DNA of 64,000 bases from Lingula anatina (taxonomy: Eukaryota; Animalia; Brachiopoda): the NCBI GenBank assembly GCA_051362555.1, contig CM120642.1, forward strand, positions 14,384,001 through 14,448,000, given 5' to 3'. Made by a program: the position numbers and the translations under genes. A model generated the notes under the pieces. That model did no database searches. It worked only from the letters and a program-made list of their open reading frames with translations, and was not told where the DNA came from. Positions 1 to 64,000 of the stretch are shown here, in pieces; the stretch's first letter is position 1; every line of letters begins with the position of its first letter.

Positions 1-3000
1 GCCCCTACCCAGACATGGACTTCACACTTGGATCCAAGCTAAGGTTAGTAAATTTCATTTTTTTGGGGTGGTGGGATGGGTAAATTGAAGAAATCTAATC
101 TTGTTTTTCGTTTCTTTTTATAGGACGAAGAAGATGATGAGGGACCCCACCCGAACATGGACTTCACACTTGGATCCAAGCTAAGGTTAGTAAATTTTAT
201 TTTATCGGGGTGGTGGGATGGGTAAATTAAATAAATCTAATCTTGTTTTTCATTTCTTTTTACAGGACGAAGAAGATGAAGTGAGACCCCAACCGGACAT
301 GGACTTCACCCGTGGATCCAAGCTATGGTAAGTAAATTTCATTTTTTAGGGGTGGCGGGAATGGTAAATTGAAGAAATCTAATCCTGTTTTTCTTTTCTT
401 TTTACAGGATGAAGAAGATGATGAGGGACCCCACCCAGACATGGACTTCACTTTTGGATCAAAGTTAAGGTTAGTAAATTTCATTTTTTTGGGGTGGTGG
501 GATGGGTAAATTGAAGAAATCTAATCTTGTTTTTCTTTTCTTTTTATAGGACGAAGAAGATGATGAGGGACCCCACCCAGACATGGACTTCACACTTGGA
601 TCCAAGCTAAGGTTAGTAAATTTCATTTTTTTAGGGTGGTGGGATGGGTAAATTAAATAAATCTAATCTTCTTTTTCATTTCTTTTTACAGGACGAAGAA
701 GATGAAGTGAGACCCCAACCAGTGGACTTCACCCTTGGATCCAAGCTAAGGTAAGTAAATTTTATTTTTTTGGGGTGGCGGGAATGGTAAATTGAAGAAA
801 TCTAATCCTGTTTTTCGTTTCTTTTTACAGGACAAAGAAGATGATGAGCGCCCCCAACCAGACATGGACTTCACCCTTGGATTCAAGCTAAGGTTAGTAA
901 ATTTCATTTTTTGGGGTGGGGAGATTAGTAAATTGAAGAAATCTAATCCTGTTTTTCGTTTCTTTTTACAGGACAAAGAAGATGATGAGCGCCCCCAACC
1001 GGACATGGACTTCACCCTTGGATTCAAGCTAAGGTTAGTAAATTTCATTTTTTGGGGGTGGGGGGATTAGTAAATTGAAGAAATCTAATCCTGTTTTTCG
1101 TTTCTTTTTATAGGACAAAGAAGATGATGAGCGCCCCTACCCAGACATGGACTTCACACTTGGATCCAAGCTAAGGTTAGTAAATTTTATTTTTTCGGGA
1201 TGGTGGGATGGGTAAATTGAAGAAATCTAATCTTGTTTTTCTTTTCTTTTTACAGGATGAAGAAGATGATAAGGGACCCCACCCAGACATGGACTTCACT
1301 CTTGGATCCAAGTTAAGGTTAGTAAATTTCATTTTTTTGGGGTGGTGGGGTTGGTAAATTGAATAAATCTAATCTTGTTTTTCATTTCTTTTTACAGGAT
1401 GAAGAAGATGAAGTGAGACCCCAACCGGACATGGACTTCACCCTTGGATCCAAGCTAAGGTAAGTAAATTTCATTTTTTTGGGGTGGCGGGAATGGTAAA
1501 TTGAAGAAATCTAATCCTGTTTTTCGTTTCTTTTTACAGGACAAAGAAGATGATGAGCGCCCCTTCCCAGACATGGACTTCACACTTGGATCCAAGCTAA
1601 GGTTAGTAAATTTCATTTTTTTGGGGTGGTGGGATGGGTAAATTAAATAAATCTAATCTTGTTTTTCATTTCTTTTTACAGGACGAAGAAGATGAAGTGA
1701 GACCCCAACCGGACATGGACTTCACCCGTGGATCCAAGCTAAGGTAAGTAAATTTCATTTTTTTGGGGTGGCGGGAATGGTAAATTGAAGAAATCTAATC
1801 CTGTTTTTCGTTTCTTTTTACAGGACAAAGAAGATGATGAGCGCCCCCAACCGGACATGGACTTCACCCTTGGATTCAAGCTAAGGTTAGTAAATTTCAT
1901 TTTTTAGGGGTGGGGGGATTAGTAAATTGAAGAAATCTAATCCTGTTTTTCGTTTCTTTTTACAGGACAAAGAAGATGATGAGCGCCCCTACCCAGACAT
2001 GGACTTCACACTTGGATCCAAGCTAAGGTTAGTAAATTTCATTTTTTTGGGGTGGTGGGATGGGTAAATTGAAGAAATCTAATCTTGTTTTTCTTTTCTT
2101 TTTACAGGATGAAGCAGATGATGAGGGACCCCACCCAGACATGGACTTCACACTTGGATCCAAGTTAAGGTTAGTAAATTTCATTTTTTTGGGGTGATGG
2201 GGTTGGTAAATTGAAGAAATCTAATCTTGTTTTTCATTTCTTTTTACAGGACGAAGAAGATGAAGTGAGACCCCAACCGGACATGGACTTCACCCTTGGA
2301 TCCAAGCTAAGGTAAGTAAATTTCATTTTTTTGGGGTGGCGGGAATGGTAAATTGAAGAAATCTAATCCTGTTTTTCGTTTCTTTTTACAGGACAAAGAA
2401 GATGATGAGCGCCCCCAACCGGACATGGACTTCACCCTTGGATTCAAGCTAAGGTTAGTAAATTTCATTTTTTGGGGGTGGGGGGATTAGTAAATTGAAG
2501 AAATCTAATCCTGTTTTTCGTTTCTTTTTACAGGACAAAGAAGATGATGAACGCCCCTACCCAGACATGGACTTCACACTTGGATCCAAGCTAAGGTTAG
2601 TAAATTTCATTTTTTTGGGGTGGTGGGATGGGTAAATTGAAGAAATCTAATCTTGTTTTTCGTTTCTTTTTATAGGACGAAGAAGATGATGAGGGACCCC
2701 ACCCGAACATGGACTTCACACTTGGATCCAAGCTAAGGTTAGTAAATTTTATTTTATCGGGGTGGTGGGATGGGTAAATTAAATAAATCTAATCTTGTTT
2801 TTCATTTCTTTTTACAGGACGAAGAAGATGAAGTGAGACCCCAACCGGACATGGACTTCACCCGTGGATCCAAGCTATGGTAAGTAAATTTCATTTTTTA
2901 GGGGTGGCGGGAATGGTAAATTGAAGAAATCTAATCCTGTTTTTCTTTTCTTTTTACAGGATGAAGAAGATGATGAGGGACCCCACCCAGACATGGACTT

Positions 3001-6000
3001 CACTTTTGGATCAAAGTTAAGGTTAGTAAATTTCATTTTTTTGGGGTGGTGGGATGGGTAAATTGAAGAAATCTAATCTTGTTTTTCTTTTCTTTTTATA
3101 GGACGAAGAAGATGATGAGGGACCCCACCCAGACGTGGACTTCACACTTGGATCCAAGCTAAGGTTAGTAAATTTCATTTTTTTAGGGTGGTGGGATGGG
3201 TAAATTAAATAAATCTAATCTTCTTTTTCATTTCTTTTTACAGGACGAAGAAGATGAAGTGAGACCCCAACCAGTGGACTTCACCCTTGGATCCAAGCTA
3301 AGGTAAGTAAATTTTATTTTTTTGGGGTGGCGGGAATGGTAAATTGAAGAAATCTAATCCTGTTTTTCGTTTCTTTTTACAGGACAAAGAAGATGATGAG
3401 CGCCCCCAACCAGACATGGACTTCACCCTTGGATTCAAGCTAAGGTTAGTAAATTTCATTTTTTGGGGTGGGGAGATTAGTAAATTGAAGAAATCTAATC
3501 CTGTTTTTCGTTTCTTTTTACAGGACAAAGAAGATGATGAGCGCCCCCAACCGGACATGGACTTCACCCTTGGATTCAAGCTAAGGTTAGTAAATTTCAT
3601 TTTTTGGGGGTGGGGGGATTAGTAAATTGAAGAAATCTAATCCTGTTTTTCATTTCTTTTTACAGGACAAAGAAGATGATGAGCGCCCCTACCCAGACAT
3701 GGACTTCACACTTGGATCCAAGCTAAGGTTAGTAAATTTTATTTTTTCGGGATGGTGGGATGGGTAAATTGAAGAAATCTAATCTTGTTTTTCTTTTCTT
3801 TTTACAGGATGAAGAAGATGATAAGGGACCCCACCCAGACATGGACTTCACTCTTGGATCCAAGTTAAGGTTAGTAAATTTCATTTTTTTGGGGTGGTGG
3901 GGTTGGTAAATTGAATAAATCTAATCTTGTTTTTCATTTCTTTTTACAGGATGAAGAAGATGAAGTGAGACCCCAACCGGACATGGACTTCACCCTTGGA
4001 TCCAAGCTAAGGTAAGTAAATTTCATTTTTTTGGGGTGGCGGGAATGGTAAATTGAAGAAATCTAATCCTGTTTTTCGTTTCTTTTTACAGGACAAAGAA
4101 GATGATGAGCGCCCCTTCCCAGACATGGACTTCACACTTGGATCCAAGTTAAGGTTAGTAAATTTCATTTTTTTGGGGTGATGGGGTTGGTAAATTGAAG
4201 AAATCTAATCTTGTTTTTCATTTCTTTTTACAGGACGAAGAAGATGAAGTGAGACCCCAACCGGACATGGACTTCACCCTTGGATCCAAGCTAAGGTAAG
4301 TAAATTTCATTTTTTTGGGGTGGCGGGAATGGTAAATTGAAGAAATCTAATCCTGTTTTTCGTTTCTTTTTACAGGACAAAGAAGATGATGAGCGCCCCC
4401 AACCGGACATGGACTTCACCCTTGGATTCAAGCTAAGGTTAGTAAATTTCATTTTTTGGGGGTGGGGGGATTAGTAAATTGAAGAAATCTAATCCTGTTT
4501 TTCGTTTCTTTTTACAGGACAAAGAAGATGATGAACGCCCCTACCCAGACATGGACTTCACACTTGGATCCAAGCTAAGGTTAGTAAATTTCATTTTTTT
4601 GGGGTGGTGGGATGGGTAAATTGAAGAAATCTAATCTTGTTTTTCGTTTCTTTTTATAGGACGAAGAAGATGATGAGGGACCCCACCCGAACATGGACTT
4701 CACACTTGGATCCAAGCTAAGGTTAGTAAATTTTATTTTATCGGGGTGGTGGGATGGGTAAATTAAATAAATCTAATCTTGTTTTTCATTTCTTTTTACA
4801 GGACGAAGAAGATGAAGTGAGACCCCAACCGGACATGGACTTCACCCGTGGATCCAAGCTATGGTAAGTAAATTTCATTTTTTAGGGGTGGCGGGAATGG
4901 TAAATTGAAGAAATCTAATCTTGTTTTTCTTTTCTTTTTATAGGACGAAGAAGATGATGAGGGACCCCACCCAGACATGGACTTCACACTTGGATCCAAG
5001 CTAAGGTTAGTAAATTTCATTTTTTTAGGGTGGTGGGATGGGTAAATTAAATAAATCTAATCTTCTTTTTCATTTCTTTTTACAGGACGAAGAAGATGAA
5101 GTGAGACCCCAACCAGTGGACTTCACCCTTGGATCCAAGCTAAGGTAAGTAAATTTTATTTTTTTGGGGTGGCGGGAATGGTAAATTGAAGAAATCTAAT
5201 CCTGTTTTTCGTTTCTTTTTACAGGACAAAGAAGATGATGAGCGCCCCCAACCAGACATGGACTTCACCCTTGGATTCAAGCTAAGGTTAGTAAATTTCA
5301 TTTTTTGGGGTGGGGAGATTAGTAAATTGAAGAAATCTAATCCTGTTTTTCGTTTCTTTTTACAGGACAAAGAAGATGATGAGCGCCCCCAACCGGACAT
5401 GGACTTCACCCTTGGATTCAAGCTAAGGTTAGTAAATTTCATTTTTTGGGGGTGGGGGGATTAGTAAATTGAAGAAATCTAATCCTGTTTTTCGTTTCTT
5501 TTTACAGGACAAAGAAGATGATGAGCGCCCCTACCCAGACATGGACTTCACACTTGGATCCAAGCTAAGGTTAGTAAATTTTATTTTTTCGGGATGGTGG
5601 GATGGGTAAATTGAAGAAATCTAATCTTGTTTTTCTTTTCTTTTTACAGGATGAAGAAGATGATAATGGACCCCACCCAGACATGGACTTCACTCTTGGA
5701 TCCAAGTTAAGGTTAGTAAATTTCATTTTTTTGGGGTGGTGGGGTTGGTAAATTGAATAAATCTAATCTTGTTTTTCATTTCTTTTTACAGGATGAAGAA
5801 GATGAAGTGAGACCCCAACCGGACATGGACTTCACCCTTGGATCCAAGCTAAGGTAAGTAAATTTCATTTTTTTGGGGTGGCGGGAATGGTAAATTGAAG
5901 AAATCTAATCCTGTTTTTCGTTTCTTTTTACAGGACAAAGAAGATGATGAGCGCCCCTTCCCAGACATGGACTTCACACTTGGATCCAAGCTAAGGTTAG

Positions 6001-9000
6001 TAAATTTCATTTTTTTGGGGTGGTGGGATGGGTAAATTAAATAAATCTAATCTTGTTTTTCATTTCTTTTTACAGGACGAAGAAGATGAAGTGAGACCCC
6101 AACCGGACATGGACTTCACCCGTGGATCCAAGCTAAGGTAAGTAAATTTCATTTTTTTGGGGTGGCGGGAATGGTAAATTGAAGAAATCTAATCCTGTTT
6201 TTCGTTTCTTTTTACAGGACAAAGAAGATGATGAGCGCCCCCAACCGGACATGGACTTCACCCTTGGATTCAAGCTAAGGTTAGTAAATTTCATTTTTTA
6301 GGGGTGGGGGGATTAGTAAATTGAAGAAATCTAATCCTGTTTTTCGTTTCTTTTTACAGGACAAAGAAGATGATGAGCGCCCCTACCCAGACATGGACTT
6401 CACACTTGGATCCAAGCTAAGGTTAGTAAATTTCATTTTTTTGGGGTGGTGGGATGGGTAAATTGAAGAAATCTAATCTTGTTTTTCTTTTCTTTTTACA
6501 GGATGAAGCAGATGATGAGGGACCCCACCCAGACATGGACTTCACACTTGGATCCAAGTTAAGGTTAGTAAATTTCATTTTTTTGGGGTGATGGGGTTGG
6601 TAAATTGAAGAAATCTAATCTTGTTTTTCATTTCTTTTTACAGGACGAAGAAGATGAAGTGAGACCCCAACCGGACATGGACTTCACCCTTGGATCCAAG
6701 CTAAGGTAAGTAAATTTCATTTTTTGGGGGTGGCGGGAATGGTAAATTGAAGAAATCTAATCCTGTTTTTCGTTTCTTTTTACAGGACAAAGAAGATGAT
6801 GAGCGCCCCCAACCGGACATGGACTTCACCCTTGGATTCAAGCTAAGGTTAGTAAATTTCATTTTTTGGGGGTGGGGGGATTAGTAAATTGAAGAAATCT
6901 AATCCTGTTTTTCGTTTCTTTTTACAGGACAAAGAAGATGATGAACGCCCCTACCCAGACATGGACTTCACACTTGGATCCAAGCTAAGGTTAGTAAATT
7001 TCATTTTTTTGGGGTGGTGGGATGGGTAAATTGAAGAAATCTAATCTTGTTTTTCGTTTCTTTTTATAGGACGAAGAAGATGATGAGGGACCCCACCCGA
7101 ACATGGACTTCACACTTGGATCCAAGCTAAGGTTAGTAAATTTTATTTTATCGGGGTGGTGGGATGGGTAAATTAAATAAATCTAATCTTGTTTTTCATT
7201 TCTTTTTACAGGACGAAGAAGATGAAGTGAGACCCCAACCGGACATGGACTTCACCCGTGGATCCAAGCTATTGTAAGTAAATTTCATTTTTTAGGGGTG
7301 GCGGGAATGGTAAATTGAAGAAATCTAATCCTGTTTTTCTTTTCTTTTTACAGGATGAAGAAGATGATGAGGGACCCCACCCAGACATGGACTTCACTTT
7401 TGGATCAAAGTTAAGGTTAGTAAATTTCATTTTTTTGGGGTGGTGGGATGGGTAAATTGAAGAAATCTAATCTTGTTTTTCTTTTCTTTTTATAGGACGA
7501 AGAAGATGATGAGGGACCCCACCCAGACATGGACTTCACACTTGGATCCAAGCTAAGGTTAGTAAATTTCATTTTTTTAGGGTGGTGGGATGGGTAAATT
7601 AAATAAATCTAATCTTCTTTTTCATTTCTTTTTACAGGACGAAGAAGATGAAGTGAGACCCCAACCAATGGACTTCACCCTTGGATCCAAGCTAAGGTAA
7701 GTAAATTTTATTTTTTTGGGGTGGCGGGAATGGTAAATTGAAGAAATCTAATCCTGTTTTTCGTTTCTTTTTACAGGACAAAGAAGATGATGAGCGCCCC
7801 CAACCAGACATGGACTTCACCCTTGGATTCAAGCTAAGGTTAGTAAATTTCATTTTTTGGGGTGGGGAGATTAGTAAATTGAAGAAATCTAATCCTGTTT
7901 TTCGTTTCTTTTTACAGGACAAAGAAGATGATGAGCGCCCCCAACCGGACATGGACTTCACCCTTGGATTCAAGCTAAGGTTAGTAAATTTCATTTTTTG
8001 GGGGTGGGGGGATTAGTAAATTGAAGAAATCTAATCCTGTTTTTCGTTTCTTTTTACAGGACAAAGAAGATGATGAGCGCCCCTACCCAGACATGGACTT
8101 CACACTTGGATCCAAGCTAAGGTTAGTAAATTTTATTTTTTCGGGATGGTGGGATGGGTAAATTGAAGAAATCTAATCTTGTTTTTCTTTTCTTTTTACA
8201 GGATGAAGAAGATGATAAGGGACCCCACCCAGACATGGACTTCACTCTTGGATCCAAGTTAAGGTTAGTAAATTTCATTTTTTTGGGGTGATGGGGTTGG
8301 TAAATTGAATAAATCTAATCTTGTTTTTCATTTCTTTTTACAGGATGAAGAAGATGAAGTGAGACCCCAACCGGACATGGACTTCACCCTTGGATCCAAG
8401 CTAAGGTAAGTAAATTTCATTTTTTTGGGGTGGCGGGAATGGTAAATTGAAGAAATCTAATCCTGTTTTTCGTTTCTTTTTACAGGACAAAGAAGATGAT
8501 GAGCGCCCCTTCCCAGACATGGACTTCACACTTGGATCCAAGCTAAGGTTAGTAAATTTCATTTTTTTGGGGTGGTGGGATGGGTAAATTAAATAAATCT
8601 AATCTTGTTTTTCATTTCTTTTTACAGGACGAAGAAGATGAAGTGAGACCCCAACCGGACATGGACTTCACCCGTGGATCCAAGCTAAGGTAAGTAAATT
8701 TCATTTTTTTTGGGGTGGCGGGAATGGTAAATTGAAGAAATCTAATGCTGTTTTTCGTTTCTTTTTACAGGACAAAGAAGGTGATGAGCGCCCCCAACCG
8801 GACATGGACTTCACCCTTGGATTCAAGCTAAGGTTAGTAAATTTCATTTTTTAGGGGTGGGGGGATTAGTAAATTGAAGAAATCTAATCCTGTTTTTCGT
8901 TTCTTTTTACAGGACAAAGAAGATGATGAGCGCCCCTACCCAGACATGGAGTTCACACTTGGATCCAAGCTAAGGTTAGTAAATTTCATTTTTTTTGGGG

Positions 9001-12000
9001 TGGTGGGATGGGTAAATTGAAGAAATCTAATCTTGTTTTTCATTTCTTTTTACAGGATGAAGCAGATGATGAGGGACCCCACCCAGACATGGACTTCACA
9101 CTTGGATCCAAGTTAAGGTTAGTAAATTTCATTTTTTTGGGGTGATGGGGTTGGTAAATTGAAGAAATCTAATCTTGTTTTTCATTTCTTTTTACAGGAC
9201 GAAGAAGATGAAGTGAGACCCCAACCGGACATGGACTTCACCCTTGGATCCAAGCTAAGGTAAGTAAATTTCATTTTTTTGGGGTGGCGGGAATGGTAAA
9301 TTGAAGAAATCTAATCCTGTTTTTCGTTTCTTTTTACAGGACAAAGAAGATGATGAGCGCCCCCAACCGGACATGGACTTCACCCTTGGATCCAAGCTAA
9401 GGTAAGTAAATTTCATTTTTTGGGGTGGCGGGAATGGTAAATTGAAGAAATCTAATCTTGTTTTTCTTTTTTTTTTACAGGATGAAGAAGATGATGAGGG
9501 ACCCCACCCAGACATGGACTTCACTCTTGGATCCAAGTTAAGGTTAGTAAATTTCATTTTTTTGGGGTGATGGGGTTGGTAAATTGAAGAAATCTAATCT
9601 TGTTTTTCATTTCTTTTTACAGGACGAAGAAGATGAAGTGAGACCCCAACCGGACATGGACTTCACCCTTGGATCCAAGCTAAGGTAAGTAAATTTCATT
9701 TTTTTGGGGTGGCGGGAATGGTAAATTGAAGAAATCTAATCCTGTTTTTCGTTTCTTTTTACAGGACAAAGAAGATGATGAGCGCCCCCAACCGGACATG
9801 GACTTCACCCTTGGATTCAAGCTAAGGTTAGTAAATTTCATTTTTTGGGGGTGGGGGGATTAGTAAATTGAAGTAATCTAATCCTGTTTTTCGTTTCTTT
9901 TTACAGGACAAAGAAGATGATGAGCGCCCCTACCCAGACATGGACTTCACACTTGGATCCAAGCTAAGGTTAGTAAATTTCATTTTTTTGGGGTGATGGG
10001 GTTGGTAAATTGAAGAAATCTAATCCTGTTTTTCGTTTCTTTTTACAGGACGAAGAAGATGAAGTGAGACCCCAACCGGACATGGACTTCACCCTTGGAT
10101 CCAAGCTAAGGTAAGTAAATTTCATTTTTTTGGGGTGGCGGGAATGGTAAATTGAAGAAATCTAATCCTGTTTTTCGTTTCTTTTTACAGGACAAAGAAG
10201 ATGATGAGCGCCCCCAACCGGACATGGACTTCACCCTTGGATCCAAGCTAAGGTAAGTAAATTTCATTTTTTGGGGTGGCGGGAATGGTAAATTGAAGAA
10301 ATCTAATCTTGTTTTTCTTTTTTTTTTACAGGATGAAGAAGATGATGAGGGACCCCACCCAGACATGGACTTCACTCTTGGATCCAAGTTAAGGTTAGTA
10401 AATTTCATTTTTTTGGGGTGATGGGGTTGGTAAATTGAAGAAATCTAATCTTGTTTTTCATTTCTTTTTACAGGACGAAGAAGATGAAGTGAGACCCCAA
10501 CCGGACATGGACTTCACCCTTGGATCCAAGCTAAGGTAAGTAAATTTCATTTTTTTGGGGTGGCGGGAATGGTAAATTGAAGAAATCTAATCCTGTTTTT
10601 CGTTTCTTTTTACAGGACAAAGAAGATGATGAGCGCCCCCAACCGGACATGGACTTCACCCTTGGATTCAAGCTAAGGTTAGTAAATTTCATTTTTTGGG
10701 GGTGGGGGGATTAGTAAATTGAAGTAATCTAATCCTGTTTTTCGTTTCTTTTTACAGGACAAAGAAGATGATGAGCGCCCCTACCCAGACATGGACTTCA
10801 CACTTGGATCCAAGCTAAGGTTAGTAAATTTCATTTTTTTGGGGTGATGGGGTTGGTAAATTGAAGAAATCTAATCCTGTTTTTCGTTTCTTTTTACAGG
10901 ACGAAGAAGATGAAGTGAGACCCCAACCGGACATGGACTTCACCCTTGGATCTAAGCTAAGGTAAGTAAATTTCATTTTTTTGGGGTGGCGGGAATGGTA
11001 AATTGAAGAAATCTAATCTTGTTTTTCTTTTCTTTTTATAGGACGAAGAAGATGATGAGGGACCCCACCCAGACATGGACTTCACACTTGGATCCAAGCT
11101 AAGGTTAGTAAATTTCATTTTTTTAGGGTGGTGGGATGGGTAAATTAAATAAATCTAATCTTCTTTTTCATTTCTTTTTACAGGACGAAGAAGATGAAGT
11201 GAGACCCCAACCAATGGACTTCACCCTTGGATCCAAGCTAAGGTAAGTAAATTTTATTTTTTTGGGGTGGCGGGAATGGTAAATTGAAGAAATCTAATCC
11301 TGTTTTTCGTTTCTTTTTACAGGACAAAGAAGATGATGAGCGCCCCCAACCAGACATGGACTTCACCCTTGGATTCAAGCTAAGGTTAGTAAATTTCATT
11401 TTTTGGGGGTGGGGGGATTAGTAAATTGAAGAAATCTAATCCTGTTTTTCGTTTCTTTTTACAGGACAAAGAAGATGATGAGCGCCTCTACCCAGACATG
11501 GACTTCACACTTGGATCCAAGCTAAGGTTAGTAAATTTTATTTTTTCGGGATGGTGGGATGGGTAAATTGAAGAAATCTAATCTTGTTTTTCTTTTCTTT
11601 TTACAGGATGAAGAAGATGATAAGGGACCCCACCCAGACATGGACTTCACTCTTGGATCCAAGTTAAGGTTAGTAAATTTCATTTTTTTGGGGTGGCGGG
11701 AATGGTAAATTGAAGAAATCTAATCCTGTTTTTCGTTTCTTTTTACAGGACAAAGAAGATGATGAGCGCCCCTTCCCAGACATGGACTTCACACTTGGAT
11801 CCAAGCTAAGGTTAGTAAATTTCATTTTTTTTGGGGTGGTGGGATGGGTAAATTAAATAAATCTAATCTTGTTTTTCATTTCTTTTTACAGGACGAAGAA
11901 GATGAAGTGAGACCCCAACCGGACATGGACTTCACCCGTGGATCCAAGCTAAGGTAAGTAAATTTCATTTTTTTGGGGTGGCGGGAATGGTAAATTGAAG

Positions 12001-15000
12001 AAATCTAATCCTGTTTTTCGTTTCTTTTTACAGGACAAAGAAGATGATGAGCGCCCCCAACCGGACATGGACTTCACCCTTGGATTCAAGCTAAGGTTAG
12101 TAAATTTCATTTTTTAGGGGTGGGGGGATTAGTAAATTGAAGAAATCTAATCCTGTTTTTCGTTTCTTTTTACAGGACAAAGAAGATGATGAGCGCCCCT
12201 ACCCAGACATGGACTTCACACTTGGATCCAAGCTAAGGTTAGTAAATTTCATTTTTTTGGGGTGGTGGGATGGGTAAATTGAAGAAATCTAATCTTGTTT
12301 TTCTTTTCTTTTTACAGGATGAAGCAGATGATGAGGGACCCCACCCAGACATGGACTTCACACTTGGATCCAAGTTAAGGTTAGTAAATTTCATTTTTTT
12401 GGGGTGATGGGGTTGGTAAATTGAAGAAATCTAATCTTGTTTTTCATTTCTTTTTACAGGACGAAGAAGATGAAGTGAGACCCCAACCGGACATGGACTT
12501 CACCCTTGGATCCAAGCTAAGGTAAGTAAATTTCATTTTTTTGGGGTGGCGGGAATGGTAAATTGAAGAAATCTAATCCTGTTTTTCGTTTCTTTTTACA
12601 GGACAAAGAAGATGATGAGCGCCCCCAACCGGACATGGACTTCACCCTTGGATCCAAGCTAAGGTAAGTAAATTTCATTTTTTGGGGTGGCGGGAATGGT
12701 AAATTGAAGAAATCTAATCTTGTTTTTCTTTTTTTTTTACAGGATGAAGAAGATGATGAGGGACCCCACCCAGACATGGACTTCACTCTTGGATCCAAGT
12801 TAAGGTTAGTAAATTTCATTTTTTTGGGGTGATGGGGTTGGTAAATTGAAGAAATCTAATCTTGTTTTTCATTTCTTTTTACAGGACGAAGAAGATGAAG
12901 TGAGACCCCAACCGGACATGGACTTCACCCTTGGATCCAAGCTAAGGTAAGTAAATTTCATTTTTTTGGGGTGGCGGGAATGGTAAATTGAAGAAATCTA
13001 ATTCTGTTTTTCGTTTCTTTTTACAGGACAAAGAAGATGATGAGCGCCCCCAACCGGACATGGACTTCACCCTTGGATTCAAGCTAAGGTTAGTAAATTT
13101 CATTTTTTGGGGGTGGGGGGATTAGTAAATTGAAGTAATCTAATCCTGTTTTTCGTTTCTTTTTACAGGACAAAGAAGATGATGAGCGCCCCTACCCAGA
13201 CATGGACTTCACACTTGGATCCAAGCTAAGGTTAGTAAATTTCATTTTTTTGGGGTGATGGGGTTGGTAAATTGAAGAAATCTAATCCTGTTTTTCATTT
13301 CTTTTTACAGGACGAAGAAGATGAAGTGAGACCCCAACCGGACATGGACTTCACCCTTGGATCCAAGCTAAGGTAAGTAAATTTCATTTTTTTGGGGTGG
13401 CGGGAATGGTAAATTGAAGAAATCTAATCTTGTTTTTCTTTTCTTTTTATAGGACGAAGAAGATGATGAGGGACCCCACCCAGACATGGACTTCACACTT
13501 GGATCCAAGCTAAGGTTAGTAAATTTCATTTTTTTAGGGTGGTGGGATGGGTAAATTAAATAAATCTAATCTTCTTTTTCATTTCTTTTTACAGGACGAA
13601 GAAGATGAAGTGAGACCCCAACCAATGGACTTCACCCTTGGATCCAAGCTAAGGTAAGTAAATTTTATTTTTTTGGGGTGGCGGGAATGGTAAATTGAAG
13701 AAATCTAATCCTGTTTTTCGTTTCTTTTTACAGGACAAAGAAGATGATGAGCGCCCCCAACCAGACATGGACTTCACCCTTGGATTCAAGCTAAGGTTAG
13801 TAAATTTCATTTTTTTGGGTGGGGAGATTAGTAAATTGAAGAAATCTAATCCTGTTTTTCGTTTCTTTTTACAGGACAAAGAAGATGATGAGCGCCCCCA
13901 ACCGGACATGGACTTCACCCTTGGATTCAAGCTAAGGTTAGTAAATTTCATTTTTTGGGGGTGGGGGGATTAGTAAATTGAAGAAATCTAATCCTGTTTT
14001 TCGTTTCTTTTTACAGGACAAAGAAGATGATGAGCGCCCCTACCCAGACATGGACTTCACACTTGGATCCAAGCTAAGGTTAGTAAATTTTATTTTTTCG
14101 GGGTGGTGGGATGGGTAAATTGAAGAAATCTAATCTTGTTTTTCGTTTCTTTTTATAGGACGAAGAAGATGATGAGGGACCCCACTCGGACATGGACTTC
14201 ACACTTGGATCCAAGCTAAGGTTAGTAAATTTCATTTTTTTGGGGTGGTGGGATGGGTAAATTGAAGAAATCTAATCTTGTTTTTCTTTTATTTTTACAG
14301 GATGAAGAAGATGATGAGGGACCCCACCCAGACATGGAATTCACTCTTGGATCCAAGTTAAGGTTAGTAAATTTCATTATTTTGGGGTGATGGGGTTGGT
14401 AAATTGAAGAAATCTAATCCTGTTTTTCTTTTCTTTTTACCGGACGAAGAAGATGAAGTGAGACCCCAACCGGACATGGACTTCACCCTTGGATCCAAGC
14501 TAAGGTAAGTAAATTTCATTTTTTTGGGGTGGCGGGAATGGTAAATTGAAGAAATCTAATCCTGTTTTTCGTTTCTTTTTACAGGACAAAGAAGATGATG
14601 AGCGCCCCCAACCGGACATGGACTTCACCCTTGGATTCAAGCTAAGGTTAGTAAATTTCATTTTTTGGGGGTGGGGGGATTAGTAAATTGACGAAATCTA
14701 ATCCTGTTTTTCGTTTCTTTTTACAGGACAAAGAAGATGATGAACGCCCCTACCCAGACATGGACTTCACACTTGGATCCAAGCTAAGGTTAGTAAATTT
14801 CATTTTTTTGGGGTGGTGGGATGGGTAAATTGAAGAAATCTAATCTTGTTTTTCGTTTCTTTTTATAGGACGAAGAAGATGATGAGGGACCCCACCCGGA
14901 CATGGACTTCACACTTGGATCCAAGCTAAGGTTAGTAAATTTCATTTTTTTGGGGTGGTGGGATGGGTAAATTGAAGAAATCTAATCTTGTTTTTCTTTT

Positions 15001-18000
15001 CTTTTTACAGGATGAAGAAGATGATAAGGGACCCCACCCAGACATGGACTTCACTCTTGGATCCAAGTTAAGGTTAGTAAATTTCATTTTTTTGGGGTGG
15101 TGGGGTTGGTAAATTGAATAAATCTAATCTTGTTTTTCATTTCTTTTTACAGGATGAAGAAGATGAAGTGAGACCCCAACCGGACATGGACTTCACCCTA
15201 GGATCCAAGCTAAGGTAAGTAAATTTCATTTTTTTGGGGTGGCGGGAATGGTAAATTGAAGAAATCTAATCCTGTTTTTCGTTTCTTTTTACAGGACAAA
15301 GAAGATGATGAGCGCCCCTTTCCAGACATGGACTTCACACTTGGATCCAAGCTAAGGTTAGTAAATTTCATTTTTTTGGGGTGGTGGGATGGGTAAATTA
15401 AATAAATCTAATCTTGTTTTTCATTTCTTTTTACAGGACGAAGAAGATGAAGTGAGACCCCAACCGGACATGGACTTCACCCGTGGATCCAAGCTAAGGT
15501 AAGTAAATTTCATATTTTTGGGGTGGCGGGAATGGTAAATTGAAGAAATCTAATCCTGTTTTTCGTTTCTTTTTACAGGACAAAGAAGATGATGAGCGCC
15601 CCCAACCGGACATGGACTTCACCCTTGGATTCAAGCTAAGGTTAGTAAATTTCATTTTTTGGGGTGGGGAGATTAGTAAATTGAAGAAATCTAATCCTGT
15701 TTTTCGTTTCTTTTTACAGGACAAAGAAGATGATGAGCACCCCCAACCGGACATGGACTTCACCCTTGGATTCAAGCTAAGGTTAGTAAATTTCATTTTT
15801 TGGGGGTGGGGGGATTAGTAAATTGAAGAAATCTAATCCTGTTTTTCGTTTCTTTTTACAGGACAAAGAAGATGATGAGCGCCCCTACCCAGACATGGAC
15901 TTCACACTTGGATCCAAGCTAAGGTTAGTAAATTTTATTTTTTCGGGATGGTGGGATGGGTAAATTGAAGAAATCTAATCTTGTTTTTCTTTTCTTTTTA
16001 CAGGATGAAGAAGATGATAAGGGACCCCACCCAGACATGGACTTCACTCTTGGATCCAAGTTAAGGTTAGTAAATTTCATTTTTTTGGGGTGGTGGGGTT
16101 GGTAAATTGAATAAATCTAATCTTGTTTTTCATTTCTTTTTACAGGATGAAGAAGATGAAGTGAGACCCCAACCGGACATGGACTTCACCCTTGGATCCA
16201 AGCTAAGGTAAGTAAATTTCATTTTTTTGGGGTGGCGGGAATGGTAAATTGAAGAAATCTAATCCTGTTTTTCGTTTCTTTTTACAGGACAAAGAAGATG
16301 ATGAGCGCCCCTTCCCAGACATGGACTTCACACTTGGATCCAAGCTAAGGTTAGTAAATTTCATTTTTTTGGGGTGGTGGGATGGGTAAATTAAATAAAT
16401 CTAATCTTGTTTTTCATTTCTTTTTACAGGACGAAGAAGATGAAGTGGGACCCCAACCGGACATGGACTTCACCCGTGGATCCAAGCTAAGGTAAGTAAA
16501 TTTCATTTTTTTGGGGTGGCGGGAATGGTAAATTGAAGAAATCGAATCCTGTTTTTCGTTTCTTTTTACAGGACAAAGAAGATGATGAGCGCCCCCAACC
16601 GGACATGGACTTCACCCTTGGATTCAAGCTAAGGTTAGTAAATTTCATTTTTTAGGGGTGGGGGGATTAGTAAATTGAAGAAATCTAATCCTGTTTTTCG
16701 TTTCTTTTTACAGGACAAAGAAGATGATGAGCGCCCCTACCCAGACATGGACTTCACACTTGGATCCAAGCTAAGGTTAGTAAATTTCATTTTTTTGGGG
16801 TGGTGGGATGGGTAAATTGAAGAAATCTAATCTTGTTTTTCTTTTCTTTTTACAGGATGAAGCAGATGATGAGGGACCCCACCCAGACATGGACTTCACA
16901 CTTGGATCCAAGTTAAGGTTAGTAAATTTCATTTTTTTGGGGTGATGGGGTTGGTAAATTGAAGAAATCTAATCTTGTTTTTCATTTCTTTTTACAGGAC
17001 GAAGAAGATGAAGTGAGACCCCAACCGGACATGGACTTCACCCTTGGATCCAAGCTAAGGTAAGTAAATTTCATTTTTTTGGGGTGGCGGGAATGGTAAA
17101 TTGAAGAAATCTAATCCTGTTTTTCGTTTCTTTTTACAGGACAAAGAAGATGATGAGCGCCCCCAACCGGACATGGACTTCACCCTTGGATTCAAGCTAA
17201 GGTTAGTAAATTTCATTTTTTGGGGGTGGGGGGATTAGTAAATTGAAGAAATCTAATCCTGTTTTTCGTTTCTTTTTACAGGACAAAGAAGATGATGAAC
17301 GCCCCTACCCAGACATGGACTTCACACTTGGATCCAAGCTAAGGTTAGTAAATTTCATTTTTTTGGGGTGGTGGGATGGGTAAATTGAAGAAATCTAATC
17401 TTGTTTTTCGTTTCTTTTTATAGGACGAAGAAGATGATGAGGGACCCCACCCGAACATGGACTTCACACTTGGATCCAAGCTAAGGTTAGTAAATTTTAT
17501 TTTATCGGGGTGGTGGGATGGGTAAATTAAATAAATCTAATCTTGTTTTTCATTTCTTTTTACAGGACGAAGAAGATGAAGTGAGACCCCAACCGGACAT
17601 GGACTTCACCCGTGGATCCAAGCTAAGGTAAGTAAATTTCATTTTTTGGGGGTGGCGGGAATGGTAAATTGAAGAAATCTAATCCTGTTTTTCTTTTTTT
17701 TTTACAGGATGAAGAAGATGATGAGGGACCCCACCCAGACATGGACTTCACTCTTGGATCAAAGTTAAGGTTAGTAAATTTCATTTTTTTGGGGTGGTGG
17801 GATGGGTAAATTGAAGAAATCTAATCTTGTTTTTCTTTTCTTTTTATAGGACGAAGAAGATGATGAGGGACCCCACCCAGACATGGACTTCACACTTGGA
17901 TCCAAGCTAAGGTTAGTAAATTTCATTTTTTTGGGGTGGTGGGATGGGTAAATTGAAGAAATCTAATCTTGTTTTTCGTTTCTTTTTACAGGATGAAGCA

Positions 18001-21000
18001 GATGATGAGGGACCCCACCCAGACATGGACTTCACACTTGGATCCAAGTTAAGGTTAGTAAATTTCATTTTTTTGGGGTGATGGGGTTGGTAAATTGAAG
18101 AAATCTAATCTTGTTTTTCATTTCTTTTTACAGGACGAAGAAGATGAAGTGAGACCCCAACCGGACATGGACTTCACCCTTGGATCCAAGCTAAGGTAAG
18201 TAAATTTCATTTTTTTGGGGTGGCGGGAATGGTAAATTGAAGAAATCTAATCCTGTTTTTCGTTTCTTTTTACAGGACAAAGAAGATGATGAGCGCCCCC
18301 AACCGGACATGGTCTTCACCCTTGGATCCAAGCTAAGGTAAGTAAATTTCATTTTTTGGGGTGGCGGGAATGGTAAATTGAAGAAATCTAATCTTGTTTT
18401 TCTTTTTTTTTCACAGGATGAAGAAGATGATGAGGGACCCCACCCAGACATGGACTTCACTCTTGGATCCAAGTTAAGGTTAGTAAATTTCATTTTTTTG
18501 GGGTGATGGGGTTGGTAAATTGAAGAAATCTAATCTTGTTTTTCATTTCTTTTTACAGGACGAAGAAGATGAAGTGAGACCCCAACCGGACATGGACTTC
18601 ACCCTTGGATCCAAGCTAAGGTAAGTAAATTTCATTTTTTTGGGGTGGCGGGAATGGTAAATTGAAGAAATCTAATCCTGTTTTTCGTTTCTTTTTACAG
18701 GACAAAGAAGATGATGAGCGCCCCCAACCGGACATGGTCTTCACCCTTGGATCCAAGCTAAGGTAAGTAAATTTCATTTTTTGGGGTGGCGGGAATGGTA
18801 AATTGAAAAAATCTAATCTTGTTTTTCTTTTTTTTTCACAGGATGAAGAAGATGATGAGGGACCCCACCCAGACATGGACTTCACTCTTGGATCCAAGTT
18901 AAGGTTAGTAAATTTCATTTTTTTGGGGTGATGGGGTTGGTAAATTGAAGAAATCTAATCTTGTTTTTCATTTCTTTTTACAGGACGAAGAAGATGAAGT
19001 GAGACCCCAACCGGACATGGACTTCACCCTTGGATCCAAGCTAAGGTAAGTAAATTTCATTTTTTTGGGGTGGCGGGAATGGTAAATTGAAGAAATCTAA
19101 TCCTGTTTTTCGTTTCTTTTTACAGGACAAAGAAGATGATGAGCGCCCCCAACCGGACATGGACTTCACCCTTGGATTCAAGCTAAGGTTAGTAAATTTC
19201 ATTTTTTGGGGTGGGGAGATTAGTAAATTGAAGAAATCTAATCCTGTTTTTCGTTTCTTTTTACAGGACAAAGAAGATGATGAGCGCCCCCAACCGGACA
19301 TGGACTTCACCCTTGGATTCAAGCTAAGGTTAGTAAATTTCATTTTTTGGGGGTGGGGGGATTAGTAAATTGAAGAAATCTAATCCTGTTTTTCGTTTCT
19401 TTTTACAGGACAAAGAAGATGATGAGCGCCCCTACCCAGACATGGACTTCACACTTGGATCCAAGCTAAGGTTAGTAAATTTTATTTTTTCGGGATGGTG
19501 GGATGGGTAAATTGAAGAAATCTAATCTTGTTTTTCTTTTCTTTTTACAGGATGAAGAAGATGATAAGGGACCCCACCCAGACATGGACTTCACTCTTGG
19601 ATCCAAGTTAAGGTTAGTAAATTTCATTTTTTTGGGGTGGTGGGGTTGGTAAATTGAATAAATCTAATCTTGTTTTTCATTTCTTTTTACAGGATGAAGA
19701 AGATGAAGTGAGACCCCAACCGGACATGGACTTCACCCTTGGATCCAAGCTAAGGTAAGTAAATTTCATTTTTTTGGGGTGGCGGGAATGGTAAATTGAA
19801 GAAATCTAATCCTGTTTTTCGTTTCTTTTTACAGGACAAAGAAGATGATGAGCGCCCCTTCCCAGACATGGACTTCACACTTGGATCCAAGCTAAGGTTA
19901 GTAAATTTTATTTTATCGGGTGGTGGGATGGGTAAATTAAATAAATCTAATCTTGTTTTTCGTTTCTTTTTATAGGACGAAGAAGATGATGAGGGACCCC
20001 ACCCGAACATGGACTTCACACTTGGATCCAAGCTAAGGTTAATATATTTTTTTTTATCGGGGTGGTGGGATGGGTAAATTAAATAAATCTAATCTTGTTT
20101 TTCATTTCTTTTTACAGGACGAAGAAGATGAAGTGAGACCCCAACCGGACATGGACTTCACCCGTGGATCCAAGCTAAGGTAAGTAAATTTCATTTTTTT
20201 GGGGTGGCGGGAATGGTAAATTGAAGAAATCTAATCCTGTTTTTCTTTTCTTTTTACAGGATGAAGAAGATGATGAGGGACCCCACCCAGACATGGACTT
20301 CACTCTTGGATCAAAGTTAAGGTTAGTAAATTTCATTTCTTTGGCGTGGTGGGATGGGTAAATTGAAGAAATCTAATCTTGTTTTTCTTTTCTTTTTATA
20401 GGACGAAGAAGATGATGAGGGACCCCACCCAGACATGGACTTCACACTTGGATCCAAGCTAAGGTTAGTAAATTTCATTTTTTTAGGGTGGTGGGATGGG
20501 TAAATTAAATAAATCTAAGCTTCTTTTTCATTTCTTTTTACAGGACGAAGAAGATGAAGTGAGACCCCAACCGGACATGGACTTCACCCTTGGATCCAAG
20601 CTAAGGTAAGTAAATTTTATTTTTTTGGGGTGGCGGGAATGGTAAATTGAAGAAATCTAATCCTGTTTTTCGTTTCTTTTTACAGGACAAAGAAGATGAT
20701 GAGCGCCCCCAACCGGACATGGACTTCACCCTTGGATTCAAGCTAAGGTTAGTAAATTTCATTTTTTGGGGTGGGGAGATTAGTAAATTGAAGAAATCTA
20801 ATCCTGTTTTTCGTTTCTTTTTACAGGACAAAGAAGATGATGAGCGCCCCTTCCCAGACATGGACTTCACACTTGGATCCAAGCTAAGGTTAGTAAATTT
20901 TATTTTTTCGGTGTGGTGGGATGGGTAAATTGAAGAAATCTAATCTTGTTTTTGTTTTCTTTTTACAGAATGAAGAAGATGATGAGGGACCCCACCCAGA

Positions 21001-24000
21001 TATGGACTTCACACTTGGATCCAAGCTAAGGTTAGTAAATTTCATTTTTTTGGGGTGGTGGGATGGGTAAATTAAATAAATCTAATCTTGTTTTTCATTT
21101 CTTTTTACAGGACGAAGAAGATGAAGTGAGACCCCAACCGGACATGGACTTCACCCGTGGATCCAAGCTAAGGTAAGTAAATTTCATTTTTTTGGGGTGG
21201 CGGGAATGGTAAATTGAAGAAATCTAATCCTGTTTTTCGTTTCTTTTTACAGGACAAAGAAGATGATGAGCGCCCCCAACCGGACATGGACTTCACCCTT
21301 GGATTCAAGCTAAGGTTAGTAAATTTCATTTTTTAGGGGTGGGGGGATTAGTAAATTGAAGAAATCTAATCCTGTTTTTCGTTTCTTTTTACAGGACAAA
21401 GAAGATGATGAGCGCCCCTACCCAGACATGGACTTCACACTTGGATCCAAGCTAAGGTTAGTAAATTTCATTTTTTTGGGGTGGTGGGATGGGTAAATTG
21501 AAGAAATCTAATCTTGTTTTTCTTTTCTTTTTACAGGACGAAGAAGATGAAGTGAGACCCCAACCGGACATGGACTTCACCCTTGGATCCAAGCTAAGGT
21601 AAGTAAATTTCATTTTTTTGGGGTGGCGGGAATGGTAAATTGAAGAAATCTAATCCTGTTTTTCGTTTCTTTTTACAGGACGAAGAAGATGAAGTGAGAC
21701 CCCAACCGGACATGGACTTCACCCTTGGATCCAAGCTAAGGTAAGTAAATTTCATTTTTTTGGGGTGGCGGGAATGGTAAATTGAAGAAATCTAATCCTG
21801 TTTTTCGTTTCTTTTTACAGGACGAAGAAGATGAAGTGAGACCCCAACCGGACATGGACTTCACCCTTGGATCCAAGCTAAGGTTAGTAAATTTTATTTT
21901 TTCGGGGTGGTGGGATGGGTAAATTGAAGAAATCTAATCTTGTTTTTCGTTTCTTTTTATAGGACGAAGAAGATGAGGGACCCCACCCGGACATGGACTT
22001 CACACTTGGATCCAATCTAAGGTTAGTAAATTTCATTTTTTTGGGGTGGTGGGATGGGTAAATTGAAGAAATCTAATCTTGTTTTTCTTTTTTTTTTTAC
22101 AGGATGAAGAAGATGATGAGGGACCCCACCCAGACATGGACTTCACTCTTGGATCCAAGTTAAGGTTAGTAAATTTCATTTTTTTGGGGTGATGGGGTTG
22201 GTAAATTGAAGAAATCTAATCTTGTTTTTCATTTCTTTTTACAGGACGAAGAAGATGAAGTGAGACCCCAACCGGACATGGACTTCACCCTTGGATCCAA
22301 GCTAAGGTAAGTAAATTTCATTTTTTTGGGGTGTGGGGATTAGTAAATTGAAGAAATCTAATCCTGTTTTTCGTTTCTTTTTAAAGGACAAAGAAGATGA
22401 TGAGCGCCCCTACCCAGACATGGACTTCACCCTTGGATTCAAGCTAAGGTTAGTAAATTTTATTTTTTCGGGGTGGCGGGAATGGTAAATTGAAGAAATC
22501 TAATCCTGTTTTTCGTTTCTTTTTACAGGACAAAGAAGATGATGAGCGCCCCCAACCGGACATGGACTTCACCCTTGGATTCAAGCTAAGGTTAGTAAAT
22601 TTCATTTTTTGGGGGTGGGGGGATTAGTAAATTGAAGAAATCTAATCCTGTTTTTCGTTTCTTTTTACAGGACAAAGAAGATGATGAGCGCCCCTACCCA
22701 GACATGGACTTCACACTTGGATCCAAGCTAAGGTTAGTAAATTTTATTTTTTCGGGGTGGTGGGATGGGTAAATTGAAGAAATCTAATCTTGTTTTTCGT
22801 TTCTTTTTATAGGACGAAGAAGATGATGAGGGACCCCACTCGGACATGGACTTCACACTTGGATCCAAGCTAAGGTTAGTAAATTTCATTTTTTTGGGGT
22901 GGTGGGATGGGTAAATTGAAGAAATCTAATCTTGTTTTTCTTTTATTTTTACAGGATGAAGAAGATGATGAGGGACCCCACCCAGACATGGACTTCATTC
23001 TTGGATCCAAGTTAAGGTTAGTAAATTTCATTTTTTTTGGGGTGATGGGGTTGGTAAATTGAAGAAATCTAATCCTGTTTTTCTTTTCTTTTTACAGGAC
23101 GAAGAAGATGAAGTGAGACCCCAACCGGACATGGACTTCACCCTTGGATCCTAGCTAAGGTTAGTAAATTTCATTTTTTTGGGGTGGTGGGATGGGTAAA
23201 TTGAAGAAATCTAATCTTGTTTTTCTTTTATTTTTACAGGATGAAGAAGATGATGAGGGACCCCACCCAGACATGGACTTCATTCTTGGATCCAAGCTAA
23301 GGTTAGTAAATTTCATTTTTTTGGGGTGGTGGGATGGGTAAATTGAAGAAATCTAATCTTGTTTTTCATTTCTTTTTACAGGACGAAGAAGATGAAGTGA
23401 GACCCCAACCGGACATGGACTTCACCCGTGGATCCAAGCTAAGGTAAGTAAATTTCATTTTTTTGGGGTGGCGGGAATGGTAAATTGAAGAAATCTAATC
23501 CTGTTTTTCTTTTCTTTTTACAGGATGAAGAAGATGATGAGGGACCCCACCCAGACATGGACTTCACTCTTGGATCAAAGTTAAGGTTAGTAAATTTCAT
23601 TTCTTTGGCGTGGTGGGATGGGTAAATTGAAGAAATCTAATCTTGTTTTTCTTTTCTTTTTATAGGACGAAGAAGATGATGAGGGACCCCACCCAGACAT
23701 GGACTTCACACTTGGATCCAAGCTAAGGTTAGTAAATTTCATTTTTTTAGGGTGGTGGGATGGGTAAATTAAATAAATCTAAGCTTCTTTTTCATTTCTT
23801 TTTACAGGACGAAGAAGATGAAGTGAGACCCTAACCGGACATGGACTTCACCCTTGGATCCAAGCTAAGGTAAGTAAATTTTATTTTTTTGGGGTGGCGG
23901 GAATGGTAAATTGAAGAAATCTAATCCTGTTTTTCGTTTCTTTTTACAGGACAAAGAAGATGATGAGCGCCCCCAACCGGACATGGACTTCACCCTTGGA

Positions 24001-27000
24001 TTCAAGCTAAGGTTAGTAAATTTCATTTTTTGGGGTGGGGAGATTAGTAAATTGAAGAAATCTAATCCTGTTTTTCGTTTCTTTTTACAGGACAAAGAAG
24101 ATGATGAGCGCCCCTTCCCAGACATGGACTTCACACTTGGATCCAAGCTAAGGTTAGTAAATTTTATTTTTTCGGTGTGGTGGGATGGGTAAATTGAAGA
24201 AATCTAATCTTGTTTTTGTTTTCTTTTTACAGAATGAAGAAGATGATGAGGGACCCCACCCAGATATGGACTTCACACTTGGATCCAAGCTAAGGTTAGT
24301 AAATTTCATTTTTTTTGGGGTGGTGGGATGGGTAAATTAAATAAATCTAATCTTGTTTTTCATTTCTTTTTACAGGACGAAGAAGATGAAGTGAGACCCC
24401 AACCGGACATGGACTTCACCCGTGGATCCAAGCTAAGGTAAGTAAATTTCATTTTTTTGGGGTGGCGGGAATGGTAAATTGAAGAAATCTAATCCTGTTT
24501 TTCGTTTCTTTTTACAGGACAAAGAAGATGATGAGCGCCCCCAACCGGACATGGACTTCACCCTTGGATTCAAGCTAAGGTTAGTAAATTTCATTTTTAA
24601 GGGGTGGGGGGATTAGTAAATTGAAGAAATCTAATCCTGTTTTTCGTTTCTTTTTACAGGACAAAGAAGATGATGAGCGCCCCTACCCAGACATGGACTT
24701 CACACTTGGATCCAAGCTAAGGTTAGTAAATTTCATTTTTTTGGGGTGGTGGGATGGGTAAATTGAAGAAATCTAATCTTGTTTTTCTTTTCTTTTTACA
24801 GGACGAAGAAGATGAAGTGAGACCCCAACCGGACATGGACTTCACCCTTGGATCCAAGCTAAGGTAAGTAAATTTCATTTTTTTGGGGTGGCGGGAATGG
24901 TAAATTGAAGAAATCTAATCCTGTTTTTCGTTTCTTTTTACAGGACGAAGAAGATGAAGTGAGACCCCAACCGGACATGGACTTCACCCTTGGATCCAAG
25001 CTAAGGTAAGTAAATTTCATTTTTTTGGGGTGGCGGGAATGGTAAATTGAAGAAATCTAATCCTGTTTTTCGTTTCTTTTTACAGGACGAAGAAGATGAA
25101 GTGAGACCCCAACCGGACATGGACTTCACCCTTGGATCCAAGCTAAGGTTAGTAAATTTTATTTTTTCGGGGTGGTGGGATGGGTAAATTGAAGAAATCT
25201 AATCTTGTTTTTCGTTTCTTTTTATAGGACGAAGAAGATGAGGGACCCCACCCGGACATGGACTTCACACTTGGATCCAATCTAAGGTTAGTAAATTTCA
25301 TTTTTTTGGGGTGGTGGGATGGGTAAATTGAAGAAATCTAATCTTGTTTTTCTTTTTTTTTTTACAGGATGAAGAAGATGATGAGGGACCCCACCCAGAC
25401 ATGGACTTCACTCTTGGATCCAAGTTAAGGTTAGTAAATTTCATTTTTTTGGGGTGATGGGGTTGGTAAATTGAAGAAATCTAATCTTGTTTTTCATTTC
25501 TTTTTACAGGACGAAGAAGATGAAGTGAGACCCCAACCGGACATGGACTTCACCCTTGGATCCAAGCTAAGGTAAGTAAATTTCATTTTTTTGGGGTGTG
25601 GGGATTAGTAAATTGAAGAAATCTAATCCTGTTTTTCGTTTCTTTTTAAAGGACAAAGAAGATGATGAGCGCCCCTACCCAGACATGGACTTCACCCTTG
25701 GATTCAAGCTAAGGTTAGTAAATTTTATTTTTTCGGGGTGGCGGGAATGGTAAATTGAAGAAATCTAATCCTGTTTTTCGTTTCTTTTTACAGGACAAAG
25801 AAGATGATGAGCGCCCCCAACCGGACATGGACTTCACCCTTGGATTCAAGCTAAGGTTAGTAAATTTCATTTTTTGGGGGTGGGGGGATTAGTAAATTGA
25901 AGAAATCTAATCCTGTTTTTCGTTTCTTTTTACAGGACAAAGAAGATGATGAGCGCCCCTACCCAGACATGGACTTCACACTTGGATCCAAGCTAAGGTT
26001 AGTAAATTTTATTTTTTCGGGGTGGTGGGATGGGTAAATTGAAGAAATCTAATCTTGTTTTTCGTTTCTTTTTATAGGACGAAGAAGATGATGAGGGACC
26101 CCACTCGGACATGGACTTCACACTTGGATCCAAGCTAAGGTTAGTAAATTTCATTTTTTTGGGGTGGTGGGATGGGTAAATTGAAGAAATCTAATCTTGT
26201 TTTTCTTTTATTTTTACAGGATGAAGAAGATGATGAGGGACCCCACCCAGACATGGACTTCATTCTTGGATCCAAGTTAAGGTTAGTAAATTTCATTTTT
26301 TTTGGGGTGATGGGGTTGGTAAATTGAAGAAATCTAATCCTGTTTTTCTTTTCTTTTTACAGGACGAAGAAGATGAAGTGAGACCCCAACCGGACATGGA
26401 CTTATCCTTGGATCCTAGCTAAGGTAAGTAAATTTCATTTTTTTGGGGTGGCGGGAATGGTAAATTGAAGAAATCTAATCCTGTTTTTCGTTTCTTTTTA
26501 CAGGACAAAGAAGATGATGAGCGCCCCCAACCGGACATGGACTTCACCCTTGGATTCAAGCTAAGGTTAGTAAATTTCATTTTTTGGGGGTGGGGGGATT
26601 AGTAAATTGAAGAAATCTAATCCTGTTTTTCGTTTCTTTTTACAGGACAAAGAAGATGATGAGCGCCCCTACCCAGACATGGACTTCACACTTGGATCCA
26701 AGCTAAGGTTAGTAAATTTTATTTTTTCGGGGTGGTGGGATGGGTAAATTGAAGAAATCTAATCTTGTTTTTCGTTTCTTTTTATAGGACGAAGAATATG
26801 ATGAGGGACCCCACTCGGACATGGACTTCACACTTGGATCCAAGCTAAGGTTAGTAAATTTCATTTTTTTGGGGTGGTGGGATGGGTAAATTGAAGAAAT
26901 CTAATCTTGTTTTTCTTTTATTTTTACAGGATGAAGAAGATGATGAGGGACCCCACCCAGACATGGACTTCACTCTTGGATCCAAGTTAAGGTTAGTAAA

Positions 27001-30000
27001 TTTCATTATTTTGGGGTGATGGGGTTGGTAAATTGAAGAAATCTAATCCTGTTTTTCTTTTCTTTTTACCGGACGAAGAAGATGAAGTGAGACCCCAACC
27101 GGACATGGACTTCACCCTTGGATCCAAGCTAAGGTAAGTAAATTTCATTTTTTTGGGGTGGCGGGAATGGTAAATTGAAGAAATCTAATCCTGTTTTTCG
27201 TTTCTTTTTACAGGACAAAGAAGATGATGAGCGCCCCCAACCGGACATGGACTTCACCCTTGGATTCAAGCTAAGGTTAGTAAATTTCATTTTTTGGGGG
27301 TGGGGGGATTAGTAAATTGACGAAATCTAATCCTGTTTTTCGTTTCTTTTTACAGGACAAAGAAGATGATGAACGCCCCTACCCAGACATGGACTTCACA
27401 CTTGGATCCAAGCTAAGGTTAGTAAATTTCATTTTTTTGGGGTGGTGGGATGGGTAAATTGAAGAAATCTAATCTTGTTTTTCGTTTCTTTTTATAGGAC
27501 GAAGAAGATGATGAGGGACCCCACCCGGACATGGACTTCACACTTGGATCCAAGCTAAGGTTAGTAAATTTCATTTTTTTGGGGTGGTGGGATGGGTAAA
27601 TTGAAGAAATCTAATCTTGTTTTTCTTTTCTTTTTACAGGATGAAGAAGATGATAAGGGACCCCACCCAGACATGGACTTCACTCTTGGATCCAAGTTAA
27701 GGTTAGTAAATTTCATTTTTTTGGGGTGGTGGGGTTGGTAAATTGAATAAATCTAATCTTGTTTTTCATTTCTTTTTACAGGATGAAGAAGATGAAGTGA
27801 GACCCCAACCGGACATGGACTTCACCCTTGGATCCAAGCTAAGGTAAGTAAATTTCATTTTTTTTGGGATGGCGGGAATGGTAAATTGAAGAAATCTAAT
27901 CCTGTTTTTCGTTTCTTTTTACAGGACAAAGAAGATGATGAGCGCCCCTTCCCAGACATGGACTTCACACTTGGATCCAAGCTAAGGTTAGTAAATTTTA
28001 TTTTATCGGGGTGGTGGGATGGGTAAATTAAATAAATCTAATCTTGTTTTTCATTTCTTTTTACAGGACGAAGAAGATGAAGTGAGACCCCAACCGGACA
28101 TGGACTTCACCCGTGGATCCAAGCTAAGGTAAGTAAATTTCATTTTTTTGGGGTGGCGGGAATGGTAAATTGAAGAAATCTAATCCTGTTTTTCTTTTCT
28201 TTTTACAGGATGAAGAAGATGATGAGGGACCCCACCCAGACATGGACTTCACTCTTGGATCAAAGTTAAGGTTAGTAAATTTCATTTTTTTGGGGTGGTG
28301 GGATGTGTAAATTGAAGAAATCTAATCTTGTTTTTCTTTTATTTTTACAGGATGAAGAAGATGATGAGGGACCCCACCCAGACATGGACTTCATTCTTGG
28401 ATCCAAGTTAAGGTTAGTAAATTTCATTTTTTTGGGGTGATGGGGTTGGTAAATTGAAGAAATCTAATCCTGTTTTTCTTTTCTTTTTACAGGACGAAGA
28501 AGATGAAGTGAGACCCCAACCGGACATGGACTTCACCCTTGGATCCAAGCTAAGGTAAGTAAATTTCATTTTTTTGGGGTGGCGGGAATGGTAAATTGAA
28601 GAAATCTAATCCTGTTTTTCGTTTCTTTTTACAGGACAAAGAAGATGATGAGCGCCCCCAACCGGACATGGACTTCACCCTTGGATTCAAGCTAAGGTTA
28701 GTAAATTTCATTTTTTGGGGGTGGGGGGATTAGTAAATTGAAGAAATCTAATCCTGTTTTTCGTTTCTTTTTACAGGACAAAGAAGATGATGAGCGCCCC
28801 TACCCAGACATGGACTTCACACTTGGATCCAAGCTAAGGTTAGTAAATTTTATTTTTTCGGGGTGGTGGGATGGGTAAATTGAAGAAATCTAATCTTGTT
28901 TTTCGTTTCTTTTTATAGGACGAAGAAGATGATGAGGGACCCCACTCGGACATGGACTTCACACTTGGATCCAAGCTAAGGTTAGTAAATTTCATTTTTT
29001 TGGGGTGGTGGGATGGGTGAATTGAAGAAATCTAATCTTGTTTTTCTTTTATTTTTACAGGATGAAGAAGATGATGAGGGACCCCACCCAGACATGGACT
29101 TCACTCTTGGATCCAAGTTAAGGTTAGTAAATTTCATTATTTTGGGGTGATGGGGTTGGTAAATTGAAGAAATCTAATCCTGTTTTTCTTTTCTTTTTAC
29201 CGGACGAAGAAGATGAAGTGAGACCCCAACCGGACATGGACTTCACCCTTGGATCCAAGCTAAGGTAAGTAAATTTCATTTTTTTGGGGTGGCGGGAATG
29301 GTAAATTGAAGAAATCTAATCCTGTTTTTCGTTTCTTTTTACAGGACAAAGAAGATGATGAGCGCCCCCAACCGGACATGGACTTCACCCTTGGATTCAA
29401 GCTAAGGTTAGTAAATTTCATTTTTTGGGGGTGGGGGGATTAGTAAATTGACGAAATCTAATCCTGTTTTTCGTTTCTTTTTACAGGACAAAGAAGATGA
29501 TGAACGCCCCTACCCAGACATGGACTTCACACTTGGATCCAAGCTAAGGTTAGTAAATTTCATTTTTTTGGGGTGGTGGGATGGGTAAATTGAAGAAATC
29601 TAATCTTGTTTTTCGTTTCTTTTTATAGGACGAAGAAGATGATGAGGGACCCCACCCGGACATGGACTTCACACTTGGATCCAAGCTAAGGTTAGTAAAT
29701 TTCATTTTTTTGGGATTTCGGGAATGGTAAATTGAAGAAATCTAATCCTGTTTTTCGTTTCTTTTTACAGGACAAAGAAGATGATGAGCGCCCCTTCCCA
29801 GACATGGACTTCACACTTGGATCCAAGCTAAGGTTAGTAAATTTTATTTTATCGGGGTGGTGGGATGGGTAAATTAAATAAATCTAATCTTGTTTTTCAT
29901 TTCTTTTTACAGGACGAAGAAGATGAAGTGAGACCCCAACCGGACATGGACTTCACCCGTGGATCCAAGCTAAGGTAAGTAAATTTCATTTTTTTGGGGT

Positions 30001-33000
30001 GGCGGGAATGGTAAATTGAAGAAATCTAATCCTGTTTTTCTTTTCTTTTTACAGGATGAAGAAGATGATGAGGGACCCCACCCAGACATGGACTTCACTC
30101 TTGGATCAAAGTTAAGGTTAGTAAATTTCATTTTTTTGGGGTGGTGGGATGGGTAAATTGAAGAAATCTAATCTTGTTTTTCTTTTCTTTTTATAGGACG
30201 AAGAAGATGATGAGGGACCCCACCCAGACATGGACTTCACACTTGGATCCAAGCTAAGGTAAGTAAATTTTATTTTTTTGGGGGGGCGGGAATGGTAAAT
30301 TGAAGAAATCTAATCCTGTTTTTTGTTTCTTTTTACAGGACAAAGAAGATGATGAGCGCCCCCAACCGGACATGGACTTCACCCTTGGATTCAAGCTAAG
30401 GTTAGTAAATTTCATTTTTTGGGGTGGGGAGATTAGTAAATTGAAGAAATCTAATCCTGTTTTTCGTTTCTTTTTACAGGACAAAGAAGATGATGAGCGC
30501 CCCCAACTGGACATGGACTTCACCCTTGCATTCAAGCTAAGGTTAGTAAATTTCATTTTTTGGGGGTGGGGGGATTAGTAAATTGAAGAAATCTAATCCT
30601 GTTTTTCGTTTCTTTTTACAGGACAAAGAAGATGATGAGCGCCCCTACCCAGACATGGACTTCACACTTGGATCCAAGCTAAGGTTAGTAAATTTTATTT
30701 TTTCGGGGTGGTGGGATGGGTAAATTGAAGAAATCTAATCTTGTTTTTCGTTTCTTTTTATAGGACGAAGAAGATGAGGGACCCCACCCGGACATGGACT
30801 TCACACTTGGATCCAATCTAAGGTTAGTAAATTTCATTTTTTTGGGGTGGTGGGATGGGTAAATTGAAGAAATCTAATCTTGTTTTTCTTTTTTTTTTAC
30901 AGGATGAAGAAGATGATGAGGGACCCCACCCAGACATGGACTTCACTCTTGGATCCAAGTTAAGGTTAGTAAATTTCATTTTTTTGGGGTGATGGGGTTG
31001 GTAAATTGAAGAAATCTAATCTTGTTTTTCGTTTCTTTTTACAGGACAAAGAAGATGATGAGCGCCCCTACCCAGACATGGACTTCACACTTGGATCCAA
31101 GCTAAGGTTAGTAAATTTTATTTTTTCGGGGTGGCGGGAATGGTAAATTGAAGAAATCTAATCCTGTTTTTCGTTTCTTTTTACAGGACAAAGAAGATGA
31201 TGAGCGCCCCCAACCGGACATGGACTTCACCCTTGGATTCAAGCTAAGGTTAGTAAATTTCATTTTTTGGGGGTGGGGGGATTAGTAAATTGAAGAAATC
31301 TAATCCTGTTTTTCGTTTCTTTTTATAGGACAAAGAAGATGATGAGCGCCCCTACCCAGACATGGACTTCACACTTGGATCCAAGCTAAGGTTAGTAAAT
31401 TTTATTTTTTCGGGGTGGTGGGATGGGTAAATTGAAGAAATCTAATCTTGTTTTTCGTTTCTTTTTATAGGACGAAGAAGATGATGAGGGACCCCACTCG
31501 GACATGGACTTCACACTTGGATCCAAGCTAAGGTTAGTAAATTTCATTTTTTTGGGGTGGTGGGATGGGTAAATTGAAGAAATCTAATCTTGTTTTTCTT
31601 TTATTTTTACAGGATGAAGAAGATGATGAGGGACCCCACCCAGACATGGACTTCATTCTTGGATCCAAGTTAAGGTTAGTAAATTTCATTTTTTTGGGGT
31701 GATGGGGTTGGTAAATTGAAGAAATCTAATCCTGTTTTTCTTTTCTTTTTACAGGACGAAGAAGATGAAGTGAGACCCCAACCGGACATGGACTTCACCC
31801 TTGGATCCAAGCTAAGGTAAGTAAATTTCATTTTTTTGGGGTGGCGGGAATGGTAAATTGAAGAAATCTAATCCTGTTTTTCGTTTCTTTTTACAGGACA
31901 AAGAAGATGATGAGCGCCCCCAACCGGACATGGACTTCACCCTTGGATTCAAGCTAAGGTTAGTAAATTTCATTTTTTGGGGGTGGGGGGATTAGTAAAT
32001 TGAAGAAATCTAATCCTGTTTTTCGTTTCTTTTTACAGGACAAAGAAGATGATGAACGCCCCTACCCAGACATGGACTTCACACTTGGATCCAAGCTAAG
32101 GTTAGTAAATTTCATTTTTTTGGGGTGGTGGGATGGGTAAATTGAAGAAATCTAATCTTGTTTTTCGTTTCTTTTTATAGGACGAAGAAGATGATGAGGG
32201 ACCCCACCCGGATATGGACTTCACACTTGGATCCAAGCTAAGGTTAGTAAATTTCATTTTTTTGGGGTGGTGGGATGGGTAAATTGAAGAAATCTAATCT
32301 TGTTTTTCTTTTCTTTTTACAGGATGAAGAAGATGATAAGGGACCCCACCCAGACATGGACTTCACTCTTGGATCCAAGTTAAGGTTAGTAAATTTCATT
32401 TTTTTGGGGTGGTGGGGTTGGTAAATTGAATAAATCTAATCTTGTTTTTCATTTCTTTTTACAGGATGAAGAAGATGAAGTGAGACCCCAACCGGACATG
32501 GACTTCACCCTTGGATCCAAGCTAAGGTAAGTAAATTTCATTTTTTTTGGGATGGCGGGAATGGTAAATTGAAGAAATCTAATCCTGTTTTTCGTTTCTT
32601 TTTACAGGACAAAGAAGATGATGAGCGCCCCTTCCCAGACATGGACTTCACACTTGGATCCAAGCTAAGGTTAGTAAATTTTATTTTATCGGGGTGGTGG
32701 GATGGGTAAATTAAATAAATCTAATCTTGTTTTTCATTTCTTTTTACAGGACGAAGAAGATGAAGTGAGACCCCAACCGGACATGCACTTCACCCGTGGA
32801 TCCAAGCTAAGGTAAGTAAATTTCATTTTTTTAGGGTGGCGGGAATGGTAAATTGAAGAAATCTAATCCTGTTTTTCTTTTCTTTTTACAGGATGAAGAA
32901 GATGATGAGGGACCCCACCCAGACATGGACTTCACTCTTGGATCAAAGTTAAGGTTAGTAAATTTCATTTTTTTGGGGTGGTGGGATGGGTAAATTGAAG

Positions 33001-36000
33001 AAATCTAATCTTGTTTTTCTTTTCTTTTTATATGACGAAGAAGATGATGAGGGACCCCACCCAGACATGGACTTCACACTTGGATCCAAGCTAAGGTAAG
33101 TAAATTTTATTTTTTGGGGGGGGCGGGAATGGTAAATTGAAGAAATCTAATCCTGTTTTTCGTTTCTTTTTACAGGACAAAGAAGATGATGAGCGCCCCC
33201 AACCGGACATGCACTTCACCCGTGGATCCAAGCTAAGGTAAGCAAATTTCATTTTTTTGGGGTGGCGGGAATGGTAAATTGAAGAAATCTAATCCTGTTT
33301 TTCTTTTCTTTTTACAGGATGAAGAAGATGATGAGGGACCCCACCCAGACATGGACTTCACTCTTGGATCAAAGTTAAGGTTAGTAAATTTCATTTTTTT
33401 GGGGTGGTGGGATGGGTAAATTGAAGAAATCTAATCTTGTTTTTCTTTTCTTTTTATATGACGAAGAAGATGATGAGGGACCCCACCCAGACATGGACTT
33501 CACACTTGGATCCAAGCTAAGGTAAGTAAATTTTATTTTTTTGGGGGGGCGGGAATGGTAAATTGAAGAAATCTAATCCTGTTTTTCGTTTCTTTTTACA
33601 GGACAAAGAAGATGATGAGCGCCCCCAACCGGACATGGACTTCACCCTTGGATTCAAGCTAAGGTTAGTAAATTTCATTTTTTGGGGTGGGGAGATTAGT
33701 AAATTGAAGAAATCTAATCCTGTTTTTCGTTTCTTTTTACAGGACAAAGAAGATGATGAGCGCCCCTTCCCAGACATGGACTTCACACTTGGATCCAAGC
33801 TAAGGTTAGTAAATTTTATTTTTTCGGTGTGGTGGGATGGGTAAATTGAAGAAATCTAATCTTGTTTTTGTTTTCTTTTTACAGAATGAAGAAGATGATG
33901 AGGGACCCCACCCAGATATGGACTTCACACTTGGATCCAAGCTAAGGTTAGTAAATTTCATTTTTTTGGGGTGGTGGGATGGGTAAATTAAATAAATCTA
34001 ATCTTGTTTTTCATTTCTTTTTACAGGATGAAGAAGATGAAGTGAGACCCGTACCGGACATGGACTTCACCCGTGGATCCAAGCTAAGGTAAGTAAATTT
34101 CATTTTTTTGGGGTGGCGGGAATGGTAAATTGAAGAAATCTAATCCTGTTTTTCGTTTCTTTTTACAGGACAAAGAAGATGATGAGCGCCCCCAACCGGA
34201 CATGGACTTCACCCTTGGATTCAAGCTAAGGTTAGTAAATTTCATTTTTTGGGGGTGGGGGGATTAGTAAATTGAAGAAATCTAATCCTGTTTTTCGTTT
34301 CTTTTTACAGGACAAAGAAGATGATGAGCGCCCCTACCCAGACATGGACTTCACACTTGGATCCAAGCTAAGGTTAGTAAATTTCATTTTTTTGGGGTGG
34401 TGGGATGGGTAAATTGAAGAAATCTAATCTTGTTTTTCTTTTCTTTTTACAGGATGAAGCAGATGATGAGGGACCCCACCCAGACATGGACTTCACACTT
34501 GGATCCAAGTTAAGGTTAGTAAATTTCATTTTTTGGGGGGTGATGGGGTTGGTAAATTGAAGAAATCTAATCTTGTTTTTCATTTCTTTTTACAGGACGA
34601 AGAAGATGAAGTGAGACCCCAACCGGACATGGACTTCACCCTTGGATCCAAGCTAAGGTAAGTAAATTTCATTTTTTTGGGGTGGCGGGAATGGTAAATT
34701 GAAGAAATCTAATCCTGTTTTTCGTTTCTTTTTACAGGACAAAGAAGATGATGAGCGCCCCCAACCGGACATGGACTTCACCCTTGGATTCAAGCTAAGG
34801 TTAGTAAATTTCATTTTTTGGGGGTGGGGGGATTAGTAAATTGAAGAAATCTAATCCTGTTTTTCGTTTCTTTTTACAGGACAAAGAAGATGATGAGCAC
34901 CCCTACCCAGACATGGACTTCACACTTGGATCCAAGCTAAGGTTAGTAAATTTTATTTTTTCGGGGTGGTGGGATGGGTAAATTGAAGAAATCTAATCTT
35001 GTTTTTCGTTTCTTTTTATAGGACGAAGAAAATGATGAGGGACCCCACCCGGAAATGGACTTCACACTTGGATCCAAGCTAAGGTTAGTAAATTTCATTT
35101 TTTTGGGGTGGTGGGATGGGTAAATTGAAGAAATCTAATCTTGTTTTTCTTTTTTTTTTTACAGGATGAAGAAGATGATGAGGGACCCCACCCAGACATG
35201 GACTTCACTCTTGGATCCAAGTTAAGGTTAGTAAATTTCATTTTTTTGGGGTGATGGGGTTGGTATATTGAAGAAATCTAATCTTGTTTTTCATTTCTTT
35301 TTACAGGACGAAGAAGATGAAGTGAGACCCCAACCGGACATGGACTTCACCCTTGGATCCAAGCTAAGGTAAGTAAATTTCATTTTTTTGGGGTGGCGGG
35401 AATGGTATATTGAAGAAATCTAATCCTGTTTTTCGTTTCTTTTTACAGGACAAAGAAGATGATGAGCGCCCCCAACCGGACATGGACTTCACCCTTGGAT
35501 TCAAGCTAAGGTTAGTAAATTTCATTTTTTAGGGGTGGGGGGATTAGTAAATTGAAGAAATCTAATCCTGTTTTTCGTTTCTTTTTACAGGACAAAGAAG
35601 ATGATGAGCGCCCCTACCCAGACATGGACTTCACACTTGGATCCAAGCTAAGGTTAGTAAATTTTATTTTTTCGGGGTGGTGGGATGGGTAAATTGAAGA
35701 AATCTAATCTTGTTTTTCGTTTCTTTTTATAGGACGAAGAAGATGATGAGGGACCCCACTCGGACATGAACTTCACACTTGGATCCAAGCTAAGGTTAGT
35801 AAATTTCATTTTTTTGGGGTGGTGGGATGGGTAAATTGAAGAAATCTAATCTTGTTTTTCTTTTATTTTTACAGGATGAAGAAGATGATGAGGGACCCCA
35901 CCCAGACATGGACTTCATTCTTGGATCCAAGTTAAGGTTAGTAAATTTCATTTTTTTGGGGTGATGGGGTTGGTAAATTGAAGAAATCTAATCCTGTTTT

Positions 36001-39000
36001 TCTTTTCTTTTTACAGGACGAAGAAGATGAAGTGAGACCCCAACCGGACATGGACTTCACCCTTGGATCCAAGCTAAGGTAAGTAAATTTCATTTTTTTG
36101 GGGTGGCGGGAATGGTAAATTGAAGAAATCTAATCCTGTTTTTCGTTTCTTTTTACAGGACAAAGAAGATGATGAGCGCCCCCAACCGGACATGGACTTC
36201 ACCCTTGGATTCAAGCTAAGGTTAGTAAATTTCATTTTTTGGGGGTGGGGGGATTAGTAAATTGACGAAATCTAATCCTGTTTTTCGTTTCTTTTTACAG
36301 GACAAAGAAGATGATGAACGCCCCTACCCAGACATGGACTTCACACTTGGATCCAAGCTAAGGTTAGTAAATTTCATTTTTTTGGGGTGGTGGGATGGGT
36401 AAATTGAAGAAATCTAATCTTGTTTTTCGTTTCTTTTTATAGGACGAAGAAGATGATGAGGGACCCCACCCGGACATGGACTTCACACTTGGATCCAAGC
36501 TAAGGTTAGTAAATTTCATTTTTTTGGGGTGGTGGGATGGGTAAATTGAAGAAATCTAATCTTGTTTTTCTTTTCTTTTTACAGGATGAAGAAGATGATA
36601 AGGGACCCCACCCAGACATGGACTTCACTCTTGGATCCAAGTTAAGGTTAGTAAATTTCATTTTTTTGGGGTGGTGGGGTTGGTAAATTGAATAAATCTA
36701 ATCTTGTTTTTCATTTCTTTTTACAGGATGAAGAAGATGAAGTGAGACCCCAACCGGACATGGACTTCACCCTTGGATCCAAGCTAAGGTAAGTAAATTT
36801 CATTTTTTTTGGGATGGCGGGAATGGTAAATTGAAGAAATCTAATCCTGTTTTTCGTTTCTTTTTACAGGACAAAGAAGATGATGAGCGCCCCTTCCCAG
36901 ACATGGACTTCACACTTGGATCCAAGCTAAGGTTAGTAAATTTTATTTTATCGGGGTGGTGGGATGGGTAAATTAAATAAATCTAATCTTGTTTTTCATT
37001 TCTTTTTACAGGACGAAGAAGATGAAGTGAGACCCCAACCGGACATGCACTTCACCCGTGGATCCAAGCTAAGGTAAGTAAATTTCATTTTTTTAGGGTG
37101 GCGGGAATGGTAAATTGAAGAAATCTAATCCTGTTTTTCTTTTCTTTTTACAGGATGAAGAAGATGGTGAGGGACCCCACCTAGACATGGACTTCACTCT
37201 TGGATCAAAGTTAAGGTTAGTAAATTTCATTTTTTTGGGGTGGTGGGATGGGTAAATTGAAGAAATCTAATCTTGTTTTTCTTTTCTTTTTATATGACGA
37301 AGAAGATGATGAGGGACCCCACCCAGACATGGACTTCACACTTGGATCCAAGCTAAGGTAAGTAAATTTTATTTTTTTGGGGGGGCGGGAATGGTAAATT
37401 GAAGAAATCTAATCCTGTTTTTCGTTTCTTTTTACAGGACAAAGAAGATGATGAGCGCCCCCAACCGGACATGCACTTCACCCGTGGATCCAAGCTAAGG
37501 TAAGTAAATTTCATTTTTTTGGGGTGGCGGGAATGGTAAATTGAAGAAATCTAATCCTGTTTTTCTTTTCTTTTTACAGGATGAAGAAGATGATGAGGGA
37601 CCCCACCCAGACATGGACTTCACTCTTGGATCAAAGTTAAGGTTAGTAAATTTCATTTTTTTGGGGTGGTGGGATGGGTAAATTGAAGAAATCTAATCTT
37701 GTTTTTCTTTTCTTTTTATATGACGAAGAAGATGATGAGGGACCCCACCCAGACATGGACTTCACACTTGGATCCAAGCTAAGGTAAGTAAATTTTATTT
37801 TTTTGGGGGGGCGGGAATGGTAAATTGAAGAAATCTAATCCTGTTTTTCGTTTCTTTTTACAGGACAAAGAAGATGATGAGCGCCCCCAACCGGACATGG
37901 ACTTCACCCTTGGATTCAAGCTAAGGTTAGTAAATTTCATTTTTTGGGGTGGGGAGATTAGTAAATTGAAGAAATCTAATCCTGTTTTTCGTTTCTTTTT
38001 ACAGGACAAAGAAGATGATGAGCGCCCCTTCCCAGACATGGACTTCACACTTGGATCCAAGCTAAGGTTAGTAAATTTTATTTTTTCGGTGTGGTGGGAT
38101 GGGTAAATTGAAGAAATCTAATCTTGTTTTTGTTTTCTTTTTACAGAATGAAGAAGATGATGAGGGACCCCACCCAGATATGGACTTCACACTTGGATCC
38201 AAGCTAAGGTTAGTAAATTTCATTTTTTTGGGGTGGTGGGATGGGTAAATTAAATAAATCTAATCTTGTTTTTCATTTCTTTTTACAGGATGAAGAAGAT
38301 GAAGTGAGACCCGTACTGGACATGGACTTCACCCGTGGATCCAAGCTAAGGTAAGTAAATTTCATTTTTTTGGGGTGGCGGGAATGGTAAATTGAAGAAA
38401 TCTAATCCTGTTTTTCGTTTCTTTTTACAGGACAAAGAAGATGATGAGCGCCCCCAACCGGACATGGACTTCACCCTTGGATTCAAGCTAAGGTTAGTAA
38501 ATTTCATTTTTTGGGGGTGGGGGGATTAGTAAATTGAAGAAATCTAATCCTGTTTTTCGTTTCTTTTTACAGGACAAAGAAGATGATGAGCGCCCCCTAC
38601 CCAGACATGGACTTCACACTTGGATCCAAGCTAAGGTTAGTAAATTTCATTTTTTTGGGGTGGTGGGATGGGTAAATTGAAGAAATCTAATCTTGTTTTT
38701 CTTTTCTTTTTACAGGATGAAGCAGATGATGAGGGACCCCACCCAGACATGGACTTCACACTTGGATCCAAGTTAAGGTTAGTAAATTTCATTTTTTTGG
38801 GGGTGATGGGGTTGGTAAATTGAAGAAATCTAATCTTGTTTTTCATTTCTTTTTACAGGACGAAGAAGATGAAGTGAGACCCCAACCGGACATGGACTTC
38901 ACCCTTGGATCCAAGCTAAGGTAAGTAAATTTCATTTTTTTGGGGTGGCGGGAATGGTAAATTGAAGAAATCTAATCCTGTTTTTCGTTTCTTTTTACAG

Positions 39001-42000
39001 GACAAAGAAGATGATGAGCGCCCCCAACCGGACATGGACTTCACCCTTGGATTCAAGCTAAGGTTAGTAAATTTCATTTTTTTGGGGTGGGGGGATTAGT
39101 AAATTGAAGAAATCTAATCCTGTTTTTCGTTTCTTTTTACAGGACAAAGAAGATGATGAGCACCCCTACCCAGACATGGACTTCACACTTGGATCCAAGC
39201 TAAGGTTAGTAAATTTTATTTTTTCGGGGTGGTGGGATGGGTAAATTGAAGAAATCTAATCTTGTTTTTCGTTTCTTTTTATAGGACGAAGAAAATGATG
39301 AGGGACCCCACCCGGACATGGACTTCACACTTGGATCCAAGCTAAGGTTAGTAAATTTCATTTTTTTGGGGTGGTGGGATGGGTAAATTGAAGAAATCTA
39401 ATCTTGTTTTTCTTTTTTTTTTACAGGATGAAGAAGATGATGAGGGACCCCACCCAGACATGGACTTCACTCTTGGATCCAAGTTAAGGTTAGTAAATTT
39501 CATTTTTTTGGGGTGATGGGGTTGGTATATTGAAGAAATCTAATCTTGTTTTTCATTTCTTTTTACAGGACGAAGAAGATGAAGTGAGACCCCAACCGGA
39601 CATGGACTTCACCCTTGGATCCAAGCTAAGGTAAGTAAATTTCATTTTTTTGGGGTGGCGGGAATGGTATATTGAAGAAATCTAATCCTGTTTTTCGTTT
39701 CTTTTTACAGGACAAAGAAGATGATGAGCGCCCCCAACCGGACATGGACTTCACCCTTGGATTCAAGCTAAGGTTAGTAAATTTCATTTTTTAGGGGTGG
39801 GGGGATTAGTAAATTGAAGAAATCTAATCCTGTTTTTCGTTTCTTTTTACAGGACAAAGAAGATGATGAGCGCCCCTACCCAGACATGGACTTCACACTT
39901 GGATCCAAGCTAAGGTTAGTAAATTTTATTTTTTCGGGGTGGTGGGATGGGTAAATTGAAGAAATCTAATCTTGTTTTTCGTTTCTTTTTATAGGACGAA
40001 GAAGATGATGAGGGACCCCACTCGGACATGGACTTCACACTTGGATCCAAGCTAAGGTTAGTAAATTTCATTTTTTTGGGGTGGTGGGATGGGTAAATTG
40101 AAGAAATCTAATCTTGTTTTTCTTTTATTTTTACAGGATGAAGAAGATGATGAGGGACCCCACCCAGACATGGACTTCATTCTTGGATCCAAGTTAAGGT
40201 TAGTAAATTTCATTTTTTTGGGGTGATGGGGTTGGTAAATTGAAGAAATCTAATCCTGTTTTTCTTTTCTTTTTACAGGACGAAGAAGATGAAGTGAGAC
40301 CCCAACCGGACATGGACTTCACCCTTGGATCCAAGCTAAGGTAAGTAAATTTCATTTTTTTGGGGTGGCGGGAATGGTAAATTGAAGAAATCTAATCCTG
40401 TTTTTCGTTTCTTTTTACAGGACAAAGAAGATGATGAGCGCCCCCAACCGGACATGGACTTCACCCTTGGATTCAAGCTAAGGTTAGTAAATTTCATTTT
40501 TTGGGGGTGGGGGGATTAGTAAATTGACGAAATCTAATCCTGTTTTTCGTTTCTTTTTACAGGACAAAGAAGATGATGAACGCCCCTACCCAGACATGGA
40601 CTTCACACTTGGATCCAAGCTAAGGTTAGTAAATTTCATTTTTTTGGGGTGGTGGGATGGGTAAATTGAAGAAATCTAATCTTGTTTTTCGTTTCTTTTT
40701 ATAGGACGAAGAAGATGATGAGGGACCCCACCCGGACATGGACTTCACACTTGGATCCAAGCTAAGGTTAGTAAATTTCATTTTTTTGGGGTGGTGGGAT
40801 GGGTAAATTGAAGAAATCTAATCTTGTTTTTCTTTTCTTTTTACAGGATGAAGAAGATGATAAGGGACCCCACCCAGACATGGACTTCACTCTTGGATCC
40901 AAGTTAAGGTTAGTAAATTTCATTTTTTTGGGGTGGTGGGGTTGGTAAATTGAATAAATCTAATCTTGTTTTTCATTTCTTTTTACAGGATGAAGAAGAT
41001 GAAGTGAGACCCCAACCGGACATGGACTTCACCCTTGGATCCAAGCTAAGGTAAGTAAATTTCATTTTTTTTGGGATGGCGGGAATGGTAAATTGAAGAA
41101 ATCTAATCCTGTTTTTCGTTTCTTTTTACAGGACAAAGAAGATGATGAGCGCCCCTTCCCAGACATGGACTTCACACTTGGATCCAAGCTAAGGTTAGTA
41201 AATTTTATTTTATCGGGGTGGTGGGATGGGTAAATTAAATAAATCTAATCTTGTTTTTCATTTCTTTTTACAGGACGAAGAAGATGAAGTGAGACCCCAA
41301 CCGGACATGGACTTCACCCGTGGATCCAAGCTAAGGTAAGTAAATTTCATTTTTTTGGGGTGGCGGGAATGGTAAATTGAAGAAATCTAATCCTGTTTTT
41401 CTTTTCTTTTTACAGGATGAAGAAGATGATGAGGGACCCCACCCAGACATGGACTTCACTCTTGGATCAAAGTTAAGGTTAGTAAATTTCATTTTTTTGG
41501 GGTGGTGGGATGGGTAAATTGAAGAAATCTAATCTTGTTTTTCTTTTCTTTTTATAGGACGAAGAAGATGATGAGGGACCCCACCCAGACATGGACTTCA
41601 CACTTGGATCCAAGCTAAGGTAAGTAAATTTTATTTTTTTGGGGGAGCGGGAATGGTAAATTGAAGAAATCTAATCCTGTTTTTCGTTTCTTTTTACAGG
41701 ACAAAGAAGATGATGAGCGCCCCCAACCGGACATGGACTTCACCCTTGGATTCAAGCTAAGGTTAGTAAATTTCATTTTTTGGGGTGGGGAGATTAGTAA
41801 ATTGAAGAAATCTAATCCTGTTTTTCGTTTCTTTTTACAGGACAAAGAAGATGATGAGCGCCCCTTCCCAGACATGGACTTCACACTTGGATCCAAGCTA
41901 AGGTTAGTAAATTTTATTTTTTCGGTGTGGTGGGATGGGTAAATTGAAGAAATCTAATCTTGTTTTTGTTTTCTTTTTACAGAATGAAGAAGATGATGAG

Positions 42001-45000
42001 GGACCCCACCCAGATATGGACTTCACACTTGGATCCAAGCTAAGGTTAGTAAATTTCATTTTTTTTATGGTGGTGGGATGGGTAAATTAAATAAATCTAA
42101 TCTTGTTTTTCATTTCTTTTTACAGGACGAAGAAGATGAAGTGAGACCCGAACTGGACATGGACTTCACCCGTGGATCCAAGCTAAGGTAAGTAAATTTC
42201 ATTTTTTTGGGGTGGCGGGAATGGTAAATTGAAGAAATCTAATCCTGTTTTTCGTTTCTTTTTACAGGACAAAGAAGATGATGAGCGCCCCCAACCGGAC
42301 ATGGACTTCACCCTTGGATTCAAGCTAAGGTTAATAAATTTCATTTTTTGGGGGTGGGGGGATTAGTAAATTGAAGAAATCTAATCCTGTTTTTCGTTTC
42401 TTTTTACAGGACAAAGAAGATGATGAGCGCCCCTACCCAGACATGGACTTCACACTTGGATCCAAGCTAAGGTTAGTAAATTTCATTTTTTTGGGGTTGT
42501 GGGATGGGTAAATTGAAGAAATCTAATCTTGTTTTTCTTTTCTTTTTACAGGATGAAGCAGATGATGAGGGACCCCACCCAGACATGGACTTCACACTTG
42601 GATCCAAGTTAAGGTTAGTAAATTTCATTTTTTTTGGGGTGATGGGGTTGGTAAATTGAAGAAATCTAATCTTGTTTTTCATTTCTTTTTACAGGATGAA
42701 GAAGATGATAAGGGACCCCACCCAGACATGGACTTCACTCTTGGATCCAAGTTAAGGTTAGTAAATTTCATTTTTTTGGGGTGGCGGGAATGGTAAATTG
42801 AAGAAATCTAATCCTGTTTTTCGTTTCTTTTTACAGGACAAAGAAGATGATGAGCGCCCCCAACCGGACATGGACTTCACCCTTGGATTCAAGCTAAGGT
42901 TAGTAAATTTCATTTTTTGGGGGTGGGGGGATTAGTAAATTGAAGAAATCTAATCCTGTTTTTCGTTTCTTTTTACAGGACAAAGAAGATGATGAGCACC
43001 CCTACCCAGACATGGACTTCACACTTGGATCCAAGCTAAGGTTAGTAAATTTTATTTTTTCGGGGTGGTGGGATGGGAAAATTGAAGAAATCTAATCTTG
43101 TTTTTCGTTTCTTTTTATAGGACGAAGAAGATGATGAGGGACCCCACCCGGGCATGGACTTCACACTTGGATCCAAGCTAAGGTTAGTAAATTTCATTTT
43201 TTTGGGGTGGTGGGATGGGTAAATTGAAGAAATCTAATCTTGTTTTTCTTTTTTTTTTACAGGATGAAGAAGATGATGAGGGACCCCACCCAGACATGGA
43301 CTTCACTCTTGGATCCAAGTTAAGGTTAGTAAATTTCATTTTTTTGGGGTGATGGGGTTGGTAAATTGAAGAAATCTAATCTTGTTTTTCATTTCTTTTT
43401 ACAGGACGAAGAAGATGAAGTGAGACCCCAACCGGACATGGACTTCACCCTTGGATCCAAGCTAAGGTAAGTAAATTTCATTTTTTGGGGGGGCGGGAAT
43501 GGTAAATTGAAGAAATCTAATCCTGTTTCTCGTTTCTTTTTACAGGACAAAGAAGATGATGAGCGCCCCCAACCGGACATGGACTTCACCCTTGGATTCA
43601 AGCTAAGGTTAGTAAATGTCATTTTTTGGGGGTGGGGGGATTAGTAAATTGAAGAAATCTAATCCTGTTTTTCGTTTCTTTTTACAGGACAAAGAAGATG
43701 ATGAGTGCCCCTACCCAGACATGGACTTCACACTTGGATCCAAGCTAAGGTTAGTAAATTTCATTTTTTTGGGGTGGTGGGATGGGTAAATTGAAGAAAT
43801 CTAATCTTGTTTTTCGTTTCTTTTTATAGAACGAAGAAGATGATGAGGGACCCCACCCGGACATGGACTTCACACTTGGATCCAAGCTAAGGTTAGTAAA
43901 TTTTATTTTATCGGGGTGGTGGGATGGGTAAATTAAATAAATCTAATCTTGTTTTTCATTTCTTTTTACAGGACGAAGAAGATGAAGTGAGACCCCAACC
44001 GGACATGGACTTCACCCGTGGATCCAAGCTAAGGTTAGTAAATTTCATTTTTTGGGGGCGGGGGGATTAGTAAATTGAAGAAATCTAATCCTGTTTTTCG
44101 TTTCTTTTTACAGGACAAAGAAGATGATGAGCGCCCCTACCCAGACATGGACTTCACACTTGGATCCAAGCTAAGGTTAGTAAATTTTACTTTTTCGGGA
44201 TGGTGGGATGGGTAAATTGAAGAAATCTAATCTTGTTTTTCTTTTCTTTTTACAGGATGAAGAAGATGATAAGGGACCCCACCCAGACATGGACTTCACT
44301 CTTGGATCCAAGTTAAGGTTAGTAAATTTCATTTTTTTGGGGTGGTGGGATGGGTAAATTAAATAAATCTAATCTTCTTTTTCATTTCTTTTTACAGGAC
44401 GAAGAAGATGAAGTGAGATCCCAACCGGACATGGACTTCACCCTTGGATCCAAGCTAAGGTAAGTAAATTTTATTTTTTTGGGGTGGCGGGAATGGTAAA
44501 TTGAAGAAATCTAATCCTGTTTTTCGTTTCTTTTTACAGGACAAAGAAGATGATGAGCGCCCCCAACCGGACATGGACTTCACCCTTGGATTCAAGCTAA
44601 GGTTAGTAAATTTCATTTTTTGGGGTGGGGAGATTAGTAAATTGAAGAAATCTAATCCTGTTTTTCGTTTCTTTTTACAGGACAAAGAAGATGATGAGCG
44701 CCCCTTCCCAGACATGGACTTCACACTTGGATCCAAGCTAAGGTTAGTAAATTTTATTTTTTCGGTGTGGTGGGATGGGTAAATTTAAGAAATCTAATCT
44801 TGTTTTTGTTTTCTTTTTACAGAATGAAGAAGATGATGAGGGACCCCACCCAGATATGGACTTCACACTTGGATCCAAGCTAAGGTTAGTAAATTTCATT
44901 TTTTTGGGGTGGTGGGATGGGTAAATTAAATAAATCTAATCTTGTTTTTCATTTCTTTTTACAGGACGAAGAAGATGAAGTGAGACCCCAACCGGACATG

Positions 45001-48000
45001 GACTTCACCCGTGGATCCAAGCTAAGGTAAGTAAATTTCATTTTTTTGGGGTGGCGGGAATGGTAAATTGAAGAAATCTAATCCTGTTTTTCGTTTCTTT
45101 TTACAGGACAAAGAAGATGATGAGCGCCCCCAACCGGACATGGACTTCACCCTTGGATTCAAGCTAAGGTTAGTAAATTTCATTTTTTAGGGGTGGGGGG
45201 ATTAGTAAATTGAATAAATCTAATCCTGTTTTTCGTTTCTTTTTACAGGACAAAGAAGATGATGAGCGCCCCTACCCAGACATGGACTTCACACTTGGAT
45301 CCAAGCTAAGGTTAGTAAATTTCATTTTTTTGGGGTGGTGGGATGGGTAAATTGAAGAAATCTAATCTTGTTTTTCTTTTCTTTTTACAGGATGAAGCAG
45401 ATGATGAGGGACTCCACCCAGACATGGACTTCACACTTGGATCCAAACTAAGGTTAGTAAATTTCATTTTTTTGGGGTGGTGGGATGGGTAAATTGAAGA
45501 AATCTAATCTTGTTTTTCTTTTTTTTTTACAGGATGAAGAAGATGATGAGCGCCCCTACCCAGACATGGACTTCACACTTGGATCCAAGCTAAGGTTAGT
45601 AAATTTCATTTTTTTGGGGTGGTGGGATGGGTAAATTGAAGAAATCTAATCTTGTTTTTCGTTTCTTTTTATAGGACAAAGAAGATGATGAGGGACCCCA
45701 CCCGGACATGGACTTCACACTTGGATCCAAGCTAAGGTTAGTAAATTTCATTTTTTTGGGGTGGTGGGATGGGTAAATTAAAGAAATCTAATCTTGTTTT
45801 TCTTTTCTTTTTACAGGATGAAGAAGATGATGAGGGACCCCACCCAGACATGGACTTCACTCTTGGATCCAAGTTAAGGTTAGTAAATTTCATTTTTTTT
45901 GGGGTGGTGGGGTTGGTAAATTGAAGAAATCTAATCTTGTTTTTCATTTCTTTTTACAGGACGAAGAAGATGAAGTGAGACCCCAACTGGACATGGACTT
46001 CACCCTTGGATCCAAGCTAAGGTAAGTAAATTTCTTTTTTTGGGGGGTGGCGGGAATGGTAAATTGAAGAAATCTAATCCTGTTTTTCGTTTCTTTTTAC
46101 AGGACAAAGATGATGATGAGCGCCCCCAACCGGACATGGACTTCACCCTTGGATTCAAGCTAAGGTTAGTAAATTTCATTATTTTGGGGTGGGGGGATTA
46201 GTAAATTGAAGAAATCTAATCCTGTTTTTGGTTTCTTTTTACAGGACAAAGAAGATGATGAGTGCCCCCAACCGGACATGGACTTCACCCTTGGATTCAA
46301 GCTAAGGTTAGTAAATTTCATTTTTTTGGGGTGGTGGGATTGGTAAATTGAAGAAATCTAATCTTGTTTTTCTTTTCTTTTTACAGGCTGAAGAAGATGA
46401 TGAGGGACCCCACCCAGACATGGACTTCACTCTTGGATCAAAGTTAAGGTTAGTAAATTTCATTTTTTTGGGGTGGTTGGATGGGTAAATTGAAGAAATC
46501 TAATCTTGTTTTTCTTTTCTTTTTATAGGACGAAGAAGATGATGAGGGACCCCACCCAGACATGGACTTCACACTTGGATCCAAACTAAGGTTAGTAAAT
46601 TTCATTTTTTTGGGGTGGTGGGATGGGTAAATTGAAGAAATCTAATCTTGTTTTTCGTTTCTTTTTATAGGACAAAGAAGATGATGAGGGACCCCACCCG
46701 GACATGGACTTCACACTTGGATCCAAGCTAAGGTTAGTAAATTTCATTTTTTTGGGGTGGTGGGATGGGTAAATTGAAGAAATCTAATCTTGTTTTTCTT
46801 TTCTTTTTACAGGATGAAGAAGATGATGAGGGACCCCACCCAGACATGGACTTCACTCTTGGATCCAAGTTAAGGTTAGTAAATTTCATTTTTTTTGGGG
46901 TGGTGGGGTTGGTAAATTGAAGAAATCTAATCTTGTTTTTCATTTCTTTTTACAGGACGAAGAAGATGAAGTGAGACCCCAACTGGACATGGACTTCACC
47001 CTTGGATCCAAGCTAAGGTAAGTAAATTTCTTTTTTGGGGGGGTGGCGGGAATGGTAAATTGAAGAAATCTAATCCTGTTTTTCGTTTCTTTTTACAGGA
47101 CAAAGATGATGATGAGCGCCCCCAACCGGACATGGACTTCACCCTTGGATTCAAGCTAAGGTTAGTAAATTTCATTATTTTGGGGTGGGGGGATTAGTAA
47201 ATTGAAGAAATCTAATCCTGTTTTTGGTTTCTTTTTACAGGACAAAGAAGATGATGAGTGCCCCCAACCGGACATGGACTTCACCCTTGGATTCAAGCTA
47301 AGGTTAGTAAATTTCATTTTTTTGGGGTGGTGGGATTGGTAAATTGAAGAAATCTAATCTTGTTTTTCTTTTCTTTTTACAGGCTGAAGAAGATGATGAG
47401 GGACCCCACCCAGACATGGACTTCACTCTTGGATCAAAGTTAAGGTTAGTAAATTTCATTTTTTTGGGGTGGTTGGATGGGTAAATTGAAGAAATCTAAT
47501 CTTGTTTTTCTTTTCTTTTTATAGGACGAAGAAGATGATGAGGGACCCCACCCAGACATGGACTTCACACTTGGATCCAAACTAAGGTTAGTAAATTTCA
47601 TTTTTTTGGTTTGGTGGGATGGGTAAATTAAATAAATCTAATCTTCTTTTTCATTTCTTTTTAAAGGACGAAGAAGATGAATTGAGACCCCAACCGGACA
47701 TGGACTTCACACTTGGATCCAAGCTAAGGTAAGTAAATTTCATTTTTTGGGGGTGGCGGGAATGGTAAATTGAAGAAATCTAATCCTGTTTTTCGTTTCT
47801 TTTTACAGGACAAAGAAGATGTTGAGCGCCCCCAATCGGACATGGACTTCACCCTTGGATTCAAGCTAAGGTTAGTAAATTTCATTTTTTGGGGGTGGGG
47901 AGATTAGTAAATTGAAGAAATCTAATCCTGTTTTTCGTTTCTTTTTACAGGACAAAGAAGATGATGAGCGCCCCTACCCAGACATGGACTTCACACTTGG

Positions 48001-51000
48001 ATCCAAGCTAAGGTTAGTAAATTTCATTTTTTTGGGGTGGTGGGATGGGTAAATTGAAGAAATCTAATCTTGTTTTTCGTTTCTTTTTATAGGACGAAGA
48101 AGATGATGAGGGACCCCACCCGGACATGGACTTCACACTTGGATCCAAGCTAAGGTTAGTAAATTTCATTTTTTTGGGGTGGTGGGATGGGTAAATTGAA
48201 GAAATCTAATCTTGTTTTTCTTTTCTTTTTACAGGATGAAGAAGATGATGAGGGACCCCACCCAGACATGGACTTCACTCTTGGATCCAAGTTAAGGTTA
48301 GTAAATTTCATTTTTTTGGGGTGGTGGGGTTGGTAAATTGAATAAATCTAATCTTGTTTTTCATTTCTTTTTACAGGATGAAGAAGATGAAGTGAGACCC
48401 CAACCGGACATGGACTTCACCCTTGGATCCAAGCTAAGGTAAGTAAATTTCATTTTTTTGGGGTGGCGGGAATGGTAAATTGAAGAAATCTAATCCTGTT
48501 TTTCGTTTCTTTTTACAGGACAAAGAAGATGATGAGCGCCCCCAACCGGACATGGACTTCACTCTTGGATTCAAGCTAAGGTTAGTAAATTTCATTATTT
48601 TGGGGTGGGGGGATTAGTAAATTGAAGAAATCTAATCCTGTTTTTGGTTTCTTTTTATAGGACAAAGAAGATGATGAGGGACCCCACCCAGATATGGACT
48701 TCGCTCTTGGATCCAAGCTAAGGTTAGTAAATTTCATTTTTTTGGGGGTGGCGGAATGGTAAATTGAAGAAATCTAATCCTGTTTTTCGTTTCTTTTTAC
48801 AGGACAAAGAAGATGATGAGCGCCCCCAACCGGACATGGACTTCACCCTTGGATTCAAGCTAAGGTTAGTAAATTTCATTTTTTGGGGTGGGGGGATTAG
48901 TAAATTGAAGAAATCTAATCCTGTTTTTGGTTTCTTTTTACAGGACAAAGAAGATGATGAGCGCCCCTACCCAGACATGGACTTCACACTTGGATCCAAG
49001 CTAAGGTTAGTAAATTTCATTTTTTCGGGTTGGTGGGATGGGTAAATTAAAGAAATCTAATCTTGTTTTTGTTTTCTTTTTACAGAATGAAGAAGATGAT
49101 GAGGGACCCCACCCAGATATGGACTTCACTCTTGGATCCAAGCTAAGGTTAGTAAATTTAATTATTTTGGGGTGGGGGGATTAGTATATTGAAGAAATCT
49201 AATCCTGTTTTTGGTTTCTTTTAACAGGACAAAGAAGATGATGAGCGCCCCTACCCAGACATGGACTTCACACTTGGATCCAAGCTAAGGTTAGTAAATT
49301 TCATTTTTTCAGGGTGGTGAGATGGGTAAATTGAAGAAATCTAATCTTGTTTTTGTTTTCTTTTTACAGAATGAAGAAGATGATGAGGGACCCCACCCAG
49401 ATATGGACTTCACTCTTGGATCCAAGCTAAGGTTAGTAAATTTCATTTTTTTGGGGTGGCGGGAATGGTAAATTGAAGAAGTCTAATCTTGTTTTTCGTT
49501 TCTTTTTACAGGACGAAGAAGATAATGATCGAGGGACCCCACCCGGACATGGACTTTACCCTTGGATCCAAGCTAAGGTTAGTAAATTTCATTTTTTTGG
49601 GGTGGCAGGAATGGTAAATTGAAGAAATCTAATCCTGTTTTTCGTATCTTTTTACAGGACAAAGAAGATGATGAGCGCCCCTACCCAGACATGGACTTCA
49701 CACTTGAATCCCAGCTAAGGTTAGTAAATTTCATTTTTTCGGGGTGGTGGGATGGATAAATTGAAGAAATCTAATCTTGTTTTTCTTTTCTTTTTACAGG
49801 ATGAAGAAGATGATGAGGGACCACACCCAGACATGGACTTCACTCTTGGATCCAAGTTAAGATTAGTAAATTTCATTTTTTTGGGGTGGTGGGATGGGTA
49901 AATTGAAGAAATCTTATCTTGTTTTTCATTTCTTTTTATAGGACGAAGAAGATGATGAGGGACCCCACCCGGACATGGACTTTACTCTTGGATCCAAGCT
50001 AAGGTTAGTAAATTTCATTTTTTTGGGGTGGTGGGATTGGCAAATTGCATAAATCTAATCTTGTTTTTCGTTTCTTTTTACAGGACAAAGAAGATGAAGT
50101 GAGACCCCAACCGGACATGGACTTCACTCTTGGATCCAAGCTAAGGTTAGTAAATTTCATTTTTTTGGGGTGGTGGGATTGGTAAATTGCATAAATCTAA
50201 TCTTGTTTTTCGTTTCTTTTTACAGGACAAAGAAGATGAAGTGAGACCCCAACCGGACATGGACTTCACCCGTGGATCCAAGCTAAGGTTAGTAAATTTC
50301 ATTTTTTGGGGGTGGGGGGATTAGTAAATTGACGAAATCTAATCCTGTTTTTCGTTTCTTTTTACAGGACAAAGAAGATGATGAACGCCCCTACCCAGAC
50401 ATGGACTTCACACTTGGATCCAAGCTAAGGTTAGTAAATTTCATTTTTTTGGGGTGGTGGGATGGGTAAATTGAAGAAATCTAATCTTGTTTTTCGTTTC
50501 TTTTTATAGGACGAAGAAGATGATGAGGGACCCCACTCGGACATGGACTTCACACTTAGATCCAAGCTAAGGTTAGTAAATTTCATTTTTTTGGTGTGGC
50601 GGGAATGGTAAATTGAAGAAATCTAATCCTGTTTTTCGTTTTTTTTTACAGGACAAAGAAGATGATGTGCGCCCCTACCCAGACATGGACTTCACACTTG
50701 GATCCCAGCTAAGGTTAGTAAATTTCATTTTTTTGGGGTGGTGGGATGGGTAAATTGAAGAAATCTAAACTTCTTTTTCGTTTCTTTTTACAGGACGAAG
50801 AAGATGATGAGGGACCCCACCCGGACATGGACTTCACTCTTGGATCCAAGTTAAGGTTAGTAAATTTCATTTTTTGGGGGTGGTGGGATTGGTAAATTGA
50901 AGAAATCTAATCCTGTTTTTCGTTTCTTTTTACAGGACGAAGAAGATGATGAGTGCCCCCAACCGGACATGGACTTCACCCTTGGATTCAAGCTAAGGTT

Positions 51001-52551
51001 AGTAAATTTCATTTTTTTGGGGTGGTGGGATGGGTAAATTAAATAAATCTAATCTTGTTTTTCATTTCTTTTTACAGGACAAAGAAGATGAAGTGAGACC
51101 CCGACCGGACATGGACTTCACCCTTGGATCCAAGCTAAGGTTAGTAAATTTCATTTTTTTTGAGTGGTGGGATTGGTAAATTGAAGAAATGTAATCCTGT
51201 TTTTCGTTTCTTTTTACAGTACAAAGAAGATGATGAGCGACCCCATCCGGACATGGACTTCACTCTTGGATCCAAGTTAAGGTTAGTAAATTTCATTTTT
51301 TTGGGGTGGTGGGATTGGTAAATTGAAGAAATCTAATCCTGTTTTTCGTTTCTTTTTACAGGACGAAGAAGATGATGAGTGCCCCCAACCGGACATGGAC
51401 TTCACCCTTGGATCCAAATTAAGGTAAGTAAATTTAACTTTTTTGGGGTGGTGGGATTGGTAAATTGAAGAAATCTAATCTTGTTTTTCGTTTCTTTTTA
51501 TAGGACAAAGAAGATGAAGTGAGACCCCAACCGGACATGGACTTCACTCTTGGATCAAAGCTAAGGTAAGTAAATTCCATTTTTTGGGGGTGGTGGGATT
51601 GGTAAATTGAAGAAATGTAATCCTGTTTTTCGTTTCTTTTTACAGGACAAAGAAGATGATGAGCGCCCCTACCCAGACATGGACTTCACACTTGGATCCA
51701 AGTTAAGGTAAGTAAATTTCATTGTTTTGGGGTGGTGGGATGGGTAAATTGAGGAAATCTTATCTTGTTTTTCGTTTCTTTTTACAGGACAAAGAAGATG
51801 ATGAGCGACCCCACCCGGACATGGACTGCACTCTTGGATCCAAGTTAAGGTAAGTAAATTTAATTTTTTTGGTGGGTGGTGGGATTGGTAAATTGAAGAA
51901 GTCTAATCTTGTTTTTTATTTCTTTTTACAGGACAAAGAAGATGATGAGCGACCCCACCGGGACATGGACTTCACTCTTGGATCCAAGCTACAGTTAGTA
52001 AATTTCACTTTTTTGGGGGTGGTGGGATTGGTAAATTGAAGAAATCTAACCCTTTTTTTGTTTCTTTTTACAGGACAAAGAAGATGATGAGCGCCCCTAC
52101 CAAGATATGGACTTCACACTTGGATCCAAGTTAAGGTAAGTAAATTTTATTTTTTATGGGGTGGTGGGATGGGTAAATTGAAGAAATCTAATTTTGTTTT
52201 TCGTTTCTTTTTACAGGACAAAGAAGATGATGAGCGACCCCACCCGGACATGGACTGCACTCTTGGATCCAAGTTAAGGTAAGTAAATTTCATTGTTTTG
52301 GGGTGGTGGGATGGGTAAATTGAAGAAGTCTAATCTTGTTTTTTTCGTTTCTTTTTACAGGACTAAGAAGATGAACTGCGACCCCACCCGGACATGGACT
52401 TCCCCCTTGGATCCAAGCTAAGGTTAGTAAATTTCATTTTTTTGGGGTGGTGGGATTGGTAAATTGAAGAAATCTAATCCTGTTTTTCGTTTCTTTTTAC
52501 AGGACAAAGAAGATGATTAGCGACCCCACCCAGACATGGACTCTTGGATCC
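1..52551 (+). repeat. Tandem (satellite-like) array of ~142-bp monomers, about 370 copies in the window, open at the left edge; each monomer has exon-intron architecture on the + strand
   Basis: Seen directly: monomer ~ GACAAAGAAGATGATGAGCGCCCCCAACCGGACATGGACTTCACCCTTGGATCCAAGCTAAG|GT(T/A)AGTAAATTTCAT(6-8)GGGGTGGTGGGATGGGTAAATTGAAGAAATCTAATC(C/T)TGTTTTTCGTTTCTTTTTACAG repeated head-to-tail with no insertions noticed. Copy number is 52551/142, not a direct count. Most monomers carry GGATCC (BamHI) within the 12-bp palindrome CTTGGATCCAAG. Confidence 0.98.
831..892 (+). other. Representative 62-nt exon-like unit of the array (DKEDDERPQPDMDFTLGFKL + AG)
   Basis: Preceded by CTAAT...TTTTTCGTTTCTTTTTACAG (AG at 829-830) and followed by GTTAGT at 893. 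The splice signals are seen in sequence; actual splicing is inferred. Confidence 0.6.
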
Positions 52552-52639
52552 GGAAGACCCAGAAGATTTTCAATTTTAATGTAATATTACACAATGCTTA
52601 ACAGCAAAATAACCATTAATTTTTTAATAATAAAATAAA
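52503..52639 (+). other. Putative terminal exon of the array transcript with in-frame TAG and poly(A) signals
   Basis: Last acceptor TTTTTACAG ends at 52502. GAC AAA GAA GAT GAT TAG follows (stop 52518-52520). The monomer is abandoned after CTTGGATCC at 52551 with no donor. Overlapping AATAAA hexamers at 52629-52634 and 52634-52639, in AT-rich sequence where they could arise by chance. Confidence 0.45.
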
Positions 52640-53039
52640 AGTATCATGGACATTCAAAAAATGTGACTAGCTCATATAGTTCAGAGTCACACTTTGAAAA
52701 TCCCCAAATGTAAAGAAAAGAAAATGTATTGAGAAGAGGTTATGTCCATTTTCAACACCTTTTTTACATAAAACAAAATAATCAATTTACTGTCATTTTT
52801 ATATGATCAATTGAAAAAAATGTTGTCAAAGGAAAAAATAACAATGGAACAGATTCTTAACTTAGTGAATGATTGAATCTGACGAACTGCATAATGTGCA
52901 GGTCTACAATTTTTATATAATCAACTAACAATATTGTTAAGAAGCAGAAAATATCAAAACAACACTCTTACATATCCAATTATTTCCATAATGAGACTAT
53001 TAACATGCCTTAGAATTAAATCTAAAGAAAAAAAACACT

Positions 53040-54120
53040 TATTTATATATAAAAAAGGCTAATAACTTTATCAAAACTTAACTGATCAAGCTTATTTTCA
53101 AACTTGATCTGTATATTAGTCAGACTGATCACTCCTGTGAGTTTCAAGACTAAAGGCTGATTGGTTTTCCTGAAAATGCGTTAGCAGTCTTGCATATATG
53201 CTGAATAAAAAAAAAAACGGCTAACTTTTGTAAAAATAGTCCGGTCAAGCTGATTTTCGAACTTGACCTGCGTATTATTAGTATATTCATCAGTTTTGTA
53301 AGTTTCAAGCCAAAAGGTAAAAATGGTTTTCCACTTATCGTGTTATCGGTGCTGCATATATGCAGAAAAAAAAACAAAAAAAACAGAATAACTTCCCTAA
53401 AAATTGCCCGATCATGCTGACTTTCGAACTTGACCTACGTATTATGAGAATATTCATCAGTTTTGTAAGTTTCAAGCCAAAAGGTAAAATCATTTTCCAC
53501 TTATCATGTTATCGGTGCTGCATATATGCTGAAAAAAGTGAAAAAAAAAAAAAAAAAACTGCATAACTTCCCTAAAAATTGCTCGATCATGCTGATTTTC
53601 GAACTTGACCTGCGTATTATGAATATTGATCAATTCAGTGTCTGTACATAAATATGGCCTGATCATCCTGATTTTCAAACTTGGCCTGCATATTACAGTA
53701 TGAATATTTAACAGTCCTGTAAGTTTCAAGGAAAAAAAGGGTTTTTCACTTATCGTGTTATCAGGGTACGTTGCATATATGATCAAAAAGTGAAAAAACA
53801 GCATAACTTTTATAACAATGGCCCGATGATGCTGATTTTTAAATTTGACCTGCGTATTATGAATATTCATCAGTTCTGTAAGTTTCAAGCCAAAAGGTAA
53901 AACGGTTTAATTTTTACTTATCGTGTTATCGCGGTGTTATAAAAATGCTGAAAAAAGTGAAAAAACAGCATAACTTCCATGAAATGGCCCGATCACGCTG
54001 ATTTTCGAACTTGACCTGCGTATTATGAATATTCATCAGTTCTGTAAGTTTGAAGCCAAATGGTAAAATGGTTTTCCACTTATTTGTGTTATCGGTAAAA
54101 GTGCACGCCGACGGCGACAT
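53040..54120. repeat. Degenerate tandem cluster of ~165-bp units (about 6-7 copies), probably the internal repeats of a non-autonomous DNA element
   Basis: Core GATTTTCGAACTTGACCTGCGTATTAT...AATATTCATCAGTT.TGTAAGTTTCAAGCCAAAAGGTAAAA..GGTTTTCCACTTATCGTGTTATC recurs at ~53093, 53252, 53419, 53594, 53670, 53834 and 54000 (spacings 159, 167, 175, 76, 164, 166). The TE origin is inference. Confidence 0.85.
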
Positions 54121-54315
54121 CTGTGTCTGTACATAAAAAATGTTGCTTAATTTAAATGTTAGCCAAACTGAAACTTTTGTGATGTTTTATGTAAAAATGT
54201 GCTGAAATTCAATTTACATCATGTAAACCCCGTCCTTATAATGCTTTATAATTAATACATGACCCAGCCTCAGCGTAGCCAGTGGAACAGATAGAAAAGT
54301 GACACCAGATTACAG

Positions 54316-54355
54316 GTCATGTGATTTTTACGTTGATCGAAAGTTCTCATGTGAT
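54316..54355 (+). promoter_or_regulatory. Two TCATGTGA E-boxes (MITF/TFEB M-box/CLEAR-like) in the CLN5 proximal promoter
   Basis: TCATGTGA at 54317-54324 and 54347-54354, 30 bp apart and within 60 bp of the ATG of a lysosomal gene. MiT/TFE factors are known to bind TCAYGTGA. Confidence 0.6.
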
Positions 54356-54372
54356 CTCGTCCAATTTCAAAA

Positions 54373-57038
54373 ATGGCGGACAGGCTGTCGAGTAGCAGTA
54401 GGTTGTTGTTGTTTCTTGCCGCTATGTTTGCGGCCCTAGTTTTAACAGACGGTATTTCATGGCCAGTTCCATACAAGTAAGTATTTAGACGTAGCGCTTA
54501 CGCATCTAAAGTAATATAAATAGTAAGAGCCTGAGTCTGACTGACACTATTAGTCTAATAAGGATACCTAATCCCGTAGCCGGCGTTGGGAGGAGTGTGT
54601 GTTTGTGGGGGGAGAGAGGGGTAGTATATATACGTTAACACTTCTGTTTACGGTATCTGATATTTACTATTTGTGCACATATCAAAAGACGGAAATATTA
54701 ATAAATTAACCATAGCAAAAGTATTTAATTGCCAGTTTTTGCCATTTTTCAGGAGATACAATGGACGCCCAAAGACTGACCCCTACTGTCAGGCACTCTT
54801 CCCATTCTGTCCCACTGGGCGTGGGAATGGTTCTATGCCAAAGATGCAGTCATCAGACATTATAGAAATATATGCTCTGAAAGCACCAGTGTTTGAGTTT
54901 AAATTTGGAGATCTACTTGGCAAATTTGTAAGTTTTTTGTGCCATTATTTTAGTACTAACTTCCATTCCAAAATCAGTGGTTGACATTTGAAATGTTAAA
55001 TACTTTAATAACCATTGCAACATTTTATGAAAGTAATTAACACATTACACTGAAGAAAAAAAAAAGAATATGTTCCTTATGGATTTTTCAGATCTTTTCT
55101 AATTCATTATTATTTAAAAAAAAAACATTTCAAACTTGATGAGTTCAGAGTTAGTGCCTTAGACCCCATTCCCAGAGATGGGATCGATCCAACTAGATCG
55201 ACCTAACTCCCTGGGGGTTCATGCTAAATAGGTGTCAGCCACGCAGGCACAATAGTTAATTACCCCCTTATAGCTTGTAGTAGGCGGGACGGACATTTAA
55301 GCCAGATTATCTGAAAGTAATCTAGTGAGACTCCCCACAGGGATAGATCGATCTAAAATCTATGGGAATGCGCCCTTTGAGTCAGGCATTTATACTGGCA
55401 CTGTGCCACATATTTTTCTCACCAGATCTTTTGAAAAAAATAAGAAACAAAATTTTCCTCTTTGTAGAACATAATCCACGATGCCCTTGGGTTCAAGAAT
55501 ACCAGGACTGGCCTGAACTATACCATGGAATGGTATGAGCTGTTTGAGCTGTTTAACTGCACCTTTCCTCATGTCTTTCAAAATGATACCATGCTGTGGT
55601 GTAACCAGGGTGCAGCATGTATTTATAATGGAATTGATGACATCCACTGGTCTCAGAATGGAACTCTGGTGAAAATTGGAGAAATGACAGGTACGTTTAG
55701 GATCAGATGGACTGTATCAAGGGTTTTAACAAAGTAATGTTAACTGGGAAGATATAGAATGAAAAACGATAATAAGCCAAATAAATAAGGTCAATTATTT
55801 TTTAAAAATCCTAATTGATATAATATTCAGGGTTGAGACTGCCATTTAGTGAAAAAGTGGGAAAATATGGCATTGTGGGTTCAGGGGGCTGCCTGGTTCC
55901 TTTCTTTTTTTTTTTTTTTTTGCTCCTAAAATGTCAGAAATCTTGATAGCTGGAAAAATCTCATCCATGAGTAATGCTTCATTCTGTCTGAAAGTAGAAC
56001 ACCATTATTTCAGTCATTATTTTAACAACTCACGTAATTCATTTCACAATTTTATATTTCAAAGGTGACCAGTTTTCTCATTTTTCGACATGGGCACTGG
56101 GGGACAATACATCATCCATCTACTATGAAACATGGACTGTTGAACAAGAGCCAGGTATGACATTTAAATTAATATTTAAGAAAAAAATTGGATTTGGAAA
56201 TCATAAATAATGATAAAATTCCAAATTGTGCAGCAAGCACGTTTAATTAGTCACCACCAGTATGTAGCCAGTTTTCATTGTAATATACTTATAATCTCTT
56301 ATCTCTGGTTTAAGATAATCAGTGTGAATAGATAGCAAAACAACAGTCAATTTACTATTATTGAATAAATAGGACCATGAATATAGCATTGTCATTTTAT
56401 TAATTATTGCAAAATCAGACTATCTTGAAAATCTTTGGCATGAGAAACAAACAGAAAAATTAACATTTTTTATCTTTCCTTTTGCCATTTACTTTTTTTA
56501 TCATTTAGGGTATAAACCAGGTACGTATAGAGAGAGATAGCACTTAACCTTCATATCAGAATGAATATGATAATGATAAATACACAGTGCACCCATCAAT
56601 CAAATTAAAATGATCCCCTTTATTTCAGGTGGCAAGATGTGGTTTGAGCCCCATGACTGTGCCACCTGGGTCAAAGATGCCATAGTGGTCCTGGGCAAAG
56701 TGGGGGCAAAGTTCAACACCAGCATTCATCTCAACTACACCAAGATCCACCTGTACAGTGATGAACCACAGTACCTGGGAAACTATTCCTCTATCTTCGG
56801 ACCCAATGGAAACCAGACTTTAGCCAAGGACATGCTGGCTTTTTTCAAAGATTTCCAGGCTCATCAGTCATTCTTTCACCTTCTACAGAGCATGTTTGAC
56901 GCCTTTGACAGAGTTTTTGAGAAGAGGCAGTTTTATTTGTTTTACAATTTTGAGTACTGGCTCTTAAAAATGAAGGCTCCATTTTTTAAACTGGATTATA
57001 CATATGTGCCTCTTCCTGGTCAAAAGAAATTCCCTTGA
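54373..57038 (+). CDS. CLN5: CLN5 lysosomal protein (bis(monoacylglycero)phosphate synthase), 333 aa; exons 54373-54476, 54753-54927, 55468-55690, 56065-56154, 56629-57038
   Basis: Five GT-AG exons join in frame (104+175+223+90+410=1002 nt). Signal-peptide-like N-terminus, then CLN5 motifs [82 protein letters not shown], recognised from recall of human CLN5. The His, Glu and Cys catalytic residues appear present. Confidence 0.96.
55162..55375. mobile_element. 214-bp MITE in CLN5 intron 2, PIF/Harbinger (Tourist)-like
   Basis: Left end GACCCCATTCCCAGAGATGGGATCGATC versus reverse complement of right end GGGCGCATTCCCATAGATTTTAGATCGATC. Flanks are TTA (left) and TTT (right), compatible with a decayed TTA target duplication. 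The superfamily assignment is inference. Confidence 0.6.
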
Positions 57039-58142
57039 GTGTCGAAAATGTATGTGCTTGTCCTACAAAGGGGTATTTGTTAATAGTAAAATGCAATGTT
57101 AAACAGCTCTTGAAAGACAGCCCCAGATTGTAAGGGTAAATCGATCTCAGTTGTGATATGCAACAAACAGTTCAGGTATTTCATACAGACCGAGTGAGTG
57201 CAATGTTCAGGATTTCATTCAACATAGTTTTAAGCTACATACACATTGATAGCATACTTCATAATTCACACCTGTATAATTACCTCATTTAATCATACTT
57301 TAAATCGGCATTGCTTATTTTTTCACATGTACATATTTTGTTAAATTTCAAAGATGATTAAAATATTGACTCAAATCAAAAATGTTTTATACATAAAAAG
57401 ATATTTACTCTAAACAAAAAACGTCATAAAAATATAATACCACATAAAAGTTAGAATGCTATTATACATACAACGGTCTTATAATGACTATTTTAACATT
57501 TGGAGCTATGCTATATACATGCATCTCTGGCTGTTGGAATGTCAAAATATCATATGTCAGTTTTTTCCACAGAAATTAGCGTAAAAAGATATAGATCCAA
57601 AGACTAATCAAAGTCCTAATATGTCCGTGTTGTATTGAGATGGGGGACTTGTATAAGACAATTGTGATAACGTCAATCACAGTGCAACTTTGGGAACAAA
57701 TTATCTGGATATTGTGCCCCTGCACTCCTTTGCTTGTCTGCACAATTTGATATTTTTTTATAAATATCTATCTGTCCATTCAACTGGTAATCTTGTCATG
57801 GAGCAAAGGTTTGAAAACACTAATAATTTCAGATTACAGTTGAAGTTCTTGATGTAAGTAAATGCACAAAAAATTCAAATGCCAAAGGGAAAAGTGCAAG
57901 CTTCCAAAGGATGAGCAAAGTCTCCATTCATCAACCTGATGAGAAGATTTTTGAGTGCACCTGTCTGAGTATACCTCACTTTGACATATTACATTATGTT
58001 CAAATAATTTGTTGCTGGGCTCTGTGTAACAACTTTATAATAGATTTAATACCACAGAGACCTCTAGATACACCCTCTGTTCAACACAACTGTTACTATC
58101 TGAATCCATCGGTCAATTGTCTATAAATAGTGGCAGCATTGT

Positions 58143-60771
<2,629 letters not shown>

Positions 60772-60891
60772 GTTCGGGTTTTTGTTGTGCTTCGAAACAA
60801 ACCAACCGCTGGAAGTGCCCGGATTTTTAGCTCTGCAGTAAACGTAATTGGGGAAATATGATTGGTCTAAATTACATCGTGTGATCCAGAA
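60772..60891. promoter_or_regulatory. Putative bidirectional promoter between centrin and NSDHL
   Basis: Only 120 bp separate the two inferred divergent ATGs. The interval contains ETS-type GGAAGT (60811-60816) and two inverted CCAAT boxes ATTGG (60847-60851, 60861-60865). Confidence 0.65.
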
Positions 60892-61869
60892 ATGGCAACT
60901 CGTACGAGATCGGTAGGCAAACATTTGAAAGTTTTCTGTAATATCATGTCTAATACGAAGACTTATACATTCAAAATATAAAGATGAGTGTATCTTATCA
61001 ACATACTGTAATTTAAGAAATGATGATACTCGTAAAGACGTGTATTCTTAAGAAATCCCACATGTTTTCACGTCGGCTGCTACTGTCAGATCCTGTCACA
61101 TACAAATAAGTTGCATTGTAGCCGTACGATCACCGGCAATGCCAAACACCGGTTTGCTTTAACTTACAGTATCACGATAGAATATATAAATATATATTCC
61201 TGACACGATAGAAGGTCAAGGTTGTATTCCAAACCAAAGCAATCAAAATTTCAATATTTGTCTTAACTTCCATATAAAACATTCCCCAGATTGTACAGTA
61301 TCCCCCACCCCCATAAGTATGATTTTCATTCCAATGTCTTTTCTAAACCGAGTATTTTGGCATATTTTAGCATTGTGTCTGCTATTCAATTGAATTGGTT
61401 TGGCAATTCCATGACGTAATTTTTCATTGTTTTTTACAAGAAACTGCTTGGTCATTCAAATATTATTAAAATTGAGGCTATATTTGCAGTGATAAAAATT
61501 TGCAGTACCAGTAATCTCTTTAGTCAAAGAACTTGGAAAGTTCAATGAAAAATAAAAGGGAAAGAATGTTAGCCAATTTTCAAACTAATTTATTTGAGTG
61601 AAGTTGATTATATTTTAAAGTCACCACACAACTTCTTTTGCTAAACAATAAAAATAAGAAAGAGTAATGGGAGAGCTAGTTTCGGAGGAAAAGTCCAATA
61701 AACAGGATCCAGTAGGAACCTGCATCGGAAATCAACGCTAAGTAACACTAATTAAGTAAGAGAGAGAAACTCAGAAAGAGAGGGGGGGATACTGCAAAAG
61801 TACCGTTTAGTCTTTGCCTATAGACTGAGCAAATGTCGTAATTCATGCATAGGGACCATGATGGAATTG

Positions 61870-61922
<53 letters not shown>

Positions 61923-63611
61923 AACAAACATTTTGATTTCCCACAGAAGAAGACATGCACTGTGATAGGAGGCTGTGGTTTTCTGGGCAGACACATTGCT
62001 GAGCAGCTGCTTCAGAGAGGATATGCTGTCAATGTGTTTGATATAAGAACAACATTTACTGATGACAGGATACAGTTCTTTGAGGGAAATCTCTGTCAAA
62101 CAGAGGTACTTCTAGAATAGTATGAAATTTTTCTATTAACATGTGAAGTTTTATCTGATTTTAAGAAAAAAAAAACACCAACTGAACTGAACATTCTTTA
62201 AAAGTCTTTGTTGTTTAGTAAATGAAGAATGTTTTAAAGTTAAAAGAACAATGAAGTTTAATTTTTGGTAAGCATTTAAGTGGTAAAACTATTACCGGAA
62301 TTGGAAAAAACTCGGTTACTCTGAGGAAAAGGATACAAGAGTGATAAAGTACATGCATGCATGTTTTTGATATATGAAATATCAAATGATATATTTTGGA
62401 GGTATATAGCTGGAATGATTTTGCTTAGTAATAATACAATTTTAATTGTATTTTAATTAAAATTACAATGGGTTATTATTCCAGTGTTTGCTGCCAGCTC
62501 TTGAAGGCGTTTTTGCTGTGTTCCACTGTGCCTCACCCCCATATTCTGCTGATGACAGAGAACTGTTTTACAGGGTCAATGTAGATGGCACAAAGATACT
62601 GATTGCTGCATGCAAACAGGCTGGAGTAAAGGTATGTGGAATCAAATTTCTGTTGAATTTTTAAAAGTACTGCCCTTTTCTGGGATTCAGCACGAAAAAG
62701 AAATATTGTTGGCTACCATAAGTATGTTTATGGCTTTTGAATAAGAATAATGAAAACAATGATTTTTGAAGAACATTTTGTTGGAAATTTTATCAGCTCA
62801 CAATTAAAAAAATTGAGAGATTAAAGCAATAATAACTCTTCCTTTGAGATTCAAAATTCCGCAAGAAATACATAGTAAACAACGCCTGGAAATATATTCT
62901 ATTGCATTTTCCCACTAAAACGACTGTTATTGTAGTAAAACTAAAATCTGTGCTTGTCACTTGGGCTTTCGATCCCTTTTTTCGCGGTCGACAAGTGCAT
63001 CCGTTGCCAATGACGTTTAGGTGTCACGCGGATTCTCGCGTCCATTCGAGACCAAAATAACATGGCGGGAAACCCTCAGACGTAAGTTGCGAGTTTTTGT
63101 AGTGCGTCGGATAACGAAAAGCCCAGAATTGCACACATTGTAGATATAAATGCATTTTGAGCAAAAAGACGAACATATCTTATGAATCTTATAATATTGT
63201 TATATAGTGTTGTTGTTGTCTGCTTATCCCGCGGTTTTAAGTAGGTCACCAGAAACTATCGCTCGATACGAGAGGGCTCCGTCAGTTAAAATCTCTTAAG
63301 TGATTTTAACAAAAAACCGTACGTTTAGGAAAAAAACCCTGGATTAACTTTGAATGCAGGAATGGGGTCGTTGACCATTGGTAAGTACGGGAAAATTGCC
63401 CTTTTTTCCAGGAAAATTGTATTTTTGGCCAAAACGAAGAGTTATTATGACTTTAATGAAAGTAGTAACCTACTAATTACAGAGGTTGGTTTTGACAAGC
63501 AGTGCCAGTGTAGTTTATGAAGGCAAGGACATCAAAAATGGAACTGAAGAGCTGCCTTACGCTGCCAAACCTATTGACTACTACACAGAAACTAAGATAT
63601 TGCAGGAGAAG
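60892..63611 (+). CDS. NSDHL: Sterol-4-alpha-carboxylate 3-dehydrogenase (NSDHL), 5' part; exons 60892-60912, 61947-62105, 62485-62631, 63483-63611; gene continues beyond the window
   Basis: Phase-0 GT-AG exons give [152 protein letters not shown]. Rossmann GGxGFLG, TSS and catalytic YxxxK (YTETK) motifs are present and closely follow human NSDHL as recalled. The 21-nt first exon is less certain. Confidence 0.94.
61871..61921. repeat. (AAT)n microsatellite turning into (TAT)n just upstream of NSDHL exon 2
   Basis: About 13 ATA units followed by TATTATTATT, seen directly. Confidence 0.9.
62825..63452. mobile_element. 628-bp non-autonomous DNA transposon with TTAA target duplication (Kolobok-like) in NSDHL intron 3
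   Basis: TTAA (62821-62824) + AGCAATAATAACTCTTC ... GAAGAGTTATTATGACT + TTAA (63453-63456). Terminal inverted repeats match 15/17 and the interior is richer in CpG than the flanking intron. AG...CT termini with TTAA fit Kolobok better than piggyBac (CC...GG); this assignment is inference. Confidence 0.8.
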
Positions 63612-64000
63612 GTGAGTGAATGTGTTTGTTGTGGTGAAAAAAAATTGTTACCATCAGGTTGTGCTGGGTGAATGTGTTAGTTGTTCCAAATGCAGTCACT
63701 GTGGTTTGGAAATGCTCTGTAAATAACATTATTGCAGTAACTGATAAGCCTGGCTTTTGCCAATATCCTTACCTGTTGTCAAGTTTTACACATGCTAAAG
63801 TAAATAAATATTTTACAATCTTTTGAGAAAGAGATCAAGAAGTGAGTTGTGTTTTCTTAACATTTGCCTTTTAAAGTTTTTCTCTGGTCAAAGTCACTTT
63901 AACATAATATATCACTGTTAGTACCATAATTGCTAATGACATTTGACATTCATCCTTCCTCCTCAAATATTTTAAAAATACATCTTTATTGTTTTCAAAT

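Follow-up and report, generated by a model that had tools for sequence, protein, structure and literature searches.

In the literature covered here, which lay mostly outside subscription journals, mouse Dxz4 was the only close precedent that we found for a satellite whose monomers are spliced. There, transcription starts at an external promoter, and splicing brings the 163-nt exon that recurs in each monomer into the transcript; exons are skipped, and unspliced sense RNA is present alongside. The published account calls the Dxz4 array small; its monomers are variable, with an internal VNTR and a CTCF site, and it has unique flanking exons and a mapped promoter (PMC3491370).

The tandem array of Lingula anatina described here lies in a window of 64,000 nt, the whole stretch of DNA analysed (GCA_051362555.1 CM120642.1:14384001-14448000). 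It resembles Dxz4 in having one short exon per tandem monomer; in Lingula, exons joined to one another are those of family copies, in reads unlike the monomer types of the window. The product likewise appears to be non-coding, the longest stop-free run being 77 codons in 22,855 nt of joined Lingula exons. Unlike in Dxz4, the Lingula monomer is a 142-bp exon plus minimal intron, present in at least 370 copies and homogenised in blocks. The comparison is one of analogy and we claim no homology; in that sense the array may be placed with the Dxz4-like spliced-tandem kind, with far smaller units and far more copies. Reads directly support splicing of the module, but not yet a 370-exon transcript from the window array.

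A tandem repeat that multiplies a splice site is also known from intron 7 of human F7, where a 37-bp VNTR repeats only the donor and the extra sites are normally silent (PMC1557585). The Lingula array, in contrast, repeats donor, branch site and acceptor together, and family copies use them. The RRD repeat of FIRRE/Firre occurs in 7 of 13 human exons and 11 of 23 mouse exons, and its binding of hnRNPU was tested (PMC4820808). This repeated exon in a non-coding RNA may serve, by analogy, as a model for a protein-binding or nuclear-retention module, but RRD copies are few and dispersed and their function was tested, unlike those of the Lingula array. In Bsr and SNORD116, each unit comprises one exon and one intron. 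In rat Bsr, 86 tandem repeats contain C/D snoRNAs, and the SNORD116 repeats carry C/D snoRNAs as well (PMC6315983). Bsr/MEG8 and SNORD116 share tandem-repeat units with the Lingula array and are long non-coding transcription units, whereas the Lingula intron has no small-RNA family or hairpin match. Small tandem exons are also found in repeat-exon coding genes and in the cassette arrays of Dscam. The Lingula exons share this arrangement and an open acidic frame, but at 62 nt they are not frame-symmetric, they are joined together, and no protein homologue was found for them.

The literature covered yielded no description of the Lingula exon–intron satellite family. In the main text of the L. 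anatina genome paper, the part considered here, the word 'satellite' occurs 0 times (PMC4595640); the family may still appear in the repeat table of that paper.

A satellite of exon–intron units

Tandem Repeats Finder reported a single array at 3-52,542 on the plus strand, with a period of 142, 370.1 copies and 90% matches. Each 142-bp unit consists of a 62-nt exon and an 80-nt intron, and the units lie head-to-tail. The array continues past the left end of the window, so that 370 copies is a lower bound. Its first complete intron-type segment (44-123, 80 nt) has GT..AG ends, a CTAAT branch motif and a pyrimidine tract, and its first complete 62-nt exon-type segment (124-185) has an open frame with the acceptor in phase 0 and the donor in phase 2. 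The aligned part of the array comprises 369 introns and 368 internal exons. Beyond the alignment the sequence shows, on the same strand, a penultimate exon (52361-52422) in which codon 2 of frame 0 is a stop, a last intron (52423-52502) and a degenerate terminal exon (52503-52580). The terminal exon has a frame-0 stop, is shorter by about 5 nt in the middle and lacks a donor, with homology extending to about 52550. An AATAAA at 52629-52634 (plus strand), 3' of the array in flank with the behaviour of a dispersed repeat, is a candidate poly(A) signal.

A preliminary description of this DNA had proposed that the monomer is a complete exon–intron unit, and the copy statistics bear this out. GT..AG ends were present in 361 of the 369 introns and CTAAT in 360, with the branch A 26 nt before the intron end in 356. 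The common variants at both splice sites keep within or near the consensus, much as had been claimed: donor position +3 is T in 268 introns and A in 101, and acceptor position −3 is C in 313, T in 53 and A in 3. The further statement that length variation is chiefly intronic also holds (46 of 369 introns vs 12 of 368 internal exons). Intron lengths were 80 nt (323 copies), 79 nt (22), 81 nt (22) and 82 nt (2), and internal exon lengths were 62 nt (356) and 59 nt (9), with one exon each of 61, 63 and 66 nt. Donor, branch, pyrimidine tract and YAG|G in this order, on either strand, recurred in 1 of 20,000 dinucleotide shuffles, the pattern having been composed after inspection of the monomer. 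Junction words had been noted as missing from the genomic array, and indeed 0 of 32 exon–exon junction 20-mers occurred inside the window. The proposal of a purine-rich, enhancer-type exon survived in part. Strong purine richness is limited to the first 21 nt of the exon (81%, vs 58% for the whole exon); GAAGAAGA is present in only 197 of the 368 exons, and GAAGA is also intronic, occurring in 304 of the 369 introns.

The four main monomer types alternate in irregular higher-order blocks, and monomers differ from each other by a mean of 13.1 per 142 positions. Near-identical runs of monomers recur at lags of 18, 23, 30 and 31, marking block duplications of these sizes, and exact repeats reach up to 1,804 nt in length. 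For most interior monomers the array contains an identical copy; for the last 19 aligned monomers (49688-52360, plus strand) it contains none, and they show a mean of 5.3 differences to the nearest monomer. The locus therefore has what defines a satellite: a long head-to-tail array, block duplication, a homogenised interior and a diverged edge. In satellites, the last three features mark an array that unequal exchange has recently amplified and whose edge is older. The best reading of the array is a young satellite, amplified and homogenised in blocks. Its suggested origin, amplification of one exon and one intron, is consistent with the block duplications and the 1,804-nt exact repeat. The CLN5 gene begins about 1.8 kb to the right of the array; the last exon of this right-hand gene is 100% identical to Lingula anatina CLN5 and has a Pfam CLN5 match.

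Are the splice sites held under selection? The expectation that the splice dinucleotides and the branch A would be less variable than their neighbours was not borne out. Rare alleles numbered 3 at GT and AG (4.0 expected by base), 2 at the branch (2.4 expected) and 18 over 18 splice columns fixed beforehand (16.2 expected). Recent mutations thus strike splice sites as often as elsewhere, and current constraint was not detected. Three broken-site variants were found, two of which had been copied, 3 and 4 times. Among the 18 splice columns, common variants fell only at donor +3 (T/A) and acceptor −3 (C/T) (P = 0.24; P = 0.026 when these two columns were dropped post hoc). An earlier common-variant test on 11 columns that excluded the same two positions gave P = 0.008, and one on five core columns gave P = 0.07. 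Since the common variants in splice columns keep within or near the consensus, there is room for older selection, and an older constraint on splice sites is possible.

Joined family RNA and its possible source

Of nine raw RNA-seq runs carrying the species label, six were used (X1, X2, X3, X4, X7 and X8), four of them with one monomer (52177-52318) as the read target. Reads on this monomer numbered 61 in X1, 42 in X3, 20 in X7 and 7 in X8, from 12.4, 11.9, 11.1 and 10.7 million records searched, respectively; the whole repeat family amounts to about 5 reads per million. Family reads stack on the exon of the target (52217-52278, plus strand) and jump from its end to its start, giving a 62-nt joint. 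First-mate-minus depth was 31-57 over the exon vs 4-11 in the outer intron bins in X1, and 18-32 vs 2-5 in X3. By the usual library convention the family RNA is of the plus strand, and on the array flank X1 behaves as a stranded library. X2 had array reads on both sides.

The observed joint, 52276->52215 (62 back, with 3 letters of slack), fits the predicted 52278->52217 joint at the AG|GAC boundary. It was carried by 6 of 61 reads in X1 (2 starts) and by 9 of 42 in X3 (6 starts, side 62), and all of these reads share a strand. X1 contained two further joints of 4 reads each, with 62-nt and 63-nt periods, as well as 3 additional junction reads, and X3 contained a 58-nt form (2 reads). At the same acceptor, two other upstream sequences were joined (8 and 4 reads). 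All exon–exon joints came from one study, P1 (X1 and X3); among the joints listed, none was in X7 (20 reads) or X8 (7 reads). Unspliced reads appeared as a 142-nt joint in X7 (4 reads) and as 7-8 flat reads on the opposite side in X3, and in X1 intron-containing and joined reads share a strand. These observations support the unit as a working exon–intron module, whose family copies are joined at the predicted sites. The junction reads that the preliminary description called for thus exist for the family in X1 and X3, but they carry variants foreign to the window array.

This was evident from several positions. Only 6 of 130 reads were at least 95% alike to the target monomer, although the target in turn has about 89% similarity to the average exon of the window. 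Single letters say more: in X1 and X3 together, 52239T occurred in 41 of 72 reads vs 2 of 369 monomers, 52269A in 22 of 50 vs 0 of 369, 52252T in 17 of 62 vs 0 of 369, and 52265T in 14 of 50 vs 0 monomers. The array-typical 52220G was found in 4 of 79 reads vs 210 of 369 monomers, and at 52261 the change that 303 of 369 monomers would predict was absent from the best 40 of 51 variant rows. Read placement may favour target-like reads, yet it cannot create alleles that the array lacks. These read alleles, rare or missing in the array, place the family RNA in diverged copies. At the 3' edge of the array X1 depth collapsed from 14 to 1.4, 21 of 24 reads were without the terminal exon's own letter at 52518, and no reads continuing from the array into the 3' flank were found. 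L. anatina is divergent among localities, as one study reports (PMC8146825). The animals that provided RNA may therefore differ from the assembled animal, and the 'diverged copies' could be the same locus. The RNA may come from another locus, or from the window locus in another population.

A 23-kb spliced RNA from the array, which the preliminary description had suggested, is so far unsupported, given reads that differ from the monomer types, the fall in depth at the 3' edge and the very low level. In its fullest form this reading makes the array the main part of a giant, spliced non-coding RNA (at least 370 exons and at least 23 kb), whose promoter would lie to the left and be active in tissues, stages or populations outside those sampled, and which could act as a repeat scaffold; loading of splicing factors was the other scaffold-like role suggested at first. 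The intact splice anatomy of 361 of 369 introns, joints of family copies at the predicted sites, common variants that spare GT, AG and the branch site, and, by analogy, the precedent of Dxz4 speak for such an RNA, and population divergence could account for the mismatched reads. Set against this, the letters typical of the array at 52220 and 52261 are rare or missing in the reads, depth and the 52518 letter are lost at the 3' edge, the whole family reaches only about 5 reads per million, and broken sites have been copied 3-4 times without being purged. We therefore regard the giant RNA as unlikely, while giving it more weight than the other rivals to the satellite that we favour.

Could the joints be genomic? 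An intronless 62-bp repeat, either a retrocopy or an ancestral minisatellite, transcribed within another gene would yield joined reads with no splicing today and would leave the array inert. The joined form is known here from RNA reads alone, and its restriction to one study would suit such a source. But the joints fall exactly at ends bounded by GT and AG, two other upstream sequences meet the same acceptor, the intron-containing and joined reads of X1 are on a shared strand, and the window holds no intronless copy (0 of 32 junction words). A genomic source for the joints is accordingly improbable.

Coding capacity of the exon

The preliminary description left unremarked that frame 0 of the exon is open. 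Stops are absent from this frame in 365 of 368 copies, which encode an acidic 20-residue peptide in 69 distinct versions; the other two frames contain stops in 365 of 368 and 368 of 368 copies. The acceptor is in phase 0 and the donor in phase 2, and 62 nt is not a multiple of three, so that joining exon to exon shifts the frame and brings a stop into the second exon. Since each 62-nt exon shifts the frame, joined RNA is unable to encode a long protein, as the 77-codon limit over all joined exons illustrates, and the family RNA is likely to be non-coding.

Variation within the exon leaves at most a faint relic of a coding past. Synonymous changes made up 10 of 22 common variants (P = 0.056) and 16 of 66 variants overall (P = 0.67), and 3 variants created stops vs 2.3 expected. 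The terminal exon, when entered from a phase-2 donor, stays open over 26 codons. It also holds L-D-P-E-D-P-E-D-F-Q-F-stop, in a register similar to that of the 63-nt read form. In frame 0 the latter ends D-H-F-L-D-Q-E-F-K (translated by hand, the 5' part assumed to be collinear). This 63-nt form hints at an in-frame ancestor, on a base of 4 to 8 reads. The exons differ from those of a repeat-exon protein gene, with 62 nt in 356 of 368 copies and one read variant as the sole 63-nt case in RNA. Read-through alignments with the exon peptide had no protein homologues among 1,521 candidates (proteins of 101-2000 aa), a further protein search gave 0 matches at E<=0.001, and 0 of 4 array peptides matched Pfam; the queries were short and partly intronic, which makes these blanks weak. 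A 66-nt exon ending at the GT four bases downstream was rejected, being stop-ended in 94 of 356 copies while the reads put the joint at 62.

The open frame invites comparison with Dscam: the array would be a bank of 62-nt coding cassettes that exclude one another, entered in phase 0 and left in phase 2, in which frameshift and decay would remove double inclusions. Its 69 distinct peptides and the 26 codons open in the terminal exon after a phase-2 donor are of the kind such a bank would require. Exon-to-exon joints, however, are the commonest joints, and exons seen joined to each other disfavour a frame-0 bank; the alternative cassettes proposed earlier are disfavoured in this mutually exclusive form. 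The variants taken together show neither amino-acid diversification nor constraint, four near-identical monomer types dominate, and protein matches are lacking. We judge a cassette bank to be highly improbable.

Origin and meaning of the module

The least probable reading, which we give very little credence, is that the array hosts an intron-encoded small RNA (a snoRNA or mirtron) and has disposable exons, as in rat Bsr or SNORD116: the layout of junk exon and intron in tandem is shared, but Rfam gave nothing near the gathering score, intron folding was no better than that of shuffles (z 0.19 to 0.57), so that both tests of a snoRNA or mirtron were negative, and the 80-nt introns are mostly splice signal. 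A gene on the minus strand was rejected, as the common TAG acceptor variant would break its donor and the joined reads are confined to a single strand, which fits plus. A spliced-leader RNA array was also rejected, with an acceptor in every unit, 7-61 reads per run and no Rfam match. The only loose end listed behind the end of the exon resembles another family exon. A search of metagenome contigs gave 0 matches.

What, then, is the array? With moderate confidence, we favour a young L. anatina satellite of at least 370 exon–intron units, amplified from a module of a low-level spliced, likely non-coding repeat family. Every unit bears the full set of splice signals, and at these sites exons are joined in the RNA of the family, on the plus strand by library convention. 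By arithmetic, the 62-nt exons shift the frame and place a stop in the following exon. The module may go back to a coding gene, as the descendant of a small acidic repeat exon that was perhaps 63 nt long and in frame. Unequal crossing-over would then have multiplied and homogenised one version of it, the splice signals being inherited passengers. If a promoter to the left reads through, the array would be spliced, and the product would probably be degraded or retained in the nucleus.

A more ambitious version holds that the array itself is transcribed and that each unit in turn is spliced, giving a non-coding RNA with at least 370 exons that consists entirely of a satellite whose monomer is a minimal splicing unit derived from a 63-nt acidic repeat-protein exon. 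We think this doubtful. Titin has about 363 exons, and an RNA of at least 370 exons would, if true, exceed that count.

For the satellite we favour, the finding ties satellite birth to gene structure: a usable exon–intron module was amplified to an array of more than 52 kb, and relatives of that module are joined in RNA at its splice sites. If the array is not spliced, it would be a clean case of passenger splice signals and a trap for gene predictors. If it is spliced, exon definition and skipping over its hundreds of near-identical 80-nt introns would have an extreme natural substrate here, and the RNA would be a candidate for a repeat scaffold in a phylum that has been little studied.

Sequences joined to the target exon in RNA reads

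The RNA reads were aligned to one monomer of the 142-bp array (52177–52318), which contains the target exon at window 52217–52278. Behind position 52236, the exon's initial 20 nt run on into a diverged paralogue in all four RNA runs aligned to this monomer (4, 10, 6 and 3 reads). Frame 0, the open frame of the exon, remains open in this paralogue across the 30 letters displayed, and the paralogue may be related to the proposed ancestral coding exon. Before position 52216, the same acceptor is joined to two distinct sequences from upstream, seen in 8 reads of run X1 and 4 of run X3. One of these looks like a decayed exon of the repeat family; the second may be a unique exon.

Repeats and genes to the right of the array

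The flank at 52548–53070 behaves like a mosaic of dispersed repeats. It attracted thousands of RNA reads less than 95% alike, and in runs X1, X2 and X4 these came mostly from the strand opposite to the splice orientation of the array. It is followed at 53072–54074 by about seven degenerate copies of a ~166-bp repeat, the length of which is reminiscent of the 166-bp repeats of oysters. The left end of this repeat matched hundreds of RNA reads that were 80–95% alike.

CLN5 (54373–57038, + strand) starts ~1.8 kb beyond the end of the array, and its last exon is 100% identical to L. anatina CLN5. Further right lies a multi-exon EF-hand gene (~58110–60773, − strand; including the ORF 58485–58745), which is putatively centrin-like. 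It is arranged head-to-head with + strand exons at ~61911–63671, which, from a reading of their sequence, may encode a dehydrogenase of the NSDHL/3-beta-HSD family.

Exon deletions within the array

Two 3-nt exon deletions are present in the array, one in 6 copies (580–13,620) and the other in 3 (21,851–30,790). Both have been multiplied by block duplication, and they provide handy markers for the expansion history of the array.

Follow-up and report, generated by a model that had tools for sequence, protein, structure and literature searches.

Organization of the locus

The window, a stretch of 64 000 nucleotides from a Lingula anatina assembly (contig CM120642.1), contains a tandem array of about 370 units of 142 bp on the + strand (1..52548). 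The original prediction placed the start of the array at 692, but the units begin earlier and the array extends beyond the 5' end of the window. Each unit consists of a 62-nt purine-rich exon and an 80-nt intron, the latter with the donor AG/GT(T/A)AGT (the slash marking the exon end), G-runs, a CTAAT branch-like motif at intron position 52, a pyrimidine tract and a YAG acceptor. Both the AG and the GT are retained in 361 of the 369 units that could be parsed. Exon length is 62 nt in 357 of these and 59 nt in nine, with one exon each of 61, 63 and 66 nt (26363, 38573 and 49512, respectively), so that 366 exons share the length class 3n + 2. The 59-nt exons account for the two recurrent 3-nt losses and the odd-length exons for the single frameshifted copies that had been predicted: six carry a loss near codon 11 (692, 3244, 5086, 7638, 11184 and 13595) and three a loss of GAT (21963, 25228 and 30764).

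Six main monomer types, present in 23–84 copies each, are arranged in irregular higher-order repeats. Most interior units have an identical twin elsewhere in the array, whereas the units at the 3' edge (46956..52422, + strand) have none and differ from their nearest neighbours by a mean of 4–8, compared with 0.2–0.5 in the first 42 kb. By allele pattern these less homogenized edge units are also the nearest to the expressed copies described below, and one edge-type exon (51788..51849, + strand) served as the reference for read alignment. The array ends in a truncated unit (52503..52548, + strand) with a 5-nt deletion and a TAG in frame 0. Higher-order-repeat satellites are built from monomers of about 140 bp with higher-order structure, a homogenized interior and a diverged edge. 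The array shares all of these features in a long head-to-tail arrangement and is thus a satellite, each monomer of which comprises an entire exon and its intron. It differs from such satellites in the splice competence of its monomer and in stopping 1.8 kb short of a housekeeping gene.

This gene is CLN5 (54373..57038, + strand), the five coding exons of which match RefSeq XP_013378841.1 at 100%. Between the array and CLN5 lie a dispersed repeat that abuts the array (52566..53150) and a 167-bp tandem repeat (53207..53622; 2.4 copies by TRF, with more similar copies to about 54100), which may be of the Helitron-central-repeat type. The dispersed repeat is matched by thousands of reads at 80–95% identity, mostly of the opposite strand. 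The idea that the truncated last unit is a single-copy terminal exon carrying a poly(A) signal was rejected, since its flank from about 52566 is this dispersed repeat; + strand depth in RNA run X1 drops to about 1 at 52539–52565.

Spliced RNA from related copies

RNA runs labelled as the same species contain 61, 36, 42 and 7 matching reads in 10.7–12.4 million records. In these reads, which derive from related copies, exon is joined directly to exon at the +0 donor on the + strand. Joints stepping back by exactly 62 are present in six reads of run X1 and nine of run X3, further joints with diverged letters in 4 + 4 + 2 reads of X1, two of X2 and two of X3, and a separate read alignment added three serial-junction reads. 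All joints with a stated strand are first-mate-minus, which corresponds to + strand RNA if the libraries have the usual orientation. Depth in X1 is 31–57 over the exon against 9–11 just inside the intron. The exon–intron reading of the repeat is thus borne out by spliced reads from relatives of the array, as is the anticipated outcome of serial joining, in which AG/G at the joint is followed by a stop in the second exon. It is formally possible that the joined form is an intronless genomic copy.

The expressed copies are diverged relatives and do not belong to the types that dominate the window. Alleles found in 135–199 of the 357 window exons of 62 nt are absent among the read variants listed, while alleles seen in many reads occur in just 0–4 of the 357, and the intron sequence within the reads is likewise diverged from the window. 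The evidence for splicing therefore covers related copies rather than these exact ones. One reading of this, which is unlikely although less so than the other alternatives discussed here, is that the homogenized block is silent, that transcription is confined to older relatives, located elsewhere or upstream, and that the splice signals of the block are inherited passengers. The missing main alleles are consistent with it, and because the copies are so young their splice signals would be expected to be intact without selection; the test for purifying selection on these signals (P = 0.055) is non-significant and suggestive only. However, X2 and X3 also contain unspliced reads of both strands, possibly DNA carry-over, and these too are without the window's main alleles, which suggests that the sampled animals simply carry other copies. 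Divergence of L. anatina among localities, as described in PMC8146825, points in the same direction.

The original prediction also allowed for use of a donor at +4. The exons would then be 66 nt long and in frame, and would encode a long acidic repeat protein. The motif for such a donor, GTAAAT at +4 of the exon end, is found in 366 of 369 units. Nevertheless, the unit lengths implied by the joints listed for X1–X3 are 62, 63, 59 and 58 nt, never 66 nt, although all 11 unspliced X1 reads are of the GTTAG type. In addition, 66-nt exons would contain a stop in 103 of 369 units, leaving a longest clean run of 12, and by the established donor consensus the +0 site is far the closer match. This reading is very improbable, the least probable of those considered.

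A spliced-leader RNA array was likewise rejected: there are 7–61 reads per run, no strict Sm motif and an acceptor in every unit, and the joints listed, together with the loose end behind the exon end, lead into further array copies and not into diverse mRNAs.

Coding signal in frame 0

Frame 0 had been described as open in almost every copy, with a single internal TAA. The openness holds, but three 62-nt copies contain a stop (23098, 23808 and 52361); the TAG of the truncated last unit is a further one. Frames 1 and 2 are closed as predicted, by a stop in 356 and 357 of the 357 exons of 62 nt, respectively, and all of the synonymous codon pairs that had been named are present. Because the copies are recent duplicates, however, this openness is one observation and not 369, and in shuffled exons frame 0 is open in 45% and some + strand frame in 88%.

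Frame 0 is the best of the six frames, with pN/pS values of 0.36–0.53 (P = 0.01–0.06, uncorrected). Pairwise pN/pS is 0.36 (95% confidence interval 0.15–0.91) for the 18 common haplotypes, 0.53 (0.25–1.2) for all 87 haplotypes and 0.42 (0.21–0.85) for the 21 edge haplotypes, so that the interval lies below 1 in two of the three sets. The contrast between recurrent and rare alleles gives P = 0.025, again the best of six frames and uncorrected. Alleles present in at least four copies comprise 11 synonymous and 19 replacement changes, with 8.6 synonymous expected (P = 0.15), and the synonymous excess among alleles in at least ten copies has P = 0.034. Thus, the per-frame count proposed earlier does single out frame 0, but the excess does not survive control for base composition: the base-controlled third-position test gives P = 0.25–0.61. 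With the base held fixed, recurrent alleles per site are equally frequent at codon positions 1 + 2 and 3 (0.26 versus 0.25 for A/T and 0.71 versus 0.75 for G/C). Diversity is 0.083 at codon positions 1 + 2, 0.159 at the third position and 0.091 in mid-intron, the replacement sites being as variable as mid-intron. The 21 read variants that were classified by their effect in frame 0 comprise 13 replacements, six synonymous changes and two stops.

The frame-0 bias is therefore slight and coding constraint is not established. The bias most likely reflects chance together with the exon's GA-N periodicity, the exon being purine-rich and enhancer-like. A faint relic of coding ancestry, as had been suggested, is a possible but weak explanation, and a credible ancestral protein was not found. 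For the 43-residue read-through there was no credible relative among longer proteins (by a weak search) or proteins of near length. A HMMER search of 1.84 billion representatives produced one match (E = 2.5e-6 summed over three stretches, 47% identity) to an unnamed repetitive ORF on a 3.3-kb contig, which is uninformative, and the exon motif had no matches in metagenome contigs. Short ORFs of 29 codons that cross the junctions (262 cases) were also discarded as products, since frame 1 is unconstrained (pN/pS 0.79–1.05), type A has an early stop and many reads have lost the ATG.

There is also an alternative akin to the mutually exclusive exon use that had been predicted, in which one cassette per productive mRNA, read in frame 0, would be spliced onto a downstream phase-2 exon such as CLN5 exon 2, with the serial forms as by-products subject to nonsense-mediated decay. 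CLN5 intron 1 (54477–54752) is in phase 2, the phase of the array exon end in frame 0, so that such a splice would stay in frame; the low frame-0 pN/pS, the shared 3n + 2 length class and an in-frame ATG in 356 of the 357 exons of 62 nt are also in its favour. However, the chance of such a phase match is estimated at about one in four, and the first exon of CLN5 itself already supplies an ATG and a hydrophobic leader. The joints listed for X1, X2 and X3, from related copies, are all exon to exon, and none of the loose ends listed matches CLN5 exon 2. Expressed copies carry frame-0 stops, one of which is found in 10 of 31 X1 reads, and they lose the ATG at codon 12, which is changed in 20 of 42 reads of that run. 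The longest reverse-complement matches between the ten commonest units and 52550–54752 are 10–13 nt (the 13 being a T-tract) against 9–14 in shuffles, so that on the downstream side, between the array and CLN5 exon 2, there is no docking-like complement above shuffles. This alternative is improbable. Slightly more doubtful still is its strongest form, in which the several hundred array exons, all supplying an ATG and ending in phase 2, serve as alternative upstream exons and the serial forms are lost to decay. If true, splicing any one of them onto CLN5 exon 2 or a different phase-2 exon would keep the frame and exchange the N-terminus for one that has no signal peptide.

Comparison with known systems

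According to PMC3413130, the SNORD115/SNORD116 host transcripts and rat Bsr/RBII-36 are long non-protein-coding spliced RNAs of tandem exon–intron units, like the array, and their introns carry box C/D snoRNAs. C19MC-HG (PMC2691840) has units of 400–700 nt with intronic pre-miRNAs and Alus (46 pre-miRNA genes); its repeated short exons (123 nt) are spliced in series with no obvious ORF, and its cDNAs also differed from the reference sequence. The array family resembles these host genes in its serially spliced, repeated non-coding exons, as seen in the related copies. Its introns could accordingly release a mirtron, a snoRNA-like RNA or a piRNA precursor, the exons being disposable, and the drift of exons while splicing persists would fit. 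The array differs from the SNORD115/116 hosts in its 80-nt intron, in which searches revealed neither an Rfam match nor a D box nor a stable fold, and from C19MC-HG in its 142-nt unit, its roughly 370 copies and the lack of a hairpin. Rfam gave no match at gathering score within 49000–54500, the folds of six introns and five whole units are no more stable than those of shuffled sequences (z = −0.46 to 0.79), and the consensus unit is without a D box or strict Sm motif, its only C-box-like motif being exonic. No intron-encoded snoRNA or miRNA thus emerged from these sequence-level tests, and the intron sequence in the reads has diverged as well, which makes a small-RNA host improbable.

Two protein-coding systems are similar in layout. 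SmPoMuc exon 2 of Schistosoma mansoni was, like the array exon, tandemly amplified inside a gene with its flanking introns, but according to PMC2576457 this exon, of 27 nt, leaves the reading frame intact and encodes a repeated protein segment; its units are about 1 kb long and number up to about 20. The 62-nt exon of the array, joined at +0, breaks the frame by contrast. Dscam-type clusters, as described in PMC6071210, share tandem homologous exons of equal length class but use one exon per mRNA through docking/selector pairing, in contrast to the serial joining of the array family.

Proposed nature of the array

The array is probably an exon–intron satellite within a non-coding, serially spliced transcript. 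The introns would be removed one after another and the 62-nt exons joined in series, breaking the frame at each join; when all 369 exons are joined in silico, ATG-started frames are mostly 29 or 15 codons, the longest being 51. Such a product would probably be removed by nonsense-mediated decay, which would fit the scarcity of array RNA. The array may have originated when one exon–intron segment of an older gene was duplicated in tandem and then multiplied through unequal exchange; the large homogeneous block would have expanded recently, probably in a particular population, from a family that is older and more decayed. No description of the array was found in the literature by title and abstract, nor by keyword in two Lingula genome papers, the supplements of which could list it as a repeat family.

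A 142-bp satellite of ordinary appearance can thus consist of stacked exons and introns of a working type, and reads support splicing within its family. If the window's copies are transcribed as one RNA, it would contain about 370 introns and yet encode nothing long; titin, with roughly 360 exons, is comparable. Codon-like variation in a purine-rich repeat is seen to be weak evidence of coding. The array would be a natural test of whether selection keeps splice signals in a non-coding repeat, and would also show how duplication proceeds for an exon that disrupts the reading frame.

Array organization

Tandem Repeats Finder (TRF) places one array in the window, at 3–52542 (period 142, 370.1 copies), and parsing it gives 369 complete exon-like segments, of which 357 are 62 nt and nine are 59 nt long, with one each of 61, 63 and 66 nt. 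The introns are 79–82 nt long and carry a CTAAT motif at position 52, 5′ of a pyrimidine tract. Donors are GTTAGT in 265 units and GTAAGT in 100; acceptors are CAG in 310, TAG in 49 and AAG in three. The AG or GT is broken in only eight of the 369 units (14443, 27072, 29203, 33034, 33460, 37296, 37722 and 49800), the acceptor AG being absent from seven and the donor GT from one; mutated acceptors repeat within duplicated blocks, three as CCG and four as TAT. In several types a weak stem at intron positions ∼30–60 may pair a G-rich segment with the branch-like CTAAT, but it is no better than shuffles and is broken by two common variants.

The 368 full monomers include six main types of 23–84 copies each, in irregular higher-order repeats. 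An identical twin exists for 67–90% of units in the first 42 kb versus none of the last eight. The array is a satellite that was homogenised recently and has an old edge of diverged units. Its last unit is truncated, with a TAG and a deletion of 5 nt, and a dispersed repeat comes next. This repeat, which has many transcribed relatives, and a 167-bp tandem repeat occupy 52566–54100; these adjoining sequences, which we take to be similar to bivalve non-autonomous Helitrons, could mark how the edge arose.

Coding potential of the exon

The indels, frameshifted copies and synonymous pairs of the original prediction were all found at the places it gave, although the single internal TAA that it described proved to be one of three stop-bearing 62-nt copies in frame 0. 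The near-universal openness of this frame also stands but is unremarkable: of 20 000 shuffled exons, 45% lack a stop in frame 0 and 88% lack one in at least one forward frame. Among 73 variant alleles of the array exons, 31 occur at least four times; in frame 0 these comprise 11 synonymous changes (8.6 expected, P = 0.15), 19 replacements and one in the last two bases, and the synonymous excess for the 22 alleles with at least ten copies has P = 0.034. Counting both classes in each frame, as had been proposed, gives frame 0 the lowest pN/pS of the six: 0.36 (CI 0.15–0.91) for 18 common haplotypes, 0.53 (0.25–1.2) for all 87 and 0.42 (0.21–0.85) for 21 edge haplotypes. Comparing recurrent with rare alleles in this frame gives P = 0.025, uncorrected for six frames. 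The third-position excess, however, vanishes once the base is fixed (11 versus 11.1 expected, 10 versus 8.2 and 7 versus 6.1). Diversity at codon positions 1 and 2 (0.083) is near that of the mid-intron (0.091). Two events, one of them in a GAT-GAT run, most simply account for the recurrent 3-nt losses, versus four events in single copies that break the frame. The coding-like signal is real but slight.

Searches for protein relatives of the exon gave nothing credible. The weak likeness of its peptide to P0011, a repetitive open reading frame on a 3.3-kb contig, is probably due to chance; P0011 has the look of a short DNA repeat translated in one frame after another.

Transcripts of the array family

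Seven of nine raw RNA read runs bearing the same species label were examined over 52350–53150 (X1, X4, X7 and X5) and over a single array unit at 51745–51895 (X1, X2, X3 and X8). Depth over the array part of the former is low. Almost all X1 array reads there are first-mate-minus, indicating plus-strand RNA given the usual library orientation, and three pass from an exon end straight into the next exon start, the upstream exon having TAA in frame 0. The single unit attracted 61, 36, 42 and seven reads from X1, X2, X3 and X8, respectively, each out of 10.7–12.4 million records. Joints that go back 62 nt occur in six X1 and nine X3 reads; joints whose sequence has diverged correspond to units of 63, 62, 62 and 58 nt, and two X1 reads to a unit of 59 nt. 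Of 21 exon variants among the stronger read variants listed, 13 are replacements, six synonymous and two stops in frame 0, not counting one that simply undoes a change peculiar to the reference unit. The family thus undergoes serial splicing at the exon end (the +0 donor), with read support from related copies, and frame 0 is not maintained in its expressed members. The alternative donor 4 nt downstream had been proposed to give in-frame 66-nt exons; no such joint is among those listed for the single unit in these four runs, and 103 of 369 such exons contain a stop, the longest clean run being 12. In all four runs, 3–10 reads depart after exon position 20 into a common divergent continuation with two alleles, which could represent an expressed-family exon that is either terminal or much diverged.

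The reads derive from relatives rather than from the window's dominant types: alleles of 135–199 of the 357 window exons are absent among the listed read variants, several read alleles are present in just 0–4 of these exons, and the basic read pattern is found in only seven, six of them near the edge. Unspliced X2 and X3 reads, on both strands, look as diverged as the spliced ones, suggesting that these animals carry other array copies. L. anatina is reported to diverge among localities (PMC8146825).

Predicted product and comparison with known systems

Joined, the window exons give 22 855 nt with ∼400 stops per frame and no stop-free stretch over 77 codons; ATG-started frames are mostly 29 (262) or 15 (87) codons long, with a maximum of 51. 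A serially spliced transcript of this kind would make a typical target of nonsense-mediated decay (NMD). Splice-signal damage is rarer in recurrent than in rare alleles (4:16 versus 60:80, P = 0.055), a contrast suggestive of selection for splicing.

As far as the accounts in PMC3413130 and PMC2691840 extend, the array works like repeated-exon non-coding host transcripts, but their defining intronic small RNA was not found by sequence-level tests. An Rfam search to E = 5 gave 13 matches, all far under gathering scores, none of eleven folds of array sequences was better than shuffles, and the unit contains neither a D box nor a strict Sm motif. SmPoMuc, in the part of PMC2576457 drawn on, shares exon-plus-intron amplification but preserves the frame, whereas the array does not. 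Exclusive cassette use, one exon per mRNA as outlined for Dscam-type clusters in sections of PMC6071210, is argued against by the exon-to-exon joining in reads of related copies; no docking-like complement was found downstream, between the array and CLN5 exon 2. No description of the array is among the papers listed by literature searches, and term searches in the main texts of the Lingula genome papers PMC4595640 and 10.1101/2024.05.28.596352 gave no passage on it.

Downstream genes and implications

All five coding exons of CLN5 map to 54373–57035, the last being 100% identical to L. anatina ceroid-lipofuscinosis neuronal protein 5 (XP_013378841.1). Intron 1 (54477–54752) is of phase 2, equal to the end phase of the array exon, so a splice from the array to CLN5 exon 2 would stay in frame and, if made, would swap out the hydrophobic leader. 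This match is a coincidence meriting test; no such junction is among the joints listed for the single-unit reads. Past CLN5 lie centrin-like EF-hand exons (58170–60770, minus strand) and exons of a 3-beta-HSD-family gene (61946–63590, plus strand), presumably NSDHL-like, in a head-to-head arrangement. Human CETN2 and NSDHL are also arranged head to head.

The observation of coding-like variation is partly confirmed, and coding interpretations of the exon are unlikely. The array is probably an exon–intron satellite within a likely non-coding, serially spliced transcript.

Follow-up and report, generated by a model that had tools for sequence, protein, structure and literature searches.

The last monomer of an exon-intron satellite in Lingula anatina is probably a broken array edge abutting a likely mitochondrial insert

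When a tandem array is composed of units that each resemble an exon with its intron, its last unit can be read either as the terminal exon of a gene or as the point at which a satellite breaks off. This question is raised by a 64-kb stretch of Lingula anatina DNA (contig CM120642.1, positions 14,384,001 to 14,448,000; hereafter the window, in whose numbering all positions are given), which harbors about 370 tandem units of 142 bp on the plus strand (3..52551). A sequence-only reading had assigned the last of these monomers as the original last exon of a gene, equipped with a stop codon and followed by its poly(A) signal. The present analysis argues against this assignment, since no RNA read covers 52545-52580, the DNA behind the array is a copy of an opposite-strand sequence, and the exon lies outside any spliced reading frame. 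With a probability of about 0.68 the last monomer is instead the broken, decaying edge of an exon-plus-intron satellite, cut at 52551 and adjoining a likely mitochondrial insert in reverse orientation.

The repeat units are arranged head to tail with a period of 142, each comprising a 62-nt exon-like and an 80-nt GT-AG intron-like part. The array is at least 52 kb long and extends beyond the left end of the window. For all counts given below, the 369 complete units were divided at the donor, and the truncated last monomer was treated separately. As first split, the exon-like part measures 62 nt in 348 of the 369 units; nine exons first scored as 65 nt are also 62 nt after correct placement of the acceptor, and nine exons are 59 nt. 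The donor starts with GT in 368 of the 369 units, mostly in the forms AAG/GTTAGT (n = 264) and AAG/GTAAGT (n = 96), where the slash denotes the exon end, and the acceptors are mostly TACAG or TATAG. No clean higher-order repeat is found, only weak minima at 18, 23 and 30 units. In each of the nine shorter recurrent exons exactly 3 nt are missing, and unspliced open frames of 103-104 codons arise where the units measure 141 bp. The array motif had no match in metagenome contigs, and no account of this array or of an exon-intron-cassette satellite was found in the literature of open-licence PubMed Central and bioRxiv. A search of Rfam gave three matches only, all far below the gathering score. 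A function as mirtron or snoRNA host was rejected, because shuffled sequences fold as well as the intron, the exon and the last monomer do (z from -0.05 to 1.08).

Towards its right end the array passes through the penultimate exon-like unit (52361..52422, plus strand), the last one with a donor, which contains a frame-0 stop of its own (TAA, 52364-52366). It is followed by the last intron-like unit (52423..52502, plus strand) with a GTTAGT donor, a branch-like CTAAT at 52474-52478, a T-tract and a TACAG acceptor ending at 52502; all acceptor elements described earlier are in place, and the fold of this intron is not unusual (z = 0.19). The truncated last monomer itself (52503..52551, plus strand) spans 49 of the 62 exon positions. 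It carries the TAG at 52518-52520 that had set it apart, GATGATTAG occurring in 0 of the 369 other exons, and the previously noted 5-nt deletion near 52542 is real, the deleted form GGACTCTTGG being present once in the window. As had also been seen correctly, the repeat is left after GGATCC at 52551 and the donor is missing. Splice acceptor motifs are accordingly present and a donor is absent, and use of this acceptor is observed in 0 reads. A short junction stretch (52552..52568) connects the array to the start of homologous read cover, which begins within the bin 52559-52580, and further downstream the two overlapping AATAAA motifs are located at 52629 and 52634 (52629..52639, plus strand), 78 nt past the array end. 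The peptide LDPEDPEDFQF with its following stop is readable in another frame, as had been pointed out, but a TGA near the exon start closes that frame; the peptide is for this reason unreachable from the acceptor and was rejected as a C-terminus.

The significance attached to the stop codon and to the poly(A) motif is not upheld by their frequencies. Frame-0 stops are flagged in 5 of the 369 other exons, the penultimate one included, and go back to three substitutions, one frameshift and one anchoring artefact. A frame-0 stop arises from 6 of the 180 single exon changes, and four of these six possible stop alleles occur in the array. Among ten rare exon changes in the last ten copies, two stops are seen where 0.33 are expected (P about 0.045), a slight excess that makes full dismissal impossible. 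Outside the array, AATAAA is found ten times in 11.4 kb and is present in 7% of the 100-nt windows; inside the array it occurs 50 times, and the tail consists of 74% A+T. An occurrence beyond chance is not confirmed. Rare substitutions, on the other hand, amount to 2.33 per copy in copies 360-368 versus 0.26 in copies 0-359, a roughly ninefold difference, and most interior copies have identical or near-identical partners, which the edge copies do not. This end of the array thus shows both attributes by which a satellite edge is recognized, namely a last monomer that is cut short and edge copies enriched in private variants.

Nor does the stop codon of the last monomer end a spliced reading frame. 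Frame 0 is open in 364 of the 369 exons, which encode 71 distinct peptides, while frame 1 contains stops in 366 and frame 2 in all 369. As every join of 62-nt exons shifts the frame, a spliced chain runs into a stop within two exons, and consequently the stop in the last copy ends nothing; the spliced products of the array cannot code. The common exon alleles lean towards synonymous changes in frame 0 (10 of 37 vs 16 of 137; Fisher P = 0.034, compared with P = 1 in frames 1 and 2), a bias, one among several tests, that is gone when all alleles are included (P = 0.45). Together with the 3-nt losses, this lean hints at the trace of a coding ancestor and not at present constraint. A parent protein for the exon was found neither among 179 candidates at E up to 1 nor among 1.84 billion representatives, the query of only about 20 residues being a weak one. 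With the same weak 20-residue query, the exon peptide reached a best score of 0.79 in the ESM Atlas, which is below chance level, and had no Pfam match; an annotated protein carrying the array peptide was not found either, a second search giving no candidate.

Six of nine same-species RNA runs (X1-X4, X7 and X9) were compared with the window, 6-30% of each run being read. Three of the four runs on the array end are poly(A)-selected and one is an oligo-dT run. In a run search with 51932-52900, no RNA run was listed as containing this sequence. At 82% likeness 108 reads fall on 52361-52580 (X1 47, X2 26, X3 34 and X9 1); 0 of the 108 are 99% alike, and their depth, summed over the runs, does not exceed about 35, shared among whatever copies the family has. 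Transcripts running from the last exon into the tail, as predicted for a terminal exon, are not seen: 0 of the 108 reads cover 52545-52580 and read depth is zero from 52545 onwards in four of four runs, although the power of this test is weak. Every loose end listed after 52542 continues with the undeleted exon and not with the tail. A pile-up of read ends is absent among those listed, standard RNA-seq being a poor test for poly(A) sites.

For the repeat family as such, the splicing of 62-nt exons and the plus polarity put forward in the sequence-only reading are both corroborated. Reads join the exon end directly to the exon start at AAG/GAC, in X1 in rows of eight and four plus a three-read joint and in X3 in rows of eight and three (rows may share reads); X2 and X9 yield no such rows. 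In the X1 joint the first mate is on the minus strand in 3 of 3 reads, which in the usual stranded library denotes plus-strand RNA, and the junction coincides with plus-strand GT-AG sites. Intron-covering reads are present too, with a depth of 4-12, and run in both directions in X2 and X3. Family copies are thus transcribed on the plus strand at low level and spliced at GT-AG sites, as seen for family members that may lie outside the window. The base at 52518 is G in 28 of 31 minus-mate X1 reads and in 10 of 12 X3 reads, the other five not being G. Three of three array-type motifs of the reads have 0 matches in the window copies, and in another test five of seven motifs are absent. It follows that the expressed copies are located elsewhere or that the animals are of another lineage, which renders the refutation of the terminal exon a soft one; the array RNA may come from another lineage or from other copies. 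In this regard, Amami L. anatina is possibly a different species and L. anatina maybe a species complex, as indicated in PMC8146825. The exon-joined form could in principle exist as DNA too. Some junction reads originate from much more diverged exon copies, with one junction being 2 nt shorter, which would preserve the frame, and these point to older copies or to a parent locus outside the window.

The sequence behind the array had been described as a unique tail, which is incompatible with the about 1000-9600 reads per run that derive from sequence 85-95% similar to it. At 85% likeness, 1037 (X1), 1158 (X4), 9577 (X7) and 1150 (X3) reads map to 52361-53000; nearly all of them lie on 52559-52998, are less than 95% alike and continue into unlike sequence. 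In the bin 52625-52646, 96-99% of the depth has its first mate on the plus strand in the stranded runs X1, X3 and X4, an orientation opposite to that of the spliced array reads, and the consensus of the loose ends is identical in runs from three studies. From this orientation and the shared consensus it follows that an abundant RNA of the minus strand has a diverged copy in the tail (52553..53058, minus strand).

As to the origin of this RNA, the minus strand contains a frame that is open over 144 codons (52627-53058) under NCBI table 5, whereas with the standard code no frame is open for more than 54; a run of 144 codons is attained in 25 of 5000 dinucleotide shuffles. In the tail as a whole the frame comprises eight TGA and two TAA codons. 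Openness under the mitochondrial code only, a hallmark of nuclear mitochondrial insertions (NUMTs), is thereby found, and a minus strand that stays open over this length only if TGA is read as sense points to a likely NUMT, in which the AATAAA motifs would be the antisense of T-rich codons. Judged from the sequence, the tail would probably be a NUMT of an unassigned Lingula mitochondrial ORF. On the minus strand the AATAAA pair corresponds to the codons CTT TTA TTT TAT TAT of the table-5 frame, which spell Leu-Leu-Phe-Tyr-Tyr, and at 52638 the window is contradicted by 250 of 275 homologous X1 reads. Irrespective of whether the tail is a NUMT or a nuclear repeat, the AATAAA pair is situated in foreign, opposite-strand sequence. 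Among the rows listed there are 34 differences between tail and reads, 27 of which were classed and seven left out for low depth or share. The table-5 frame is the sole one of six in which the 27 classed differences create no new stop, and one difference removes a stop; synonymous differences are not enriched in it (7 of 27 vs 9 in one plus-strand frame). By eye, the loose ends fit the table-5 frame with TGA as sense over 52621-52810 and a different minus frame over 52851-52891. A weak internal period of 114 nt (38 codons) is also discernible. In Lingula mitogenomes all genes lie on the same strand, and repeats as well as ORFs without an assignment are present (PMC8146825, PMC8381911); published mitogenomes, at about 63% A+T, are less A+T-rich than the tail (74%), a point against a mitochondrial source. 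None of five peptide motifs was found in the text supplement of PMC8146825, and open-licence PubMed Central and bioRxiv yielded no account of Lingula uORF repeats. The tail protein matches no Pfam family, and two PDB matches (E 0.34-0.35) were taken as chance. A bacterial origin (TGA = Trp) was rejected, with 0 of 105 pattern matches confirmed in GTDB genomes.

Downstream of the tail, a degenerate 167-bp tandem repeat of six to seven copies (53050..54100) presumably resembles the repeats at the centre of bivalve elements of the Helentron type. It is followed by the CLN5 gene (54373..57038, plus strand; Pfam CLN5), whose last exon is 100% identical over 135 aa to a Lingula anatina protein. The motif TCATGTGA occurs twice in the window, at 54317-54324 and 54347-54354, both less than 60 nt upstream of the CLN5 ATG; this count is at chance (2 vs 2.14 expected), the position stands out, and we take the pair to resemble the CLEAR/M-box sites of lysosomal genes. 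By eye, the remainder presumably harbors a centrin-like EF-hand gene convergent with CLN5 (about 58100-60770, minus strand) and an NSDHL-like dehydrogenase gene (61940-63620, plus strand).

The array exons share their end phase, phase 2, with CLN5 exon 1 (54373-54476), and splicing of an array exon to CLN5 exon 2 would consequently keep the frame; no such join is present among the loose ends listed. The shared phase, along with the mostly open frame 0 and its 71 peptides, would suit units that serve as mutually exclusive coding exons of the Dscam kind, one of them being joined in frame to a downstream exon. This arrangement is nevertheless extremely improbable, given that the reads join array exons to each other and not to a unique exon, that some expressed copies, inspected by eye, have frame-0 stops, and that searches for an annotated protein containing the peptide came up empty.

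Worked out as a model, the sequence-only reading would have the array grow by duplication at a GGATCC microhomology of the last two exons, with the AATAAA as the original poly(A) signal of the gene. The intact acceptor, the TAG unique to this copy, the loss of the donor exactly after GGATCC and the AATAAA 78 nt further on are all in line with such a history, as are the polarity and splicing of the family, and the synonymous lean of the common alleles and the shorter exons hint at the coding ancestor it requires. It is very unlikely all the same: the would-be 3' UTR copies a transcript of the opposite strand, beginning no more than about 20 nt beyond the array, the junction is crossed by 0 reads, the frame-0 bias disappears with all alleles, most of the possible stop alleles occur in the array, and the parent protein was not found, in a search that is weak for a 20-aa exon. 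An unlikely variant takes the edge to be a secondary break and has array transcripts end there by now through an AATAAA acquired with the insert, i.e. an exapted poly(A) signal. With its acceptor intact and no donor following, the last monomer would indeed be defined as the last exon of any transcript that reaches it, a canonical AATAAA is available, and the read test is of low power; yet 0 of 108 reads lie at the junction, although poly(A)-selected and oligo-dT runs should favour a true 3' end, and the read ends listed do not pile up. That the array in its full length of at least 52 kb constitutes one spliced non-coding gene with hundreds of near-identical 62-nt exons, ending here via a poly(A) signal taken over from mitochondrial DNA inserted in antisense, is quite improbable; if true, a satellite would also be a gene, capped by organelle DNA.

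Apart from these readings, the edge could be broken as proposed and the tail be of nuclear origin, either as a repeat or as the decayed duplicate of another gene's UTR. The absence of database matches and of synonymous enrichment, the 114-nt periodicity and the adjoining 167-bp repeat, which could belong to a mobile element, are consistent with a nuclear tail, which, as an explanation of its own, we nonetheless consider quite unlikely in view of the frame that is open with TGA as sense only and of the predominance of a single strand-specific source, whose loose-end consensus agrees between the runs of three studies. The verdict on the terminal exon would be the same with a nuclear tail, the weight of which is partly counted inside the best explanation.

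The best explanation, a satellite edge cut at 52551 next to a likely mitochondrial insert, can be described as a series of events. Judging from the unit anatomy, one exon together with its intron would have been amplified head to tail, the ancestral exon having presumably once been coding. The interior, in contrast to the edge, would then have been homogenised, leaving the edge copies to gather private changes such as the TAG; the gradient is observed, and homogenisation is its putative cause. The final exon may have lost its last 13 nt and its donor through a break or deletion, with repair taking place next to or with the insert. Insertion of NUMTs at DNA breaks is a known process. The AATAAA pair would be a by-product of the T-rich codons of the insert. 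The low-level plus-strand transcription of family copies, with splicing at their GT-AG sites, would give non-coding RNA, and a 3' end of array transcripts at the last monomer is a candidate only.

The supposed terminal exon is therefore probably an ordinary array edge, and the interest of the locus resides in the array and in the insert at its junction. In an array of at least 370 units, the monomer is a working exon-intron cassette whose family members are spliced in reads. The array provides a direct example of gene structure giving rise to a satellite, and in it nature has set up a test of what the spliceosome does with splice sites that are nearly identical and number in the hundreds. From the likely NUMT the age of the edge could be estimated, and a mitochondrial ORF of Lingula may be preserved in it.

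In order to place the locus among known systems, it can be compared to exon clusters, organelle insertions, repeat-containing RNAs and satellites. Dscam-type clusters consist of mutually exclusive exons, one of which per transcript is joined to constant exons. The Lingula array likewise contains many variant tandem copies of one short exon, but here consecutive exons are joined together, a flanking constant exon is not seen, and the introns are homogenised along with the exons. The tail shares with NUMTs that it is a diverged nuclear sequence at a sequence junction, open with TGA as sense only and homologous to an abundant one-strand RNA; it differs from them in matching no standard mitochondrial protein family, and its membership is a putative one. 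The lncRNA Firre contains the RRD, a discontinuous local repeat in its exons (PMC4820808), and the family members resemble it in that the exons of a spliced, non-coding RNA contain one recurring repeat. Nuclear retention and hnRNPU binding through the repeat are traits of Firre; in Lingula, unlike in the RRD, the repeat unit takes in the intron as well as the exon and recurs at least 370 times in head-to-tail order, so that the array is not a member of this class. In satellite arrays in general, terminal monomers are truncated and variable (PMC11663013, PMC9859433). The Lingula array agrees with these in its truncated last monomer, in an edge more variable than the homogenised interior and in abutting other repeats, whereas it departs from them in that its unit is a complete spliceable exon-intron cassette, family members of which are spliced in RNA.
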